Assembly: GCA_963716175.1 (NCBI GenBank)
Contig: OY970296.1
Span: 2,240,001 to 2,304,000 of the forward strand
Direction of reading: 5' to 3'
From: an uncultured Armatimonadetes bacterium
Lineage (GTDB): Bacteria > Armatimonadota > Hebobacteria > Hebobacterales > Hebobacteraceae
DNA length: 64,000 nt
Part shown: positions 1-64,000 of the stretch, in pieces
Layout: every line of letters starts with the position of its first letter
How positions within the stretch are numbered: position 1 is the first letter of the stretch
Translations under genes and position numbers: made by a program
The notes under the pieces: model-generated
Databases searched by the model: none
The model's input: the letters and a program-made list of their open reading frames with translations, nothing else
Told to the model about the DNA's origin: nothing

Positions 1-1218
1 CCCATACGGCGCCTGGTGGCCGAGCAGTTGTCGCGGCGGTCCACGTCCGCTGAGTCGGCCCTGCCGCTTCTCGGCGCGCTCTGTTCAGAGGATGACGCTC
101 TCGCTCGCAGTTCGGCCGCGGTGGGACTGGTCATGCAGACGGCAGCCGCTGGCAAGAGCACCGACAGTGTGATCGAGTTCCTGCAAACGGAAGCGACCTG
201 CCTTGGGTTCGAGATGAACAAGCGTAGACCTGCTGGTGTAGCTGGACTGCTCGAGGGAGGTAAGGGCACGGACTTGCTGCAGTACGTGACCGAGTCTCGG
301 GTCGGGAACCCATTCGAAGCAGTCTTCAACGTCCTTCCTCCCAACCTGCCTGCTCTTCGCCTCCTGGCGTCACAATGGCCAATGATGAAGGCAGATCTGC
401 CGACGGGTGCCTCCGCAACTCTCGGCATCAGCGAGGACCGGTTCTGGGAGTTCATGTCGTCATGGGTCGAGGAGTTCCCCGACCTGCGCTCTGACTTCGA
501 GACATACGCCGTGGACGCGTGCCAGAGGCCGCTCGCCGCTGCTACGCTAACAGCAATTGCCAACGTCAGGCCCCAGTCCGAGGTCCTCCGAAGGGCCTGT
601 CTCTCGACGCTGAAGGCGGTCGAGGAGAACCGCGGCTGGCTGTCGTGGGGAGTTGCTGCTCGCCTGATCGGCAGTCACTTCGGTGGGCAAGATGCCGTTC
701 TGCGCGAGCTAACGGAGATCGACGCGTCTGGTCGCAACTGGGTGGTCACACTTGCCCTGTCGTGGGGCTGGCCGGACTCGGAGGCGTTCAGGAGGCGCGT
801 CGAAGCAGTTCAGGGTCAACGCATGCCCTGGCTGCTGTACCTGCACCTGGCGCGCGTTCTCAAAGAGCCGACTCGCCTAGTCGATGGCGCGATGGAGTAC
901 GTAACACAGTGCGCACAGGGCGCAGTCCACAGGGATCCCGAGGTCGTTCATGCTGTCGCGCTCGGCATCCAGGAATCCGACGTGGTGAGGGGCGGGATCA
1001 TCAGTTGGCTATCGGAGGCACCGGATCTGGCCGTGACAGCGATAGGCCTTCTTCGAGGCGCGGAGATGATCACTCCTGGGCTGCGCGACGAGTTCGCTCG
1101 CATCCTGCACAACGAGGCTACCGAGTCGGTACCGCCTGTGGTCGGGTACGATCTGGTTTCCGGATCTCGTCGATCGCTGGCAGAGGCCGCGTACGCGGCC
1201 CTCGCCGGGGCCCGCTGA
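1..1218 (+). CDS. C-terminal part of a large alpha-helical (HEAT-like) hypothetical protein, 5'-truncated by the window edge
   Basis: Frame is open from base 1 to TGA at 1218; Leu/Ala-rich amphipathic helices; no catalytic motif visible. Confidence 0.6.
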   Translation, partial: PIRRLVAEQLSRRSTSAESALPLLGALCSEDDALARSSAAVGLVMQTAAAGKSTDSVIEFLQTEATCLGFEMNKRRPAGVAGLLEGGKGTDLLQYVTESRVGNPFEAVFNVLPPNLPALRLLASQWPMMKADLPTGASATLGISEDRFWEFMSSWVEEFPDLRSDFETYAVDACQRPLAAATLTAIANVRPQSEVLRRACLSTLKAVEENRGWLSWGVAARLIGSHFGGQDAVLRELTEIDASGRNWVVTLALSWGWPDSEAFRRRVEAVQGQRMPWLLYLHLARVLKEPTRLVDGAMEYVTQCAQGAVHRDPEVVHAVALGIQESDVVRGGIISWLSEAPDLAVTAIGLLRGAEMITPGLRDEFARILHNEATESVPPVVGYDLVSGSRRSLAEAAYAALAGAR

Positions 1219-1441
1219 CGGGTTGGTCACGAGCGCGCGATGCTTGGCGAGGGCCGTGGAGCGACTGGTGAGCAGTGGCCGCGCACGGCATTCCACACCG
1301 GCTCGACAACCGGCCCCAGGGGCCCAGGGGTGCTGTTCCACCTTGGCGCGGAGGCAACCACGTGTGGCACAGTCTCGCCCGGCAGCCGACAGTCAGTGTC
1401 AGCCATGGTGTCAGTCGATGGCTGTCCGGTCGCGGCAGGTC

Positions 1442-1579
1442 CTAGCCGACGCCCTGGAGGCGATTCGCCGGCAGGTCGGCAACCTGAGCCTGCAGGTCCT
1501 CTACCTCCAGGTGGGTGTAGCGCTGGGTGGTGGTGACCCAGGCGTGGCCCAGCAGCTCCTGCACTGCCCGCAGCCGGGC
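1442..1579 (-). pseudogene. Displaced duplicate 3' end of the tyrosine recombinase gene
   Basis: Translates ARLRAVQELLGHAWVTTTQRYTHLEVEDLQAQVADLPANRLQGVG*, matching the C-terminus encoded at 2359-2484 in 36/37 aa (about 82% nt identity). Confidence 0.9.
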
Positions 1580-1601
1580 GATGCCTGCAGGCATTCGCTT
1601 T

Positions 1602-2252
1602 CTAACGGCTATGGCGTGCTTCCATTTCTCGCGCGGCGACCTCGAATGCCTTTATCCTGGCGCGACATTGGCGTATGGACTCCCGGTGCCACTCTGCTTC
1701 TTCAGGATGCAGGCGCATGTTGTCCCTCGTTTCCAGCAGACGATCCTCCAGCCAAGAGATTAGCCCTCTGGCAAATCCCCATTTTGCCGCATAGGCGTCT
1801 GCCTCCAGTTGCATCCGAAACTGCTCGGTGTCTGAGTACTCGTCCGCGTCTATCGTGCATTGATGTCCGGCTATCGCATGACCCATCTCATGTGCAAGCA
1901 TGCCAACAGCCGCGGTCAAGTCCCCATCAAAGTAACCTAACTCGAGAGGAAGCCACCCTATGGTAATGTGATAGGTTCGCCCATAGGGGCCTGTCACCTC
2001 AGCGTTTCCGGGGTCGCGGAGACCATCGGGCAACAGCATGCAAACATAGATTGCCGGCCGGCCAACACGAATCCGCTGCCAATCTTCGTCTGGGAGAGCA
2101 GTCACAAGCTCCACCAGTGCGGGGTTGATTCTCCGGCGAGCTATGGCCCCCAAGCGTCGGTACTCGGGCGTGATCTTTTTGCGACATAGGCCCATCAAGG
2201 GTCGGAAGTGCCTGCGAACCCATTGCCGACGCGCAAGGTCGCGTGTGCGCAT
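1602..2252 (-). CDS. Zinc metallopeptidase (M48 / ImmA-IrrE-like)
   Basis: AHEMGH (HEXXH) motif followed by LEADAYA; SD-like AGGAGG upstream of the ATG. Confidence 0.7.
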   Translation of the reverse strand: MRTRDLARRQWVRRHFRPLMGLCRKKITPEYRRLGAIARRRINPALVELVTALPDEDWQRIRVGRPAIYVCMLLPDGLRDPGNAEVTGPYGRTYHITIGWLPLELGYFDGDLTAAVGMLAHEMGHAIAGHQCTIDADEYSDTEQFRMQLEADAYAAKWGFARGLISWLEDRLLETRDNMRLHPEEAEWHRESIRQCRARIKAFEVAAREMEARHSR

Positions 2253-2358
2253 CTTGTATGCCTCCTACGCTATCAGACTGAACTACTCCTCGGACACCGA
2301 TCATTGTAGCAGACAGACATGGAGTGGGGGTGGCAAACGAACTGCCGTTGCTCGCTCG

Positions 2359-3312
2359 TCACAGCCGGCAGTGGTTGGCAGGTAGCTCTGCCACCTGTGC
2401 CTGCAGGTCCTCCACTTCCAGATGAGTGTAGCGCTGAGTGGTCGTCACCCAGGCATGTCCCAGCAATTCCTGCACCGCCCGCAGGTTGGGCCGGGCGCGC
2501 AGGGCGTGGGTGGCGAAGGTGTGGCGCAGCAGGTGGGGGCCGGAGCGATCGGTGATGCCGGCCGCCCGCAGGTATCGGTTCACCAAGAGGGCAATGCCCC
2601 GCGCCGAGAAGCGCCCCCCGCTGCGGTTCAGGAAGAGCGCCGGCTCCGTCCCTAGACCTGACGGCCGGGATGGCGGCCCGCTGGGCCTGGCCACATCATC
2701 GCGGTCCGCGAGGTAGGCCAGGAGCGCGTCGGCCGCCGGGCGGTTGATGGGCAGCCGGTGTAGCCGTCGGCCCTTGCCCACTACCTGCAGGGCGCCCCAG
2801 CCCTGGGCGGGCAGGCTCACGTCCTCACGGCTGAGGGCGCACAGCTCCCCCACTCGCAGGCCGGTGTTGTAGAGCAGCATCAGGATCGCCCGGTCCCGCC
2901 GGCCCCTGGGGATATCGGGGGAGGGCAGGGAGAGCAGGCGCTGGACCTCGGCGACGGTGAGGTGCTTGGGCGCCAGCGGCGGACCCAGGCGGATGGAGCG
3001 CAGCGCCTGGGCGGGGTTAGCCTCCAGCCGACCTTCCTCGAATAGGAAGCGGCAGAACGAGCGCACCGCAGCAATGGCGCGGTTGATGCTGGATGGCGAT
3101 CGGCCCGCCTGCTGCTGATGGCGGAAACACTCGCGCAGGTCCGCCGGCCGCACTTGGTCGAGCGGCCCGGGCAGGGCAGCGAGCACTGCTTCCAGGTCCC
3201 TGCGGTAGGCCCGCACCGAGTGGGCCGACCGCCCCTCCAGCGCCAGCGCCCCCAGGAACTCCTCCAGCTCCCGCTCGTCCGACTGCCGATCACGCCGCTG
3301 CTTTCTCGCCAC
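2359..3312 (-). CDS. XerC/XerD-like tyrosine recombinase
   Basis: N-terminal SAM-like region (SAHSVRAYRRDL); catalytic motifs TGLRVGEL, VVGKG, HLLRHTFATH, LLGH, TTQRYT; start placed at GTG 3312 behind AAGGAGG. Confidence 0.93.
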   Translation of the reverse strand: MARKQRRDRQSDERELEEFLGALALEGRSAHSVRAYRRDLEAVLAALPGPLDQVRPADLRECFRHQQQAGRSPSSINRAIAAVRSFCRFLFEEGRLEANPAQALRSIRLGPPLAPKHLTVAEVQRLLSLPSPDIPRGRRDRAILMLLYNTGLRVGELCALSREDVSLPAQGWGALQVVGKGRRLHRLPINRPAADALLAYLADRDDVARPSGPPSRPSGLGTEPALFLNRSGGRFSARGIALLVNRYLRAAGITDRSGPHLLRHTFATHALRARPNLRAVQELLGHAWVTTTQRYTHLEVEDLQAQVAELPANHCRL

Positions 3313-3555
3313 CTTCGCCTCCTTCTGACTCAGGCCGTAGTTCCGATAAGACATAGGGGCGGATGTTGGCCAACCCGTCAAGGCGGTCTTGCTCGCGATG
3401 ATGCGGGAACTGGCCCACAGACGGCACGACACGCCGCCCCCACGCGGCGAGAACGCCGCGAATGGTGGAAGGCCGAGGCGCAGCACCAACCGGCCGCCGA
3501 AAGCCCAACACAGGCGCCCACGGCGCGCCGTTCGCGGCCCCGGGCGCACCCCGAG

Positions 3556-3750
3556 ATGGTCACAGTAGCGATCCGCGGGCCACTGGCGAGGAGAATGCGG
3601 GATATGGCTGAGAGTCACGGGATGAGCTTGTCCAAGTTCCTCAGGGACGCGATCTTGGTGTACGAGCGCGACGTCGATGCCGGGTACGAGCCGGGCACGT
3701 CGCTGGCGAACTGGACCGCGCGGCAGGGCGATCAGGGAACCGGCGCCTGA
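3556..3750 (+). CDS. Ribbon-helix-helix (CopG-like) DNA-binding protein
   Basis: MVTVAIRGPLARRMRDMAESHGMSLSKFLRDAI fits the beta-alpha-alpha RHH pattern; divergent from the recombinase; start uncertain. Confidence 0.6.
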   Translation: MVTVAIRGPLARRMRDMAESHGMSLSKFLRDAILVYERDVDAGYEPGTSLANWTARQGDQGTGA

Positions 3751-3904
3751 GCTGCTCCCGGCGAACGAAGGCGAGTCGGGGCGGCCTGACGCGTGCGACG
3801 AGGTGGAGCACAATTGTATCGGCGCGTCAACGATGCCCATGGGGGACTGCGTGAAGCTATGCGAAGGGGTGGGATGTCCGGCCGCGCTCTGGCACCCGCA
3901 GTGG

Positions 3905-6895
3905 TCACCTCGGGCTCTCCTCCGAGGCCCCCGATAGGTCGTGCTGAGGCGGCTGTAGATCGGCTACGCAGACGGCTTCGGCAGGCGGTGCGTCGAACCT
4001 GATCTTCTCCTCGACCACAACGCGGGCAAGCGTCCGCAGTCGGGTCTCGTCCGCGTCCGGGTAGTGCTGCTTGGCAGCATCCACGTGGTCGGGAACGACC
4101 TGCTCGACCGACAGGATGAGAGGTCGGATGTCATGCAGTGTGCAGTTCCCGACGAGTTGCGCCACGATCACCTGGCCGTTGATCTCCAGTGACGCGATGA
4201 CGGGAATCTGCCCGAGAATCCCCACCAGATCGGGCTCGACGTCTTGGTGTCTCACCTGCCAGCCTGGGGTGATGCCGGGCAATGCAAGGCACTCGTCGTG
4301 CAACTGCCAAGGCACAAGTATCGTGTCTGGGCGGAAGTGCTTCCCTACTCGTGTCACCCCAGCATCGATCGCGGCAGCCAGTGACGCGGCGGTAGTGCGC
4401 TCAGGAGCACTCATAAGGCCCTTGATGATGAGATCGGTCTCGCGTGCGGCGACTGACCTGCCGAAGTTGTCAGTAAGGTTGATGCAGTGCGCTTTCGGGT
4501 CATCCGTGAAGGGGTCTTTGTCCATGATAAGGGCGAATCCGACCTTGGTCTGGTGTGAGCTGTCGAGTTCCGGACTGCTTCTAACACAGCCGAATCTGCG
4601 CAGCCATGATCGGATGCTACTGGCCTCAGCAGCACGCAGCCTGATCTCAGATTCGATGCCACGAACCTTCGCTTCGGAGATCGGCATAGCGGCTCTGCGC
4701 TGCGCCTCGTGCAGCTCATAGGCGGCAGCACTAGCGTGGACCCAAGCCTTGAATGCCGAGACTCGGATGGGGACGGGTGGCCCGATCACCCGACCCCATA
4801 TCTCGGCTTCCCCCCCGATTTGGTCAGCAACCTCCCCCAGAAGCTTCGCTGAGTGTGCGAGGGCCTCCGCGGGGATCGCCGGGGGAGAGGTTACCTGTTC
4901 GTCTTGCAGAGACAACGCTCTCATGGCCGAGACCGCCAGGGCCCATGTAGGTCCGGTAGTCGTGTCGACCCAGTGCCCTCGCCTGGTATCATACTCTGGC
5001 GAGTCCTCCAGCATTCGTCTCACGGAACCTGGCATGTCCACCACTTCGGATACCGTCTCGAATGAACGTGTAAGGTCCTCCACGCTGTGGGGCAGAGGCT
5101 GCGTCGCGTTGAGCAGACGCTGCGCCTGCTCCGCATCAATCTGCTTCTGACTGAATCTACCGACGATGAACCCTGCCAGAGCCAGTGCGTAGAGCCGCGG
5201 GAGCGCGGTCATCTTCTCTCCAAAGTCACGGACGGCGTCCGCTAACGCGCCTGTGTCACGTGACGACTGTACTGACCTGAGACTGCGGTCACCGCTTTCC
5301 GCGATATGAACACACAGCTGCATCAACTCATCGGTGTCCCGAAACTCGACCGCGAGCTTAGCCATGTCAGCCAGGACGTCCATGGCATGAAGTGTCATCG
5401 CGCCGATATTGACCAGATGCGTCAGCCTGGACTCGTCCAGTCTGCGCCACTCGGAGAGCTGAGGGCGTAGGTGATAGTCAAGCAGATCGCGTACGTACCT
5501 GTGGCATCTGTCCTTCGTGATCACGCTACCGGCCTGGAGGCCCTCGTAGTACATCCCCAGGTAGATCCCGCAGAATCGAGTGAAAGTCATCAGGTCGCCG
5601 CGGGTAACTGCCGCCTGAAGCATGCCGTAGAGGTCGTACGTAAGCTGGCCGATGAAGTCGGGTTCGCCTGACTTGACGACCGCCCGACCAAGGTCCCGTA
5701 GATGAATCTCCACAAGGCGGACACAGTGGAACTCGGAGAAGGGCTCCGACACTTGATCCGGCCCAAACATCAGCCCGACCCGCTCCAGCCGGGCCCCCAG
5801 GTCCTCGATAGCACTCGTCATCGTGCGTACCGCGGTCCTGAACGCAGGTATATCCGCCGACCGCAACGCGTTCATTGCCATAAGCTTCAGTACGTCCAAG
5901 CAGGGCCGCACGTCGGGCCCGGTGTATGACCTGCTTAGCACGACGCACCGGTCCACGAGCCGCTCCAGCCTGGCAACCAATGGCTGTGCGTGGAACGTGG
6001 CAAGAGCATCGCTCCCGGCCTTGATAGATTGTCCGAGCCTCACTAGGAGAGCCGGCTTCTGTCCAGTCTGTGAGTCGTCGGGCCGCGCTCCTACGACCTT
6101 CGCTAACCGACGCAGAGCGCCGAGATCCACATCAACTACGGTGCCACTGCGCCGAGCTACGACACGTGTTTGGTCCGCAGTGGCTGGCTCGGAGCCGAAC
6201 AGGTTCCAGCGGATGCCGACGCTTTCACACTCCCCGCGAAGGATGTTGTGTGCGGCCCTGAAGAGGATGTCATGGTAGACGTGGTTGCGAACCGCCCTTT
6301 CCGTCCGAGCAGAGATTGCACGCGCGGCGTAATCGTGGTCCAGCAGCCTTAGCACTCGCGCGGTGAACGCGACGGTACGCAAGGCTAGTGCAAGAGCCAC
6401 CAGCGGTGCTAGTATCAGCGCGTCACAGAGGACCGCGGAGTCATCAGGCTTCAGCCCAGTGGCTGCCCTCGTAGCGCCGAGGAAGGCAACGACCGCGATC
6501 ACATACCCGATCAACTCTATTGGACGCCGCGCTGCCAGCGGGCCGAATGCAAGGCCCAGTTGCGGCTGCCTCTCAACCCAACCTGCGAGGAAGATCGTGA
6601 ACGGTATCACCAACCCGACGAATGTCACCGTCACCTGGGTCCAGAATTGGACGAGTTCTGATACCGCCGACAGACGCCACTCCGCGGGGATGACTGCCAG
6701 ACGCGGGAACTCAACCCAGCGCGCCGCCACAAACCAGACCGCGGCCAGCAGCCAGAGACTCCAGCCTAGCCAGAAGTCCAGGTCGTCGCGCAGCTTGGCC
6801 AGGAACTGACCGCGTGCGAGTTCCTCGTAGATGCCGTGCTGTTTCAGCAGCTTGACGGCCGCGCCTCGTGCTGTCCTGCGCCGTCGCCAAGTCAC
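3905..6895 (-). CDS. Large membrane protein: N-terminal TM helices (DUF2254-like), helical middle, possible encapsulin/HK97-like C-terminus
   Basis: 996-aa ORF with about four hydrophobic segments in the first 190 aa, then RRSGTVVDVDLGALRRLA...LLVRLGQSI (DUF2254-like); start uncertain. Confidence 0.7.
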   Translation of the reverse strand: MTWRRRRTARGAAVKLLKQHGIYEELARGQFLAKLRDDLDFWLGWSLWLLAAVWFVAARWVEFPRLAVIPAEWRLSAVSELVQFWTQVTVTFVGLVIPFTIFLAGWVERQPQLGLAFGPLAARRPIELIGYVIAVVAFLGATRAATGLKPDDSAVLCDALILAPLVALALALRTVAFTARVLRLLDHDYAARAISARTERAVRNHVYHDILFRAAHNILRGECESVGIRWNLFGSEPATADQTRVVARRSGTVVDVDLGALRRLAKVVGARPDDSQTGQKPALLVRLGQSIKAGSDALATFHAQPLVARLERLVDRCVVLSRSYTGPDVRPCLDVLKLMAMNALRSADIPAFRTAVRTMTSAIEDLGARLERVGLMFGPDQVSEPFSEFHCVRLVEIHLRDLGRAVVKSGEPDFIGQLTYDLYGMLQAAVTRGDLMTFTRFCGIYLGMYYEGLQAGSVITKDRCHRYVRDLLDYHLRPQLSEWRRLDESRLTHLVNIGAMTLHAMDVLADMAKLAVEFRDTDELMQLCVHIAESGDRSLRSVQSSRDTGALADAVRDFGEKMTALPRLYALALAGFIVGRFSQKQIDAEQAQRLLNATQPLPHSVEDLTRSFETVSEVVDMPGSVRRMLEDSPEYDTRRGHWVDTTTGPTWALAVSAMRALSLQDEQVTSPPAIPAEALAHSAKLLGEVADQIGGEAEIWGRVIGPPVPIRVSAFKAWVHASAAAYELHEAQRRAAMPISEAKVRGIESEIRLRAAEASSIRSWLRRFGCVRSSPELDSSHQTKVGFALIMDKDPFTDDPKAHCINLTDNFGRSVAARETDLIIKGLMSAPERTTAASLAAAIDAGVTRVGKHFRPDTILVPWQLHDECLALPGITPGWQVRHQDVEPDLVGILGQIPVIASLEINGQVIVAQLVGNCTLHDIRPLILSVEQVVPDHVDAAKQHYPDADETRLRTLARVVVEEKIRFDAPPAEAVCVADLQPPQHDLSGASEESPR

Positions 6896-6928
6896 TGAGT
6901 GGCTCGATCCATGCCGGCGTCTCCTTGG

Positions 6929-9616
6929 CTAAGGCAGTTCCTGCGCGCTAGTCACGACCTTGTAGTTCACCCCAAGTGCGCCCCCAAAATGCTTCTCCCC
7001 GCATTCGATCTTCCGGCGTTCGTCGGGCCTGAGTCTGGAGCGGTCGGTCGTGTCCTTCGTTTCGCGGACCAGGTACAGGAGAGGCCGGCCGCGTGCGTCG
7101 CCGTGCTCATCACGATCCTCCATGACGATGGCCCAGTCGGGGTTGTACTCGCCCACCGGCGTCGGCACCGTGAACCACGAGGGCAGCTTGAGATACAGGC
7201 GCACATCGTCTCGCCGCTCCAGCCCTCGCACGAACTCGCGCTCCGTCTCGGACTCGAAGATCACGTGGTCATACACAGAGCGTTTGGCCGGCACCAGGTA
7301 CTGCTCCCAACTCTCGATCTCGCCATCGAACTGGCACATCTCATACCACTCGTCGATCCGCTCGTACTGGATTCCGGCGACGAGCTGGTCGGCCAGCTTC
7401 TCCTTGGCGATGCGAACCGCCTCGGTGGCGAAGCCGTGGGGGTTGTCGAGCGCGGCCTGCTTCTGCGCACTGCGACGGAAGATCTCCAGCAGCGTCCGCC
7501 GAGTCAGCCGAACGGGCGGCGTAGTGTGAAGCAGAAGATGCTCCATCAGCCCGACCAGATTGGGTGAGACGTACCTCCCACGCAGCTCGATAACCGTCCT
7601 GGTCGCGGTTGCCTGGCGTGCCACGAACTCGTCTGCGCCTTCGACTTCCAGCTGCGCCTTGGTGATGGTGACCCGGGGTGGCGCAATGGTGATCCTGTCC
7701 AACTCCGCCACGACCTCGGCGATCAGGCGCTCGGAGTCGATCCTGACGGCGTAGCGCGTCTTCTGCTTGATCTTGTCCCACAGATCTCTGAACTCGGGCC
7801 GCAGCGTGTATTGCTTGCGCAGTCGAGCGGTTCGGCGCTTCCGCGCGTTGGCCGGCTTCGGCGGCAGACCTTCCATGCCGTACTCCGCCTCGATCTCGGA
7901 TTGCAGACGCTCGACATAGCGCTCGTAGCTCTCGTTCGCGACCACAGTCAGGACGTTGATCTGCTCATCGTGTACTCTGTCGCCGTTCTGGTTGACGGCA
8001 AGGCGCACGCCCCTGCCCACCTCCTGCCGCTTCTTCATCTCTGAGACAGTCTGGTTGAGCGTACAGATCTGGAAGACGTTTGGGTTGTCCCACCCCTCGC
8101 GGAGCGCCGAGTGCGAGAAGATGAACGCGGTCGGCTCATCAAATGAGAGCAGGCGTTCTTTCTCCTGCATGATCAGTTCGTATGCTTCTCGGTCCCGTTC
8201 GGCTTCGCCGGTCCTGCTGTCCTCGTAGACGACCTGACCGGCGCGGGTGCGGCGCTGAGCGAAGTAGGCTGCTTGGACAGCGGCCGCGTCGACCTCCCGG
8301 AAGCCTGAATGCTGGGCCTTCAGGTCAGTGAACGCCTCGTTGAAGAGCCGACGGATGATACCGTCCTCCCGAACATAGTTGTCGACTCGGTCGATGAAGA
8401 ACAGAGAGAGCACTTTGATGCCGGCGGCGCGCAGTCGCGCCTGCTTGCGCATGTGCGCTTCCACCGTGTACCGGATCTGGGCCGCGAAGATAGCGTCCTT
8501 GTCGGCGCCTTTGGTCTCGCCGAGGCGGAGTTCGTCGTCATTCGCGAAGGTCACCACGCCCGCGGCCGCGTCGATCTCGTCCACCACAAACGGGGCGTAC
8601 TCCGGTCGCCCGGCCTTCTCCTCAAGGCGGTCGCCAGGGTGGGCCGTGACCACCTGCTCCTTGACCGTACCGTTCTTCATCAGCTTGTGGAGCGCGATGC
8701 GCGCGGTAAGCGTTCGCTTTTCGGCGCGAATCTGGTCCAGGCGAAGGAAGGGAAGGTTCTCATCGTCTGACTGGACGACCGACCCTACCTCTATCCGCTT
8801 GACCAGTCCCTGTCGGTAGGCCTCGAACGGCGTGAGTCGGTAGACGACGTTGTAGGGATTGCGATGGGTGGCGCTGTAGCGCAGGGCAAATAGCGGATCG
8901 AGCGCGGCCAGCGCGCGCACGCGCAGTTCGCTCTCCATATTCTGGGGTTCGTCCAATATCAACACGGGGCGGGCTGCCTGAACCAAGTGGATCGGCGTCT
9001 CGCCCTGCAAACGATCGGTGCTCTGGCGGATGACATTCGACGCCTTGTTGAAGGAGTCAATCGTCATCACCATGATCTCGACACCGTCGGAAAGAGCGAA
9101 CTGCCGCACCTGGGAAAGATTGGCCGAGTCGTACACGTAGTAGCGGTAGGGCGTATTCCCGTAGAGCTCGCGTAGATGCTTCTCCGTTACCTTGAGCGCC
9201 TTGAGCACGCCCTCCCTCACGGCCACGGACGGCACCACGGCGATGAACTTCCGCAGACCATATCGCCGGTGGAGCTCGAGCGCCGTGCGCAGGTAAACGT
9301 AGGTCTTTCCGGTTCCGGTCTCCATCTCCACGGAGAAGTTCCCGAAGCGCACCTGCTTGTTGCCCTCGACCGTCTCGATGCTCTCCTCGATGACCTGCAA
9401 CGCGTCGTCGGTGGGCAGCCCGTTCTCGCGCTGGACGGCCTGGAGGTTGGAGAGTAGGGCCGCCTCGTCCAGGTCAAGCCGGTTCGGCACGGCGGCGAAG
9501 CCACCGAGCGAGAACGACAGGTCGGCCTCGTTGCGAGGCTGGCCCTCGAGCAGCCCCGCCACTGCCTCGATGGCCCGGATTTGGTATTCCTGGTTGGCGT
9601 CGAACTTGAACTGCAT
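6929..9616 (-). CDS. res: Type III restriction endonuclease Res subunit
   Basis: SVEMETGTGKTYVY, LILDEPQN, FSHSALREGWDNPNVFQICTL, QEVGRGVRL and C-terminal YNPDWAIV...RETK nuclease motif. Confidence 0.96.
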   Translation of the reverse strand: MQFKFDANQEYQIRAIEAVAGLLEGQPRNEADLSFSLGGFAAVPNRLDLDEAALLSNLQAVQRENGLPTDDALQVIEESIETVEGNKQVRFGNFSVEMETGTGKTYVYLRTALELHRRYGLRKFIAVVPSVAVREGVLKALKVTEKHLRELYGNTPYRYYVYDSANLSQVRQFALSDGVEIMVMTIDSFNKASNVIRQSTDRLQGETPIHLVQAARPVLILDEPQNMESELRVRALAALDPLFALRYSATHRNPYNVVYRLTPFEAYRQGLVKRIEVGSVVQSDDENLPFLRLDQIRAEKRTLTARIALHKLMKNGTVKEQVVTAHPGDRLEEKAGRPEYAPFVVDEIDAAAGVVTFANDDELRLGETKGADKDAIFAAQIRYTVEAHMRKQARLRAAGIKVLSLFFIDRVDNYVREDGIIRRLFNEAFTDLKAQHSGFREVDAAAVQAAYFAQRRTRAGQVVYEDSRTGEAERDREAYELIMQEKERLLSFDEPTAFIFSHSALREGWDNPNVFQICTLNQTVSEMKKRQEVGRGVRLAVNQNGDRVHDEQINVLTVVANESYERYVERLQSEIEAEYGMEGLPPKPANARKRRTARLRKQYTLRPEFRDLWDKIKQKTRYAVRIDSERLIAEVVAELDRITIAPPRVTITKAQLEVEGADEFVARQATATRTVIELRGRYVSPNLVGLMEHLLLHTTPPVRLTRRTLLEIFRRSAQKQAALDNPHGFATEAVRIAKEKLADQLVAGIQYERIDEWYEMCQFDGEIESWEQYLVPAKRSVYDHVIFESETEREFVRGLERRDDVRLYLKLPSWFTVPTPVGEYNPDWAIVMEDRDEHGDARGRPLLYLVRETKDTTDRSRLRPDERRKIECGEKHFGGALGVNYKVVTSAQELP

Positions 9617-9626
9617 CCCAGGTCCC

Positions 9627-11519
9627 TCAGATCGCCTTCAGCCTGCACTGCAGGGCCAGGTTCGCTGCCAGGCTGTCGTCGAGCGCGACGTCCCGGCAGA
9701 TGAACAGATCATCCCTCTCAAGATTGAGGCTTCGGATCGCCTCGGGGTCAAGCGTAGCATCCAGGCAGATACGGAAGCTCTGCTCCTTGTCTGGGTCGGT
9801 CACTCGCCAAAATGTGTTGCCAGAAGTATCCTCGACTCGCTCGACCTGGCAGTTCAGACCGAAGCCCTCTTTGACCGCGACCTCCCAGATCACCCGCTCA
9901 GGCATCCAGCCGTCCACCAGGGGGTCGGAGAGCATGCCCATCTGCGACGCGTAAGTCTCAGGTGCGTCGCCGGAGGGCGGCGTCCATTGTCGGAAGCTCG
10001 ACTCGGTCAGTCTGTAGACGCGGAATCCCAGATCCTCGGGACTCTCACGCTGGTCGAGGCTTTGCTGGCCACCGTCAGCGTTCTCAAACTTCCGGATCAC
10101 GCGTCGAATGCGCTCCCTGCCGATATCGGCGATGGTGCGCAGTTCGACTCCGTTGTCCAGTGGTTTCGGAGCATCGAGCGGCTCGGGTAACTGCACCATG
10201 ACGAAACGCCTGTCGCCACCGTCTTCGCGGTTCTGCTCAAGGACGGCCTGGGCCGTTGTGCAGGAGCCGGCAAAGAAATCGAGTACGACATCTCCGTGCT
10301 CAGCGTCCATCCCAATGTTAAGCAAGCGCTTCATGAGGGCGACCGGCTTCGGGAACTGCATCACGACCTGACCATCGAATAGGCTGGTCAGGTCGTCCGT
10401 CCCGTGCTGTGTGTATATGCCGTCGATTATGGAGAACGGCTTCATGCCACGTTTCTCCCCGCTCTCGTCTCTCAGGTACTGCTTGTACGACACAGTGACT
10501 GAGTCCCCGTCTCCAGTGAAGACGATCTCGTCGTTCGCCACAGCGCGCATCACGCGATCTTTGCCCCACCACCACTGACGCCTCGGCCAGACTTCACCGC
10601 CCTGCGGAAGCGGGATCGGGAACACCAGGTTGTCCCGCCTGTCCATGCTTTTCGTCGCCTCGAGCGGCTTCAAGCGGTACGGACCTCTGGTTTCGATCTT
10701 GCCATCTCGGTACTTGTAGTACCGCCGCTCCGTTTCAGGGTCGGGGGGCAGCCACAGATCCTCAAGGAGATCGCCTGCACGGGCATAGAGAAGGATGTAC
10801 TCGTGCTGGGTAACCGCGTACTTCTCTTTGGCACCGCCACCGTAGCTCTTCTTCCAGACGAAACACTCGATGCGGTTCTCCTCCCCGAACACCTCGTTCA
10901 TCAGCATGCGAAGATTGTGGACTTCGTTGTCGTCTACGGAGGCGAAGATCACGCCATCCTCGCAAAGCAACTGGCGCGCTAGGAAGAGCCGTGGGTACAT
11001 CATGGACAGCCATGCCGAGTGATAGCGGCCGCTCGTCTCTGGATTCGTGTTGAGGAGATTGCCTTCGGTATCCTTCTGGCCGGTGAGCTGAAGGTACCTG
11101 TCCAGCGGGTCGGCATAGTTATCGGGGTACACGAAGTCGTTGCCCGTGTTATACGGCGGGTCAATGTAGATCATCTTCACCCGCCCGAAGTAGGCCTTAT
11201 AGAGGAGCTTGAGCACCTCCAGGTTCTCGCCCTCGATGAACGCATGCTGCGTGTTCTCCCAGTTCGCCGACTCTTCGGGGCACGGATTCAGAGCGGCCCG
11301 GCTGGGGGTCTGGAGAGCGCGAATGGCGTCCTGCTTGCCCGCCCATGTGAAGGAGTAACGCTCGGGCCGTTCGTCCACGATCTCGCCGAGCGTGGCGCGC
11401 AGGCGGTCCCAATCCACTCGTCCCTCGGAGAAGGCATCGGGGAAGATAGCACTCAACCGCTCGATCTGGTCAGCGATCAGATCGGGCGAAGTCCTTGCGA
11501 CCTTCTCGGCTTTGCTCAT
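9627..11519 (-). CDS. mod: Type III RM adenine methyltransferase Mod subunit
   Basis: IEGENLEVLKLL, IYIDPPYNTG (motif IV), FPKP, VLDFFAGSCTTA (motif I); directly upstream of res. Confidence 0.96.
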   Translation of the reverse strand: MSKAEKVARTSPDLIADQIERLSAIFPDAFSEGRVDWDRLRATLGEIVDERPERYSFTWAGKQDAIRALQTPSRAALNPCPEESANWENTQHAFIEGENLEVLKLLYKAYFGRVKMIYIDPPYNTGNDFVYPDNYADPLDRYLQLTGQKDTEGNLLNTNPETSGRYHSAWLSMMYPRLFLARQLLCEDGVIFASVDDNEVHNLRMLMNEVFGEENRIECFVWKKSYGGGAKEKYAVTQHEYILLYARAGDLLEDLWLPPDPETERRYYKYRDGKIETRGPYRLKPLEATKSMDRRDNLVFPIPLPQGGEVWPRRQWWWGKDRVMRAVANDEIVFTGDGDSVTVSYKQYLRDESGEKRGMKPFSIIDGIYTQHGTDDLTSLFDGQVVMQFPKPVALMKRLLNIGMDAEHGDVVLDFFAGSCTTAQAVLEQNREDGGDRRFVMVQLPEPLDAPKPLDNGVELRTIADIGRERIRRVIRKFENADGGQQSLDQRESPEDLGFRVYRLTESSFRQWTPPSGDAPETYASQMGMLSDPLVDGWMPERVIWEVAVKEGFGLNCQVERVEDTSGNTFWRVTDPDKEQSFRICLDATLDPEAIRSLNLERDDLFICRDVALDDSLAANLALQCRLKAI

Positions 11520-11737
11520 GCTCGCCTCCTTCGTGCAGACTGCGCGGGCACGTTCGCCTGCGCAAGTTGCACCAGGAACGCTTCAAGGTCCTCGCGCCGG
11601 TAGAGTCGGTAGCGGTTCATCGGGTTGCGGATCGCGGTGAGTTTCCCGGCGCGATCCCACGCACGCAGAGTGCTGGTCGAAACTCCGAGCAACTCCGCCG
11701 CTTCATGAATCGTCAGGTAGTCCTGGATCGTGCGCAC
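11516..11737 (-). CDS. MerR/excisionase-type HTH protein heading the mod-res operon
   Basis: YLTIHEAAELLGVSTSTLRAWDRAGKL...NRYRLYRREDL; stop overlaps the mod start (ATGA); GTG start behind GGGAG. Confidence 0.88.
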   Translation of the reverse strand: MRTIQDYLTIHEAAELLGVSTSTLRAWDRAGKLTAIRNPMNRYRLYRREDLEAFLVQLAQANVPAQSARRRRA

Positions 11738-11767
11738 GATCTCCCTCACACCCCCTCGTAGCTTGGG

Positions 11768-11800
11768 TGACATTATGTGAGGTTGCACGCGCAATGTCAA
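11768..11800 (-). promoter_or_regulatory. Sigma70 promoter of the HTH-mod-res operon with overlapping inverted repeats
   Basis: Minus strand TTGACA-17 bp-CATAAT; inverted repeat TGACATT (11768-11774)/AATGTCA (11793-11799); TTGCacgcGCAA in the spacer. Confidence 0.75.
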
Positions 11801-11956
11801 ACGCTGCCAGCGAGGCGCCGGGTGGCCGCCGTGACCGGCCGGTCTCGGAACACGCGAGTCGCGGTCGGACGCGGGGCTCGGCGTATCAGAACCCGGTGAT
11901 CACAGTTGGCGCGCTCCATTAGCAGGACTGCCACTCATCCCGCCGAAGCGTCCTCG

Positions 11957-12004
11957 GCGACGGCCCCGCGGTTCCCTTAGCTCCGGCTGGCGGCGCTCGG
12001 GGGT
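11957..12004 (+). repeat. Dispersed hairpin repeat, copy 1 (very degenerate)
   Basis: GCGACGGCCCCG...CTCCGGCT...CTCGG matches the family's left end and core. Confidence 0.5.
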
Positions 12005-12036
12005 ACCCACGAGCTGAGGCAGGAGGGGGAGACAGA

Positions 12037-14454
12037 ATGGCTGTTGCCAAGCCACGCTCGTTTCCGCTGTACGATAGGGCCCGCCAGGCTGGTGTCCTGG
12101 ACGACGGCAGCGCTCTTATCGTTGCACCAACAGCGACGGGCAAGAGCTACATCGGCCGCATGATTCTTCGCCAAGCAGTGGGGAACCACGAGCCGGGCAC
12201 CCATGCCTATCTTGTCCCGTATCGCGCCCTGGCGGCCGAGATGTATGACTCCTTCCAGCATGAGTTAGCGGCTGACCAGCTGGAGGCTCGCGTACGGGTG
12301 GCGACAGGAGACTACACAGACCCCATCCAGCCTCAGGAGACCGATATCCTGATCGCCACCTACGAACGATTCGCGGCGCTGATGCGCATGCCAGAGCTAG
12401 CGCTTGGGCGGGTGGTGGTAGATGAGGTCCATTTGGTGGCCGATCAGACGCGCGGGCCGGTGCTGGAGGGGCTGCTGGCGCGCATGGAGAGCCACAAGCG
12501 GCCACGCTCGTTGTGCGCGCTTTCGGCGGTGGTAGCGAATCCGGAGGCGTTGGGCCAATGGCTAGGGGTGCCGGTGTTGCTCGGCACCGCGGAGGACCGC
12601 GCGGTGGCGGTGGACATGCACTGCGAGGAGACCGATGACCTGGATACCGCCCTAGGTCAGGAAGTGCAGTCTGTGCTGCAGCACGGAGATCAGGCCGTCA
12701 TCTTCTGTCACTCTAAGGCCTCGTCGCAGCGCCTGGCGCGTGACTTGCAGCAGGTCGTGGCAGGATACCTCACAGATGACGACAGAGGGGAACTGCGCGA
12801 TCTGGTGGCGCGGGTTTCCGAGGATGATGAAGACGCAAAAGACCTGCACGCATTGCTATCAGGTGGCGTCGCCTTCCACCATGCCGGACTCTCCCGCGAG
12901 TCACGTGCGGCGGTAGAGAGCGCCTTTCGCGAGCGACACCTCAAGGTGATCGCGTGCACGCCCACGCTCGCCGCAGGGGTGAATCTTCCAGCGCGCCTAG
13001 TGGTTGTGCGCGACGTGTTCCGCACAGAGTTCACCCGCGGTTTCCCGCAGGCGGTGATGCTGTCGACGGGGGAGCTGCTCAACATGCTGGGCCGAGCGGG
13101 ACGCCCAGGGCAGGTCGAGAGCGGACGCGGTGTGGCCCTCGTCAAGAACGGTGATCTGGAGAAGGACGAACTGCGGGAGCTTCAGGTGGCGATCCGGGAA
13201 GGCCGCGGCAATCCCGTGACGAGCCGTCTGCCAGACTCCTTCGACGCGCTGATGCGGTTCCTGCTCTCCGTGGCGGCCGACCGTGGCGAGGCAACGCTGG
13301 CGGACCTGGCGGCGGCGGTGAAGGGCACGCTCTGGTTCCGGGAAGACCCGGACGAGATCGTCTTCGACCGGCCCTTCGAGGCCGATATCATGGAGGACAT
13401 CGAGTCGTACGCTCGCGTCACGCCGGACATGCGCGTCGAACGAGCCTGGCCCGTAGCGGACGGAGTGGCGGGGTCCGTGGCCTCTGGCGACAAACTCTAC
13501 AACTTCAGCCTCCGTTTCAGCGGAGAGGACTGCACGTGCCCGGCGAAAGCCAAGTGGCAGCGGCGCAACATCTGCAAGCACCTCGCCTGCGCTATCCACA
13601 ACCTGCTGTTCGGCACCGGCGTCGATGCGGAAGTGCGCAGCCGCGCCATCTATGCCTCCGCGCACCGGTTCCGGCGGACGCTCAATCTGGGCACGAAGAT
13701 CCAGCAGGCAGTGCGACTGCTCGACGCATGGAAACTGCTTGAGCCCGTGCCGGGCGCCTACCAGGCAACGCCGGTCGGCGCGCTCGCGGCGAACTCGAGC
13801 CTCGACTTGCTTCTCATACGTGTCGCTGATGAACGCATCCGCGGGTGCCGCCGCGTGCCGACGCCGAAGGAGGTGGCAGGCTGGATCGTGGAGGATTACT
13901 TCGGCGATACTGCCAAACGCGAGCGTTGGGAGCGAGCAGTGGAGCCCTGGGTCGACGAGGTGGAGGAGCGGCGCATCAAGCTCCCCGAAAAGTACCGCGG
14001 CGACTTTGAGCGGGGTCTGGAGCAGCTCGGCCAAGTGGCCTCGCTCTATGGCGAGATCGCAGAGAGCCTGGGTAAGCCGGAGGTGGCCCAGGTGTGCCGG
14101 CTCACCCGCGGCTGTCTCCAGTATGGCGTGGCGCTAGAGCTGATCCCGCTGGCCGCGCTGCGCATCCCGCAACTCGGTCGCGCACGCTGCCGCTTCCTCT
14201 ACGACGACCGCGGCATTCGTGGCCTAGAGGAGCTGGCACACGCCGATCCGCAGGCGCTGGCGGGCCCGCGTGCCCCTGCCAGCATTGCGCAACAGTGGGT
14301 GGAGACGGCGCGAGGCATGTGGCAAGCGCGTGGGCATGTGCTCAGGCTGCCAGAGGAAGACCGGGCCAGGGGCATCGACGACTTCCTCTCGCAGTTCCAG
14401 GTCGATCAGCTCTCGCTCTTCGGCGAGAACGGCGTGATGGGTGAGGCGGCGTGA
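12037..14454 (+). CDS. Ski2/Hel308-like SF2 helicase with inserted SWIM zinc finger and C-terminal HhH
   Basis: APTATGKS, VVDEVH, ALSA, FHHAGL, TPTLAAGVNLP, MLGRAGRP; CTCP...CKHLAC (SWIM); RIPQLGRARCRFLY (HhH). Confidence 0.92.
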   Translation: MAVAKPRSFPLYDRARQAGVLDDGSALIVAPTATGKSYIGRMILRQAVGNHEPGTHAYLVPYRALAAEMYDSFQHELAADQLEARVRVATGDYTDPIQPQETDILIATYERFAALMRMPELALGRVVVDEVHLVADQTRGPVLEGLLARMESHKRPRSLCALSAVVANPEALGQWLGVPVLLGTAEDRAVAVDMHCEETDDLDTALGQEVQSVLQHGDQAVIFCHSKASSQRLARDLQQVVAGYLTDDDRGELRDLVARVSEDDEDAKDLHALLSGGVAFHHAGLSRESRAAVESAFRERHLKVIACTPTLAAGVNLPARLVVVRDVFRTEFTRGFPQAVMLSTGELLNMLGRAGRPGQVESGRGVALVKNGDLEKDELRELQVAIREGRGNPVTSRLPDSFDALMRFLLSVAADRGEATLADLAAAVKGTLWFREDPDEIVFDRPFEADIMEDIESYARVTPDMRVERAWPVADGVAGSVASGDKLYNFSLRFSGEDCTCPAKAKWQRRNICKHLACAIHNLLFGTGVDAEVRSRAIYASAHRFRRTLNLGTKIQQAVRLLDAWKLLEPVPGAYQATPVGALAANSSLDLLLIRVADERIRGCRRVPTPKEVAGWIVEDYFGDTAKRERWERAVEPWVDEVEERRIKLPEKYRGDFERGLEQLGQVASLYGEIAESLGKPEVAQVCRLTRGCLQYGVALELIPLAALRIPQLGRARCRFLYDDRGIRGLEELAHADPQALAGPRAPASIAQQWVETARGMWQARGHVLRLPEEDRARGIDDFLSQFQVDQLSLFGENGVMGEAA

Positions 14455-17275
14455 TGAACCTGACGGAGGCCCAGCAGAGGATCATCGGCATCTCAGCTCC
14501 GGCGCTGCAGATCCTCGCTTGTGCCGGCTCCGGGAAAACTGAAGTGCTGGCCCGGCGAACGGTGCGGTACCTCCTTGAAGGTACGCCTCCAGAGACCATC
14601 GTCGCCTTCACCTTCACCGAGAAGGCGGCGGGCGAACTCAAGGACCGCATCGAGCGCCGCGCCGCCGAAGCCGATGTCCGCTTCGCGGCGCTGCCGCCCT
14701 CGGCTTCGGGGATGTTCGTCGGGACTATCCACAGCTATTGCCTGCGAGTGCTCCAGCAGTATGGCGGCCACTACGAGGCCTACGAGCCGCTCACGGAAGA
14801 GCGGGAATGGGCGCTGCTGCATCGGTTCGCGCGGCGGCTGGGCATGGTCGATCTGATGGAGCAGGCCTGGCCGGGCGCGCCGGTCTCGGTGCGGCGGGCG
14901 GTGGAAGTGTTCCGGCGGAGCATGGCCGTCGTCTGCAATGAACGCATCTCACCCGAAGTCCTGGAACAGCGCGCACCAGGGCTCGCAGAGGTGATGCGTC
15001 GCTACCGCGAGCTGCTTTCCGGGATGCGACTTCTCTCCTTCGATGAGATGGTCGACTCGGCCTGCGAGGAGCTAAGGCCGGGGGAAGACTCAGGGCAGTG
15101 CTCGATGGGAAGCTGCGGGAGGTGCTGGTGGATGAGTACCAGGACTTGAACCGAGCGCAGGAGGAGCTGCTGCAGCGCTTCCTGGAGATGGGCGCGCGGC
15201 TGACTGTGGTCGGCGATGATGACCAGGCGATCTACCAGTGGCGCGGTGGAGATGTCTCGCTGTTCCTCCGGTTCGTCGAGCGCTACGATTCGGCCCAGCG
15301 GCATGAGCTAGCAGAAAACCATCGCAGCTTGCCTGCCATCGTGCACACCGCGGCCGGCTTCGCGGAGAGTATTCATGAGCGAGTATGCAAGGCGATGTCC
15401 CCGGCGCGTGCGGAGGAATGCCCTGCGGTGGAGATGATGGCGGCCGGCACCGTGGAGGCGGAAGCCGAAGCCCTAACGCGGCGCATCTGCACACTCATCC
15501 AGAACGGCCATCGACCTGCCGACATCGTTGCGCTCTTCCGCTCTGTGCGCACGTCCGCGCGGCCGTTCGTGGCGGCGCTAAGGCGAGCGGGTGTGAGGGT
15601 GGCGTTAGTCGGAAAGCTCTCGCTGCTGGATCGCCCTGAGATGGCGCTGCTCGCGCGTATCTTCGTGCTCTGGGTCGGCGGCACATGGTACCCCGACGAG
15701 GCGCAGGAGGTGGTCACGCCAGAGCGGCTCGCCAGGGACACTGCAGACCTCACCGGCGTCAGCGATGTGGACGCCACACGCATCGTCGGCAAGCTAGAGC
15801 GGATGGGCGAGGAGCTACGGGCGACCGAGGTTCGCGACCTGGTCGGCACGTACCTGACGATGCTCCAGCTCATCGGCCTTCCGATCGATGAACCAGAGCG
15901 CGCTCGACAGGAGCAGGGCCTGGGACGCCTCTCGGAGCTGCTGGCGGACTTCGAGCACGCGCAGCGCCGACTCATACCGGCGGGGCTGTTCGCACAACCT
16001 CAGCCGTCTGCGGCTGAGGAGACTGCTGAGGACAATCTGCTGCTGGCTGAGGCCGAGGCAGCACCGTCCATTCGTATGGAGCGGACGCGCGGCGAGGTGT
16101 TCCTCGTGCGCCTGCGAGTCTTCCTGGAGGAGTTCGCGGCGCAAGCAGCGGAAGAGGCGCCCGAGCGCCCGACGCTCGACGAAGGCGCGGTGAACGTAAT
16201 GACCGTTCACCAGTCCAAGGGACTGGAGTTCCCCATTGTCTTCGTCCCGTGCCTGGTGGAGCGGCGCTTCCCATCCGCCCGGATGGGGCAGGCGCAACGC
16301 TGGCACATACCCGACGACCTCTTCGACAGAGCGCGCTATGAGGGCCGCGAGGACGACGAGCGGCGCCTCCTCTACGTGGCTATGACTCGGGCCCAGGAGC
16401 TGCTGGTGCTGAGCTGGTTCACCCAGTACGCGAGCGGGCCGGCAACGCCCTCACGCTTCCTGCAGGATCTCATGCCTGCGCGACAGCACTTGGCGCATCC
16501 TGGCATGTGCACCCCAACTGTCCGTCCTGGCCCCGAGGGTGGCGAGGCCGTCATCGACACCGACTTCGCAGCCCTCCTTACCTTCAGCGAATGTCCCTAC
16601 CGATACCGTCTTCGCTATGTGTGCGGGTTCCAGCCGCCCATCGATCCAGCCCTGGGCTTCGGCCGTCTCTTGCATCACACAGTGGCCGAGCTTGCTCGCC
16701 TGGGGCAGCGCGGCCGCGCACCGACAACTGAGGATGTGGACGAGATCCTGCAGAGGTCGTTCTACCTGCCGTTCGCCGGGCTCGGCTCGCGGGAGCGCCT
16801 CTACCGGTCGGCCCGGCAACGCCTGAGGAAGTACGTCCGGAGATACGGCGAGGAACTCGTGCGCACAGCCGAGCCGGAGCGGCGCTTCGAGGTTCCATTG
16901 GAGGCCGCTCGTGTCCGCGGTCGCATCGATCTGGTCTTGAGCGCGGACGGGGGCAGTCGAGAGGTGGAGCTGATCGATTTCAAGACGGCCGTCAACCGTC
17001 CCCCAAGCGAGCATCACAAGAACCAGCTCCGCGTCTACGCGGCTGCGATGCGGACGCTGGGTTACCGGCCAGTGCGTCTCTGGATTCATGACCTTGACAG
17101 CGATGAAAGCCGGCGCGTGCTTGTCGAAGAAGACGAGAGGCAGGCCGCGCAATTCCGAGGCCTGATGCAGGGGTGGATCAACGGCGTCCGCGGGGGCCAG
17201 TTCCCCCGCGTCAAGGATCGGGCAGCTTGCAGGGGCTGCGACTTCACGCGCCTCTGCCCTCGACCGTTCGAGTAG
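14454..17275 (+). CDS. UvrD/Rep-like SF1 helicase fused to PD-(D/E)XK nuclease; single-base frameshift at the G-run 15080-15084
   Basis: ACAGSGKT, FTFTEKAA, GTIHS in the first frame; VDEYQD, VVGDDDQAIYQWRG, ENHRS, MTVHQSKGLEF, YVAMTRA, GRIDL...IDFKT and Cys motif CPY...CRGCDFTRLC in the second; one added G joins them (RPGGRLRAVLDGK). Confidence 0.9.
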
Positions 17276-17488
17276 CGCAGGCGGATCTGAGTGGCACGAG
17301 AGCCAGCGCTGGTGAACGCCGCCATGATGCTAGTTCCGCACCTCGCGAGAGAACTGGCGTTATGTGCCAGCCGCTAGTCCGCTCACGGGCGCCGTGGACA
17401 GGACCCCTGGTCGACGTAGCCGCACGCAGGAGCACGGCCTCACGGGGCGAACAGGAAATGCACTTATAGCATCTTCGGAGGGAATGGC

Positions 17489-18712
17489 ATGACGTCGCTC
17501 TGTTCGCGCAGCGCCCGAGTTGTCTGCATCGCGCTTGTTCTGACGCTACTTCTGACCGTGCTGGTTGTCGCTGCCCCGTTGCCAGACGGGGCGCGAGTCG
17601 TGTTTCTTGGCGACTCCATTACCGAGCAGCTGATCTACACGCGTTACGTCATGGACTACTTCGCCTTGCGCTACCCGGACCTGAAGATCACGTTTCGCAA
17701 TGCCGGCTGGAGCGGGGATACCGCGTCTGGCGGGCTGGAGAGGCTGCAGCGCGATGTGCTCAGCCTCGAGCCAACTGTCGTGACGATCTGCTTCGGCATG
17801 AACGACGGCGGCTACACCAGTTTCGAGCAGGACCGCTATGACCGATATCTCAAGGCCATGACCGGGCTGGTACAGACACTAAAGAGCAGAGGCGTTCGGG
17901 TGATCCTCCTCACGCCAGGTGTAGTGGATGAAGACATCGACAACAAAGGTTACAATGCGACGCTCGCCCGCTACGCGCAGGGCGTCATGGAGCTGGCCGG
18001 GCAGAACCAAGTGGCAGTCTTCGACATCAACGCCCTGATGGATGACGTGCAGGCGCAGGCGAAGCGCGACGATCCCAAGTTCACCATGATTCCCGATTCG
18101 GTACACCCGGACGCGCCGGGGCAGGCTCTGATGGCCTACGGGCTGCTCAGGGCGCTCGGCGCCGATCAGCCAGCTGCCAGCGCGAGCATCGACGCGGTCG
18201 CGAAGCGGGTGGCGGTCGACCGGGCGGTGGTGAAGGACCTGAAGGTCACTCCCCAGTCCATCACATTCACGCGCATTGACCGCTCCTTTCCCGCCTACTT
18301 CGATTCCGGGGCAGCCGCCGTGTTTCCGTATGCGCCGATCCAGCAGGATCTGAACCGGTATTGGTTCCAGGTGACCGGGCTGCAGCCTGGAAGCTGGAGG
18401 CTCACCGTGGAAGGTTTCGAGGTCGGCGTCTTCTCGGCCGAAGATCTGGCGAAAGGCGTAGAGCTAGGTTCCCGGCCCGGCCCCTGGAAGAGACTCGGGG
18501 AGCGAGTGGACGAGACGGTGGCCAGGCAGGAGTGGATCTACCGCGCACGCTGGAAACAGCTCGAAGTGTTGCTGCGCGTACCTAAGGAGGCTCAGCCGGA
18601 GAAGGTGGCCCTGGAGCGGAAGCTCGATCAGGCTCTGAGCCAACAGGAGGACGAGCGCGCGGGCTTGGTCGCGCCGCATCCCTGGCAATGGGGGCTCGCG
18701 CTCGTTCGATGA
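17489..18712 (+). CDS. Secreted SGNH/GDSL hydrolase
   Basis: Signal peptide; FLGDSIT, NAGWSG, FGMND, DSVHP blocks. Confidence 0.92.
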   Translation: MTSLCSRSARVVCIALVLTLLLTVLVVAAPLPDGARVVFLGDSITEQLIYTRYVMDYFALRYPDLKITFRNAGWSGDTASGGLERLQRDVLSLEPTVVTICFGMNDGGYTSFEQDRYDRYLKAMTGLVQTLKSRGVRVILLTPGVVDEDIDNKGYNATLARYAQGVMELAGQNQVAVFDINALMDDVQAQAKRDDPKFTMIPDSVHPDAPGQALMAYGLLRALGADQPAASASIDAVAKRVAVDRAVVKDLKVTPQSITFTRIDRSFPAYFDSGAAAVFPYAPIQQDLNRYWFQVTGLQPGSWRLTVEGFEVGVFSAEDLAKGVELGSRPGPWKRLGERVDETVARQEWIYRARWKQLEVLLRVPKEAQPEKVALERKLDQALSQQEDERAGLVAPHPWQWGLALVR

Positions 18713-18927
18713 CCGGATCGGCTGTGTGATCGCTCTGCGGTGACATTGCCCGCAACGTCTCCAGCAGGGCATACCCTCTTGCTTCAGATCACTGCCTCCT
18801 CTGGGGTGAGGCGTTGCCCAAGGAGACGGAGGGTGGCCGACCGAGTTGAGAGCAGGTGTTCGTCCCAGCGTCAGCACGTACAACGCGGCTTGGCAGTTGC
18901 ACTGTTGCACGACGTCCAAGCGCATCG

Positions 18928-18977
18928 CCGATGCCCCGGCCACCCTCCGACTCCGGCTACCCCCTCGGCTGGGAGTG
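18928..18977 (+). repeat. Dispersed hairpin repeat, copy 2 (core)
   Basis: CCCCGGCCACCCTCCGACTCCGGCTACCCCCTCGGCTGGGAGT. Confidence 0.85.
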
Positions 18978-19157
18978 GTGCGGACCGGATACACTTGCAA
19001 GAGCAGCAGGGAAGCCCTGGGCTCAGCAGAAGCGAAGCCCCCGTCTGGGCACGGGTGACCGCGGCGTGTGGTCTGCCTTGGCGCGGGATTCCAGCCCGGC
19101 ATCAGGAGGGGCTTCCTCCCAGCAATCAGTGCTCAGGAGAATGAGGAGGGTGTACAG

Positions 19158-19649
19158 ATGAAAGGGCTACGTTCGGTCGCGTTGGTGCTTGGGCTGGCCG
19201 CCGCTTTGGCGGCCCCGGCCCTGTCCGGTCAGCGGGGTGGTGGCGGCCGTCGGGGCGGAGGTGGTGGACAGGGCGACAGCATGAAGGCCCTGCTCGACCG
19301 CCTTGGGTTCACCGAGCAGGAGCTGGCCGCGGTGCAGAAGAGCATGGAGGCCAAGTCCAAGGCTCGTCAGACACTCGAGGACGAACTCGGTAAGCTGCGC
19401 GAGGTCGCCGGCAATGACAAGTCCACCGACCAGCAGCTGCGTGGGGCCATCGACAGCTACACCAAGGCCCTGGCGCGATACCGGGAGACAGTGCGGACCG
19501 AGGATCGCTCCCTCTCAGGCCGCCTCTCAGTAAGGAGCCGGGCGCGCTGCCTAGCAGCCGGGGCCCTTGACAACGGACTTGGCATGGGTGGTGGAGGGCG
19601 CGGCGGTGGAGGCGGAAGGCGTGAAGGTGGGGGCGGACGGCGGCCATAG
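19158..19649 (+). CDS. Secreted helical protein with Gly/Arg-rich ends
   Basis: GAGGAGG SD, signal peptide MKGLRSVALVLGLAAALAAPALS, coiled helical core. Confidence 0.75.
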   Translation: MKGLRSVALVLGLAAALAAPALSGQRGGGGRRGGGGGQGDSMKALLDRLGFTEQELAAVQKSMEAKSKARQTLEDELGKLREVAGNDKSTDQQLRGAIDSYTKALARYRETVRTEDRSLSGRLSVRSRARCLAAGALDNGLGMGGGGRGGGGGRREGGGGRRP

Positions 19650-19775
19650 CCCACTCCTCCAAGAGCCAGCCTGAAGGCGACTGCCGAGCCGACGGGGTGA
19701 ACGACTGGAGAGCTGTGGCAGCCGGTCGCGGGCGCCAGCGGTTCTGCCCCCAGTGCCCGGTTGCACCTGTCGGCC

Positions 19776-19855
19776 GCCCGTGAAGCCGGTCCCGGCCGCC
19801 CCCAACTCCGGTTACCCCCTCGGCTTGGAGTCGTTGACTCCGGGTTTCGTCGCGG
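19776..19855 (+). repeat. Dispersed hairpin repeat, copy 3
   Basis: CCCGGCC...AACTCCGGTTACCCCCTCGGCTTGGAGTC...CCGGGTTTCGTCGC; shares the left flank GCCCGTGAAGCCGG with copy 5. Confidence 0.85.
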
Positions 19856-19864
19856 ATGCGTCCG

Positions 19865-20761
19865 TCAGAGCTTCCACCTGTCTCGCTCAATCAACGGGGT
19901 CTTGAAGCTAGCTGAGATGCGCCCGGTTCTCTCGAGATGATCCAGGCAGGCGCGCACGCACCCGCGACCGACGCAGATGGCGAGATGCCGGAATCGGTCT
20001 AGCAGGAACTGATTGTAGCTTGGCTGTTCACCCTCGGATTCCGAGCCCGCCCAGAAGGGCGAGAAGCGCGGGTCGCGCCCCGCGTGCACGCGTCCACATG
20101 CCTCGGCGTCCAGGGGCGCGTGGGAGAACTCACGTCCCTCAATTGCGAATCGGACCTCCCGGCAGGTGCCGATGGCGTGGGCCTCGCACTCGTTGACGCA
20201 GGCCAGGCAACCGTCGCAGATCTGTTCCCTGGAAAGCGGGGTCGGGCAAAGCTGGGCATCCGTCAGGACCGCAAACACACGCTGCCGCGGGCCGTACTGG
20301 GGGGTCAGCAAGAGCTTCGAATGGCCCAACTCGCCCAACCCAGCCGCAACCCCGGCCACCCGCAGAGACATCATGCCATCGGGCCCTGCCGGCTGGTCAG
20401 CCCGCACCCGTCTGCCGACGTGCGACATGAAGGGATTGTGGACCGGCACGCTGGTGAAACCAGATTCCTCCAGGAGCAGGACTACCTCTCGCAGCACTCG
20501 GGGCGCGATGACCTCATTGAGGTACCAGTACGAGTCGCAATTGTACGCCTGCCAGTAGGTGCCCTCCTCCACCGCCTTGAGTGTGCCCCGCGGCTGCCGC
20601 ATGGCCACCGCCACCACCGTTTCCGTCTGGGGGAAGATGGTGTGTGGGTGCAACTCGGGTGGCGCGCCCGCGAAGCGAGAGATGGGGGCAAAGCCAACAA
20701 GGTCAGCGCCAGCGGCGGCGGCGACATTCCGCACCTCGTCGGTCAGGCTCTGCACGGTCAT
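19865..20761 (-). CDS. Epoxyqueuosine reductase (QueG)-like Fe-S protein
   Basis: GADLVGFAP, AGVAAGLGELG...LLLTPQYGPRQR...VLTDA, CDGCLACVNEC and CVGRGCVRAC. Confidence 0.8.
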   Translation of the reverse strand: MTVQSLTDEVRNVAAAAGADLVGFAPISRFAGAPPELHPHTIFPQTETVVAVAMRQPRGTLKAVEEGTYWQAYNCDSYWYLNEVIAPRVLREVVLLLEESGFTSVPVHNPFMSHVGRRVRADQPAGPDGMMSLRVAGVAAGLGELGHSKLLLTPQYGPRQRVFAVLTDAQLCPTPLSREQICDGCLACVNECEAHAIGTCREVRFAIEGREFSHAPLDAEACGRVHAGRDPRFSPFWAGSESEGEQPSYNQFLLDRFRHLAICVGRGCVRACLDHLERTGRISASFKTPLIERDRWKL

Positions 20762-20898
20762 CCGGAAGCCTCCGTGGTGAGTCTGCGTCTTCCTGGATTC
20801 TCGCGCGGCCAGGCCCAACTGTCAAAAGACCGTCTGCGTATGGTGTCCGCCATGCTATCAGAAGGAGTGCCTGCTCCTGCCGGAAAAGGGCTATGCCC

Positions 20899-21146
20899 AA
20901 CGGCCCCGGCACCCCGACTCCGGCTGCCCCCTCCACGCGGGGTCACGCTCTGGGGTTCCATCGCGCCTGGGCACAGCAGCCGCGCCACGGCGGCGATCAC
21001 CGGCAGCCCCCCAGCCGAATCCTGCGTCGCTGCCCGTCTGTATGTTCTATCCCTCGCGGAACAGAGGTGCCAGTGAGTGCCGAGAATACCACGAGAGAGG
21101 GTGTGCGAGCGTCCTGAAAGCCAGATGAGTCTCTGGACAGCGCGGG
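20899..21146 (+). repeat. Dispersed repeat, copy 4 (long form, ~250 bp)
   Basis: Hairpin core plus GCCGCGCCACGGCGGCGATCACCGGCAG, GAGAATACCACGAGA and GATGAGTCTCTGGACAGCGCGG. Confidence 0.88.
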
Positions 21147-21275
21147 CATACCGCCGCGTTGGTTGGTCTCGTCGGGCCGCACTCAGCGAGAGCGGGATGA
21201 GGTAACGGCCCTCTCCACCCTCGGGGCCTGGGCGCGCGCCCCGTGGGCAACGCGGTACAGGCTTCCGGGGGGGTA

Positions 21276-21536
21276 TCAGTAGGTACTCGTCCAGCTACTC
21301 GAGTCGGGCTCGGGCGGAGGAAGATCGCGCGGGGCAGCGACGTGGACCTGGGAAACCAACTCCGTGACGCTCCGATCCTGGTCAGGGGAGCGCCCGCCCA
21401 GATCCTTCTCTGTGGGTTCTTCTTCGAGCTCCTTGAGACGGCAGCAGCAACACAGAAGCCGACCGTCGTTCGCCTCCGCGAGCTCGTAATCGGGGACTTG
21501 CTTACCGCACTCCCAGCACTCGGTTCCGGCGCTCAT
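21276..21536 (-). CDS. Small Cys-rich (zinc-ribbon-like) hypothetical protein
   Basis: CWEC...CCCCR; GAGGAAGG SD; perfect extended -10 upstream. Confidence 0.55.
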   Translation of the reverse strand: MSAGTECWECGKQVPDYELAEANDGRLLCCCCRLKELEEEPTEKDLGGRSPDQDRSVTELVSQVHVAAPRDLPPPEPDSSSWTSTY

Positions 21537-21608
21537 GGCCCTTCCTCAAGCTGCTGGCAACACGGGTGGGAGAAGGCTGCAGTAGTGCTGCGGCGTAGGC
21601 TAGTCTGC

Positions 21609-21617
21609 ATTATACCA
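21609..21617 (-). promoter_or_regulatory. Extended -10 promoter element
   Basis: TGGTATAAT on the minus strand, about 70 bp upstream of the ORF starting at 21536. Confidence 0.55.
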
Positions 21618-21698
21618 CGGCGTGCCTGAGACTGCCACGGGCTAGGAGAAGAACTTGCCGGCGAGCCCGCTGAGGTGCATCCACGTGTCTTTCCAACT

Positions 21699-21753
21699 GC
21701 CCGTGAAGCCGGCCCCGGCCACCCCCTCGGCTGGAGTCACTGTCCGGGGTTCT
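21699..21753 (+). repeat. Dispersed hairpin repeat, copy 5 (internally deleted)
   Basis: GCCCGTGAAGCCGGCCCCGGCC-ACCCCCTCGGCTGGAGTCACTGTCCGGGGTT; lacks the GACTCCGGCT arm. Confidence 0.8.
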
Positions 21754-22921
21754 AGGACTGCACGCGCTCCGTAATCCGCAGCACGCGATCGAAGCTCCCC
21801 TCCGCCGGCATGGTGTCGGCGATCCCGAGGATCAGGCGGGTGCAGCCGCGCGCCAGGGAGACGGCCTCGTCGACGAGGCGCTCGAAGTCGGCCTCGCTCA
21901 TCGCGCCCTCTATCATGGCAACAGAGGGGATTCCGCCCCAGATGGTGGTGCCGGGGAGTTCGCCGATCAACCGTGAGAGCGAGAGCTTCGTCATCGGCGC
22001 CGGGCAGAGCGAATCGGCGATGTCGAAGCCGGCGCGGCGGTAAAGCGGTAGCAGGCCCGCGTTCTCCCCGTCGGTGTGGGTGAGCAAGAGCCTGCCGTGT
22101 GCGTGGGCGAGGTCCGCCGCCTTTCGGAGCCATGGCAGAATGTGCCTCTCGAAAAACGGCGGATAGGTGATGGTGTCGTCGTAGTTGCCGCCCCAGAAGA
22201 TGATCTCCGAGGGGCTCGCCACCAGCGCCTGCAGGGTGGCGTCGAACCAGGGCGACATGCTTTCCGCCAACACGCTCATCTCGTCAGGCCGGTCGTGCAG
22301 CTCCAAGAAGAAATCCGTCATGGGGATCAGATCGCGCATGATCTGGTGCATTGGCGAAGCCGCGCCGTTGCCGAATGCCACCGCGACCCCGTCCTCTCCA
22401 ACCCAGTCGCGCCAGGCGCGGTAGCCCGCGTCGGCCAGCGCCGTCTCTAGGTTCTCGAAGATGTACCTCAGTACTCGATAGTCGTCGGGCCTCTTCAGGA
22501 CGTGTTCATCCACCCAGGCGATCGTGACACCGGACCGTTTCATCTCGTCGGTGTAGGTGAAACGGCAGGTCACGTCGCCCACGGGTGTGTGATAGGTCAC
22601 GCGGGTGGCGCCGCCGTCGCGGTGGACCTCGCGCTCGACATTGTACATACGCGTCTCGAAGGGCATTTCCGTGAGCCGGTAGATGCCCAGGCCGCGGTCA
22701 ACGACATCCTCGGGCCAATCTCCCAGGAAGTTCGGCACCACCGCGTGATAGCCGACGCCAAGCGACCTCGTGATCTCCCGCAGAGATAGGCCGCGATAGG
22801 CCTGCGGCAGAGTGCCTGACCGGGACCGCGCGTTGTACCAGAGATCGAGCCGCGGCACCCAGAGAACGCGATCAGAAGGCTGGCCGCGGCAGGCGGCGAG
22901 GATTCGCTGCCTATGGGTCAT
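21752..22921 (-). CDS. Uroporphyrinogen decarboxylase / MtaA-CmuA family protein
   Basis: MTHRQRILAACRGQPSDRV, TYHTPVG, PPFFERHILP, HTDGE, IWGGIPS, ILGIADTMP. Confidence 0.85.
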   Translation of the reverse strand: MTHRQRILAACRGQPSDRVLWVPRLDLWYNARSRSGTLPQAYRGLSLREITRSLGVGYHAVVPNFLGDWPEDVVDRGLGIYRLTEMPFETRMYNVEREVHRDGGATRVTYHTPVGDVTCRFTYTDEMKRSGVTIAWVDEHVLKRPDDYRVLRYIFENLETALADAGYRAWRDWVGEDGVAVAFGNGAASPMHQIMRDLIPMTDFFLELHDRPDEMSVLAESMSPWFDATLQALVASPSEIIFWGGNYDDTITYPPFFERHILPWLRKAADLAHAHGRLLLTHTDGENAGLLPLYRRAGFDIADSLCPAPMTKLSLSRLIGELPGTTIWGGIPSVAMIEGAMSEADFERLVDEAVSLARGCTRLILGIADTMPAEGSFDRVLRITERVQS

Positions 22922-22970
22922 GCTGTCTGCTTCGTTCTCCTGGGCGCGCCTGCCTGCCGAACCCTCCTGG

Positions 22971-23233
22971 GCGACGGCCCCGGCCATCCCCCGACTCCGG
23001 CTACCGCCTCAGTTTGGAGTCAACGCTCGGGGTTCAGTCGCGTGTGGGATGTGACCAGCCGGGGCACAATAGGGGCCGGAGCGCTCGAGGCCCTACCCGG
23101 TCCAGTCCGGGATCGACATCCTCGCCTATCCTCTGTGCCTCCCGGAACAGGGGTATCAGTGGATGCAGAGAATACCACGACTGAGGCTGCAGGTGGCGTC
23201 CTGGGAGCCGGATGAGTTGCTGGACGGCGCGGG
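22971..23233 (+). repeat. Dispersed repeat, copy 6 (long form)
   Basis: GCGACGGCCCCGG...GACTCCGGCTACC...TGGAGTC...CGGGGTTCAGTCGC plus GAGAATACCACGA and GCCGGATGAGTTGCTGGAC. Confidence 0.88.
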
Positions 23234-23478
23234 ACGCGCATGGCGGCGAGATCATCGTCGATAGCACCGCGGACGTGGGCACGAGATTCCGCATCAGATT
23301 GCCTCTGTCTCGGCCCGCGCGCTGACGTTCCCAGCGGGCGCGAACAGCTAGCGGACGCTCGCGAAGACAGAATCTGGCTGCAGCATGCAGAAGCTACTGC
23401 CTGGAAGGTTCGATGCCGGGCTTGGTCACCTACCGTTCGTGGTTAGGTGCAGGGCTAGACTCAGTAGGAGGGCTCCAA

Positions 23479-23925
23479 ATGCTCAAGGACTTCAAGGAGT
23501 TTGCGCTACGGGGAAGCGTCGTTGACATGGCCGTCGGGATCATTGTTGGCGCGGCTTTCGGCGTGATCATCAAGTCCTTGGTCTCGGACATCATCATGCC
23601 GCCCATCGGCCTGCTCTTGGGTAAGGTCGACTTCACCAACCTCTTCGTGGTCCTCAAGGCCGGCAAGGAGGCGGGACCCTACCTGTCGTTGGCTGACGCC
23701 CAAAGAGTTGGCGCGGTCACCCTGAACTACGGGGCCTTCATCAACACCATCATCAGTTTCGTCATCATTGCCTTTGCGGTCTTTCTGCTGATACGACAGG
23801 TGAACAGACTCAAGCGGGAAGCGGCGCCTGCGCCGGCTACCAAGGAGTGCCCATACTGCTTCTCCTCAGTCGCACTCAAGGCCACCCGCTGCCCACACTG
23901 CACCTCTGAGCTGCGTTCTGCCTAG
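23479..23925 (+). CDS. mscL: Large-conductance mechanosensitive channel with C-terminal zinc ribbon
   Basis: [27 protein letters not shown]...DIIMPPIG...NYGAFI; CPYC...CPHC tail; AGGAGG SD. Confidence 0.96.
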
Positions 23926-24135
23926 AGAGGGACAGGTGTCAGTGGGCCGAGCAGGGCCGCAGTCAGGAGTGGCCCTGCCGCCTGTCAACTGAGGTGAATG
24001 GGATATTCGCCGCTCGGGCTGGTTCGGGGATCATCAGGCTGAGTTAGCCGGCGGCCGAGTGGCGAGGATTCTGTCGCCGTGAAGACGGCCGGGTTCTGTG
24101 AGTCCGGGCATACGGCTGCGAAAGGAGGTTCACCG

Positions 24136-24879
24136 ATGTCTAGGCGTGTGCAGAGAGTAGTCCTTGGCAGCGTCTTGCTACTGGCGCTGCTCGGAGTCGC
24201 TGCGGTGTTCGCGGCTCCCCCGGTATCGTTCGGTTCAGCCACGCGTGATGGGCGCCGGGTAGGCGAGGTGGTGATTGGGAACAGCGCGGTCATCGTGCTC
24301 CGTACCACCGAGTCCGGCCGCTCTCCTCTGGAGCGCGCGGAGATCGTGGCCAACAGATTGCGGGCTGCATTGGCTGCCGAGGCCAAGCCGGAACAGGTGC
24401 AGGTACGCTCGGTTCGTTCCACGCCCACAGTGTACGTAAGCGACATGCCCATCGTCCCGGTGAGCAAACAGGAGGCGAAGGCGAACCGCGCAACGCCGGC
24501 CGGCCTGGCGAAGCGCTGGCGTGACAACCTAGTTCTCGCCCTGGGAGGAAAAGCGGGAGAGAAGGCGGCGCCGACAGCTACCCCGCCCGCTCCAGTGAGC
24601 GTGCAGACCGCGGCAACGGACTGGAATTCGACCGCTCAGAAGTGGGTGCCGATCTTCAGCTTGGAGAGCGAGGGGGTCTACCTGGGGGCCGCACAAGTGG
24701 CAGGGCCCAAGTCACAAGTCGAGAAGGTGAAGGGCGTAGCTGAGCTCAGGCTGAACGTCGAGGGATTCGCCCGAGTGTACGCTTATGTCCCGGTCTCCAC
24801 CATCAGCGTGAGCAAGCTGTCGCGAGTGCAGGGCGTCAGCGTATGGGCGGTGGGCGATCTCGCCCTGGCGAAGTTCTGA
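24136..24879 (+). CDS. Secreted hypothetical protein
   Basis: AAAGGAGG SD, signal peptide; C-terminal domain paralogous to the next gene (KWVPIFSL...YLGAAQVAGP). Confidence 0.75.
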   Translation: MSRRVQRVVLGSVLLLALLGVAAVFAAPPVSFGSATRDGRRVGEVVIGNSAVIVLRTTESGRSPLERAEIVANRLRAALAAEAKPEQVQVRSVRSTPTVYVSDMPIVPVSKQEAKANRATPAGLAKRWRDNLVLALGGKAGEKAAPTATPPAPVSVQTAATDWNSTAQKWVPIFSLESEGVYLGAAQVAGPKSQVEKVKGVAELRLNVEGFARVYAYVPVSTISVSKLSRVQGVSVWAVGDLALAKF

Positions 24880-24898
24880 GGCATACGGGGAGACAGAA

Positions 24899-25330
24899 AT
24901 GGGAATACATCGCGTCATTGCTATCGCGCTCTTGCTCTGTCTGGTCCTGGGCATGGCTACCGTGGCGGCGGCCAAGCTCGACCTGGGAGGCCTGCTGAAG
25001 ATCGGCGGGATCGCCTTCCTGGTGACCCAGTATGGGGACAAGATCAACAGCGTCATAGATGGAGCCCTCGGCGAACGAGAGGCCGCGGCGAAGGGCGCGA
25101 CCAAGGTGGTGCCTATCCTCTCCCTGGGAGGAGGCGGCTACATCGGCGCCGCCCAAGTCGTGGGGAGCCCGGAGAGCGTGAGCCGGGTGAAGGCGGTGTT
25201 CCAGGTAGAGGGCCGCATCGGCAGCTTCCGACCCCGCATCTTCATCCCGACCTATGTCGAGAAAGCGGCTGGCACCCCGGAGCGGGCGAAAGGCGTGGGC
25301 ATCTCGGCCGTGATCGAGTTCAAGATCTGA
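24899..25330 (+). CDS. Secreted hypothetical protein
   Basis: Signal peptide; KVVPILSL...YIGAAQVVGS motif. Confidence 0.75.
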   Translation: MGIHRVIAIALLLCLVLGMATVAAAKLDLGGLLKIGGIAFLVTQYGDKINSVIDGALGEREAAAKGATKVVPILSLGGGGYIGAAQVVGSPESVSRVKAVFQVEGRIGSFRPRIFIPTYVEKAAGTPERAKGVGISAVIEFKI

Positions 25331-25587
25331 GACGCCGCCGGAAGTATCCGTTGTGGAAATGGTGCCGGCATGCGCGGCGCCGCGTCTGGTGAGGTCGCCG
25401 CGCGTGGCTTCACGCGCCCATCATCATCCGTCCTGTCCAGGGGCTCGTCGGTCTGACCCGCAGGCGCCGGGGGGCGGCAGAGCGGCGGTCAGCGCCGACA
25501 CTTCGTGGGGGCTCGTTCTAGGGCAAGGCGAAACGGGATAACATGCCGCCTGGAAAGACCCTGACAGTCGGCGCAGGAGGCAAGACA

Positions 25588-26313
25588 ATGCGATGGGTGT
25601 GGTTTGTGCTGGTGATGCTCGCCAGCCTGGCGGCGGGCTGCGACAACCCGGTGCAGATCGATCGTGATACCGAGATCGCCATCGGTCGCCAAGGCGCGGC
25701 CGACCTCGAGAAGCAGTACGGCCTGGTCGGGAACTCGGCCATGCAGCAGCGGCTAGATGGGATCGGGAGGCGACTCGCTTCCGTCTCGGCTGAACCCTCG
25801 TTCCCCTGGACCTTCAGGATCCTCAACTCGAAGGAGGTTAATGCGGTCTGCCTGCCTGGCGGGTTCGTCTACGTCTTCAGGGGCATGATGGAGTACGTGA
25901 AGAGCGACGACGAGCTCGCGGGCGTGGTCGGTCACGAGGTCGTACACGCAGACCACCACCATTCGAAGGCGGCTATCGAGAAGGCGATGACGGCGGGCCT
26001 ATTGGTCGAGCTGGTCACCCAGAAGAGCTCCGCCTCAATCCAGCAGGCCGCCAAGATCGCTCTCAATCTGGAGATGCAGCAGGGATACCGGGAGAAGGAG
26101 TACGAGGCCGACCATTTCGGAACGGGGTATGCCTTCCGGGCAGGCTACCGGGCCAGCGGCCTGCGAAGCCTGCTGGAGTACCTCTACAAAAAGGAGGGCG
26201 ACCCGGCGCGGATCACCTGGCTGCTCCAGAGCCACCCTCCGCTGGTCAAACGCATCGAACGCCTCGACCAGTATGTCCCGACGCTCACCGGGAAACCGCT
26301 CGCGGAGAGCTGA
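25588..26313 (+). CDS. M48 family metalloprotease lipoprotein
   Basis: Lipobox LAAGC; VNAVCLPGG, ELAGVVGHEVVH, EYEAD, SHPP. Confidence 0.92.
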   Translation: MRWVWFVLVMLASLAAGCDNPVQIDRDTEIAIGRQGAADLEKQYGLVGNSAMQQRLDGIGRRLASVSAEPSFPWTFRILNSKEVNAVCLPGGFVYVFRGMMEYVKSDDELAGVVGHEVVHADHHHSKAAIEKAMTAGLLVELVTQKSSASIQQAAKIALNLEMQQGYREKEYEADHFGTGYAFRAGYRASGLRSLLEYLYKKEGDPARITWLLQSHPPLVKRIERLDQYVPTLTGKPLAES

Positions 26314-26649
26314 CCACGTAACAGTTTATTTTTGGTGAGAGTGATTCTGCGGGGCAGTGGCAGGAATCAGGGCACAGGGGTGGGGAGCAGCAGTTCCTGG
26401 CAGCTGCTCAGGAGCGGCTTGCCTTGCGCAATCCGCGTGCTCAAGAGACTCATCGGCCCCATCTCGGTATCGGATCCTTTGTGGGAGCGCGTGCCCCCTG
26501 ATCTTGCGCGTTATCACCGTCGGTGGGTGGAAGAGTGCGCTGGCCGAGCGAACGCTCAGGGCATGATTGGCCAGGGAGTACGCAGGGAACCGACTCCAAC
26601 GCACCCTTCTTGACGGTCTTCCGGGCCGCTAGCCGGAGCCTGCTAACCG

Positions 26650-27315
26650 CTACAGGAGATCCTGGCGCCCCACGGCGTCGGGCAAGTCAGCCGCGAAGAA
26701 CGGGCTATGGCGGATAGTCTCGCCCAGGATGACAATGGGGTGAGTGCGAAGGGCAGCGGCAATAAGCGAAGATGGGAAAAGGCGGCGATCATATTGGCAG
26801 ACTGCGACCACAGGAGCACCCGCGGCATGCCGGGTGACCTCCTCTTCATAGGTCTCCCATAGCGCAGTGTCTACGGGCCTGTCGCGAAGAAACGAAGCCT
26901 CGCCAGCAACTCGCATGGCAGTCCAGCCGGCGCGCCGGCCGTCTTCGAGCAAGGCTAGCCCGAGCTGGAGAGTCCGGCTGGGGTCGAAGAGCCCGTTCTG
27001 GAGATAGAACTCAATGTCTGAGACAATGATCAGCTGACCAGAGGCCTCCAGCGTCGGAAGGTCACCCCCGGCATGGGCGAGGGCTTGCCGGAACCTGGAG
27101 GCACCGGCAGGCGCGGATATCCAGACGCAACGCTGTTCCGCGCGCAGTCCGTGGGTTACAAAGGGCAGCATCACTGCCATCTGCTGATCGGGGTGGTCGA
27201 AGACGGCACAGATGTGATCGCCCCAGGAGAAGTTGAAGTCGCCATACCCGAACGCCGTCGGGTCGGCAGCTCTGCACGGTCCCGCTCGGGTGGCTGCCGT
27301 GAGTGCACTCTCCAT
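26650..27315 (-). CDS. Stand-alone MEDS domain protein
   Basis: GDHICAVF, PFVTHGL, FYLQNGLFD, MRVAGE, VCQYDRRLF, LRTHP. Confidence 0.88.
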   Translation of the reverse strand: MESALTAATRAGPCRAADPTAFGYGDFNFSWGDHICAVFDHPDQQMAVMLPFVTHGLRAEQRCVWISAPAGASRFRQALAHAGGDLPTLEASGQLIIVSDIEFYLQNGLFDPSRTLQLGLALLEDGRRAGWTAMRVAGEASFLRDRPVDTALWETYEEEVTRHAAGAPVVAVCQYDRRLFPSSLIAAALRTHPIVILGETIRHSPFFAADLPDAVGRQDLL

Positions 27316-27667
27316 CCTTGAGTCCTCCTCTTCGAAGGCTTCTCTGGCCCTCACGTTCCGGACCCGCCCTTGCACCCGCAGACACCACATGCACTCTTTG
27401 GTATGCCCAGACTCACCTGTTCCGAAACACTGCTTACCTCCTATCCGGGCAGCTTTCGGTAAGCTCCGACGTCCAATCGCACAATCCCGGATCGCCCGCG
27501 GGCATGAGCGCCTGGCCGAGGATGCAACCGCACTCTGCGTTTCGCGCGGCTGTGCCCAGCATGGCTTCATTGCCAAGGAGCCAGCTTGCTCTGTTACTCG
27601 CCAATGAACACTCCTTGAAGCTCGGCGCGGTGGTGACGGCCATGGTCGTGCGCCATGCCATAGATGG

Positions 27668-27923
27668 CCGACGGCCCCGGGCACCCCCGACTCCGGCTAC
27701 CCGCTCGGCTTGGAGTCACTGGCTGGGGGTGTGTCGCGTACGGCGGCGGGAGCCGCGCCACGGCGGCAATGACCGGCAGGCGCACCCAGTCGAATCCCCG
27801 CTCGGTGTTCTCGTTCATCCTCGCTGATCTCCCAGAACAGGGGTATGCACGGAGGCAGAGAATACCACGAGACGAGCAGGAGGGGCGGCCCGGGAGGCAG
27901 ATGAGTTTTCGAACAGCACGGGC
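27668..27923 (+). repeat. Dispersed repeat, copy 7 (long form)
   Basis: Close match to copy 9 over the first ~120 bp; GAGAATACCACGAGA and GGCAGATGAGTTTTCGAACAGCACG. Confidence 0.9.
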
Positions 27924-28050
27924 AACGAAGAAGCGACGGCTAAGAGGTGCGAGAGAATACGCCCATCCTTGCACTACGGTTGGGATGCAATCCGCGGACA
28001 CTGCGCCTTACTGCTGTCTTGGTGTGACTTCGCACGGCGGTTCCAGTGCC

Positions 28051-31000
28051 GTGCAGCAGAGGAGTCTGGCAGTGGGTTTCCTGCGCTTCGCGGTGACAGT
28101 AGTGATGGCGGTGACGGCAAGCACCCTCGTACTCGCGGAGCCGATCATCGAGACCTGGCGGAGTTCCTTCGGCGAGTGCCGGTCCGTCGCCGTCGATCCA
28201 GAAGATGGCTCAGTGTGGGTGGCAGCCGGGGCGAGCGTCGTTCATCTCTCGCGCGAGGGGACAATCCTCGCACTGGGCAGGGGATTCGGCTTTCCTTCCT
28301 CTGTATCGCTGAACGCGAGCGACGGATCGTGCTGGGTGGCGGATGCGGGCACCGGCGAGGTCGTGCACCTCTCAGCGGATGGACTCGAGCTCTGGCGGGG
28401 GGGAGGCTTCGGGGGGCCGGAATCTGTCTCAGTGAACGCCGCGGACGGTTCCTGCTGGATCGCCGACACCGCGCTTCACCGTGTGGTCCACTTATCCTCG
28501 ACGGGCGGGGTGCTCTGGGAGGGAGGTGACCTCTACTATCCAGCGTCAGTGTCCGTGAGCCCGGATGATGGCTCTTGCTGGGTGGCAGACACAGGTCACG
28601 ATTCCGTGGTGCGCCTGGCGGCCGATGGTTCAGAGGTGTGGCGGGGGACGAGCTTCCGAGGACCCAGGAGTGTCGCGGCGGGGGCTAACGACGGTTCGTG
28701 TTGGGTGTCGGACACAGCCCACCATCAGGTCGTCCGACTTGCTGCCTCCGGGGCCGAAGCGTGCCGCGTTGGTGGATTCGATTATCCCGAGTCTGTCTCT
28801 GCTCGCGCGGATGATGGCTCCTGCTGGGTCGCGGATACCCAGAATCACCAGGTGGTCCACCTGTCGGCTGCTGGTGTGGAGCTGTTCCGGGGAGGGCGCT
28901 TCGAGTATCCGCAGTCGGTGGCCGTGGCGGAGGACGGTGGCTCGTGCTGGGTCGCGGATTCGTCTCCTGACCAACTGGTGCACCTAGCCGCGGACGGGAC
29001 CGAACAGTGGCGCGGAGGCGGCATCGGATATCCTTGCTGCGTGTCCGCCGACCTCGTTGATGGCTCCTGCTGGGTCGCCGACGCCTCCGGCAAACAGGTT
29101 GCCCACTTCGCTGATGACGGAACGGAGCTTGGGCGGGGAGGAGGGATCCAATACCCGCACAGTGTCTCCGCAGACGCTCGCGATGCGTCGTGCTGGGTCG
29201 CCGATACGTGGGGTCACCAGGTGGTACACCTCGCGGCGGACGGAGCAGAGCTGTGGCGAGGAGGCGTCTTCTCCTACCCCTATGGTGTGTCCGTGAATGC
29301 CACCGACGGGTCGTGTTGGGTTGCAGACACCGGACACGACGAGGTGGCGCACCTGAGCGCGACGGGGGCAGAGCTCTGGCGGGGCGGAGGCTTCAGCGCT
29401 CCCCGCTCGGTATCTACCAACGCGGTTGACGGGTCCTGCTGGGTTGCAGACACCGGGCACGACGAGGTGGCGCACCTGAGCGCGACGGGGGTAGAGCTAT
29501 GGCGGGATGGAGGCTTCAGCGCTCCCCGCTCGGTATCTGCCAACGCGGGTGACGGGTCCTGCTGGGTTGCGGACACCGGGCACGACGAGGTGGCGCACCT
29601 GAGCGCGACGGGGGCAGAGCTCTGGCGGGGCGGAGGCTTCGGTTGCCCTTACTCAGTTGCTGTCAACGCCACTAATGGGAGCTGCTGGATCGCGAGCACA
29701 GATGATAACCTGGTTGCGCTGGTCGACCTGGATGGGCAGGAGCAGTGGCGAGGAGGGTACTTCTCCCGACCGTGGGCTGTGTCGGCGAGCGCGCTAGATA
29801 GCGCTTGTTGGGTAGCCGACACTGGTGACCGCCAAGTGGTCCGCATCCAGGTCGCCGCGAAGAGGTTCGCTGATGTGACAGTGGACCATTGGGCCTACTG
29901 CGAGGTCGAGGCCTGCTACAGTGCTGACATAGTACGCGGCTATGGTGACGGCACCTATGGTCCGGACGGCACTGTGACGCGGGACCAGATGGCAGTGTAC
30001 ATCGCGCGGGCGCTAGCCAGCGGCGAGGAGAATGTGCCAGACCCCGACTGTTCGGTTGCGCCCTTCACCGATGTGCCTTGCGACCACTGGGCGAGGAAGC
30101 ACATCGCCTACTGTGTCGATCAGGGCGTCGTGCAGGGCTATCAGGAGGGCGACTACAGGCCGGGCATGGCGGTAACGCGGGATCAGATGGCCGTGTACAT
30201 GGCCCGGGCGATGGTGGCGCCAACTGGCGAGGCCGCGCTCACCGACTACGTCCCCTCTAACCCGCGCAATTTCCCTGACGTCGCGTCGAGCTTCTGGTCC
30301 TACCGCCATATCGAATACTGCGTCGAGAACGGTGTTGTGAAGGGCTACGAGGATGGCCTCTATCACCCCGAGTGGACTGTCACGCGGGATCAGATGGCCG
30401 TCTATGTCGCGCGGTCGTTCCATCTCGCGATGCCGCTTCGCCTCCTCTCCAGGCCCTTTGAGCCTGTGTCCTTGCTCGGGCCATACCCGGACCAGACAGC
30501 GCTTGCGGGCCCTGCCTTCCACGGGCGGGTGCCGATAGCTGCGAGAAACCGAGGCCAGGTCGAGTGGACATTGGTGGGAGCTCCTGCGGGAATGACGGCG
30601 GATTCCCGTACCGGCCGGCCAGCCTGGGAGAACCCGGCCGAAGGGCTCTACACCATTGTGCTGCGCGCAACTGCGGGAGCTGAATCTGCGGAGGTGACGT
30701 GGCACCTTCGGGTTGTAGCCAACGACTTCCCTGACCCGCGCGTATACTCCACGCGCCACATAGACTTCGTAGCTCCCCGGGACTACACTGACTGGATGTC
30801 CCGGTGGGAGGTTTCTGCCTACGTAGACACATGGTGGGAGTGGATGCAGGACATCGTGGGCCGGGACCCAACGACCTGCAAGCAGGTCGTCAGGTACGAT
30901 CCCGACGCGGGTGGTGGAGCCCACTCCTGCAACCCGGTCGAGGCGGGACCGGGCTGGTGGAGCACAGATCCCATCGATGGCTGGAGCATGGGGGTCTGGG

Positions 31001-32073
31001 CGCATGAGGTGGCGCACAACTTCAACGCGCAGACCAACGTGGGACGCATCACCGGCGACAATTGGGCCGACCCCTACTTCCATCATCTGACTGAGTTCAT
31101 GCAGGTGCCGGCGGAGCAGCGGGCATTGCAGTTCCCGGATGCCTTCGGTCTTCGCGGCGCGACACTCGCGATGTTCCGTGCCCGTGCCTATCGGGAGAAG
31201 CAGGAGTTTCGGCGGCGGACAGGGGCCTACCTGGAGTGGCTCTCCCAGGGGGGCCGAGCTGACACCTTCACCGGTGACACTTACGGCCCCTGGGCAACCA
31301 TTGCCTACGAACTGGCCGACCGATTTGGCCCCGAGGTGCTGGAGGACACTATGCGCTCCCTGCGCCCCGATGCTCTTCCCGCGTCTATCTACGATCTTGC
31401 TGACAGCGACCTGAGGAAGAATACACTCCTGTTCGCCATCCTGTCAGCGGTGGCGGGAACCGACCTCAGAGGGTACTTCGGCACCTGGGGCTTCGACAAC
31501 GATGCAGCCTTCTTCGATCAGGTGTTGCCAGTCGCATCGCAGACTATCGCCGATGTCCGCGCGTGGCCGAGCGCCCAGCCATTGGGCCATGGTCTCGTGC
31601 CGCAGAGGTCGCTGCCGATGCCGACCGAGACGTGCTTCGCCTCAGCATGCGAGGTGGGCGAAGGCTCGTTCTGGACCCAGGAAGTGTGGGGAGGATCGGC
31701 CTCGTTCAGTTACTCCCCTGTCGCGCACTCCGGTCTGGGCAGCCTCTCTACCGTCTCAGTCCCAGGGGTGAATGCTGCTTGGGTGCACGCCGAGGGCGTC
31801 CGGCCGCAGTCGTACTACCTGCTGAGCGCATGGGTCAAGACGGACAATCTGGTCCCCCTCGACGGGCTCGGCGCGTGGCTTGATATGCATCCTCTGGGTG
31901 ACTGCCACACCATACCACTGGTGGGAACCAGCGACTGGACGAAGCTGCAGGCAATGGTATATACAGGTGATGTGGCCGACATAGAGGTGAACTGCATCCT
32001 GGGCGGCTGGGGATTGGCAGTGGGGCAGGCCTGGTACGATGACATCGAACTGCGCATGGTCGCGGTGAGATAG
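28051..32073 (+). CDS. Surface protein: NHL/beta-propeller repeats, three SLH domains, Ig-like domain, HEXXH metallopeptidase and CBM-like domain
   Basis: About 14 repeats of 40 aa (DGSCWVADT...VVHL); three VTRDQMAVY SLH motifs; WAHEVAHNF; C-terminal LSAWVKT...WYDDIEL. The called ORF start at 27664 reads through the repeat, so the start was moved to GTG 28051 (uncertain). Confidence 0.85.
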   Translation: MQQRSLAVGFLRFAVTVVMAVTASTLVLAEPIIETWRSSFGECRSVAVDPEDGSVWVAAGASVVHLSREGTILALGRGFGFPSSVSLNASDGSCWVADAGTGEVVHLSADGLELWRGGGFGGPESVSVNAADGSCWIADTALHRVVHLSSTGGVLWEGGDLYYPASVSVSPDDGSCWVADTGHDSVVRLAADGSEVWRGTSFRGPRSVAAGANDGSCWVSDTAHHQVVRLAASGAEACRVGGFDYPESVSARADDGSCWVADTQNHQVVHLSAAGVELFRGGRFEYPQSVAVAEDGGSCWVADSSPDQLVHLAADGTEQWRGGGIGYPCCVSADLVDGSCWVADASGKQVAHFADDGTELGRGGGIQYPHSVSADARDASCWVADTWGHQVVHLAADGAELWRGGVFSYPYGVSVNATDGSCWVADTGHDEVAHLSATGAELWRGGGFSAPRSVSTNAVDGSCWVADTGHDEVAHLSATGVELWRDGGFSAPRSVSANAGDGSCWVADTGHDEVAHLSATGAELWRGGGFGCPYSVAVNATNGSCWIASTDDNLVALVDLDGQEQWRGGYFSRPWAVSASALDSACWVADTGDRQVVRIQVAAKRFADVTVDHWAYCEVEACYSADIVRGYGDGTYGPDGTVTRDQMAVYIARALASGEENVPDPDCSVAPFTDVPCDHWARKHIAYCVDQGVVQGYQEGDYRPGMAVTRDQMAVYMARAMVAPTGEAALTDYVPSNPRNFPDVASSFWSYRHIEYCVENGVVKGYEDGLYHPEWTVTRDQMAVYVARSFHLAMPLRLLSRPFEPVSLLGPYPDQTALAGPAFHGRVPIAARNRGQVEWTLVGAPAGMTADSRTGRPAWENPAEGLYTIVLRATAGAESAEVTWHLRVVANDFPDPRVYSTRHIDFVAPRDYTDWMSRWEVSAYVDTWWEWMQDIVGRDPTTCKQVVRYDPDAGGGAHSCNPVEAGPGWWSTDPIDGWSMGVWAHEVAHNFNAQTNVGRITGDNWADPYFHHLTEFMQVPAEQRALQFPDAFGLRGATLAMFRARAYREKQEFRRRTGAYLEWLSQGGRADTFTGDTYGPWATIAYELADRFGPEVLEDTMRSLRPDALPASIYDLADSDLRKNTLLFAILSAVAGTDLRGYFGTWGFDNDAAFFDQVLPVASQTIADVRAWPSAQPLGHGLVPQRSLPMPTETCFASACEVGEGSFWTQEVWGGSASFSYSPVAHSGLGSLSTVSVPGVNAAWVHAEGVRPQSYYLLSAWVKTDNLVPLDGLGAWLDMHPLGDCHTIPLVGTSDWTKLQAMVYTGDVADIEVNCILGGWGLAVGQAWYDDIELRMVAVR
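29290..29640 (+). repeat. Three near-identical 120-bp tandem units inside the NHL array
   Basis: GACGAGGTGGCGCACCTGAGCGCGACGGGGG recurs every 120 bp or so (about 29338, 29461, 29584). Confidence 0.85.
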
Positions 32074-32476
32074 CCTGTGCGTGTTAGGCTGGCTTGGGAC
32101 ACCGGATTCCAGGCGGATATTGGCCCTGTGGCTCTGAGCGACGAGGGTAGGGGAACCATACAGCCGCGCAAATGGGAGGGGGATCTTAGGGCCGGCATGG
32201 CGCATGAGGGCACGGTGTCAAGGCCGGTGCAAACCCCCCCATTTCGCCGGTTGAAAACTCCCCAACCGCCACAGGCGGCGATCAAGCTCCCCCTGATCGC
32301 AGTACACGCGATGGTGGCCTCCTGCGGCACTGGACTTGATCGCGGCACATAGGCAGCCGGTGCCAATCCGGGTGCCGGCGGGAACTGCCCACGCGTGTCC
32401 ACTGCGAAGGACCGGCACGGAACTTGCGTTATCGGCCCACGAGTGCTCGGGCCCTGCCGCCCACCGCTGTTGACCG

Positions 32477-32733
32477 CCGACGGCCCCGGCCACCCTCGAC
32501 TCCGGCTACCCCCTCGGCTGGGGGTCGATGTCCGGGGTCCGTCGCTTACCGGAGACGCCAGCTGCGCCACGGTGGCGATCACGGGCAGCCCTGCCCAGTC
32601 GGATTCCCTGGCGCTGCCCTTCCGCATCCTCGGCGCCTCCCAGCACAGGGATTCCAGCGAATGCCGAGAACACGACGATCGGGGCTGCAGGAGCATTCTG
32701 GGAGCCGGATGAGTTTCTGGACAGCGCGGCAGC
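32477..32733 (+). repeat. Dispersed repeat, copy 8 (long form)
   Basis: Hairpin core plus GCGCCACGGTGGCGATCACGGGCAG and GCCGGATGAGTTTCTGGACAGCGCGG. Confidence 0.9.
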
Positions 32734-32800
32734 CGACGTAGCATGGGAACCGCGCCGAGGACTCAGTCGCTTGGTCTGCGAGAAGAGGAGGTGACCAGTG

Positions 32801-35767
32801 ATGCGGGTGCTGGGTGTGCCATGCAGTGCGTCGCGGTTTTCTGGGGCCGCGCTCTGCCTGTTGCTGGCTCTGGCGGCACGTGGCGGGCTCGCGGCGAAGG
32901 CGGCCGGGAGCAGTCGAGGCGGGGGCAGCGCGGCGCGGGCGGTGGTCACGTATGTCGCGGGCGAGGTAGTTGCCGCCACCGGAAAGGCTGCCCGCCACAA
33001 GGTGGTGTTGGGCGAACAGCTCTCGATGGGGACGCGTCTGACACTGGCGAAGTCCTCGCGGCTGACAGCGCTGTGGAAGGATCGTCAGGTGACGACTGCT
33101 CTCAGGGGACCGAAGAGGGGGGTCGTGCTGACACCCCCGCCCCGCCCGAAGCGGACCGCGGACTCCGGCCCGTCCTCCCCGTCAGTGGTGAGGAGCGTTT
33201 GGAGCGCGGTGTGGACCCGCTTCGGCCGGGTGGGGCGGGGGCGGAACGGCCGGGCCGGGACGATGGAGGAACCCCTGGCTGTCCGCGGTTCTGGCGATAC
33301 CTGGCAGATGCGCCCGGCAGATGAGTACATACGATCGGGCAGCGTTGACCTGAGCTGGCATGACTCATCTGGGAGCACCGGTCAGCACCTGGTAATCATC
33401 TGGGATGCGAGCTTCGGGGAGCTCTGGAAGGCGACAGTCCGGGAGCACTCGGTCGCCGTGCCCACCTCGATCGGCTTTGCGCCTGGGCAGCGGTACCGGT
33501 GGGTAGTGTCCTCGGCGGCGAGCTCGGAAGCCTCCCCCATGCGGTGGTTCGAGATCCTGACGCCTCAGCGGGAGGCCTCTCTCCAGGACGAACTGCGTTG
33601 CGTCCAGGACCTGTTCCGGAAGGCAGACCCGCCATCTCAGATGCATGCCGCCATGGGGTGCATCTACGAGAGCTATGGGCTCGACTCGCAGGCGCGGGCC
33701 GAGTATCAGACGGCGGCGAAGACCAGCAAGGGATACCAGGCACTGGCTGACGCATTGGATCAGCAGAGGGCCCACAGCTCTGCCGTTGGTTCCCGTCCGC
33801 AGGTCCCCCGCGGGGCGAGTGATCCGAAGGCCACCAGTGACCACGTGAACTCGTCCCCCGGCCGACGACGAGTGCTGTTGACCAATCTCGGGCACGGCCT
33901 GATCGCCGGCTTGCTCATCGCTCTGCTGCATCTTTCAGGGCTGACCCTGACGCTGGACAAGCGCAACTACGATCTCTTGTTCCAGTTCTCACCAACCTCT
34001 GACAGGCCGGCCCAGCACGTCGTGATCGTGGGGGTTGATGACGCATCTCTGGGTGACCTGGGCCGCTGGCCCTGGCCCAGCAGTCGGCTGGCAATGGTGC
34101 TGCGCAAAGTGGAGCAAGCGCGGCCTGCGGCCGTTGGCCTCGACGTGTTGCTGGATCGGACTCGAGATGCGACGGACCCGGAACTGGGACGGGCGCTCCT
34201 GGAGCTGACCAACGTGGTCGCTGCCGCCAATCTCCGCTGGACGTCTGGCCTGCTGGCCGACATTGACCGGCCGGTGCCGGCCTTTCGCATCGGCACCGAG
34301 CGGATGGGGTTCTCGAACGCGGTCGAGGACCGAACCGACGGGTACATTCGCTCCTGGCGGCTGGCAGTGCAGGGCGACGGCTCGAAGCCCCTGCTGTCGC
34401 TGCCGGTCATGCTGGCTCTAGCGGCCTCGGGCAGGCCTGCCGACGACGTCCGCGTCGGCGGCGGTTCAGTGTGGCTTCCGCAGGTAGTGACGGCGTGGCG
34501 GAAGTGGCCTATGGTCACCATGATCGACTTCCGCCGTCCGGGTCAGATCCCCATACTCTCTGCGGCAGACGTACTCGAAGGCCGTGTGCCACCGGAGGCA
34601 CTGTCGGGCAAAGTGGTACTGGTGGGCGGCACGGCCACAGGGGTCTTCACCGACCTCTTTCGTACGCCGTTCTCGGACGACCTGGCAACCGGACGCTCGG
34701 CGCCGGCTCATGGTGTCGAGGTGATCGCGAACGCGGTTGAGACCCTCCTTTCTGATGTGCGCGTGCGAGAGCTGTCGCCGCTGGCGGCAGCTTCCATTCT
34801 GGCCGCCTTGGTCGTGATCGCGTGTGCCACGCTCCGACCTTTGCATCCCCTGTGGGGCGTGGGCGTTGTAGGGGTTATGGTGGTCGGTGTGGCGGTGGCA
34901 TCACTGGCGCTGTTCTCCTCCCATCGCCTCCAGGTCCCGGTCACTCCATTTGCGCTGGGGGTCACCGCAGCCTACCTGGTGGTGGCCCTGGAGAAGCGTG
35001 CGGCAGCAGATGCGCGCAGGCGCCTCGCCGAGCATAGGAACGTCCTCCTGCGCGACCTCTCAGCCATGGTGACACACGACCTGAAAGGGCCGTTGACAGC
35101 CATCATCGGGTTCCTCGAATTGCTGTCACGAGAGCAGCTCAGCGACAGCCAGCGGGAATTCGTGCAGATCGCCATGGGCAGCAGCAAGTGGCTCTCTGTG
35201 CTGATCGCAGGCATCCTCGACGTGGCGAAGATCGAGGCTGGGCAGATCAGTCTGAACCGCGAGTTCCTCGACATCGGGCGTGAACTGGAGCAGGCGCTGG
35301 CGGCCGTGAGCTATCAGCTCCAGGAGAAGGATCTGCGGATGGAGGTGACCGTCGAAGCTGACCTCCCCTGTGTGCCGGCCGACGCGGAGCTCTTCCGGCG
35401 AATCGTGGTGAACCTGGTGGGTAATGCTGCCAAGTTCGGCCCCGCGGGAAGCACGATCCAGCTTGGGGCCAGCCTTGATCGCAAGCGTGAGGCGCTCGTC
35501 GTAAGCGTGCAGGACCAGGGGCCAGGGATCGCGCGGGAGTATCAGGACCGGATCTTCGACAAGTTCGTGCAGGTGGCCAAAGCCAAGAGTGCAGAGACGA
35601 TCTCCGTCGGCCTCGGGCTGGCCTTCTGCCGTCTGGCTGTGGAGGCACATGGAGGTGGCATCTGGGTGGAGAGTGAACCTGGGCACGGCGCCCGGTTCTC
35701 GTTCTCATTGCCGCTGACTCTCCCTGACTCGCACAGGGCCCCGAAGCGCCGCTGGCGTCGGCTGTGA
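32801..35767 (+). CDS. Sensor histidine kinase: FecR/DUF928-like N-terminus, CHASE2, TM helices, HisKA and HATPase
   Basis: VVIVGVDDASLGDLGRWPWP, GLDVLL, GKVVLVG, HGVEVIANAVETLL (CHASE2); THDLKGPL, NLVGNAAKF, DQGPGI, GLGLAFC. Confidence 0.88.
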   Translation: MRVLGVPCSASRFSGAALCLLLALAARGGLAAKAAGSSRGGGSAARAVVTYVAGEVVAATGKAARHKVVLGEQLSMGTRLTLAKSSRLTALWKDRQVTTALRGPKRGVVLTPPPRPKRTADSGPSSPSVVRSVWSAVWTRFGRVGRGRNGRAGTMEEPLAVRGSGDTWQMRPADEYIRSGSVDLSWHDSSGSTGQHLVIIWDASFGELWKATVREHSVAVPTSIGFAPGQRYRWVVSSAASSEASPMRWFEILTPQREASLQDELRCVQDLFRKADPPSQMHAAMGCIYESYGLDSQARAEYQTAAKTSKGYQALADALDQQRAHSSAVGSRPQVPRGASDPKATSDHVNSSPGRRRVLLTNLGHGLIAGLLIALLHLSGLTLTLDKRNYDLLFQFSPTSDRPAQHVVIVGVDDASLGDLGRWPWPSSRLAMVLRKVEQARPAAVGLDVLLDRTRDATDPELGRALLELTNVVAAANLRWTSGLLADIDRPVPAFRIGTERMGFSNAVEDRTDGYIRSWRLAVQGDGSKPLLSLPVMLALAASGRPADDVRVGGGSVWLPQVVTAWRKWPMVTMIDFRRPGQIPILSAADVLEGRVPPEALSGKVVLVGGTATGVFTDLFRTPFSDDLATGRSAPAHGVEVIANAVETLLSDVRVRELSPLAAASILAALVVIACATLRPLHPLWGVGVVGVMVVGVAVASLALFSSHRLQVPVTPFALGVTAAYLVVALEKRAAADARRRLAEHRNVLLRDLSAMVTHDLKGPLTAIIGFLELLSREQLSDSQREFVQIAMGSSKWLSVLIAGILDVAKIEAGQISLNREFLDIGRELEQALAAVSYQLQEKDLRMEVTVEADLPCVPADAELFRRIVVNLVGNAAKFGPAGSTIQLGASLDRKREALVVSVQDQGPGIAREYQDRIFDKFVQVAKAKSAETISVGLGLAFCRLAVEAHGGGIWVESEPGHGARFSFSLPLTLPDSHRAPKRRWRRL

Positions 35768-35900
35768 GAAGGTCACAGGAAAGAAGAGCATAGAGAAAGG
35801 CGTACTCGTAGCGGACCAAGGGCCCCTGTGCATCCGTGAGCACGCGCACAACGAGGTCGAAGCGCCTTCTTGGCGAAGCCGTGCTGCTGAGGGAACGAAC

Positions 35901-38900
35901 ATGGCGGGCGAGAGCAGGCCTTGGGGTCAGGCTTTTCGCAGGTCCTTCGCCCTGGCGTGCTGCGCGGCCGGTTTCTCCCTGCTGTTTCTTGGCGCACTCC
36001 CGATCTGTGCTGACACCGACAAGGCAAGCGCAGACGCGGCGTTGGCCAAGGGGTGGGCTCTTTACGAGCAGCAAGACTTCCTAGGCGCCCGTGGTCCGTT
36101 CGAGCAAGCCTTAGCGGCCTACCGCAAGCTGGGGCTGCAGAAGGAGGAGGGCCAGGCGCTCACCGGTTTAGGCGTGGTGGCGCGCACAGTGGCCCAGTAT
36201 GACAAGGCCCTGGGCTACTTCGACCAGGCGCTGACGACTTACCGCAAGCTGGGGCTGGAGCAGGAGGAGGCGTACACACTTCTCAACCTGGGCTACGTGG
36301 CCCGCCACCTCGCCCAGTATGACAAGGCCCTGGGCTACTATGAGAAGGCGCTGGCGACTTTTCGCAAGCTGGGCCTGGAAAAGGAAGCTGCCAGCACGCT
36401 GAAGATGTTGGGCTGGGTGGCCGCCGATCTCGCCCAGTACGATAAGGCTCTGGGCTACTTCGACCAAGCGCTGACGACTTACCGCAAGCTGGGGCTGGAG
36501 AAGGAAGCTGCCGGCACGCTGAACAACATGGGCTGGGTGGCCGCCGATCTCGCCCAGTACGACAAGGCTCTGGGCTACTTCGACCAAGCGCTGACGACTT
36601 ACCGCAAGCTGGGGCTGGAGAAGGAAGCTGCCGGCACGCTGAACAACTTGGGCTGGGCGGCGCGCGAACTGGCCCAGTATGACAAGGCCCTGGGCTACTG
36701 CGACCAAGCGCTGACGGTCTGCCGCAAGCCGGGGCTGGAGAAGGAAGCTGCCGGCACGCTGAACAACCTGGGCAGAGTGGCCCTCGAGCTAGCCCAATAC
36801 GACAAGGCCCTGGGCTACTTCGACCAAGCGCTGACGACTTACCGCAAGCTGGGGCTGGAGAAGGAGGAAGCGGAGACACTTCACTGCCTGAGCGCGGAGG
36901 CGCGCGAACTGGCCCAGTATGACAAGGCCCTGGGCTACTGCGACCAAGCGCTGACGATCTGGCGCAAGCTAGGGCTGGAGAAGCACGAGGCGTACACATT
37001 TGACGAGCTGGGCCTGGTCGCCGCCGACCTCGCCCAGTACGAGAAGGCCCTGGGCTACTACGAGCAGTCGCTGGCGATCTGGCGCAAGCTGCGGCTGGAG
37101 AAGGAGGCTGCCACCACGCTGAGCACCCTGGGCCTCGTAGCCGCCAATCTCGCCCAGTACAATAAGGCCCTGGGCTATTACGAGCAAGCGCTGGCGATCT
37201 ACCGCAAGCAGGGGGTCCCCCGCTATACCCGGTGGGCTCAGGCCAACATCGCCGACGTGCACCTGAGCCAGGGCAGGCTTGGGGAGGCGCGGGGCCTCCT
37301 GGAGCAAGCAGGGGACCCGCTGCGCTGGGGCCGCTACTACCTGCGCGCGGGGGACCCGGGAAAGGCAGCCAACGCATTCGAGCAAGGGGTTGATGTCGCG
37401 GAGCAGGCCCCCCCTGTCCGCGTCGCCTACCAGATCGGTCTTGGTCTGGCCCAGGAAGCGCTGGGGGAGTGGGAGAAGGCGGCGACGGCTTACGCCAAAG
37501 CCGTGGATCTGATCGAGAAGGCGCGAGCGAACACTCCGGCCGGGCAGCGAGGGAGCTTCTTCGAGGGGAAGGACTACGGGTTCCGTCGCCTGGAGCCCTA
37601 TGAAGGTCTTGCTCGCGTACTGCATCGGCTGGGACGAGACGACGAAGCCTTCTACTGGAGCGAGCACACCAAGGCGAGGGCCTTGGTGGAGGCGGTGGCG
37701 AGGGCGCCTTTTGGCGCGCCCCTGGGTTTGCCGGAGGGACTGCGCAGACAGGAAGACCAGCTCACCGACCAGGCCGCAGTGTTGAGCAAGCGGCTGGAGG
37801 AGAAGCCCGGGCAGCGGCAGGCGATTGAGGAGCAACTGAAGCCGGTGCGAGCGGAGCTGGAGGCTTTGCTTGCTCGCCTCCGCCTGGAGTACCCAGAGTA
37901 TGCTTCCCTGCGGTATCCTCAGCCGCTGCATGCGGGCGAGCTGGCCTTGGGGCCTGAGGAGGTGCTGCTGGCCTACCAGGTGACGGAGCCGGAGAGCTTC
38001 GCCTTTCTGGTGCGCCAGGGCAAGGTCGAGAAGGCCTTCGAGATCAAGCTGAGCCGTCAAGAACTTGAGAGCCTGATCCTGAGCTACCGGGCAGGCTTCG
38101 CGTCGGTGCGGCAGCAGGCCGATCTTCGGGCCCTTGATCTGCAGGCTGGTGCGCGGCTCTACCAGTTGTTGCTCGCGCCCGTGCTGGCGGAGGTGAAGCA
38201 GGGCGAGCAGGTGGTGGTGGTGCCGGATGGGGTGATTGGGCTGCTACCGCTGGAGGTGCTGATAGAGCACGCAGACAGGGTGCAGTGGCAGGAGGGGGAG
38301 CACGGGCCCTCCCCGGTGGGAGTGCACTTCGTCGGAGAGAGCAGGGTCTTCAGCTACTGGCAATCGGCGACGGCGATGACCACGGTACGGAGGCTGAGGA
38401 AGGAGGTGGGAGGAGATCGGGCGCTGGTGGTGGCGGACCCAGTGTTCGAGGCGAGCGACGCGCGGATGCCGGCCACGCAGGTGGCGAAAGTGGAACCAGC
38501 CGGCGCGGACTTGGGCCTGCGGGGGGAGATTGCGGAGAGCCTGCGGACGGCCTACGGAGCGGAGATCTTCCAGCGCATCGGGGGAGCCGAGCAACTCGTG
38601 GCAGGGCTGCGTCGCCTGTATGGCGAGAGGCTGACCGCGCTGGTGGGGCTAGATGCGCGCAAGGGGAGGCTCAAGCAGGAGCCCTTGGAGCGCTACGGCC
38701 AGATGATCTTCGCCACCCATGGCCTGCTGGGCGGGAACGTGCCCTGGCTGCGGCAGCCGGCCCTGGTGCTGAGCCAGGTGGGCAATGAGCCAGGGGAGGA
38801 CGGCTATCTCACCATGGCGGAGGTAATGGACCTGAAGCTGCGGGCCGAGGTGGTGGCCCTGATGGCCTGCGACACCGGCGCGGGGAGGAACGTGGGGGGC

Positions 38901-39185
38901 GAAGGCGTGATGGCGATGGGGCGGGCCTTCCAGTATGCCGGAGCGCGCAGCGTACTGGCGAGTCTCTGGAAGGCGGAGGATACAAGCACGAACTTGCTGA
39001 CGGAGGCGTTCCTCAAGGAGATGATGGCCGGGAAGGACAAGAGTGCCGCCCTGCAGGCGGCGCGCCAGCGCGTCCGCGAGGCCGGCTACGTTCATCCCTT
39101 CTACTGGGCGAACTTCGTCCTGATCGGGGAGCAGAGCGTGGCGAGCAGTCCGAGCGCACCGAAGGCGAGCGGAGCGGGAGGTTAG
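35901..39185 (+). CDS. Secreted TPR-repeat + CHAT (caspase-like) protease
   Basis: About nine 40-aa TPR units; FATHG and MACDTG catalytic motifs; ASLWKAED, HPFYWANF. Confidence 0.93.
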   Translation: MAGESRPWGQAFRRSFALACCAAGFSLLFLGALPICADTDKASADAALAKGWALYEQQDFLGARGPFEQALAAYRKLGLQKEEGQALTGLGVVARTVAQYDKALGYFDQALTTYRKLGLEQEEAYTLLNLGYVARHLAQYDKALGYYEKALATFRKLGLEKEAASTLKMLGWVAADLAQYDKALGYFDQALTTYRKLGLEKEAAGTLNNMGWVAADLAQYDKALGYFDQALTTYRKLGLEKEAAGTLNNLGWAARELAQYDKALGYCDQALTVCRKPGLEKEAAGTLNNLGRVALELAQYDKALGYFDQALTTYRKLGLEKEEAETLHCLSAEARELAQYDKALGYCDQALTIWRKLGLEKHEAYTFDELGLVAADLAQYEKALGYYEQSLAIWRKLRLEKEAATTLSTLGLVAANLAQYNKALGYYEQALAIYRKQGVPRYTRWAQANIADVHLSQGRLGEARGLLEQAGDPLRWGRYYLRAGDPGKAANAFEQGVDVAEQAPPVRVAYQIGLGLAQEALGEWEKAATAYAKAVDLIEKARANTPAGQRGSFFEGKDYGFRRLEPYEGLARVLHRLGRDDEAFYWSEHTKARALVEAVARAPFGAPLGLPEGLRRQEDQLTDQAAVLSKRLEEKPGQRQAIEEQLKPVRAELEALLARLRLEYPEYASLRYPQPLHAGELALGPEEVLLAYQVTEPESFAFLVRQGKVEKAFEIKLSRQELESLILSYRAGFASVRQQADLRALDLQAGARLYQLLLAPVLAEVKQGEQVVVVPDGVIGLLPLEVLIEHADRVQWQEGEHGPSPVGVHFVGESRVFSYWQSATAMTTVRRLRKEVGGDRALVVADPVFEASDARMPATQVAKVEPAGADLGLRGEIAESLRTAYGAEIFQRIGGAEQLVAGLRRLYGERLTALVGLDARKGRLKQEPLERYGQMIFATHGLLGGNVPWLRQPALVLSQVGNEPGEDGYLTMAEVMDLKLRAEVVALMACDTGAGRNVGGEGVMAMGRAFQYAGARSVLASLWKAEDTSTNLLTEAFLKEMMAGKDKSAALQAARQRVREAGYVHPFYWANFVLIGEQSVASSPSAPKASGAGG
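36121..37210 (+). repeat. 120-bp tandem TPR-coding units (about nine)
   Basis: CGCAAGCTGGGGCTGGAGAAGGA...GCCCAGTA(T/C)GACAAGGCCCTGGGCTAC recurs with an exact 120-bp period. Confidence 0.9.
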
Positions 39186-39233
39186 CTCAGCGGCGTGCGC
39201 CGGGCGAAGCACGCAGTTGAGGCCCTGTACTCC

Positions 39234-39605
39234 GATTTGAACCTGCGACCTCGCGATCGGGCCGGTTCGGTCGGATGGGGCGGACGGAGAAGAACGACGT
39301 AGGGGCGTCAAAGGGGGCAAGAGAGGGCAGATAGGTCTTGAGGGCAGGAACTGTCTTCGCATGGTCGCAGGTTCAAATCGAGGTCGCAATCAGTGGATTG
39401 CTTGCTCACCTTGACCCCGATATGAACCTGCGACCTAACGGCGTTCCTCTGGGATCTCCACCCTCGCCAGCCGCAACCCCGCCTCCTCCCACATGGCGTC
39501 TAGAGCCCTGCCAAGCCTCTCAAAGGGCAATTCCCAGATCCATCGCCTAGTGCGCATCTTCTCTAAGGCTGCCAATCCTGCCCCCGATTCGAACCTGCGA
39601 CCTGA
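39234..39605. repeat. Four copies of a GATTTGAACCTGCGACCT motif (three direct, one inverted)
   Basis: Copies near 39234, 39363 (inverted, perfect 17-bp IR with the first), 39419 and 39586. Confidence 0.7.
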
Positions 39606-39678
39606 CCTGCGAGACACTCTCAGCAACGTCCACTTGCGCGCAAGAGGCGACGGCGTCTCTGGCGTCGCCTCCATATCC

Positions 39679-39747
39679 TGGTGCCGGGTCCCAGAGTCGA
39701 ACTGGGGACGCCGGGATTTTCAGTCCCGCGCTCTACCACCTGAGCTA
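39679..39747 (-). repeat. Displaced tRNA-Phe fragment (nt 8-76), att direct repeat
   Basis: 66/69 nt identical to 45183-45251; lacks the 5' acceptor strand; the downstream hairpin is also duplicated (39646 vs 45149). Confidence 0.9.
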
Positions 39748-39841
39748 TCGCTCCACTCGCGCTCAGGCCGCAGTCATCCCCCAGGAACACAGGTGTCCCG
39801 CTATCGAGCAGGGCCATCGGCCACCTCGGCGAAGCTCCTGG

Positions 39842-40098
39842 GCGACGGCCTCGGGCACCCCCGACTCCGGCTACCCCTCGGCTCGGGGTCACTGGCTGGG
39901 GGTCCGTCGCGTACGGCGGCGGGAGCCGCGCCACGGCGGCAATGACCGGCAGGCCCGCCCAGTCCAACCCTCGTTCGACGACCTTCTCCATCCTCGGTAC
40001 CTCTCAGCGCAAGGATATGCACAAGCGGAGAGAATACCACGAGAGAGGCGGCACGAGCATCCTGGAAGGCAGATGACTTTCTGGACAGCACGCGGCAG
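39842..40098 (+). repeat. Dispersed repeat, copy 9 (long form)
   Basis: GCGACGG...GACTCCGGCTACCCCTCGGCT...CCGTCGC plus GAGAATACCACGAGA and GATGACTTTCTGGACAGC. Confidence 0.9.
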
Positions 40099-40230
40099 CA
40101 GCACAAGAAGATGATACTGGGCCATGGAAACACAGGGGCAGAGACACCTCAAGTGTGTCTCTGCTCACCCCCGATCTGTCCCAACTTCGCTGAGGCCGGA
40201 CATCAGGCGTCTTAGGGAGGAGACGAGCTC

Positions 40231-40851
40231 ATGGCAAGACACGCGGCGCTTGACTTCGACCGCAGACTCCTGCGCCTGTTCAAGGATCGAACTCACAGGC
40301 TAAGGGCACAGGTCCGAAAGCCCACGCGAGGCAAGGCCCCATCCTTCAACAAGACGAAGGTGGAACGTGTCATCAAGCAACTCCAAGAACTGGCGACTAA
40401 GTGCCAGCTACATGATCACGCGATCCGAGGCCTGAGGCAACTCTACGACCTCAAGAAGCAGTGGCATGTAACCAGTAAGACGGGTTGGGGCAATGAAAGA
40501 AAGCGAAAGGCATTCGTCGCGTGGTTTGAGAAGCACATTCCCTATGACAACTGCGTGTACGTGTTTTGGGAAAAGCGCAGATGCCGTTATGTCGGCCGAA
40601 CGCTAGGCGGACAGAATCGGCCTCAAAGCCAGTTTCAGAAGTTCTGGTTTCCTGGGGTCACCAGAGTTGACATCTATGCAAGTGGAGGGGCACGCGAGAT
40701 TCCGAAATTGGAGTGCCTGGCAACGCATCGTTTCCGGCCGACTCACTCGCGGATGAAACCCGCAACGCGAAAGTGGTACTCGAAGTGTCCGATCTGCGAG
40801 ACACGCAAGCTCGTCCGTGCCGAAGTGAAAGCAATCTTCAGGTTCCGATGA
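40231..40851 (+). CDS. GIY-YIG nuclease-like protein
   Basis: CVYVFW...CRYVGRT, Arg in NRP, Glu in KLECL; very basic; GGGAGGAG SD; lower GC than flanks. Confidence 0.7.
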   Translation: MARHAALDFDRRLLRLFKDRTHRLRAQVRKPTRGKAPSFNKTKVERVIKQLQELATKCQLHDHAIRGLRQLYDLKKQWHVTSKTGWGNERKRKAFVAWFEKHIPYDNCVYVFWEKRRCRYVGRTLGGQNRPQSQFQKFWFPGVTRVDIYASGGAREIPKLECLATHRFRPTHSRMKPATRKWYSKCPICETRKLVRAEVKAIFRFR

Positions 40852-41243
40852 AGTCGCCCGTAGAGGTCGCCCTGGATTGTCACCGCGCTGCATTCGCCCG
40901 TCGACGCATACGTGACCCGGCGTTGATTTCGGCCTCGTTCCAGGTGAGACCATTGCCCCGCGGCAGGTGAGCCGATCAACCGGTGGTATCGGTCGCGGGC
41001 GCGGGATCGGCCCGAGCAGCGGGACGTTTTGGGAACGCGTGCGGGTGCCAAATGGGCTTGGGACACCACCTGCGCCACCCAGACAGGCTCTGATCCTATG
41101 GGCGGGGGCGCGACCGCAGATGCGAACGGGACAGTGGGCACGGACGGGTTGCCGAGGCATCCGGCGAGGCCAAGGAGGGTTGCAGCAAGCGCGGCGGGAC
41201 GCGCCGGGCTGCGAAGTGACACCGGCCGCGGCTGGCAGAGGAA

Positions 41244-41550
41244 TCAGGCGGCGAGCCGGTAGGCGGTGATCCGGGTGTCGGCGAAGACGCGTCGCTCAAG
41301 GTTGGTCGGCAGAGCCTTGGTTGACTTCTCCGGCTTGGTCCACTGCTCGCCGCGATGAACCACCGATGGAAGCGCGCCGCCCAGCGTGGCATGGCCGCGG
41401 TACTCGTTGTAGTAGACGGCGAAGTCGTGCAGCAGTTGGCTCAGATGATCAAGGCCGCGGGTGATGGGGACGCGCTTCAGCCATTCGTACTTCAGCGTGA
41501 GGATGACGCGCTCGGTGAGAACAGCATCAGCATCACCTGCCAGAACATGG
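41244..41550 (-). pseudogene. Remnant of an IS3/IS481-like (rve integrase-core) transposase
   Basis: Minus strand reads TERVILTLKYEWL...FAVYYNEYRGHATLGG...AYRLAA*; most of the DDE core is missing. Confidence 0.75.
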
Positions 41551-41671
41551 CCGGGAGGATGCCCCAGTGATGGCGAGAAGTCAACCTCAGTCGTGCCCGG
41601 GAACCAAGACTCCTGGCTTCCTGGATGCCTCAGATTGGTCTTGGTACACTACGACCTGCCGGTTTGTCTGA

Positions 41672-43048
41672 CTAGCGTTCCGCTCGCGTAATGAGCTTCC
41701 AGAAGAAGAACGCGGGCTCGTCGCGTATGGCGGCCTGGTGGTCGCGCAGGTCGTAGATCCCCTGTAGGGCTGCGACGAGAGCTGCCGCCAGGGTCAAGCC
41801 CCCGGTCGGATATGCGGCAACAAGCGATGTCGCGATCACACCGGCGTTCAGAAAGACACGGCTCTTGAGTTGCTTGTTCGCACGCGAGACTCTGTCAACC
41901 GCGTCTCCCAAGATGTCCCGCTGCACTGTCTTGATACGCTGCTCGAGTGTTGCCGTTCCCCCATCTGACGCGATCTCTGCGAACGCCCTGTCGAGAGCTT
42001 CTCGGAACCGCTCGAACGCATCTTCGTCTCGACGCACCTTAGCCAGATCCGCTATTGAGACCTTGTCCAAAACCGGGAGGTCTATTCGTAACAGTGCTGA
42101 GGAAACCGGTTCCATCGGCATCTCTGCTGACAGACCGATCTCCAACATGTCTCGCGACACGGGCGAGCCCGTAAGGAGACGAGCTCCGCTCGCGCAAGCC
42201 GCACGAACATCTTGGACGACCCCTTCGAATCTGTCTCGGAGCACCGCAGCGGCGGACTGGTTCACCCACGTCTCGAACTCTTCCTCGGTCACTGGCTGCG
42301 GATCACGGAGATTCAGGGAAGTGTGGAGTATCCGGTGCTCTTCATCCTCGTCGCGGATGGGCAAGATCTCGTGAAGGAAGAACAGCCGTCGCGGCTCGGT
42401 CGGATCGCCGCGAAAGCCGCAAGCGATCATGCGACCGGGGGTCAGAGGTCCATCCGTCACGACAAAGTCACTGTCCACGTAGCGCACTGGTTGAACGAGC
42501 AGACTCTCAACGCCGTACGCTATTAGGGATGGCGGCGGGGCAGATGGTGACTGCTCAAACAACGGCACTGACCCGGGTTTCGGAACGAACCAGCTGAGGG
42601 TCCTGGCCCGTTGTCGTCCCAGCGGGACCACGATCCCACTTTCGACCAGAGGCCTTATCTCAAGGAGTCGGCCCAGCGCACCCCGTATGGCCTGTTGCTC
42701 CCGCTCTAGTCTCGCCTCCTGTCCTTTCGTCACGGCGAACAGGTCAGCTCCTGGCCTCAGCCAGCGCACGGCAAGGCCGTAGAGCGGATCATCAAGGAAT
42801 ATCCGGTGGGCGTACAGGCAGAGTCGCCGTACGGCGCTCAACGGCAACCCCGGATCAGCAGAATCGGGATAGACCCGGAACACGCGTCGGTCGGTCTCTT
42901 CTCCGACAGCCTCCCTGTGTTCACATATCCGAGCGTACTCCTCATAGAACCGGGACAGTTCCTTGTCTGTCACCCGGCTAATCTGCGACTCGTCTATCTG
43001 CCCTCGTCGAGCAAGCCCGTAGCGCTCAATGATGTCGTAGACGCTCAT
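41672..43048 (-). CDS. Hypothetical protein with C-terminal hydrophobic hairpin
   Basis: 458-aa ORF; RLCLYAHRIFLDDP, IDLPVLDKVSIADLAKVRRDEDAFERFREAL, then two hydrophobic helices. Confidence 0.75.
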   Translation of the reverse strand: MSVYDIIERYGLARRGQIDESQISRVTDKELSRFYEEYARICEHREAVGEETDRRVFRVYPDSADPGLPLSAVRRLCLYAHRIFLDDPLYGLAVRWLRPGADLFAVTKGQEARLEREQQAIRGALGRLLEIRPLVESGIVVPLGRQRARTLSWFVPKPGSVPLFEQSPSAPPPSLIAYGVESLLVQPVRYVDSDFVVTDGPLTPGRMIACGFRGDPTEPRRLFFLHEILPIRDEDEEHRILHTSLNLRDPQPVTEEEFETWVNQSAAAVLRDRFEGVVQDVRAACASGARLLTGSPVSRDMLEIGLSAEMPMEPVSSALLRIDLPVLDKVSIADLAKVRRDEDAFERFREALDRAFAEIASDGGTATLEQRIKTVQRDILGDAVDRVSRANKQLKSRVFLNAGVIATSLVAAYPTGGLTLAAALVAALQGIYDLRDHQAAIRDEPAFFFWKLITRAER

Positions 43049-43171
43049 TCTAGTCCCGTAGTGTACCGGAACTGATCTGAGGGTTTCTTCGGCAGGTGCA
43101 GAGCGGGACCTGCCCTCTCGCGTGGTTGGTTGATGGGGTTTGAGATGGCTCGCGCGTCCCCGAAGCTAAGC

Positions 43172-43420
43172 TGACGGCCCCGGGCACCCCCCCAACTCCG
43201 GCTACCCCCTCGGCTGAGAGTCACGGCCTGGGGTTCCGTCACGTAGGGGACAGCAGTCAGGCTACCGTGGCAATCACCGGCAGTCCTCAGAGTCCAGTCC
43301 TCTATTGCTGTCCAGCTGCATCCTTTATGCCTCCGAGACGAAGGGGTGTCGGCGAGCGCACGGAATACCATGAGACCGGCTATGCAGAGGCTTCGAGAGC
43401 CGGGTGAGTTCTCGGATCGG
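43172..43420 (+). repeat. Dispersed repeat, copy 10 (long form)
   Basis: TGACGG...CCGTCA compensated outer stem; GGAATACCATGAGA and GCCGGGTGAGTTCTCGGA. Confidence 0.85.
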
Positions 43421-43425
43421 AGGGC

Positions 43426-44445
43426 ATGACGGTGGAACGGGACGAGGGAGCCCCCGAGATCGCGTTCTACTATCCCGGCCACCTCTGGCGGTCCGGTGAC
43501 TGGATAAAGAACCTGCTCCTGTTCTTCGATGGCGTCGGGCTACTGGTTCCTTCCCACAAGAGGCTTGAGCCCGAGATACTCGATCCAGTCGTTGTGAAGC
43601 CCCTGCTGGATGAACAGCTGCTTCATATTCTCGAGCCTGAGGCATTAGTGGACCAGGAGGCAACTCAGCACCTTGTGGGCACGATGACGGACCTCATCGC
43701 GGCCGGGACCCTAGACCCTTTGGCCGCGGAGGGCGGCGCGTTTGACACTATCTCAAGGTCTCGCTTCGGGTACCATGGCGATCCTGGCCTGGCGGACATG
43801 ATGTTCGAGGAACTGAAAGCTCGTGCCCTCGCGCGCGACAGCGAAGATGGCGTCTCGATACCGATCCATCCGTCGATCCGCTACCTGATCCTTGCCTTGC
43901 TCGCACAGATTCTCCGACCGAAGGGACGCCAACTCGGCCTAGACTTGTCCCCGGTCACCGACCGCCCAGAACTCATCCAGGCGCTTTCCGAGTTCCTGAC
44001 GATAGCGGTCCCACCATCGGCCGGACAGGTGATAGCTCTTGACCTCCAGACGGTTGGCGTGGACCTCAGTGCTGTGCCAATCGACGAAGTCCTCAGCTTC
44101 CGCAGTTCAAACCTCGATTCCCACAGGGCTTACATCCGCGCCGTGCGCCGGTTCGTCCGTGAGCTGAGTGTGATGCCGGAAGAGAGTCGCCGCTTAGCGA
44201 TGTTGGATCGCGGGCGGGAACTCGATGATATGGCAAGCGATCTCACGCGCAATGCCCGGAAGGCCTGGCGTCGCGCAGCGGCGTTCGCGCTGAGCATCGC
44301 GGGGGCTACGTGGAAGATGGCCAGCGGTGACCCATTGGGGGCCCTTCTGGGGGCAGGGGCCGCCCTCGCTGGTGGCGTGGGGGGCACAGGTGCAGAGACT
44401 GGCGCGTATAGCTACCTGTTCGCCGCCCACGAGCGGTACGCCTGA
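43426..44445 (+). CDS. Hypothetical protein (DUF6236-like) with C-terminal hydrophobic hairpin
   Basis: AFYYP...WIKNLLLFFD...LLVP; VDLSAVPIDEVLSFR; Gly/Ala hairpin; ends AYSYLF. Confidence 0.72.
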   Translation: MTVERDEGAPEIAFYYPGHLWRSGDWIKNLLLFFDGVGLLVPSHKRLEPEILDPVVVKPLLDEQLLHILEPEALVDQEATQHLVGTMTDLIAAGTLDPLAAEGGAFDTISRSRFGYHGDPGLADMMFEELKARALARDSEDGVSIPIHPSIRYLILALLAQILRPKGRQLGLDLSPVTDRPELIQALSEFLTIAVPPSAGQVIALDLQTVGVDLSAVPIDEVLSFRSSNLDSHRAYIRAVRRFVRELSVMPEESRRLAMLDRGRELDDMASDLTRNARKAWRRAAAFALSIAGATWKMASGDPLGALLGAGAALAGGVGGTGAETGAYSYLFAAHERYA

Positions 44446-45182
44446 GATGCCAACAGATCGCCCGCGTAACAGTGGCTACTGCGGTCCATGCACGGCGAGC
44501 CACGATTTCCGTCTTGAGCGCCGACGTATGTGCCGGCCAACTGGCGTGGAACTGGTGTCATCGGGCCACAAGTGGCCTCTTGACGAACGCGCAGCAAATC
44601 CGTGACGAGCCTTCGCCGGGATGCACACTCGCCCCCGTCGACAGGGACAGCGGGGCGAGGCCACAGAGGGCACGTCTCGGTCAACACGCATAGCTTTGCT
44701 GCCGAAGCGCTGCCGCAGGCCGTTTCGATCCCAGGTCCTTTTGGTAGTGGTGGAGGAAACTATACTCAGCCGCTCATGGCTCTCTGAGCCACCCGGAGAG
44801 GATGAAGAGGGCGGGCGACGGTGGTAGTTGGGTGGCGGACGAGCGGGATGAGATCGTTTCGGTCGTGGGTGCGATCAGCCCGCTATTCAGTCTGATCCGG
44901 GCGCAGCGTTTTCGAGCCCAGGAGTGCTGCCCGCACCTGGTGCGGAGTGGACTGCACCCCTGGGCCTGGACAGAATGGGGCGCGATGTAGCACCCTCTGA
45001 TGAGGCGGGAAAGAGAGGGCCTCATCATGGCAGTGACACGAAGGCCGCGTACCCGGGGCACCCAGCCCTGCACCCGCCCCTCTCTTGTCACCCCCGGTTG
45101 CTCACCGAGTCCAGACACTCCCGGAGCCCATGTGCCAGGGACGGCAGCGGCGACGGCCTCTCCGCCGCCGCCTTCCATACCC

Positions 45183-45258
45183 TGGTGCCGGGTCCCAGAG
45201 TCGAACTGGGGACACCCGGATTTTCAGTCCAGCGCTCTACCACCTGAGCTAACCCGGC
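45183..45258 (-). tRNA. trnF: tRNA-Phe (GAA)
   Basis: 76 nt; acceptor stem GCCGGGT/ACCCGGC; D arm GCTC/GAGC; anticodon loop CTGAAAA; GTTCGA T loop; encoded CCA. Confidence 0.96.
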
Positions 45259-45393
45259 ACGCGAATCTCAGTCCTCAGTTGGGTAGGTTCGAACTGCCCC
45301 TCGGGAGCCAAGACGGTTCTTCACCCACCTCCGCTCCCCATCTTGTCCCAGGACGCGTGGGATTGCCCGTAGAGAGGCACTTTGTGTGACACC

Positions 45394-45759
45394 TCAGCCC
45401 ACTTCCTGGGGGTGCCGGCGACGCGCCAATCGCCTCGCCCGCGAGATGCGCTGGCGCACCCGGGCCTTCTCTCGCTTCAGCTCCGCAAGTTCGGCGTCTG
45501 CTGCGGCCTCCTGGTCGGGGTTACCGGCCGGGAATGAGATCAGGACATCGCAGCCCTTGCCTCCGCACAGCCATTGTGCGCGGCCGCCCTCGATGCCCAA
45601 GTAGTACAATCTGCTGCCGCAGCGTGGACATACCGGTGCCCCGCGATGGTCGGGCACGCCGCAGCGCGCGCAGCGCGAGGACCCGAAGAGCGAGCACCGC
45701 AGCAGGCACCGTGCGCGTTCGCCCGCAGAGGCAAGTCTCGAACGCTTGGCGCCGATCAT
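45394..45759 (-). CDS. Small multi-Cys zinc-finger hypothetical protein
   Basis: CLC, CLLRC, CARC, CPRC, CGGKGC; start overlaps the upstream stop (TGATG). Confidence 0.55.
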   Translation of the reverse strand: MIGAKRSRLASAGERARCLLRCSLFGSSRCARCGVPDHRGAPVCPRCGSRLYYLGIEGGRAQWLCGGKGCDVLISFPAGNPDQEAAADAELAELKREKARVRQRISRARRLARRRHPQEVG

Positions 45760-47072
45760 CAGTTCCCGTCCCCAGGCCCCGAGTGGTCGACGTCGTCGCG
45801 GCTCGGCGCCGTTTCCCCTTGAGCAGCCTTGTACGCTTCGATCTGCTCGAAGTAGTCGCGTCCGGAATCGAGCAGCCAGGGCAGGCCTCCGTCCGCCTCC
45901 GGGTCTCCGTCCCCAGGTGCGGGTTCATAGTTCGCCAGGTGAGGGACTCTGATCGACCTCAGCTCCTGGCGCATGCCCTCCAGCGCCGCGATCTGCTCCC
46001 TGTAGCGGCCAGTGATGGCCTTTACCCGTCGCTCTATGGCTAGTCGTAACGCGGCCTCCTTCTCGCGGGCCTCCTCGGCCGCGTCCTCGTCCCAGAACTT
46101 GCCCAGAGCGTCGGACAGGATCCTGGCAAGCTCGCCGGGGTGAAGTGCCTCGAGCGCGTCGAGCTCCACCGCCCCCGCGCCATGGCGCTCCTCGAACTTC
46201 GCGCCGCGTCGCTCCGTCTCTTTGATCGGACTCCGGGGAAGGTCGTACTCGCACACCTGCGCTGCCGTTAGCACCAGGGGACGAAGCTTCACCTCGAGAC
46301 CGCTCCCGTGGACCATCCACTCGATCTTCCGGGCCACCGCCCGCGGCATCGACTGCCCGGCGGGATCGAAGTCCGAGACGTAGAAGATGCGCGCGGGCTT
46401 GTTCGCCTGGCGCAGTCGTTGGGAGAGCTCATGGACGGCGGTGATGCTCATCTCGCCCTCGCCGGTCACGAAGTTCGCACAATACTCCTCGCAGACAGGA
46501 AGCAGCACGTCGTCCATGGTGGACTTCTCCACCCACACCTCCAGGTAATAAGGCTGCACCATCGCCCGGTTGAAGCCACTCACGAATCGGTCGGATTCCC
46601 ATCGGCCGTTGATCCATACCGACGGATCGGAAAGCTCAGGGACGTTGACTTCGAACCGTGCCTGCGGTTCCCGCTGATAGTGGGTGAACAGGTGCGGGGC
46701 CGGGTTCTTGTGGTCGGCGATGTCGGCGATGCTCACCAGGCCTAGGTAGCGCGCCTGTTTGCTAGCCTGGCACAGGTTCTTCCAGGCCTCCTCCGTGTTC
46801 TCGTACGGCTTGCCATTACTCTGAGCCAGGCCGGTCTGAGAAACACACCAGTAGTGCATCCGGCGCAGATGCACGCCGCTCAAGTACCCCGCTCTCCGCC
46901 ACACTTCGGCGAACCACTCCGCCTGTGCCCGGCCGGTCGGGGTGCCAGCGTAGAACGGGTCGTTCTGAGGCGCCAGCGCTAGGACCGCTCTGACCGAGCA
47001 CCCGCGCTCCTTCGCCACCAGCTTCAGCGTCTCGTAGTCGAGACGCACCGCTGTCTGCACATCTGTCGTCAT
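45759..47072 (-). CDS. Topoisomerase VI-A/JetD-like Toprim domain protein of mobile elements
   Basis: HLRRMHY winged-helix motif; EVWVEKS; YVSDFDPAG; VELDALEA; GGAAGGAG SD. Confidence 0.78.
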   Translation of the reverse strand: MTTDVQTAVRLDYETLKLVAKERGCSVRAVLALAPQNDPFYAGTPTGRAQAEWFAEVWRRAGYLSGVHLRRMHYWCVSQTGLAQSNGKPYENTEEAWKNLCQASKQARYLGLVSIADIADHKNPAPHLFTHYQREPQARFEVNVPELSDPSVWINGRWESDRFVSGFNRAMVQPYYLEVWVEKSTMDDVLLPVCEEYCANFVTGEGEMSITAVHELSQRLRQANKPARIFYVSDFDPAGQSMPRAVARKIEWMVHGSGLEVKLRPLVLTAAQVCEYDLPRSPIKETERRGAKFEERHGAGAVELDALEALHPGELARILSDALGKFWDEDAAEEAREKEAALRLAIERRVKAITGRYREQIAALEGMRQELRSIRVPHLANYEPAPGDGDPEADGGLPWLLDSGRDYFEQIEAYKAAQGETAPSRDDVDHSGPGDGN

Positions 47073-47553
47073 GTCCGTCTCCTTCCGGCCATTGATTGAG
47101 GAGCCGCCAGCATCTGCCAGCGCCTCCTCGGTGCCTTGCTGCGTGTGCGGTTCCCGGCCAACAGAAGAGCGCCGCCTTTGCGAAAAAGGCCGCGCCCACT
47201 ACCAACGTCTGCCCGGGTTGTGTCCCTGTGCCGGGTCTAGATGGTCCCGGCAGCTGCTCCGCGGACGACCCCGCTTCTCGTAGCCGCGGGGCTCAACTGC
47301 GTATCCCGCTCCTCCTGCAACCGCGAGTTCGCGCTGATACCCGCTGACGCCAGCCTCACCAGGATGCGAGTGAGCCGCCCCCTGGCTGCACCTGTCCCAT
47401 AGAAGTAGTGCGTAGTTACTACTTCTATGGGACACCCCCCTGAGACGTGTCGCGGGCCGGTCCGGCGGCAGTCAGGAGGCCGGGTGTGACGGCACGCGGC
47501 GGGGCGGGCGCACGTCCCGCGGCTGGGTCGATGGCGGAGGCGGCCGGGCGCGG

Positions 47554-49110
47554 TCACGTTGCATCGCGTATCTCCACGATGACGCCGGCCGCCAGGTCGC
47601 CGCTCATCTGCACACCGCGCGGCGCGATCCACGCTTGCGGAATCAGGAACAGGCTCGCGACGCCACGTCCCGTCCCGGGCACCCACCGCGCTTCCTGTTC
47701 GTCGCCGGGGAACCGGGCCACCACGCGCCCGATCAGGCGCACCACCGACCGGCCGTGGTTGCTCAGGTGGCTTCGCGGTCGGCCGTCCGGATTCGCCCAC
47801 ACCACTTTCTCGCATCTGGTCGCCCCCACGATGTCGCGGGTGGTCCATGCGATCAGGTGGCGGGGGTCGTATCCGTTCCTGGTGGCGTGGCGCAGAAGCC
47901 CTTCCCAGAATGTCCGCTCATCGTCGGGCAGGTCGAGGGCATTCAGTGCCTCGAAGGCCCGGCCGTACCATGGCGAGAGAGCGACACGGCGGTCCAGCGG
48001 GTTGGTCATCTTCCAAAGGAACTGGCGGAAGGTCAGCACCCGTCGGAGGCGCCTCCCACCGGCCGCGAGCGGGGTGGCGATGGCACTGTCATTGCACCCT
48101 GGGGCGAAGCACTGACCGCGCAGGCGTCCATCCCGGCCGCGGAACACGCCGAAGCTGCGGGAGTGCCCGGCAGGCGGATCCTCGTGCCAGGGGCAGAAGC
48201 CGAGCCACTGCTCATCTCCTGCTGGTTCCAGGGAAGGGATGTACTTCTGCCATTCGGCGATGTCATAGTCGCCATTCCCGACCCTCACTCTTGGTACCTG
48301 GCCGCGGGGCGCACGCCCGGCCCTTTCTGCGGGCGAGCGCGTTTCCCGCGCTCTGCTCTCGCTCTGCCTCCGCATGAGCGCCACCATCCAGGCGGGGGCA
48401 TCGGCGATGGGGTCGGAGGGGTGTCCGAGCCATCGCTTCTGGAAGCTAGGCGGGATGAACGCGAGGGTACCCGGCCCGAGCAGTTCAAGCTTGCCGGCGC
48501 GCGGGTCCGCATCTGGGTCAAGATCGGGGACGTGGTGCCGGCCGACATAGGGCACCGCGTGGCGGTACCAGTGGTGAACCCCGCGAGTGCCAGCGACACC
48601 CACCGTCTGGGGTAGGCCCTGCTCCTCGGCGTATTCCGCAGCCTCGGGCGAGTCTGGGTCGGCGATCACCAACCACCGCGGGATGATGATGGCGAGCCCG
48701 TTCGTCCGCTGCGCCTTGCTGGTGATAGTCTGCTCGACCTCCACCCAAGGGATGCGTACGCCATCCAGGACGCGTGAGCGCCAACCACCCTTCACCCACT
48801 TGATCTGGGGAACGCCCTTCTTGCTGGCGGTGCGGCGGACGGGAATGGCAGTAAGACCAGCTTGCCAGCAGAGGCGAGCATTGGTGAGCAGTTCAGCCAG
48901 CGTGGGCGGATAGGGCAAGAAGTCATCGGTAGCTGGTCGCGCTTCCGCGTTTGCCGGTTGCCGCGGACACGGTTCACCGTTGCCTATGCTGGCGTCATCT
49001 TGTGACGCCCCAGTGATCCGCGCCCTGGTTATCGCGTCGCTACCCGGCACTGTCCACACCTTGTCAGGAACGCGCGGGACCCCCGGCGCCAATGCCGAGG
49101 GTCCCGCCAT
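47554..49110 (-). CDS. Bifunctional primase/polymerase (Prim-Pol) with CHC2-like zinc finger
   Basis: GLAII...VIADPDS, TRGVHHWY, FIPPS; FCPWHED...SFGV...CFAPGC; start uncertain. Confidence 0.7.
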   Translation of the reverse strand: MAGPSALAPGVPRVPDKVWTVPGSDAITRARITGASQDDASIGNGEPCPRQPANAEARPATDDFLPYPPTLAELLTNARLCWQAGLTAIPVRRTASKKGVPQIKWVKGGWRSRVLDGVRIPWVEVEQTITSKAQRTNGLAIIIPRWLVIADPDSPEAAEYAEEQGLPQTVGVAGTRGVHHWYRHAVPYVGRHHVPDLDPDADPRAGKLELLGPGTLAFIPPSFQKRWLGHPSDPIADAPAWMVALMRRQSESRARETRSPAERAGRAPRGQVPRVRVGNGDYDIAEWQKYIPSLEPAGDEQWLGFCPWHEDPPAGHSRSFGVFRGRDGRLRGQCFAPGCNDSAIATPLAAGGRRLRRVLTFRQFLWKMTNPLDRRVALSPWYGRAFEALNALDLPDDERTFWEGLLRHATRNGYDPRHLIAWTTRDIVGATRCEKVVWANPDGRPRSHLSNHGRSVVRLIGRVVARFPGDEQEARWVPGTGRGVASLFLIPQAWIAPRGVQMSGDLAAGVIVEIRDAT

Positions 49111-49216
49111 GAGCCAACCTGCTTAGTTGTCTATCGAATGCCCTGCCAGGTACCTACCGAGGATCTAGCCCGCACGCCGATCTGCGGTGCCCCCACCCCG
49201 CCTGCCGGTCACCCTC

Positions 49217-49969
49217 TCACGAGGATCTCGGCTCTATCCCCAACCGCCGCGCCAGCCTCTCGACCGCTCCGCCAAAATCGACGTGCTCGATCAGCTCCAC
49301 GAATCGGAACACATCGCCTTGCGCCTTGCAGCTGTAGCAGATCCAGAGGCCTAACTCCGGGTCCACGTGGAATGACGGTATGCCCTCATGTCGGTGGAAC
49401 GGGCAGAGGCCGACTAGATGCCGCCCCACCCTGACCAGCTCGGCGTGGGGCGCTATCACCTCCGCGAAGTCGACCCGCCGGCGAATATCCGCGAGGTCGT
49501 AGCCGCGGCCGGGGGAAGGTCGCTCCTCATACATCACTGATCTCCCGACCGCGGCAGCGTCTTCGGCCTCGTGGATTATGCGTTCCAGGCGTTCCATCAC
49601 CTTGCGCACCTGCCTGGGGCTCAGAGCGAACTCTATGCTCGACGAGCCCCAATGAAGGCCGAGTACTGCCTCGTTCGTGTAGTAGGTCCTGCCGGGCGAC
49701 TGCTCATCGTCTCGGACCTGAAAGGCACCATTCCTGAGCGATAGGTAAGCACTGTCGCCCTCGTCCTCGGACGCGTCAGTTCGCGCAGCTTTCGCAAGAA
49801 GGTTAGCTACCTTCCCTCCCATCCCAGTGATCCGACCTCGGACGCGTTTGTACGGCTCGCTGAACCAGGATGGCCTGTGGAAGGCCACTGGTTCTCCGTC
49901 CTCGATCTCGACAACGTCGCCATCTGAGATCCTCACGTCTGCCGTTCCTTCCGTCTGCACTTCCTTCAT
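49217..49969 (-). CDS. Hypothetical protein with C-terminal CHC2 zinc finger
   Basis: GLCPFHRHEGIPSFHV...WICYSCKAQGDVFRFVELIEHVDFGGAVERLA; GGAGG SD. Confidence 0.8.
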   Translation of the reverse strand: MKEVQTEGTADVRISDGDVVEIEDGEPVAFHRPSWFSEPYKRVRGRITGMGGKVANLLAKAARTDASEDEGDSAYLSLRNGAFQVRDDEQSPGRTYYTNEAVLGLHWGSSSIEFALSPRQVRKVMERLERIIHEAEDAAAVGRSVMYEERPSPGRGYDLADIRRRVDFAEVIAPHAELVRVGRHLVGLCPFHRHEGIPSFHVDPELGLWICYSCKAQGDVFRFVELIEHVDFGGAVERLARRLGIEPRSS

Positions 49970-50151
49970 CGTTTCGCCTCCGTGGTATGCTTCACGTGGG
50001 GATCTCCCCACGGTCCTGAGTCACCGCCTACCTCCCGGACTGCCGGCGGCCGAACAGAAGGACCCGCGGCGATCACGCCGGGGTCCCTCGATGCTTGGGT
50101 CTCTACGGTTGTCTAGGGTTCGCGACTGGGCTAAACCAGGCCTGGCGCGCC

Positions 50152-50415
50152 CTACCCGCCACCAGCAGCCAGTCGTCGCTGTTCAGCGCCGCTGCTGTGG
50201 CTGTGGCGGTCTAGGAGCCTGATCCTCCTGGGCGGGAGACGAAATATCAAGGGTGTCAAAATCCCGCCGGGGCTATATACGCTCTCAACTTTGCCGGTCA
50301 GCTGCAGCAACGCCTCCAGGCTTCCGTGCACCAGCAGCTTCGCGCCCGGCCGCTTGCGCTTTGGCCGTGGGTCCTCGTGCACTTCGATCTTCCCCGCCAA
50401 GCGCGACAGGGCGCT
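50152..50415 (-). pseudogene. Probable C-terminal remnant of a large serine recombinase
   Basis: ALSRLAGKIEV...LLVHGSLEALL...VYSPGGI resembles LSR C-termini; no catalytic domain present. Confidence 0.4.
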
Positions 50416-50514
50416 CCCACCGTGGTCCCACGGGCCCTCAACCGCGCACCTGCTTTCACGCGTCGGGCGACTGATGCGCAGCCATCAGGCCTTGGGCCGC
50501 CGGGACGTTCCCTC

Positions 50515-52665
50515 TCACCTCTCCCGCGCCAGCAAGCCCACCTGGGGCGTCACGCGATGCGTCAGGTCGCGGTCGGCCAGGACACCTTCGGGGCCGACAA
50601 TGCGGATGCGGCCTCCAGGGTCACCCGCGGTGGAGAAGAGCACCCAGACGTTCCTGTCGCCCGCCGCGAAGCGCACGCCAACACGGCCATCCTCGCCAAG
50701 CAGCTCGCAGGGGCCCATCGTCTCTAGCCTAGCACGGTCACCTACTTGGATCAGATGCAGGAACACGTCGTCGGTGCGCGCCTCGGCAGGGGAAACCTCC
50801 ACGCGCCACTGCCCCAGCAGCTCCACGTCGTCACGGGTACGCCAGTCGGCCGGCAGGGGCCAGTTGCGGCCGTCTGACCAGAACTGCTTGCCCGGGCCGC
50901 CGACCTTACGCAGCTCGGCCCTCTCAGGCAGCAGCGTGCGGCAGAAGATGCGGCCTTCGCCCTGGTCGGCACGGAGAAGAGGCCCTTGCACTTCGGGCTC
51001 ACGCGCGGTGTGGAGCACCCATGTCTTGCGGTACTCGGGCCGGGTGGACGTCACCCGGTCCAGGATCACAAAATGGTCGGGGGGGACGAAGACGATCTGG
51101 CGCGTGGCGAGGGAGCACTTCCGCGCGTTGTAGCACGGGGTGGCATCACCGGCCACGTAGGTGTACTCCGGGCCCGTCTCAAACGCCAGCAGCTTCGACC
51201 CCGATACCTTGTCCTGCCCGCCGTCATTCGGGACCGGCAGCGGTTCCTCACCGGGTGCGGGGCCTCCCCAATAACGCGGGAGATCCTCACCCGCCATGTT
51301 GATGAGCACGCAGTTGTGCGCTACGGTGCGGCAGTAGTAGTGGGTTAGGTGCTGGCCAGGCTCGGGACGTGTGCCGGTGTCGAGCGCCAGAAATCCCTTC
51401 CTGTAGATGACGAAGTTGTTGTTATCGTAGTGGCGGTGCATCTCCAGCGTGCCGCCGCAGGTGAAGAGGGCGTAGGTGTCGTCCGGCCCGGACCCGGAGC
51501 GCATGAACACCTGGCCCATACCCTCGAAGTTCCGGGCCGGCGGGAGCGTCTCCGCGGGAGGCCTCGCCTCCGGGGCGGCCTCGATCCGGGTCAGCAGGAA
51601 CGGAACGACGGGCCAGGTGCCGGAGTACCGACCCTCGGGGATGGCGCCCATCATCCACCGTGCCAGCGCCGCGCACTCCGGCTGGCTCCTGCCGTAGAAG
51701 TGCAGCGTCTCGGCCAGGTGGGTGTACATGCTGCCCGAGGGCAGGTCATTCGTGGTGTGGTAGGAGTCTCCCGTGCCGAACTCGTGCTGGCCTGGCAGCC
51801 AGTTCCAGATCACGTAGTTCGCGAAGTAGGCCACGTAAGGCCAGTCGCCGGAGATGTCCTCTCCCGTGGCGGACTCCCAGGTGTGGAAGAAGCCGAACTC
51901 GGCCCAGGGGTAGGCGCCCATGCAGTAGCCGAGGGTGGCCGAAGCGGATCCCCCATCGTTCCCCGCCGCGCGGCGCCGGTGCTCCAGCACCTGGTGGTAC
52001 AGATCGTGGCCGCGGATCATGAAGTCACGGGCCCGGGCGTCGTCGATGCCCTCGCCATAGGTGGCCAGACCGGCGTACCAGAGCATACTTGGGGTGCTGT
52101 AGAACCCGCTCTCCGGGCCGCCGTCGTTCAGCCGCTCGATGCGCGGCTTCCCGGGGCCCGGCTGCTCGTCGTCCACGTGCTGTAGGAACGAGCGGCCCAT
52201 ATCCCGGCGCTCCTCCGGCGTCATCTCATTGAAGACCCAGTCGAAGGCGCACCACGCATTGATCCGCGAGCTGGAGTACCAGTTCACCGACTCGAGCGCG
52301 GCGCGGGTGGCCTGGTAAGACTCGATACTCCTGCGCAGCAAGGCCTTCGTCAGCTCCAGGTAAGCAGCGTCGCCGGTCATCCGGTAGACGAAGGCCGCGC
52401 TCGCCGCCTCAGTGCCCCAGTCCTTCGCCTCCGGCTGCCGGGGGAGCCGGTCGACGCGCTGCTTCAGCCGGTCGTAGCAGGCGCGCTCAGGCCCGAGGGC
52501 GCGGGCCCTGACGGCAGGCCAGGTTTCCGCGTTGAAGAACAGACGCGGGTGGTCCTTCCGGACGCGGGCGACCCACCCGGGATCGTTGGCGGCCGCGCCG
52601 GGCGACACTCCGGCCAGAAGCACCGCGGCAAGCGCGAGCAGCGCTGCCAGAATCGGGCATGTCAT
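50515..52665 (-). CDS. Secreted heparinase II/III family polysaccharide lyase
   Basis: Signal peptide; HPRLFF; GQVFMRSG; HRHYDNNNFVIY; RTVAHNCVLI. Confidence 0.9.
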   Translation of the reverse strand: MTCPILAALLALAAVLLAGVSPGAAANDPGWVARVRKDHPRLFFNAETWPAVRARALGPERACYDRLKQRVDRLPRQPEAKDWGTEAASAAFVYRMTGDAAYLELTKALLRRSIESYQATRAALESVNWYSSSRINAWCAFDWVFNEMTPEERRDMGRSFLQHVDDEQPGPGKPRIERLNDGGPESGFYSTPSMLWYAGLATYGEGIDDARARDFMIRGHDLYHQVLEHRRRAAGNDGGSASATLGYCMGAYPWAEFGFFHTWESATGEDISGDWPYVAYFANYVIWNWLPGQHEFGTGDSYHTTNDLPSGSMYTHLAETLHFYGRSQPECAALARWMMGAIPEGRYSGTWPVVPFLLTRIEAAPEARPPAETLPPARNFEGMGQVFMRSGSGPDDTYALFTCGGTLEMHRHYDNNNFVIYRKGFLALDTGTRPEPGQHLTHYYCRTVAHNCVLINMAGEDLPRYWGGPAPGEEPLPVPNDGGQDKVSGSKLLAFETGPEYTYVAGDATPCYNARKCSLATRQIVFVPPDHFVILDRVTSTRPEYRKTWVLHTAREPEVQGPLLRADQGEGRIFCRTLLPERAELRKVGGPGKQFWSDGRNWPLPADWRTRDDVELLGQWRVEVSPAEARTDDVFLHLIQVGDRARLETMGPCELLGEDGRVGVRFAAGDRNVWVLFSTAGDPGGRIRIVGPEGVLADRDLTHRVTPQVGLLARER

Positions 52666-52995
52666 GTCGGCTCTCCTCGCCAGTCTCCTCAAGAAGGCTG
52701 TGGGTTTCCCAGCTTCGGGACCCGCCAGTCACTGGACTCCGGTAGGTAGCGTGATGTCATGCCGGCGTCACGGACGGTCGGCAACGACACGCGGCTCTCG
52801 ATCACAGTGCCCATTCACACGCGGGCCGCTCAAGCGAGTCTCCGAAGCGCATCGTCCATCCCGCGGGCCACACACAAGTTCCCAGACAGCACGGGGCAAT
52901 ACTGGCTTTCCCATCTTCTGTTCCTGTCACGACGCTGGCGACAGTCCCCGGACGGCGGCATCCCACTGCCTGCTCCACCGGGATCTCTCGCGTCC

Positions 52996-54006
52996 TCATC
53001 TGCTCATTGCTCTGTCAAGCACCCCCCACAAATGCTTGGTGTGCGGCACCATATCCTGGCGAAAGTACCACCAGAAGAAGCCCTTGATATAGCGAGGATG
53101 ATCTATCTGCATGAGGTAGAACTCATCGATCAGAGCGGCCTTCTCGGCGTCGGTGCCTTCAATCCCCAGCTCCCCAAAGCCCAACTTGGAGTTGGGAAAG
53201 ACGTTTCCGATCCTGGTGAACTCACTCTTCCAATCGGGCTTGAACTGCGGAGAGTTCCCCGGGTAGTAGCTGAACAGGACGTAGTCAACGCCACGCTTCA
53301 TCCGCTCCGGGATGTAGGTCCGTACCCAGGAGTACATCTCGTATTGAGGAGCCGCCGCGCATGGGGGAGAAACCGCGCAATCCTGACCCTCATTGAACAC
53401 CAAGGTCAGCACCGTCTTTCCGCCAGCGGCTTTGACGATATCATAGGCGGCCGAGACCTTGGCCGAAACATCGCCTACTGGGCCGAGCCAGTTACCATTG
53501 ACTTCGTTGCCGACTTCCCACAGGTCAACTCTGTCAGCGAAAGCGTTCAAGTACTCAGTGAATACCGCCTTGTACTGATCGAGGGTGTAGTCCTCCACGT
53601 AGCTGGAATCAGCGGGTTGGCCGAGGATATAGGCGACAGCGTGAATCTGGTCGACGGCCTGCCGGTAGTCGGCCGCAGGCACGCCCCTGTCGAAGACGAT
53701 CCTGACGGTCACCTTCTTTGAGAATCTGCGGAGGGCGGTGACAACTGCCGACAGGTCGGTGGTGCTGTCAACAGTGACGCCGTAGATCGGAGCGGGGACT
53801 TCACCAATCGCCGAACATGCTGCCGGGGGCGAAGGTGTTGGTGTTGACCGCACAGCCGTCGGCGCTGGCGCAAGCCCTGTCTTACCCGGGCTGATCCCAG
53901 CGGCTTCCGGATAGGCGACGCACAAGCGGGCGACCAACCCAAAGGCAACTACCACCAGTCCAAGAACGACAGGTGACGTCTTTAGGCCCACTGCCCACCT
54001 CCGCAA
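52996..54006 (-). CDS. Secreted putative glycoside hydrolase (clan A-like TIM barrel)
   Basis: Signal/TM segment, Pro/Thr linker, WEVGNEVNG acid/base motif, FGELG nucleophile-like motif. Confidence 0.65.
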   Translation of the reverse strand: MRRWAVGLKTSPVVLGLVVVAFGLVARLCVAYPEAAGISPGKTGLAPAPTAVRSTPTPSPPAACSAIGEVPAPIYGVTVDSTTDLSAVVTALRRFSKKVTVRIVFDRGVPAADYRQAVDQIHAVAYILGQPADSSYVEDYTLDQYKAVFTEYLNAFADRVDLWEVGNEVNGNWLGPVGDVSAKVSAAYDIVKAAGGKTVLTLVFNEGQDCAVSPPCAAAPQYEMYSWVRTYIPERMKRGVDYVLFSYYPGNSPQFKPDWKSEFTRIGNVFPNSKLGFGELGIEGTDAEKAALIDEFYLMQIDHPRYIKGFFWWYFRQDMVPHTKHLWGVLDRAMSR

Positions 54007-54197
54007 GAGATAGCGATCACAGTGTCGGTTCCGTATGCGCGGCCGGCAGTTCGCAGCTCGGCGGCCACGGGACCAAGGCCTGGGGCGCGAGCGGCTGAAA
54101 GCTCAGCACACTGCGTGGCCGCACACTACGGTAGTGTTTTCGATGGCGGTCCGCCAGCACCTGCGGTTCCAGCGCCTGCCACAGCCAAGGCCTCGGG

Positions 54198-54270
54198 CCG
54201 ACGGCCCCCTGCAACCCTCGACTCCGGCTTCCCCTTCGGCATGCAGGCACTATGCGGGGTTCCGTCGCGC
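54198..54270 (+). repeat. Dispersed hairpin repeat, copy 11
   Basis: CGACGGCCCC...GACTCCGGCTTCCCCTTCGGC...GGGGTTCCGTCG. Confidence 0.82.
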
Positions 54271-54397
54271 ATGGGGCAGTGCCAGGGGGCAAGGCTAATC
54301 GGGGCAGGTCAGGCCGGGAATCGTCCATCGCCGGCAGGACCATCGCCACCCGCTCACGTATAGGGCGGGATGGCAACCTTCAGGAGGCAAGACGACC

Positions 54398-55189
54398 GTG
54401 GCGACTACAGGAGACTTCACTTTCTCGGTGTTCACGAAGCCGTGGAAGACGCCGATCCGCGAGCTCGGCGCGTTTGTGAAAGGGCTGGGATTCGACGCCA
54501 TCGAGCTGCCCGTGCGGCCTGGCTACCAGGTGCTGCCGGAGAACGTCGAGCGCGACCTGCCTAAGGCCGCCAGGCAGTTAGCTGACTGCGGCGTGGCTAT
54601 CGCCAGCATCGCCGGGCCCACCGACGAGAAGACCATCGCCGCCTGCGCCGAGGCCGGCGTGCCGATCATCCGCGTCATGGTCCGCATCGGCGAAGAGGGC
54701 TACATGGCGACGGACGCGAGAACCCAGGCCGAGTACGAGGCCCTCGTCCCCCTGCTCGACAGGTACAAGGTTCAGATCGGGGTGCAGAATCACTGCGACG
54801 AGTTCGTCGCCAACGCGATTGGCTTGCTTCATCTCATGGAGCGCTTCGACCCCAAGCACGTTGGCGCGGTCTGGGATCCGGCCCACTGCGCGCTCAATGG
54901 TGAGGACCCGGAGCTGGCCGTTGATATCCTCTGGTCCCACCTCTGCATGGTGAACCTGAAGAATGCCTTCTGGCAGCGGAGGACCGGCCCCGAGGCCGAG
55001 GTCGCCAAATGGCAGGTCTACTGGACCACCGGAAGACAGGGGCTTGCCTCCTGGGCGCGTGTCGGCGCCGAGCTGAAGCGGCGGAAGTGGCGTGGCGTCC
55101 TCTGCCTCACCGCCGAGTACAGTGACGAGCCGTCGGTCAACCGCCTGATCGCCGACGATATCGCCTTCGCCAAATCGCTGTTCACCTGA
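54398..55189 (+). CDS. Sugar phosphate isomerase/epimerase (xylose isomerase-like TIM barrel)
   Basis: GLGFDAIEL, QNH, WDPAH, NLKN, LTAEY; CAGGAGG SD. Confidence 0.85.
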   Translation: MATTGDFTFSVFTKPWKTPIRELGAFVKGLGFDAIELPVRPGYQVLPENVERDLPKAARQLADCGVAIASIAGPTDEKTIAACAEAGVPIIRVMVRIGEEGYMATDARTQAEYEALVPLLDRYKVQIGVQNHCDEFVANAIGLLHLMERFDPKHVGAVWDPAHCALNGEDPELAVDILWSHLCMVNLKNAFWQRRTGPEAEVAKWQVYWTTGRQGLASWARVGAELKRRKWRGVLCLTAEYSDEPSVNRLIADDIAFAKSLFT

Positions 55190-55263
55190 GGATGCCGCGC
55201 TAGCCGAGAACTCATCTGCGCGCCCGAAACGGGACTGACGCCTGCAACGAAGAGGCCCTGTGC

Positions 55264-55335
55264 GCGACGGCCCGAGCAACCCTCCGACTCCGGCTGCCCT
55301 CCTCGGCTTGGCATCAGTGTTCGGGGTTCCGTCGC
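55264..55335 (+). repeat. Dispersed hairpin repeat, copy 12
   Basis: GCGACGGCCCGAGCA...GACTCCGGCT...TGTTCGGGGTTCCGTCGC. Confidence 0.85.
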
Positions 55336-55685
55336 GGGTGCCGGAGATCCTGAAGCTGACCGGCAGCGGCGCTGACTGTATGCTGGGGCCCATGTGTCGT
55401 GTCCGCCCTGCCTGCAGCAGGACCACCTGCGTGATCAGGCAGATCGAGGTTCCGGCCGCTTCCGCGTGGATTCACTCCGGGCGAAATGGAGTGCCCACCC
55501 TACGACAGAGGATGTCCCCGGAGCAAGGCAGGAGCGGTTCCACGGCGAAGTGGCCGGCGCACGTGGAAGCGATCGACCATCTTGCTGGGGGCACGTGACC
55601 CGGGCTGGCAATCCCAGTCCTGGTGGAGTCGCCAGCGCCCGGGTGTGGCGTCGGAGCCGGCAATCTTCGACGATGGAGAGGCGAC

Positions 55686-56666
55686 ATGTCTGTCGTGAGC
55701 TTCGCCCTGATCGGATGTGGGTCCATGGGCCGCACGCTCGCTGATTCGCTGAGGGAGCATCGCGACTCCCACTTGGTGGCAGCAGCTGATCCGAATGAGG
55801 ACGCGCGCCTACAGGCCGTTGCGAAGTATGGCGTGCAAGGTTACACCAGGTACGAGGACCTCCTCCAGCGGGATGATATCGACGCCGTCGTGGTAGCCAC
55901 GCCGAGCTACCTCCACAAGGAGGTCGCGGTTGCGGCCGCGAAGGCCGGAAAGCATGTCTTCTGTGAGAAGCCGATGGCGCTCAACACCGCCGACTGCGAT
56001 GCCATGCTGCAGGCCGCGAAGGATGCAGGCGTCAAGCTCATGGTGGGACACGTACTGAGGCTGATGTTCCCCTGGTGGCGAATCAAGGAGTTGGCCGGCG
56101 AGAACGAACTCGGCGCGCCGTTCTGTGTGAGTATCCGCCGATATAGCCGGATGTTTCCCAGAGGCTGGCGCGCACAATCCGAGTTGTCGGGAGGCCAGCT
56201 CTTCGAAGTGCATGTGCACGAGCTGGACTTCATGCGCCACCTGTGCGGGGAGGTGGCAGAGGTGAGCGCCTATGGGGGAAGCTTCGCCTGTGACGACGGC
56301 GGCAAGTGCGACGTCTACCTCATCAACCTGCGTTTCCGCTCAGGCGCCGTTGGGCAGCTTCACGGCGGGGCCACCACTGGGCGGTCGCGGTACGAGGGGC
56401 AGGTGCTGTGTCCACGCGGGGCGCTGCTGTTCGGCCCTGACTGGGGCACTGGTACCATGGAGCAAGGCGACCGAGAACCGCAACCTCTCGACCCGGACGT
56501 GCGGACCGGGCCGGTGGGGGTGGACTGGGAGTTGGATTCCTTCCTGCGATGGCTGCTGCGCGGCGACTTGCCGGTGTTTACAGGCGAGGACGGGAGGGCG
56601 GCCGTTCAACTGGCTGAAGCTGCCCGTCGCTCCATCGCAGACGCGCGGCCAGTCGGCCTGTCCTGA
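55686..56666 (+). CDS. Gfo/Idh/MocA family oxidoreductase
   Basis: IGCGSMG, VATPSYLH, HVFCEKPMA, HVHELD. Confidence 0.92.
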   Translation: MSVVSFALIGCGSMGRTLADSLREHRDSHLVAAADPNEDARLQAVAKYGVQGYTRYEDLLQRDDIDAVVVATPSYLHKEVAVAAAKAGKHVFCEKPMALNTADCDAMLQAAKDAGVKLMVGHVLRLMFPWWRIKELAGENELGAPFCVSIRRYSRMFPRGWRAQSELSGGQLFEVHVHELDFMRHLCGEVAEVSAYGGSFACDDGGKCDVYLINLRFRSGAVGQLHGGATTGRSRYEGQVLCPRGALLFGPDWGTGTMEQGDREPQPLDPDVRTGPVGVDWELDSFLRWLLRGDLPVFTGEDGRAAVQLAEAARRSIADARPVGLS

Positions 56667-56804
56667 GCGTTCGGCGCGGCACAGGAGCTGACCGACAGAC
56701 GCGGCCGCCGGCCCCGCGGTGCGCCCTTCGCTGTGGGCACATGTCCTGGCGGGTCAACCTCGGCTCCGTAGCAGGCGAGACAACCGCAGGGGTGACGGAC
56801 TCAG

Positions 56805-57854
56805 CTATCCGCTCAGCGCCCGGTAGATCTCTCCCGGGCCCAAGGTGTCGGGGTAATGAGGCCGGAGGAACTTGCGCACTTGCCAGCACAGGTGGCACTT
56901 CTGCACGTACTGCTCCCGGCGATAGCCCAAGCCCTCCGCGAGATGCAAGAGGCCGACCGGGCCCTGCTCGCGCAGCGCCGTGATGATCGGGTTATCCGTG
57001 GCGAACCCCGCCGCCATCAGCTCCCCAAACGGGGTGTGCTCCACGTTCCCGAGGATGACACCGCAGCAGGTTTGCACATTGCCGTACGGGTCGAGGTGGA
57101 TCTCCCACATGGTCTGCGGAGAGAACTCCCAGGCACAGGACATGCCCGGAGGCGCGTCGTGCCACATGTGATCCCTCACGAGATCGGCGATCGGTCGCGC
57201 CGGCAGGTACTGGGCCAGCACCTCCCCGGCCCTGCCCACCATTCGAGGCGGCGATCCCCGCACGTATTCAGTCAGCCGAGCCGGATCGCGGCCGACCCGC
57301 TGCATCCCGAGCAACTGCTCTTTGGTGAAGGGCTCAGCTGCGACATTTCGCTGCCCGAACAGCTCAGCCGCGGCCTCATAGCACCGCAGGTACCGGTCCA
57401 CCGGATAGAACGCCAGGTGAAAGGGGTCGGCGCTGATGTAGAGGCCGCGCACCCCCGCGTCTCGCAGCTCCGTGAGCCGCGCGTGCACCTTCGCCGTATT
57501 CGTGCACCAGGTGGCGTTGGTCTCGATGAAGTGCGGCGCCGCACCGTACCGGGAAGCTCCCCGGCAGATGGCCAGCACTGTCTCGTACTCCAGCATCGCC
57601 TCGCCGCCGGCGATGTGGACGCAGCGATCCGTCGCGCGCAGCATCCGCAGATAGCGGATCCCCCGCTCAACGTCGTGGAACCGCCGAGGATGACGCGGCG
57701 TGCAGCTGAACAGGCAGTGGGGGCAGGCCAGCGTGCAGCGATAGGTCAGCAGCAGGCTCGCCACCGATTTCCGGGTGATGGCGGCGGCTACACCATCTCT
57801 CTCGACTACGGCATCAACGGATCTCCACTGCGCGGACCCGGCTTCCTCAGGCAT
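56805..57854 (-). CDS. Radical SAM protein
   Basis: CTLACPHC, IAGGE, IETNA, ISADPFH, C-terminal Cys cluster. Confidence 0.88.
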   Translation of the reverse strand: MPEEAGSAQWRSVDAVVERDGVAAAITRKSVASLLLTYRCTLACPHCLFSCTPRHPRRFHDVERGIRYLRMLRATDRCVHIAGGEAMLEYETVLAICRGASRYGAAPHFIETNATWCTNTAKVHARLTELRDAGVRGLYISADPFHLAFYPVDRYLRCYEAAAELFGQRNVAAEPFTKEQLLGMQRVGRDPARLTEYVRGSPPRMVGRAGEVLAQYLPARPIADLVRDHMWHDAPPGMSCAWEFSPQTMWEIHLDPYGNVQTCCGVILGNVEHTPFGELMAAGFATDNPIITALREQGPVGLLHLAEGLGYRREQYVQKCHLCWQVRKFLRPHYPDTLGPGEIYRALSG

Positions 57855-57972
57855 GCTTCTTCCCTTCGCCGGGCCCCAGTTCTCTCCTGGACATGTGGGG
57901 GGCGGGTCGCCGGGCAGGTTGCAGGCCTGCGGAGTGGCAACTCGACCAGACGTTCCGCCGCGCGGTCTCATT

Positions 57973-58042
57973 GATCGCCCTCGGCCCTCCTCGACTCCGG
58001 CTACCCCCTGGGCGTGGAGTCGGGGCCTGGGGTTCGGTCGCG
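57973..58042 (+). repeat. Dispersed hairpin repeat, copy 13
   Basis: CGACTCCGGCTACCCCCTGGGCGTGGAGTCG...CCTGGGGTTCGGTCGC. Confidence 0.82.
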
Positions 58043-58248
58043 GATAGTGGTCAGAACCGCGGGTCATTCTGCACTGGCCCGGGTCAGAGCAAGGCTACGG
58101 CGGTTCCAGAGCGAAGTAACCGCTACAGGAGATCGCGCTGACCGCTGTGAAGAGACGAGATCCCGCGCCGGTTGGCATCGCACGATACCAGCGGGGAGGG
58201 CGCGTCGCCGATAGGCCGGCATGATGGCTGAACTAGGAGAGACCACCG

Positions 58249-60438
58249 ATGCCCAACACCAGCCGATCCTTCGCCGCGGTCGGTGAATGGGGGGTGACCT
58301 TCGACGTTCGCACCACCGCCCTCGACTGCCGGCATCGTCCTACGGGCGCCCGCGTCAGTGGCCGGTTGGAGTTCGGCTCGCCGGGCGGGGAACGCATGGC
58401 GATCTCACTTGCGCCGGGCGCGGGGCCCCAGCAACTGGCGATCCGCGACTCTCGCGGAGACTGCCAGATGTACCTGCGGCTCGACTCGGCCGGCCGCGAT
58501 CTCAGGCTCTCTCTCGTGCCCCGCGGCCGTGCGAGTTCCCGCGGACAGCTCACCCTTCGTGGCGTCGCGACCTTAGGGCGTCAGACCTTTGCCTGCCGGA
58601 CGTTCGCGCCGCAGCATCTGGACGTGGTCCAGATGGCCTCCGGCCCGGCAGACAGCGCGCTGAACGATTCACTGTTCGACATCGCCCGAGACATCGCCAT
58701 GCGGCTCCGCGCCGAACACGTTGCCATCACCACGAGGGAGAACGCGAACGGCAGGAAACAGCGCTTCGAGGTCGTGTTGGCGGGTCGGATCGAGAGTCCG
58801 GCAGCGTCGGAGATGACCATCACTGTCGAGCAACATTTTTACCGGGGCCGCTACGTTCCGTGGTACCGTCCGCTGGACAAGTCGAGACTGCCTTTCGCTC
58901 CCACCGGGTGGATGTCGTGGAACACCTACTTCGATCAGGCTGGGGAGACGGAGAACCTCAATGAGGCGCGCATTGGGGCGACGTTCCTCAAGCCATACGG
59001 GTTGCGGATCTGGTCCATCGAGTCATGGCAGGACAACTCCGCTTCGCAGCCGGTCAGCCAGTTCCACCACCTCACGCTGCGCCCATACCTCAGGCAGTTC
59101 CCGCACGGGATGAAGTGGCTTGCCCGGGAGATCCGGCGGCTTGGCTTCCAGCCCGGTATCTGGACCGTCCCCTTCGGCACCGGTGACGCCGAGTTCTACC
59201 GGAGACACCAGCGTTGGTTTCTCCACCATCCTGATGGGCGCCCCATGAGCAACTGGTGCGGCCGGTACGTGCTGGACCCGTCTCAGCCCGCGGTGCGCCG
59301 GCATATGGCGGAGACCCATCGGCGGATGGCAGAGTGGGGATACGGCTTCTTCAAGATCGACGGCATGTTCGGCGGGAGCCGGCACTACAGCGCGCATTTC
59401 TACGAGATCCCCGAGGTGCGCGCCGCCTTTCGGCGGTCCTGCCGCAACCCGTTCCAGCTATGCACGCAGGCGCTGCGCCGCGGGATCGGAAAGGACCGCA
59501 TCCTGCTGGCGTGCGCCGGTCACTACACCGGCCCCGAAGTAGCCGTATCCGACGCGGCACGTATCGGCGGCGATGTGGTTGCGCCGAACCGCCCTCCCGG
59601 GTGGCGGAGCTACGTCGAGCAAGCGAGCATGATCCTCTCGTGTCTGTTCGTGAATAACATCGTCTGGTACTGCGATCCTGACACCTTGCTGGTCGGCACA
59701 TACCTGCCGATCGAGCAGGCGCGGGTGGCCGCCAGCGCGATAGCACTGGCCGGACAGGTGATGTTCGCGGGAGACAAGCTCGGCGAGTTGCCGCCGGAGC
59801 GGATGTGGCTGCTCCAGCGCTGCCTGCCGGTGTGCGACGTGCGGCCGCTCGATCTCTATCCCATCAACCAACTGGTCCCCATCTGGGACTTGAAGGTGAG
59901 GCGGCGGTTTGCGCAGTGGGATGTGGTGTCGGTGTTCAACTTCGACGGCGGTGCGAGGAAGCGAGTAATCGTTGAGATGGCGCGACTGGGCCTCGACTGC
60001 GAGAAGCAGTACCTCGCCTACGACTTCTGGCGGGGCCGGCTGCTGGGCCGGTTCTCGCGCTGCCTCTCGGTGGACGTGCAGCCCAGGTCGAATCTGCTGC
60101 TGGCGGTGCACGAAGACCTGGGGCGACCCCAGTTCCTTTCCACCGACCGGCATCTGACGCAGGGCGCGGTATCGCTGCGGGCGTTGACCTGGGATGAATC
60201 CCGCCTCACGCTTTCCGGAAAGACGGAGCTGGTGGCTGGCGAACAGACCCGGCTAACGTTCTGTGTTCCTACTGGCTTCCGTCTGGAGACCGCGAGCGCG
60301 ACGCGCGCGGAGGTCGGCCAGGTGAGAAAGGGCAAGGACCAGACCGTTACCGTGACACTCCGCGCCGCGCGCTCTACGACGGCCGCCTGGCGACTGCGGT
60401 TTGCGAGAGCGCGACCGCAACCGGGCGGCCGCGACTAA
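58249..60438 (+). CDS. Alpha-galactosidase-like glycoside hydrolase (GH27/GH36 clan D)
   Basis: PTGWMSWN, FPHGMKWLA, PGIWTVPF, FFKIDG, ARIGGDV, DPDTL. Confidence 0.85.
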   Translation: MPNTSRSFAAVGEWGVTFDVRTTALDCRHRPTGARVSGRLEFGSPGGERMAISLAPGAGPQQLAIRDSRGDCQMYLRLDSAGRDLRLSLVPRGRASSRGQLTLRGVATLGRQTFACRTFAPQHLDVVQMASGPADSALNDSLFDIARDIAMRLRAEHVAITTRENANGRKQRFEVVLAGRIESPAASEMTITVEQHFYRGRYVPWYRPLDKSRLPFAPTGWMSWNTYFDQAGETENLNEARIGATFLKPYGLRIWSIESWQDNSASQPVSQFHHLTLRPYLRQFPHGMKWLAREIRRLGFQPGIWTVPFGTGDAEFYRRHQRWFLHHPDGRPMSNWCGRYVLDPSQPAVRRHMAETHRRMAEWGYGFFKIDGMFGGSRHYSAHFYEIPEVRAAFRRSCRNPFQLCTQALRRGIGKDRILLACAGHYTGPEVAVSDAARIGGDVVAPNRPPGWRSYVEQASMILSCLFVNNIVWYCDPDTLLVGTYLPIEQARVAASAIALAGQVMFAGDKLGELPPERMWLLQRCLPVCDVRPLDLYPINQLVPIWDLKVRRRFAQWDVVSVFNFDGGARKRVIVEMARLGLDCEKQYLAYDFWRGRLLGRFSRCLSVDVQPRSNLLLAVHEDLGRPQFLSTDRHLTQGAVSLRALTWDESRLTLSGKTELVAGEQTRLTFCVPTGFRLETASATRAEVGQVRKGKDQTVTVTLRAARSTTAAWRLRFARARPQPGGRD

Positions 60439-60461
60439 AGCAGCAGCGAGAGGGTTATGAA

Positions 60462-63170
60462 ATGCGCTCAAGTGTGGCTGCTCTGACGTTGGTGTTGATG
60501 CTCTGGACCGTCGGGAGATGCGCTCAGGGAGAAAGTGCGAACATGATGCTCAACGGGGATTTCGCAGTTGACTCTGATGGCGATGGAATGGCGGACCACT
60601 GGCAGTTTTCCGGCGACGCGAACGTCAAGGTCACGTGGGCGCGGGATGCAGGCGCACACGGGGGCTATTCCCAGAAGATCACGTGCACGCAGTTCGCGGT
60701 GAAGTCGCCGAGCAGCCACGCCATGCTCGCCCAGGTGAATGGCTTCGCCCTGCGCAGTGGGCAGTGGTACCGCCTGAGCTTCAACGCCAAGGGAGAGATT
60801 GCGAGCAAGGCGGTCAACGTCGGGATCAGTGACATGAGCATGTGGCAGTCGTGCGGGCTCAGCGACGTATTCCGGGTTCGGGCAGAATGGCGGCCACAGG
60901 AATTCATATTCCGCGCCAACCGCGATATCTCGACTGACATCCGCCTCCAGATCTGGTTCACCGAGGTCGGTTCACTCTGGATAGATGATGTGCGGCTGGA
61001 GGAGGTCCCCGCGGAATCAGCCGCGACCAGACGGCGATACACCGAAGTCGTGCCGAGCATCGGGTCGAGGAATCTGGTCCCGAACGGCAGCTTCGAATGC
61101 GGCACGAGCGGCTGGGGAAGCATCGCCCAAGGCGTCGATTGGGGTGACAGCGGGTTGATCGCATTGTTCGGCAGAATCGACAGCGAAGCACCCGAAGATG
61201 GGGCGAGCAGTTTCCGCATCGACATTGACAAGGCCACAGCACCCGTGCTCGCGTTCGATTACTTCGACGTCGAGCAGCGGCCGGTGTATATGGCGCTGGT
61301 GGCGAACCGCGGGTGGATCAGCGTGACGCGGGGGCAGGACTACACGCTTTCGGCGTATGTCAAAGCCGATCCCGCCGGCACACCCTGCGTGCTGGTGGCT
61401 CGCCAGGCCTTCGACGATCCCCAGGAGCGTGAGGTCGAGGCCACGGGCGACTGGCAGCGAGTCACCTTCACATTCAAGCCACAGGCGGACCAGATCTTTG
61501 TCGCGGTGGGGCCGGATCTGACGCATTCGCCCCTGCGGAAAGCGACGGTCTGGGTAGATGCGGTCCAGCTCGAGCAGGGCCCCGAGGCGACGCGGTACCA
61601 GCCGCGGTCGCCGGTGGAGGTCGGATTGGGATGGGAGCGCCCCGGTCATTCGTTTTCTTCGCCCCAGGAGGCGCGGGCGATCGTTAACGTGTATAACGCC
61701 GGAACCGCGGCGACGCGAGTTCGGGTGGAAGCAACCGTCACCGATTTCTTCGACAGGGAGGTGGCGAGGCCGCAGCTCGAGGTCGAGGCACCGGCAGGAC
61801 GAGGGGTGCAACAGGTCTTGAGGCTTGGGGTAGAGGACAAGGGCTTCTACCGGATCAAGTTGGAGGCCGATCCAGGAGTCGTGCTTCCCATCAATGCCGA
61901 ACGCTGGGGGGTGATCGACGCGCATCCAGATGCGGACGGCATCTTCGGGATGAACCATGCGTATGCGGCGCCCGAACTCCTCACACTCAGCAAAGAGATC
62001 GGTCTGACCTGGATGAGGGACTGGTCGCTGAAGTGGCAAGCAGTGGAGCCGGAGAGGGGAAGGTTCGACTTCTCCCGGATGGACTTCCAGATCGACCGGA
62101 TCGTCGAACATGGGCTCAACGTCGATGCGCTGCTTCCGTTCCCATCGAGCGACTGGAGCAGCAGCGCGCCGGCCGGCGTCCAGCCAAGCTACGACATGGG
62201 TGAGCATGCGCGGATGGCCTACAAGCCACGGGACCTCGACGAGTTCGCGGACTATGTGCGCGCGACTGTCAGGCGCTACGCGAGCCGCGTGCACGTGTGG
62301 GAGATACTCAACGAGCCGCTCTATACCGGCTACGCGCTCCCGCAAGCGACAGGACATACGGTTGAGGACTACGTGGCGCTGCTCAAGACCGCCTACCAGG
62401 CGATCAAGGAAGTGGACCCGAAGGCATTCGTCATCGGTGGTGTCGCCGACGATCCGGATGGGATCACCCAGGAGTTCATCCCGGCCGGCAGGCTGGACTG
62501 GTTGGACGGGATCAACATCCACATCTACCCGGTCATCCGCCAGCCAGAGAGCTATCTGAGCGGGCTGGAGAAGCTGAACGCGATGATGCGGACGATCGGG
62601 AAGCCGCGGCCCATCTACTTCACCGAGGGCTCGTACTATGGTGAGGACGACCTGCCGGTCCAGCCGTTCTCGCCCGGGGACCCGCTGATGAGGCCGCTCG
62701 ATAGCGAGCTCGAGTGCGCGTCGTACCAGACGAGGTTCAACATCATCTTGATGTCGCAGAACGTGAAGATGATCATCTATCACGCCGGCACCGGCGGGTC
62801 GCTGAACAACCCGTCCGTGGGTGGGATCTTCTTCGAGTGGGACGGCGCCCCGAGGAAGATGGCGATCTCGCAGTCCGTCATGACGTCGCTGTTCGGCGCC
62901 GACACCGCGTGCATTGGCTCGGCGTCCGATCAGGTGCGAAGCCTCGCCTTCCACTCGCGGGGCCGAACCGTGGTCGCGCTCTGGGACGAGAAGTACCAGC
63001 ATCTCGCGCTCGCTCCTCCCCACGGAGCAATGGTAGTTGACCTGGCGGGGGCCCAGGTGAAGAACACGCGCGTGATCCTCGACGAGATGCCGCATTACAT
63101 CATCTTCAGCGGGGAGATCTCGATCGAGCAGTTGCGGGATGCGTTGAGGGGGTGTATCGGCAAGGCGTGA
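60462..63170 (+). CDS. Secreted glycoside hydrolase (GH39/GH5-like) with two CBM4/9-like domains
   Basis: Signal peptide; NGDF/NGSFE...IDDVRL/VDAVQL modules; WEILNEP, NIHIY, YFTEG. Confidence 0.82.
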   Translation: MRSSVAALTLVLMLWTVGRCAQGESANMMLNGDFAVDSDGDGMADHWQFSGDANVKVTWARDAGAHGGYSQKITCTQFAVKSPSSHAMLAQVNGFALRSGQWYRLSFNAKGEIASKAVNVGISDMSMWQSCGLSDVFRVRAEWRPQEFIFRANRDISTDIRLQIWFTEVGSLWIDDVRLEEVPAESAATRRRYTEVVPSIGSRNLVPNGSFECGTSGWGSIAQGVDWGDSGLIALFGRIDSEAPEDGASSFRIDIDKATAPVLAFDYFDVEQRPVYMALVANRGWISVTRGQDYTLSAYVKADPAGTPCVLVARQAFDDPQEREVEATGDWQRVTFTFKPQADQIFVAVGPDLTHSPLRKATVWVDAVQLEQGPEATRYQPRSPVEVGLGWERPGHSFSSPQEARAIVNVYNAGTAATRVRVEATVTDFFDREVARPQLEVEAPAGRGVQQVLRLGVEDKGFYRIKLEADPGVVLPINAERWGVIDAHPDADGIFGMNHAYAAPELLTLSKEIGLTWMRDWSLKWQAVEPERGRFDFSRMDFQIDRIVEHGLNVDALLPFPSSDWSSSAPAGVQPSYDMGEHARMAYKPRDLDEFADYVRATVRRYASRVHVWEILNEPLYTGYALPQATGHTVEDYVALLKTAYQAIKEVDPKAFVIGGVADDPDGITQEFIPAGRLDWLDGINIHIYPVIRQPESYLSGLEKLNAMMRTIGKPRPIYFTEGSYYGEDDLPVQPFSPGDPLMRPLDSELECASYQTRFNIILMSQNVKMIIYHAGTGGSLNNPSVGGIFFEWDGAPRKMAISQSVMTSLFGADTACIGSASDQVRSLAFHSRGRTVVALWDEKYQHLALAPPHGAMVVDLAGAQVKNTRVILDEMPHYIIFSGEISIEQLRDALRGCIGKA

Positions 63171-63255
63171 CGAGGTGCGAGGAGGGCGCAAGCTTCCGCG
63201 CAGTGCCCACCAGCGACCGCCAACGCGCCGTCCGCCGAGTGCGGAGATCAGGAGG

Positions 63256-64000
63256 CTACCGGTCCGGCCTTTTCTCCCCGCGCGAAGTGCCGGCGCCGGC
63301 CTGGCCCGATTCCACCAGCTCACCCGTCGCGTCCCGGATTTTCGCAACCGCCTCGGCGAAGAGGTCCATGTCCTGCTGGCTGCCGAGGAGCACGGTCTGG
63401 GGGAGGGAGAGGAACTTGCCGGCATAGCCTTCGGCCACCGGGCAGCGCGTCCGCGTGTAGTCGAGTTCCTTCCCGTAGACCCTCAAGATGCCTGGGTCGA
63501 AACGTTTCTCCACGAACATCGGATGCTGGTGAAGCGCCCGCACTGCCGTGACCGCGCTGCAAGGAATGCCCTCCGCGGACAGGGCCTCGGCGAAGCGCGC
63601 CGCCGGCAGCCCTCCCAAGGCTTCCGCGTCGTAGTGCAGCGTCGGGTAGAGGTGGCTGAGCCGCGTCATGCGCGGGTCCCTAGTGGGGAAGCGCACTGCG
63701 GCGGTGACCCCGGCGAGCGCGGAGGCGAGATGGGCGGCATTCGCCTCTTTGACGCTGATCAGGTCGTCAAGCCTGCCAAATTGCGCTAGCACGATCGCTC
63801 CCGCGAACTCGGACATACGGAAGTTCCAGCCCATCTCCTCGAACCTGCCTATCTCATCCTGTCCGACCCGCTGCCCGAGCTTGCGACATTCGCGGCGAGC
63901 ACCTCGTCATTCGTCACGATCATCCCGCCTTCACCCGCGGTGAGCGACTTGTCCTGCTGAAAGCTGAACGCGCTCAGGTGTGCCGCGGCCGCCACCTTCC
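63256..64000 (-). CDS. DegT/DnrJ/EryC1/StrS aminotransferase, 5'-truncated by the window edge, frameshift near 63891
   Basis: AFSFQQDKSLTAGEGGMIVTND (PLP lysine) in one frame and GWNFRMSEF in the next; one added base joins them. Confidence 0.88.

Follow-up and report, generated by a model that had tools for sequence, protein, structure and literature searches.

In the window, which is the whole 64,000-nt stretch of DNA that was analysed, a defence-gene island ends in an intact gene for a Xer-like tyrosine recombinase, an integrase of 331 aa (2359..3354, minus strand). The protein matches Phage_integrase (PF00589, E 2.1e-33) and Phage_int_SAM_1 (PF02899, E 3.5e-16), and the combination of PF00589 with an N-terminal SAM-like core-binding domain places it in the tyrosine recombinase/phage integrase superfamily. 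HLLRH, LGHAW and RYTH, which we take to be the catalytic motifs, are readable in the translation. Assignment as a XerC or XerD equivalog was rejected at 233 bits against a cut-off of 335 (TIGR02224) and 222 bits against 330 (TIGR02225), and assignment as an integron integrase at 67 bits against 265, with a match to TIGR02249 restricted to residues 258-312. A short genome-wide repeat (2648..2692) lies in frame within the gene. Divergent from the integrase and conserved with it is a 48-aa ribbon-helix-helix-like gene (3604..3750, plus strand), which tblastn also found at 70% identity beside the second full integrase copy of the window's genome (C1:808878-809816, 88% identical); nucleotide homology over its region (3429-3736) is 74%, and the protein weakly matches RelB antitoxins (E 0.0057). 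The island cargo upstream of the integrase (3905..17275) comprises genes for a 996-aa protein, a type III restriction-modification (R-M) system (res, 6929-9616; mod, 9627-11519), an HTH_17/MerR protein (11516-11800), a helicase and a UvrD-PDDEXK protein.

On the other side of the integrase lie a post-LPAN tail (HCRL*) and a 106-nt spacer (2253..2374, minus strand), which would contain the junction between the intact element and a neighbouring stub. The only sizeable open reading frame between the two repeat copies described below follows at 1602..2252 (minus strand), a single-copy, low-G+C, metallopeptidase-like gene of 216 aa with an HEXXH motif (HEMGH). The G+C content of the insert is 55-60% and that of the integrase gene body 70-75%. 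A perfect 14-nt palindrome, ATGCCTGCAGGCAT (1581..1594), sits at the putative deletion junction and abuts an orphan, a 5'-truncated integrase 3' end (1442..1580, minus strand) whose tail reads RLQGVG* and whose homology to the family runs from about 1580/1573 to 1460. After a further spacer (1219..1441) comes the 3' part (1..1218, plus strand) of a convergent 1626-aa gene, a conserved chromosomal flank with 82% nucleotide identity over 4.9 kb to two metagenome loci, L125 and L126. The orphan, not the copy attached to the intact gene, adjoins this flank. A possible terminal inverted repeat (1216-1229/3367-3380) was noted as a single 14-nt pair among 24 reported. The 216-aa protein matched no Pfam or NCBIfam family and did not reach the thresholds of the ImmA/IrrE or M48 families. 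Weak leads from sequence comparison point to M48 and ImmA/IrrE-like zincins: M48 at E 0.014 in a PDB profile search, Atlas neighbours at 0.93-0.94, some carrying U49, M78 or M48, and PHROG matches only at E >= 0.0017. Homologues were found in the genomes G142 (47%) and G316 (38%), a scan of the genome contigs gave the same two loci, and a word-index search for relatives returned the protein itself only.

The 3' end of the integrase gene is present at both ends of the insert. The attached copy (2375..2484, minus strand), the gene's own last conserved codons (LRAV...LPAN), and the orphan copy (1464-1573) form one direct repeat of 110 nt, 83% identical at a spacing of 911, for which blastn of the region against its own genome gave E 8.5e-25. 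The initial annotation had reported 37 shared codons (2484 to 2374 and 1573 to 1463), and the comparison confirmed them: 20 are not identical, 19 of these differences being synonymous and one an E/D change (20 of 111 nt), and the common peptide, LRAVQELLGHAWVTTTQRYTHLEVEDLQAQVA[E/D]LPAN, includes LGH and the RY tyrosine. The excess of A/T-ending codons in the attached copy (11/37, against 5/37 in the orphan), the 6 bp missing from the orphan (GTTGGG on the plus strand, part of the spacer of a quasi-palindrome), the perfect palindrome at 1581-1594 and the single HEXXH gene between the copies were likewise all present as described. A diversity-generating retroelement with template and variable repeats was rejected, as the 20 differences lie at third codon positions, comprise all types of change and are silent in 19 cases. 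An identity of 83% is ordinary for two members of the integrase family; the orphan shares on average 87%, and at most 92.7%, identity with the tails of 95 family genes.

The integrase family was found in only 6 of the 31 genomes of the class and is multi-copy; a single genome, G011, has as many as 8 copies at E <= 1e-80. Four same-strand copies in that genome lie 36-44 kb apart, each with a terS-like/methylase module, an arrangement that looks like a tandem array of full elements. The layout seen in the window, an intact Xer-like integrase followed by an insert of 0.5-4 kb and then by a same-strand, 5'-truncated integrase 3' fragment, recurs in two other Armatimonadota genomes, with the fragment 4.0 kb (G005:C306) and 1.9 kb (G018:C77) downstream. 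It recurs also in 11 of 80 metagenome loci, which were kept from 243 candidates, and two of these loci (L070 and L105) have two fragments each; other cargo and fragment arrays had been predicted from the window, and both were found. The insert cargo is heterogeneous, lying on the integrase strand in 7 loci and on the other strand in 7, and includes an IS110 transposase and truncated genes; one open reading frame lacking its last codons reads into the fragment. Empty-like relatives, another prediction, exist as well. In L125/L126, the counterparts of the window, the integrase (tail QHTS*) is followed by about 155 nt and then by the orthologue of the window's flank gene, and the island upstream carries type I R-M genes, whereas that of the window carries type III. 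For L094 the relative is L067, whose integrase has the tail of the L094 orphan, RFRGAG*.

The fragments are polar. Two full integrase copies and six places with 3'-only fragments (the window's orphan and five more) were found in the window's genome, and 5'-only, N-terminal fragments were absent from that genome and from the 80 loci. None of the 80 loci had a family fragment upstream of the intact copy or on the other strand. Remnants of the last 37 nt only were absent from the window's genome and from the loci of the 95 copies, which is not significant because only 19 fragments were available. The polarity bears on the least probable of the explanations weighed here, in which there was no site-specific history: a deletion or insertion of unrelated origin would have cut a neighbouring paralogue, and the peptidase gene would just happen to lie between two paralogues. 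Decayed copies are indeed many in the window's genome, three of them sharing the same frameshifting 19-nt insertion, and the genomes contain active small repeats and IS elements. However, all 19 of 19 fragments retain the 3' end and none is 5'-only, those near an intact copy are all downstream and on the same strand, and related integrases stand with different islands at the same flank. The polarity of the fragments, together with related integrases at one flank, therefore indicates ordered integration at one site.

Break points in related loci locate the boundary between the integrase and its neighbour. L059 and L106, the only clean near-isogenic pair, differ by 32 mismatches in the 300 nt up to LPAN and by 0 in the next 198 nt; the last mismatch is 2 nt past the LPAN-end mark, at the third base of the Asn codon, and the break falls inside the open reading frame, 10 codons before the stop. 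Identity between the two is about 90% in the integrases and 97-100% in the insert, with 97% over the 1515 nt downstream, and their upstream sequences are unrelated; the fragment in this pair is of the long type (from nt 542) and that of the window short. With the break after LPAN, the final 110 nt are thus inherited along with the integrase, separately from the insert. The flank of L074, L116 and L136 is 92-100% identical and their integrases 78-92%, including the last 110 nt, with the switch point 18-92 nt after LPAN. Across 85 unique integrase genes divergence is even (0.07-0.32 in 30-nt bins of the gene body) to about nt 975 and then rises to about 0.6, and the post-LPAN tails are hypervariable across the family; loss of coding constraint alone could partly explain why family homology ends at LPAN. 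The junction within 2253..2374 was placed from the L059/L106 pair and from this end of homology. Phage 21 and e14, which integrate into icd, supply the attached copy themselves, and they cross over at the repeat's 5' edge. Like them, the window has inserted DNA between two direct repeats of a coding 3' end that differ synonymously; unlike in those elements, the one mapped break is at the repeat's 3' edge and fragments begin at many positions. The initial annotation had put the crossover at the 5' edge and had the attached copy inherited together with the insert. The first claim conflicts with the 19 independent fragments, which start anywhere from nt 300 to nt 896 of the gene, and with the L059/L106 break after LPAN, and the second with the last 110 nt of L059/L106, which differ like the rest of the gene.

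Candidate core sequences were sought around the stub. The LPAN region is present at both of its ends and has diverged in the attached copy (CTACCTGCCAAC, then CTGCCGGC); a second CTGCCGGC stands in 2253..2374 directly after the diverged LPAN codons. Apart from CTGCCGGC, comparison of the two post-LPAN segments gave no core of at least 8 nt common to both sides of the stub. A second core copy was not found at the far end of the island, and repeats of at least 12 nt of the integrase or orphan ends elsewhere in the window were only chance 12-13-mers. CCTCCTAGYCGGAGGT, which many family members carry at their stop codon, does not occur in the window, where a single 3-mismatch match (at 45507) compares with 1.55 expected by chance. 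In 20 public sequencing runs at most 0.22 of the sampled words were present, and the contigs were short and of low depth, none bridging a junction. Read "joints" skipping 932-944 nt were rejected as an excision signal: having sides of only 18-24 nt with 21-33 foreign letters between them, they are attributed to recombinase genes of other organisms, and they are evidence neither for nor against excision.

We favour, with a probability of roughly 0.6, an explanation in which related islands entered a single site one after another and decay left one of them as a stub made up of a peptidase gene and an integrase tail. The orphan would be what remains, at the 3' end, of a second integrase from the same family. 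Members of this family would occupy the extreme end of integrative islands or prophage-like elements, with the junction to neighbouring DNA at or just after LPAN, and the short C-terminal tail would therefore be encoded by the adjoining DNA. By accretion, related elements would enter the same site in turn, head to tail and in the same orientation, and internal deletion would then shrink one of them to a stub, here a 911-bp unit from about 2374 to 1464. This unit would consist of the post-LPAN tail and spacer, the peptidase gene, the deletion junction with its palindrome and 6-bp gap, and the final 37 conserved codons of the defunct integrase. With this layout the attached 3' end would be the intact gene's own, and the synonymous differences would have arisen while each copy was part of a functional gene in one of two diverged elements. 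Recurrence of the layout, variable break points at 19 independent junctions whose upstream sequences are unrelated, the position of the L059/L106 break and the conserved flank beside the orphan are observed directly; we infer the sequence of events and also that the copy in the window arose by deletion and did not arrive already as a stub. Two features sit uneasily with random deletion. Six of the 19 fragment starts fall within 16 nt, which is not predicted, and a junction within about 25 nt of the 3' end of the cargo gene, as in the window and G018:C77, is tidy for such a process.

These features also bear on a rival that we consider improbable, namely that an integrase-less circle, carrying an integrase 3' end (about codon 288 to the stop) and the peptidase gene, recombined with the resident gene at a quasi-palindrome in codons 286-293. 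The attached tail would then be imported and the orphan would be the resident gene's original end. An excised circle is the same molecule in either register, and the circle and stub models therefore differ only in the place of crossover. The circle is favoured by codon usage: third-position G+C (GC3) is 0.69 in the attached copy against 0.88 in the integrase body, the largest drop among 95 family genes (mean difference +0.03, sd 0.057), with a change point after codon 295, near the repeat start (codon 291), although the log-likelihood ratio is only 3.6. Such a drop would be consistent with the tail having come in with the low-G+C insert. The six clustered junctions (nt 856-871) coincide with the repeat start, three of them lying in the 8-nt spacer of the quasi-palindrome (GCGCCCGG-CCCAAYCT-GCGGGCGG, 8-nt arms), from which the window's orphan lacks 6 nt; ACCTGCGGGCG at the quasi-palindrome shares 10 of 11 positions with ACCTGCCGGCG at LPAN; in two loci the junction closely abuts the end of the cargo gene; and in G142 the peptidase homologue immediately follows a tyrosine recombinase gene, the arrangement needed in a donor. 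On the other hand, L059/L106 break at LPAN, and the junctions spread over 15 nt within the cluster while 13 of 19 lie elsewhere. Synonymous sites of codons 284-293 are not unusually conserved (top-codon frequencies 0.53-0.93, gene median 0.78), with no DNA-level constraint above the gene average at the junction hot spot or LPAN. The heterogeneity and mixed orientation of the cargo also count against the circle, as do lone integrase fragments that have no intact gene upstream and the lack of a second copy of the peptidase unit in the window's genome, the searched genomes and the word index. Nor does the attached tail point to another source: its similarity to the family is 0.833 and that of the body 0.830, and nearest-neighbour identities gave no lineage closer for the tail than for the body. 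A recoded replacement 3' end, as originally proposed, is thus only weakly indicated, by the GC3 drop, and the nearest-neighbour comparison gave no donor lineage for it.

Equally doubtful is a reading in which the family's attachment site coincides with the final ~115-130 nt of the integrase gene and stubs cut to that length, at the junction cluster of nt 856-871, are recombination-competent, giving an integron-like 3' cassette array. Each integrase-less cassette would end in an integrase-tail repeat, and the enzyme would be able to excise and reinsert it through a crossover in its own frame. In integrons the gene for a Xer-related tyrosine recombinase heads an array of short gene units, each ending in a repeat. 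Unlike in integrons, the units here are on the 3' side of the gene instead of the 5' side, their cargo points in either direction, and their repeats are relics of a gene and vary in length. The reading of the initial annotation as a whole gains from the recurrence, the empty-like relatives, the GC3 drop and the junction cluster, while its specific cassette mechanism was not upheld.

Serial integration and decay has precedents. Tandem accretion of integrative elements, as outlined in passages of PMC5704250 (citing Pavlovic 2004 and Bellanger 2011), involves integration, decay to a form without recombination genes and entry of a further related element at the att site, which yields tandems. As in tandems with decayed, cis-mobilizable elements (CIMEs) and in ICESt1/ICESt3-type islands, an intact integrase-bearing island here adjoins a cargo stub without a working integrase: the stub contains only the peptidase gene and an integrase relic of 50 codons, with no working recombination gene, and it adjoins an element with a related integrase, the arrangement by which a CIME-type remnant is recognised. 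Unlike in those systems, the repeat is the last 110-400 nt of the integrase gene and not the end of a tRNA or other target gene, the host phylum is Armatimonadota, and the att sites flanking the stub are putative. The relevant portion of PMC3146451 describes multiple tandem ssrA islands of Dehalococcoides, bounded by direct repeats of the gene 3' end, some of them without integration modules and proposed to be cis-mobilizable. In Dehalococcoides a 20-bp stretch from the tmRNA gene forms the repeat and the enzyme is a serine recombinase, whereas here the repeats are relics of a tyrosine recombinase gene; with a repeat copy at each end, the stub would resemble, by analogy, a cis-mobilizable element. 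In SSV-type archaeal "suicidal" integrases, as presented in part of PMC8371274, attP lies inside the integrase gene and integration splits it into int(N) and int(C). The L059/L106 break similarly lies inside the integrase open reading frame; unlike in the SSV type as presented there, only the dispensable tail beyond the last conserved codons changes. An SSV-type split integrase was rejected for the window, with no N-terminal fragment in its genome or the 80 loci.

The locus illustrates serial island integration and decay in a little-studied phylum, Armatimonadota, by a scar type that is of a familiar kind and recurs across this bacterial group. The fragments record how small cargo genes, together with defence genes of type I and type III R-M systems, are exchanged at one site, and each neighbour appears to rewrite the C-terminal tail of the integrase. 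The junction hot spot at the quasi-palindrome bears on where the Xer-like enzyme cuts. If the cassette reading were true, it would be a bacterial counterpart of the archaeal integrases that use a site in their own gene, one that never inactivates the gene. Because the scars are the integrase's own 3' ends and not tRNA ends, integrase fragments can be used as markers of island hot spots.

The tyrosine recombinase gene of the window (3354..2359, minus strand; SAM-like N-domain by domain match) encodes a Xer-like integrase scoring well under the XerC, XerD and integron-integrase cut-offs. Its 3' end occurs twice, as a 110-nt direct repeat at 1464-1573 and 2375-2484 with 83% identity (blastn E 8.5e-25). 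The recoding described by the initial annotation was borne out: 20 of the 37 shared codons differ, 19 silently and one by an E/D exchange. So were its codon bias (A/T-ending codons 11/37 in the attached copy versus 5/37 in the 5'-truncated orphan), the 6 bp missing from the orphan, which adjoins the palindrome at 1581-1594, and the HEXXH gene as single gene of the insert, an HEMGH peptidase ORF (1602-2252, minus strand) between the copies.

The peptidase gene is single-copy in the window's genome and has matches in 3 of 400 other genomes of the phylum sample, one at E 2.4e-4; a word-index search for relatives returned nothing beyond the protein itself, and the family leads, M48 and ImmA/IrrE-like, are both weak. 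A homologue with 47% identity in genome G142 immediately follows a 237-aa tyrosine recombinase, beside ParB_N and AAA_25 genes. We therefore regard the peptidase as a mobile-element gene. At that locus (L055, 5140-6699) the recombinase consists of the catalytic domain only, with the peptidase homologue 120 nt further on, and the pairing may be a conserved module.

A DNA search of five relatives gave two contigs on which an intact copy is followed downstream by a second fragment on its own strand; a single TPR/membrane gene separates the two in G018:C77, and response regulator and histidine kinase genes do so in G005:C306. Among the best 80 of 243 candidate metagenome loci, 11 had a same-strand downstream fragment at 65-95% amino-acid identity, with two such fragments each in L070 and L105; the loci are not fully independent (L066 is identical to G005:C306, L109 equals L110, and L059 and L106 represent one event). 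Three further loci of the 80 had a fragment at 47% identity, and upstream or opposite-strand family fragments were absent from all of these best 80 of 243. The architecture noticed in the window thus occurs beyond it, with other cargo and more than one fragment. The inserts are 0.5-4 kb long, and the insert genes are unrelated to one another across loci: besides the window's peptidase they encode a TPR/membrane protein whose last ~5-15 codons are gone and whose frame runs on into the fragment, a two-component pair, a DUF4062 protein, a PEP-CTERM protein, an MFS transporter, a PCMT methyltransferase, a protein starting in sigma-70 region 4, MraZ with a phosphate-binding protein, and an AAA_14 ATPase with an IS110 transposase. 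Cargo lies on the integrase strand in 7 loci and on the opposite strand in 7.

The cassette model of the initial annotation implies a crossover where the 110-nt block begins, and none of three comparisons puts the junction there. Pairwise divergence among 85 unique family genes stays even over the gene's length and rises to about 0.6 only past ~nt 975, just after the last conserved codons (LPAN), beyond which the tails are hypervariable. Loss of coding constraint alone could give this picture, so near-isogenic comparisons weigh more. Between L059 and L106, insert and fragment match at 97% across 1515 nt (98-100% per 50-nt bin), integrase identity is about 90%, and upstream of the integrases the two loci are unrelated; the gene's last 300 nt hold 32 mismatches, the last at the third base of the LPAN Asn codon, and the following 198 nt hold none. 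The last 110 nt therefore go with the integrase, not the insert, in that locus. In L074, L116 and L136, integrases 78-92% identical give way 18-92 nt past LPAN to a common flank, 92-100% identical, that begins with the 3' end of an SLH-type gene.

Across the integrase stop codon, many family loci (e.g. L065, L097, L061, L066, L102; G000 C1:809816-809850, in the window's genome) share the motif CCTCCTAGYCGGAGGTnAGTGC, which accounts for recurrent ..AS* tails; it was not found in the window's two integrase copies. The 3' ends of SLH-type surface-protein genes (ending ..TRDQMA.Y.ARAF.LP.*) often adjoin family integrases, as at G000 C1:809909-812938, 1953138-1955861 and 2111157-2113175, and lie on the same strand ~0-100 nt after the integrase stop in L074, L116 and L136. 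This conserved end may be a primary integration target.

Six of 19 independent junctions fall within gene nt 856-871, at the quasi-palindrome GCGCCCGG-CCCAAYCT-GCGGGCGG, whose spacer holds the six bases missing in the window's orphan. The cluster may reflect hairpin-promoted deletion, a secondary recombination site or selection for a minimal site; we make no choice among these because no special conservation of synonymous sites was found at the quasi-palindrome and the exact end points differ. This hot spot is the one statistically odd feature, and it keeps alive the reading of integrase-less gene cassettes ending in integrase-tail repeats, which we consider unlikely. The GC3 drop of the attached tail, the largest among 95 family genes, counts against the decay reading.

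In the window, the orphan is followed by a convergent 1626-aa gene. L125/L126 have an intact family integrase (tail QHTS*) 155 nt away from this gene's orthologue (82% nt identity over 4.9 kb). The genes upstream of the integrase differ: a type I R-M system in L125; in the window, an RHH gene, a 996-aa gene and a defence-type island (6929-17275) comprising type III R-M (res, mod), an HTH_17/MerR gene, a DEAD helicase and a split UvrD-PDDEXK nuclease-helicase. Thus, one chromosomal site hosts related integrases with different defence islands, and the orphan occupies the position that an integrase has beside that flank. The same relation holds for L067 and L094: the L067 integrase and the L094 orphan both end RFRGAG*, right where their common flank begins. 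The only tRNA gene within the window is tRNA-Phe (GAA; 45183-45258, minus strand).

The 4.56-Mb one-contig genome containing the window (C1:2240001-2304000), assigned to the Armatimonadota through a named relative of the peptidase gene, carries a second full integrase copy (88% identity) and six fragment-bearing places. Every fragment extends to the C-terminus, starting at codon 100, 225, 248, 280, 291 (the orphan) or 299, and N-terminal-only fragments number zero. The family, found at E <= 1e-80 in 6 of 31 genomes of the class (8 matches in G011 alone), is mobile and leaves 3' relics. In G011, four integrase copies on one strand, spaced 36-44 kb and each followed by a terS-like/ParB-methylase module, look like full-size elements arrayed in tandem; across C1:1737000-1897000 (L137-L145) the module is repeated five times on one strand with the four integrases, which probably represents related prophage-like elements in tandem.

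Three fragments at different loci of the window's genome (C1:2102485-2103163, 1952890-1953060 and 2113833-2114148) share a 19-nt frameshifting insertion, a 16-nt hairpin-forming piece plus a duplicated TTC, resembling a footprint or tiny palindromic insert; its arms start ATGC, as does the palindrome at 1581-1594. Inside the integrase ORF, a 34-45-nt sequence at 2648-2692 (within 2640-2700) belongs to an extra in-frame segment of 51 nt and recurs at at least nine further genome places with 87-94% identity. The fragment at C1:2113833-2114148 has this insertion too, and the second full copy lacks it; apparently a small dispersed repeat has inserted into a coding gene without breaking its frame. 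The fragment at C1:92300-92422 and its adjoining MFS gene match the full-length integrase and MFS_3 gene of L070 (10001-12338), with the same tail LPANLVA.TSYHPRPS.H*: another site with only a relic in one genome and the gene kept in the other. Adjacent recombinase gene pairs at C1:2841600-2843323, 2959772-2961492 and 3032209-3034004 (34-38% identity to the window integrase) are possibly recombinase-in-trio type elements; L060, L097 and L119 have similar trios upstream of their integrases.

The simplest account invokes known processes, namely accretion of related elements at one site followed by decay. Related elements, each with a terminal integrase gene, would insert, and a further element would then integrate alongside the first. 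One would lose its interior, its two extremities staying behind, with the cargo by one junction and the integrase 3' end by the other. This account is the accretion/CIME scheme of streptococcal ICEs, as set out in PMC5704250, and the tandem ssrA islands of Dehalococcoides (PMC3146451) are similar to it. A circle excised from such a remnant, in the window the 911-bp unit between the repeat copies, would be the identical molecule whether crossover occurs at the 5' or 3' repeat edge; the cassette of the initial annotation and a decayed remnant therefore differ only in crossover register and continued mobility. Its observation stands, and its interpretation stands in part, the crossover at the start of the block excepted. 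These results indicate that the window locus is of a known kind, the accretion and decay of integrative elements.

Follow-up and report, generated by a model that had tools for sequence, protein, structure and literature searches.

Structured intergenic repeats in the genome of an uncultured Armatimonadetes bacterium form a family that appears to be an undescribed mobile repeat and not a system of gene cassettes. Our leading explanation, which we hold tentatively, is that the repeats are lineage-specific (Armatimonadota), non-coding and modular, and that they constitute a mobile element that is non-autonomous and linked to an IS481-like insertion sequence (IS). The initial annotation had offered an undescribed site, a non-autonomous element or a structured RNA, and the second of these options gains support from the fusion of repeats to an IS481-like end.

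Eleven of the 13 proposed copies served to build a covariance model, as had been suggested at the outset, and this model was run with filters off across the whole window, i.e. the entire 64,000-nt stretch analyzed here. The scan returned 12 matches at E ≤ 4.6e-4, every one of them on the + strand; the next-best match reached 15.1 bits (E 0.26). No copy was detected on the − strand of the window (best match 12.3 bits, E 1.2). Alignment revealed related + strand sequence at all 13 proposed positions; 12 are full copies on the + strand as claimed, but at 11957 just a fragment of the left end is present. The copies are listed below with their model scores.

11922..12022, + strand: partial copy, limited to an A-type left flank and the left arm (blastn; 9.3 bits, E 6)
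18926..19008, + strand: short copy with a degenerate right arm (60.4 bits)
19783..19863, + strand: short copy with a B-type left arm, adjoining the 3' end of the − strand gene 19865-20818 (61.4 bits)
20895..20974, + strand: hairpin of a long-form copy (65.6 bits)
21699..21752, + strand: truncated B-type copy with part of the apical region gone, adjoining the 3' end of the − strand gene 21752-22987 (26.9 bits, model positions 9-67)
22969..23051, + strand: hairpin of a long-form copy (88.4 bits)
27666..27747, + strand: hairpin of a long-form copy (83.9 bits)
32475..32555, + strand: hairpin of a long-form copy (83.4 bits)
39840..39920, + strand: hairpin of a long-form copy, with an A-type left flank from ~39826 (80.9 bits)
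43169..43252, + strand: hairpin of a long-form copy (86.2 bits)
54196..54278, + strand: short copy (81.1 bits)
55262..55345, + strand: short copy (75.7 bits)
57969..58051, + strand: short copy (75.8 bits)

The units span 80-270 nt, are ~70-90% alike, and none contains more of a transposase than 25 codons. The fragment at 11922-11968 matched positions 2773-2819 of locus L002, one of the related loci, with 83% identity over 47 nt (blastn). Searching with the seed GACTCCGGCT at up to 2 mismatches gave 116 matches vs 115 expected; the seed is not enriched, and the evidence for the family therefore rests on the full-length unit.

The constant part of the repeat is an imperfect two-tier hairpin of ~75-80 nt, with 13 pairs in the outer stem, 6 pairs in the inner stem and a nearly invariant C-rich stretch, GACTCCGGCTACCCCCTCGGCT, at the apex. 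The compensatory changes quoted by the initial annotation are present (TGACGG/CCGTCA at 43172, CCCGAGCA/TGTTCGGG at 55264), and between subfamilies the outer stem changes from GACGG/CCGTC (type A) to GACCG/CGGTC (type B). Covariation was weak when only the window was considered: the 11 copies showed pairing in 86.2% of cells and 3 double changes, and 88 of 500 shuffles reached as much. Across 41 model-aligned copies from the window and the loci of metagenome-assembled genomes (MAGs), which are not independent of each other, 83.0% of cells were paired, and the 33 double-change cells exceeded all 500 shuffles; slid controls gave at most 59% pairing. Pairing is thus conserved, with modest covariation. 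Single-copy folding energies were mostly no better than those of shuffles (Z from −3.17 to +0.87 over 10 folds), the only outliers being the two strands of copy 32477.

The mismatches indicate which strand folds. G:T pairs outnumbered A:C pairs (68 vs 27) among these non-independent copies, in a model-fitted alignment that itself favors G:U over A:C. In paired columns, wobble-making transitions were more frequent than A:C-making ones (53/554 vs 29/556, p 0.006), whereas unpaired columns showed no such difference for the corresponding types of change (44/564 vs 34/500, p 0.56). Since the enrichment is confined to paired columns, the + strand is the folding strand, as had been proposed, and it is on this strand that pairing is constrained.

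The repeats were initially described as having a sharp left edge and conservation that decays rightwards. Instead of a decay, two discrete forms were observed to the right of the hairpin, with either nothing or a segment of ~190 nt, and the left flank carries conserved modules, either a 16-nt A module or a ~45-nt B module; the latter goes along with a compensating change within the outer stem. In 4 MAG copies a second right-hand module with TGGTAGAAT lies 3' of the hairpin. The ~190-nt segment is present in six window copies and comprises, on the − strand, the left terminus of an IS, a promoter-like extended −10 (TGnTATTCT), a ribosome site (GGGAGG), a start codon and 25 codons from the beginning of a transposase gene. 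The six segments, placed by alignment, tblastn with the transposase P0003 and an nhmmer profile of the IS end, are as follows.

20975..21147, − strand: IS-derived segment with left end, TGGTATTCT, ribosome site and codons to ~25, ATG lost (tblastn, P0003 residues 12-25, 86%; nhmmer, IS end 21147-21110)
23052..23235, − strand: IS-derived segment, diverged, ATG lost (alignment; nhmmer, IS end 23235-23197)
27748..27923, − strand: IS-derived segment in which 23 transposase codons follow an ATG at 27818 (tblastn, P0003 residues 1-23, 65%; alignment; nhmmer); the ORF is P0241
32556..32731, − strand: IS-derived segment with an ATG at 32627 (tblastn, P0003 residues 1-23, 70%; nhmmer)
39921..40094, − strand: IS-derived segment with an ATG at 39991 (tblastn, P0003 residues 1-23, 91%; nhmmer)
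43253..43426, − strand: IS-derived segment, frame broken by stops (tblastn, P0003 residues 13-24, 92%; nhmmer)

The 25 codons derive from an IS481-like DDE transposase of 373 aa. The initial annotation had recommended looking for a copy attached to a transposase, and half of the copies are indeed fused to an IS481-like left end. The junction between hairpin and IS is constant: in ten long forms it always falls at the same point, just after the ARLLC codons (alignments, tblastn). Besides the six in the window these are L002:1621, L001:411, L011:3202 and the internally deleted L014:211, and the metagenomic ORFs P0242 and P0243 have an identical junction. At L011 4408-4791 the same 5' region runs on into 127 transposase residues and lacks the hairpin. 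The small ORF of the long form matches the N-termini of 186 longer transposase homologues, typically of 373 aa with the domains rve_3/HTH_32. In P0028 and P0054, the extensions obtained by reading through beyond the N-terminus diverge at the position that corresponds to the end of the long forms. The full-length homologue P0042 and the window ORF P0241 each lie on a contig of 4,560,930 nt, and P0042 is a possible partner in the window's own genome. The linked transposase resembles the IS481 family in its rve_3 and HTH_32 domains and in scoring best on the IS481 model; at 96.9 bits P0003 stays below the NCBIfam cutoff of 224 and so is not a curated member (IS3 model, 68.8 bits, cutoff 160). The repeats contain only the first ~190 nt of this IS.

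The family, with its structure, has spread beyond the window genome to two further Armatimonadota MAGs, where each locus carries copies on one strand. One MAG holds copies on 9 contigs, and another chromosome holds them at two distant places; at least two copies were found in 9 of 11 loci that had been fetched through a single copy. Local co-orientation is strict: across the 11 Armatimonadota loci and the window, all further copies (27/27, from 39 matches in 12 sources at E ≤ 1; 24/24 at E ≤ 0.01) lie on the strand of their source's first copy, and no locus has copies on both strands. On the complete chromosome OY969415.1 (4.66 Mb), two copy clusters ~2.5 Mb apart are both on the + strand, an arrangement that is improbable under a simple flip at ori/ter except with an origin confined to a narrow stretch, and that counts against the leading explanation. 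The family was not found in a plasmid collection. Orientation is independent of the direction of the flanking genes, as had been claimed, with six isolated − strand genes each having a + strand copy on the 5' side (20895, 22969, 27666, 43169, 54196, and 57969); copies 32475 and 55262 sit between + strand genes.

Correia/NEMIS, ERIC and RUP are named IS-derived non-autonomous repeats of bacteria. With miniature inverted-repeat elements (MITEs), as characterized in the available part of a review (PMC10969869), the family shares a length below 500 nt, a non-coding, intergenic and multi-copy nature, the lack of a transposase gene, core ends that form an inverted repeat so that the unit folds as a hairpin, sequence of an autonomous IS in one form, and a putative capacity to bring a promoter to neighboring genes. 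Unlike MITEs, the repeats are GC-rich rather than AT-rich, have modular flanks, possess one recognizable IS end only (in the long forms, with no inverted copy left of the hairpin), show no visible target duplication in 25 short copies, and are absolutely co-oriented locally. To our knowledge, such co-orientation has not been reported as a feature of MITEs. The word 'orientation' does not occur in the available part of the review (PMC10969869).

Further hallmarks of mobility were sought. An nhmmer profile of the IS end detected no second end left of the hairpins, apart from one weak match at 55192-55218 (E 0.064), and a profile search with the B-type flank found nothing; only 2 of 39 copies carry an exact match to the heptamer GCTGTCC, which the IS end has in common with the B-type flank. 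At fixed offsets around the 25 short copies, direct repeats were no commoner than with shuffled partners; target duplications may have eroded, given how far the copies have diverged. No C-terminal transposase remnant was found beside any hairpin by tblastn. Peptides obtained by reading through past the 3' end of two full-length homologues did not match the hairpins, and the hairpin as a part of the IS is therefore putative. The nearly invariant apex, of which 22 nt are almost unchanged across three genomes, suggests a host or protein-binding role rather than neutral decay and counts against an IS-linked mobile element.

The hairpin could instead be a single-stranded DNA on which an HUH (Y1/Y2) enzyme acts, in the manner of IS200/IS605 ends, PATEs and REP/RAYT, but we regard this as unlikely. 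Cut-and-paste on the lagging-strand template would then fix the orientation to the fork, and the IS481-like piece would be a passenger. Strict strand polarity, pairing constraint on one strand only and an imperfect hairpin with a conserved apex agree with this idea and recall IS200/IS605 ends and PATEs, with their one-strand function, imperfect hairpins and replication-tied orientation; in the available part of an IS orientation survey, IS200/IS605 and IS91 are strongly replication-biased (PMC3971601). However, neither HUH nor TnpB-like domains (Y1_Tnp, OrfB) were found among 39 window and 52 MAG-locus products (~150 kb), the sole physically linked transposase is of the DDE type (rve_3), and alignments and nhmmer detected no second similar hairpin closing the long form. 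REPs, according to the available part of PMC3733652, measure 20-40 nt, occur mostly in inverted pairs and bear a GTAG or CGTC tag that is unpaired; units of the CGTC type have stems of 8-9 bp. The ~75-nt two-tier hairpin is larger than either. The likeness to REP/BIME and to REPINs with RAYT lies in intergenic, GC-rich imperfect palindromes that form mosaics with flanking motifs and possibly act as single-stranded DNA or RNA; the present unit of ~80 nt never occurs in inverted pairs, no RAYT was seen, the 5' GTAG is essentially absent as initially stated (2 of 34 units), and CGTC occurs only within the paired outer stem.

It is equally doubtful that the hairpin serves the host as a structured RNA or DNA signal, which would have spread and then been kept by selection, with an incidental link to the IS. 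Such a signal might act as an mRNA 5'/3' stabilizer, processing site, insulator or protein-binding site. Its intergenic location would suit this role, as would the position of MAG copies, which usually either lie no more than ~130 nt from where a co-oriented gene starts or directly follow such a gene, and of 7 of the 13 window copies in divergent gaps; the near-invariant apex, the tolerance of wobble pairs on the + strand and the TGGTAGAAT module after the hairpin also fit. On the other hand, the copy is antisense to the adjoining − strand gene in 6 of 6 window cases, the downstream genes are functionally unrelated, no T-run follows the hairpin, and stability did not exceed that of shuffles in 8 of 10 single-copy folds. 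Rfam at gathering threshold yielded only two tRNA matches over the whole window, and even at E ≤ 5 nothing matched the repeats in the regions searched (18800-23400, 39600-43600, and L014 5600-5950), which bears out the initial view that no known family is involved.

Co-orientation might also be a by-product of cluster growth, although this seems quite improbable. Circles or cointegrates with a single copy would insert at a copy already in place, through homologous recombination or a transposase reaction like that of IS26 translocatable units, and direct repeats would always result; deletions between direct copies would make the constant IS junction. IS26 translocatable units do yield direct repeats by integrating at a resident copy. 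The high share of loci with at least two copies agrees with such growth, as do the 3 exact pattern matches on OY969415.1, which fall in two places with two of them 10.4 kb apart (chance ~0.01); deletion between direct copies fits the constant junction, the variety of left modules and the lost 3' part of the IS. Yet neighboring copies resemble each other no more closely than distant ones do (best pair 27665-27924 and 39839-40097, 81%), the intervening genes are conserved lineage genes with no obvious imports, and the only intact transposase seen in the clusters is an unrelated one (L006 2591-3883).

That the repeats are attC-like or other site-specific recombinase sites bounding gene cassettes is very improbable, and this reading of the initial annotation was not supported. 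It could appeal to direct orientation, folding of one strand only, single genes bracketed by copies (e.g., 19865-20818, 21752-22987, and 54398-55189) and a tyrosine recombinase at 2359-3840. But RYYYAAC/GTTRRRY boxes occur in 0 of 34 units with 30 nt of flank scanned on each side, an absence already stated initially. The recombinase, the sole one of its type in the window, is Xer-like (XerC model, 231.5 bits), scores far below the cutoff of the integron-integrase model TIGR02249 (64.6 vs 265 bits) and lies 8 kb away from the first copy, as part of a restriction-modification island. Integron attC sites such as the VCRs of Vibrio are also co-oriented, structured intergenic repeats of which one strand folds, whereas the repeats here lack R''/R' boxes and a nearby IntI and are scattered over many loci. 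Rather than accessory genes, ordinary conserved chromosomal genes of mixed direction and with their own spacing flank and separate the copies, which are 0.8-11 kb apart. The gene between copies 54198 and 55264 (54398-55189) encodes a sugar-phosphate isomerase that shares 73-80% identity with proteins from named Armatimonadota MAGs, and the 52 products beside MAG-locus copies are metabolic, transport and glycosidase proteins, with no recombinase or HUH enzyme among them.

Under the preferred reading of a non-autonomous element tied to an IS481-like IS, the copies would have arisen via transposition or recombination of the IS-linked element, and their polarity would reflect a coupling to the replication fork that makes insertion or retention strand-specific. 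On the lagging-strand template, single-stranded DNA would let the + strand fold; alternatively, the replisome might orient the transposition complex. The long form may supply an outward promoter to the − strand gene beyond the hairpin. The available part of the IS orientation survey reports a replication-linked bias for several families, with the transposase gene of IS481 tending toward the lagging strand (PMC3971601). This bias is weak, as reported there (p 0.036 in Proteobacteria), compared with the absolute polarity observed here, which counts against an explanation based on IS481. There is a small but real chance that the hairpin serves as the functional component in a strand-specific type of DNA transaction not yet described, and that its orientation is absolute along each replichore. 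This could be fork-coupled transposition, in which a DDE (IS481-like) enzyme or another partner would act on the folded single strand, or a chromosome-polarity element whose invariant C-rich apex would be read by a protein. The strict polarity of the repeats may be coupled to replication.

The hairpin repeats form a real, apparently undescribed and lineage-restricted family with absolute local polarity. The initial annotation had claimed 13 copies in the window, all on the + strand, and related sequence was present on that strand at each of the 13 positions (alignment A1). Eleven copies were aligned (A3), leaving out the incomplete copies 11957 and 21699, and the two-tier structure was written on this alignment to give R1, a covariance model of the hairpin of the kind the annotation had proposed. 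An unfiltered search of both strands of the entire window with R1 returned 12 hits with E ≤ 4.6e-4, all on the + strand. The next-best hit in the window reached 15.1 bits (E 0.26) and the best hit on the − strand 12.3 bits (E 1.2). Copy 11957 scored 9.3 bits (E 6) and is a fragment retaining the left flank and left arm, as seen by blastn against a related locus (L002). A self-comparison of the window contained no inverted match of the family, and the 10-nt seed on its own was not enriched there (116 matches vs 115 expected).

Rfam gave no match to the repeats at gathering or permissive thresholds, in keeping with their initial description as an undescribed element. In a plasmid collection no near match to window 27000-47000 was found, and the long unit, in which the hairpin is followed by a right-hand segment, retrieved just two short, chance-like Streptomyces hits. 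A pattern scan of 185,579 species genomes, using an apical pattern with 19 specified bases, yielded 18 loci (L001-L018). Two Armatimonadota MAGs account for eleven of these: JBEKKD01 for 8 loci, each on a separate contig, and the 4.66-Mb chromosome OY969415.1 for 3. In these 11 loci the covariance model found complete units. The loci outside the Armatimonadota (L004, L005, L007, L009, L010, L015 and L016) were rejected as chance, since the model detected no more in them than the 25-nt pattern (L010, L016; E 0.64-0.84). Protein similarity (73-80% identity with proteins of named MAGs) places the window's genome in the Armatimonadota too. It is a different genome from both MAGs, as only the repeats match between the window and their loci; orthology, sought for empty sites, gave no common genes but three distant hits. 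The copies are clustered: of just 3 exact pattern matches on OY969415.1, two are separated by 10.4 kb, and at least two copies lie in 9 of the 11 loci that were fetched through one copy.

Compensatory changes had been cited as evidence for the hairpin. Both quoted examples are real, but such changes are few: in the window copies alone 86.2% of cells pair, with 3 double-change cells, a level that 88 of 500 shuffles reach. When 41 copies of the window and of related loci were aligned to the model, 83.0% of cells paired and 33 double-change cells were spread over 13 of 19 pairs; none of 500 shuffles attained any of five measures, and slid partners paired in at most 59% of cells. Since the model guided the alignment and the copies are not independent of one another, this covariation is support rather than proof. 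It lies mostly in the outer stem, where it reflects two subfamilies, type A (GACGG/CCGTC) and type B (GACCG/CGGTC). Folding of single copies was no better than that of shuffles in 8 of 10 tests. G:T cells outnumbered A:C cells (68 vs 27). In the best 34 copies, wobble-making transitions on the + strand exceeded A:C-making ones in paired columns (53/554 vs 29/556, p 0.006) and did not in unpaired columns (44/564 vs 34/500, p 0.56), which bears out the earlier proposal that the + strand is the one that folds. Since the excess is confined to paired columns, the + strand is under pairing constraint, whether as DNA or RNA.

In every source with several copies, all copies lay on one strand.

Copies detected by R1, all on one strand within each source
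Window: 12 copies
L001: 4 copies
L002: 2 copies
L003: 2 copies
L006: 2 copies
L008: 2 copies
L011: 5 copies
L014: 4 copies
L017: 2 copies
L018: 2 copies

Further copies agreed with the first copy of their own source in 27 of 27 cases at E ≤ 1 and in 24 of 24 at E ≤ 0.01. Within the window this orientation is independent of flanking gene direction, as had been claimed. By crude ORF-based gene calls, + copies lie on the 5' side of six − genes (19865-20818, 21752-22987, 26650-27684, 41672-43048, 52996-54006 and 56805-58067), copies 32475 and 55262 are flanked by + genes on both sides, and divergent gaps hold 7 of the 13 window copies. According to the same crude caller, copies in the MAG loci tend to point the same way as most genes there (7 of 8 untied loci). 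GC skew was tried as a guide to replication and rejected: it tracks gene direction in the window (4-kb windows), is near zero in the MAG loci and, on the repeat strand, is positive in 7 and negative in 5 of the 8-kb loci, and is thus uninformative on replication direction. OY969415.1 has its copies, all of + orientation, in two places, 1.904-1.920 Mb and 4.408-4.416 Mb. By our arithmetic, only ~7% of possible origin positions would put two points 2.16/2.50 Mb apart on one replichore, and the same-strand distant clusters are weak evidence against a simple ori/ter flip.

Polarity and one-strand folding are also consistent with a single-strand element moved by an HUH transposase, but no such gene occurs among the 91 products examined. 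A regulatory RNA would fit the position of copies near gene starts and the invariant apex; against it, six neighbouring genes have a copy antisense to them, and no T-run follows the copies. The repeats might likewise be compared with REP sequences of the REP/RAYT type, but unit size and tag do not fit, there are no inverted pairs, and the GTAG and CGTC REPs, as defined by Di Nocera et al. (2013; PMC3733652), are unlike the present unit. The reading as integron attC sites delimiting gene cassettes is not supported: the repeats lack attC boxes, as already stated (0 of 34 units), the sole recombinase in the window is Xer-like and lies inside a restriction-modification island, and the genes beside the copies are ordinary.

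Several further features of the window and of a related locus were recorded.

Other features of the window and of locus L006
Window 1464-1573: 110-nt copy (82.7%) of the 3' end of the Xer-like recombinase gene
Window 2359-11519, − block: Xer-like tyrosine recombinase, extended by ~190 aa at its N-terminus; 996-aa protein without family assignment; type III restriction (res) and methylase (mod) genes; no repeat copies
Window 14451-15149 and 15098-17275, +: UvrD-type helicase with PD-(D/E)XK nuclease (AddA-like), two overlapping ORFs
Window 28299-29694: longer tandem-like internal repeats in an SLH/NHL surface protein gene
Window 36099-37214: TPR-CHAT coding gene with tandem-like internal repeats, 120-nt period
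Window 39643-39774: decayed partial tRNA at 39690-39747, same downstream hairpin as the tRNA-Phe copy
Window 41244-41648, −: rve_3 C-terminal remnant of a different IS3/IS481-like transposase
Window 45146-45279: intact tRNA-Phe at 45183-45258, −
L006 2591-3883, − (OY969415.1): full-length 430-aa gene, 80.6% DNA identity to the 41244-41648 remnant

The split AddA-like gene is either a frameshift or a pseudogene. The two tRNA segments are direct duplicates (85%) and bracket ~5.4 kb of lower GC (0.607) with an IS remnant and two repeat copies, a stretch that may represent an ancient island or have arisen by segmental duplication. The transposase of 41244-41648 and L006 2591-3883 is unrelated to the one fused with the repeats; as a candidate partner the L006 gene was rejected (E 0.64 against the N-terminal fragment).

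By sequence, the repeat family is tied to an IS481-like insertion sequence. The rightward decay of conservation described initially needs correction, as six window copies (20895, 22969, 27666, 32475, 39840 and 43169) instead share with four MAG copies a conserved segment of ~190 nt right of the hairpin, which is an insertion-sequence end (alignments A2, A5). Read on the − strand, it contains the conserved TGGTATTCT, GGGAGG, a short frame and, in 7 of 10 copies, an ATG. This frame is a transposase N-terminus, matching the first 25 residues of longer homologues; with the ATG missing from 3 of the 10 copies, and stops and frame shifts in others, a genuine peptide gene was rejected. At L011 4408-4791 the same 5' region runs on into 127 residues with no hairpin, and this fragment retrieved 186 longer proteins, typically of 373 aa, with rve_3 and HTH_32 domains. 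Residues 1-23 of the transposase query P0003 matched window 39991-39923 with 91% identity (tblastn). The IS481 model is the closest to this transposase, which scores 96.9 bits on it, below the cutoff of 224; its homologues in the plasmid collection all had <60% identity (best listed ~40%). All long forms have the junction at the same point, directly 3' of the ARLLC codons, as do the metagenomic ORFs P0242 and P0243. On its outer side the long form stops where homology in L011 stops, and where the read-through N-terminal extensions of the proteins P0028 and P0054 diverge; this point is therefore the left end of the IS. An autonomous copy probably exists in the window's genome, judging from the full-length member P0042 and the window ORF P0241, whose contigs have equal lengths (4,560,930 nt). 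A sigma-70 consensus scan did not flag the promoter-like site of the IS, having no −35 match; TGnTATTCT was read directly off the alignments.

No transposase C-terminal pieces adjoin the hairpins, nothing convincing as an inverted copy of the IS end was found left of them, and no target duplications were seen. GCTGTCC as a common terminus was rejected for too few exact cases. Searching for the hairpin in the 3' end of a full-length IS, with the read-through C-terminal peptides of the two full-length homologues P0054 and P0087 (tblastn), gave noise only, and a match suggested by back-translation by eye was rejected as unconfirmed. The long form is thus a one-ended chimera and not a textbook MITE, the defining features of which were taken from a review (PMC10969869). 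The unit is modular: on its left stands an A module of 16 nt, a B module of ~45 nt or no module, and on its right nothing, the IS piece, or a conserved module of ~120 nt in four MAG copies.

Second right-hand module (~120 nt), directly 3' of the hairpin
L014 5765-5900
L011 93-218
L018 7764-7832
L003 about 4610-4750

On the strand of the hairpin this module contains TGGTAGAAT. The genes downstream of it are unrelated, Rfam gave no match to it, and the window lacks it. A hairpin might have inserted into an IS copy after codon 25, and deletion between it and a resident, directly oriented hairpin could then have followed; such a route would produce the constant junction, the variable left modules and the missing 3' part of the IS. 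In both genomes a repeat copy is closely preceded by a non-coding stretch of ~160 nt (window 32298-32456 and L014 5451-5608, 75% alike), which may be a third left-hand module. A repeat copy, its flank the same in both cases, directly follows each of two RRM-domain genes, L011 303-695 (−) and L012 3592-4092 (−), which represent paralogous loci.

In Gómez et al. (2014; PMC3971601), orientation bias is linked to replication in many IS families, IS481 tends toward the lagging strand, and the biases reported for DDE families are weak and statistical only. Among the papers listed by full-text searches combining Armatimonadota or Armatimonadetes with repeat terms, none described a repeat family of that phylum, and a search on IS481 with MITE terms listed nothing relevant. 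The repeats probably break metagenome assemblies of this lineage; compare the fragmented MAG, where copies lie on 8-9 small contigs. The long form puts a promoter-like segment upstream of several genes. In the barely studied Armatimonadota, the family is a clear-cut natural example of dispersed repeats that are physically linked to a DDE-type IS and show absolute orientation bias. If its polarity follows replication, it would mark the direction of replichores in these genomes and help to show how transposition complexes sense the fork.
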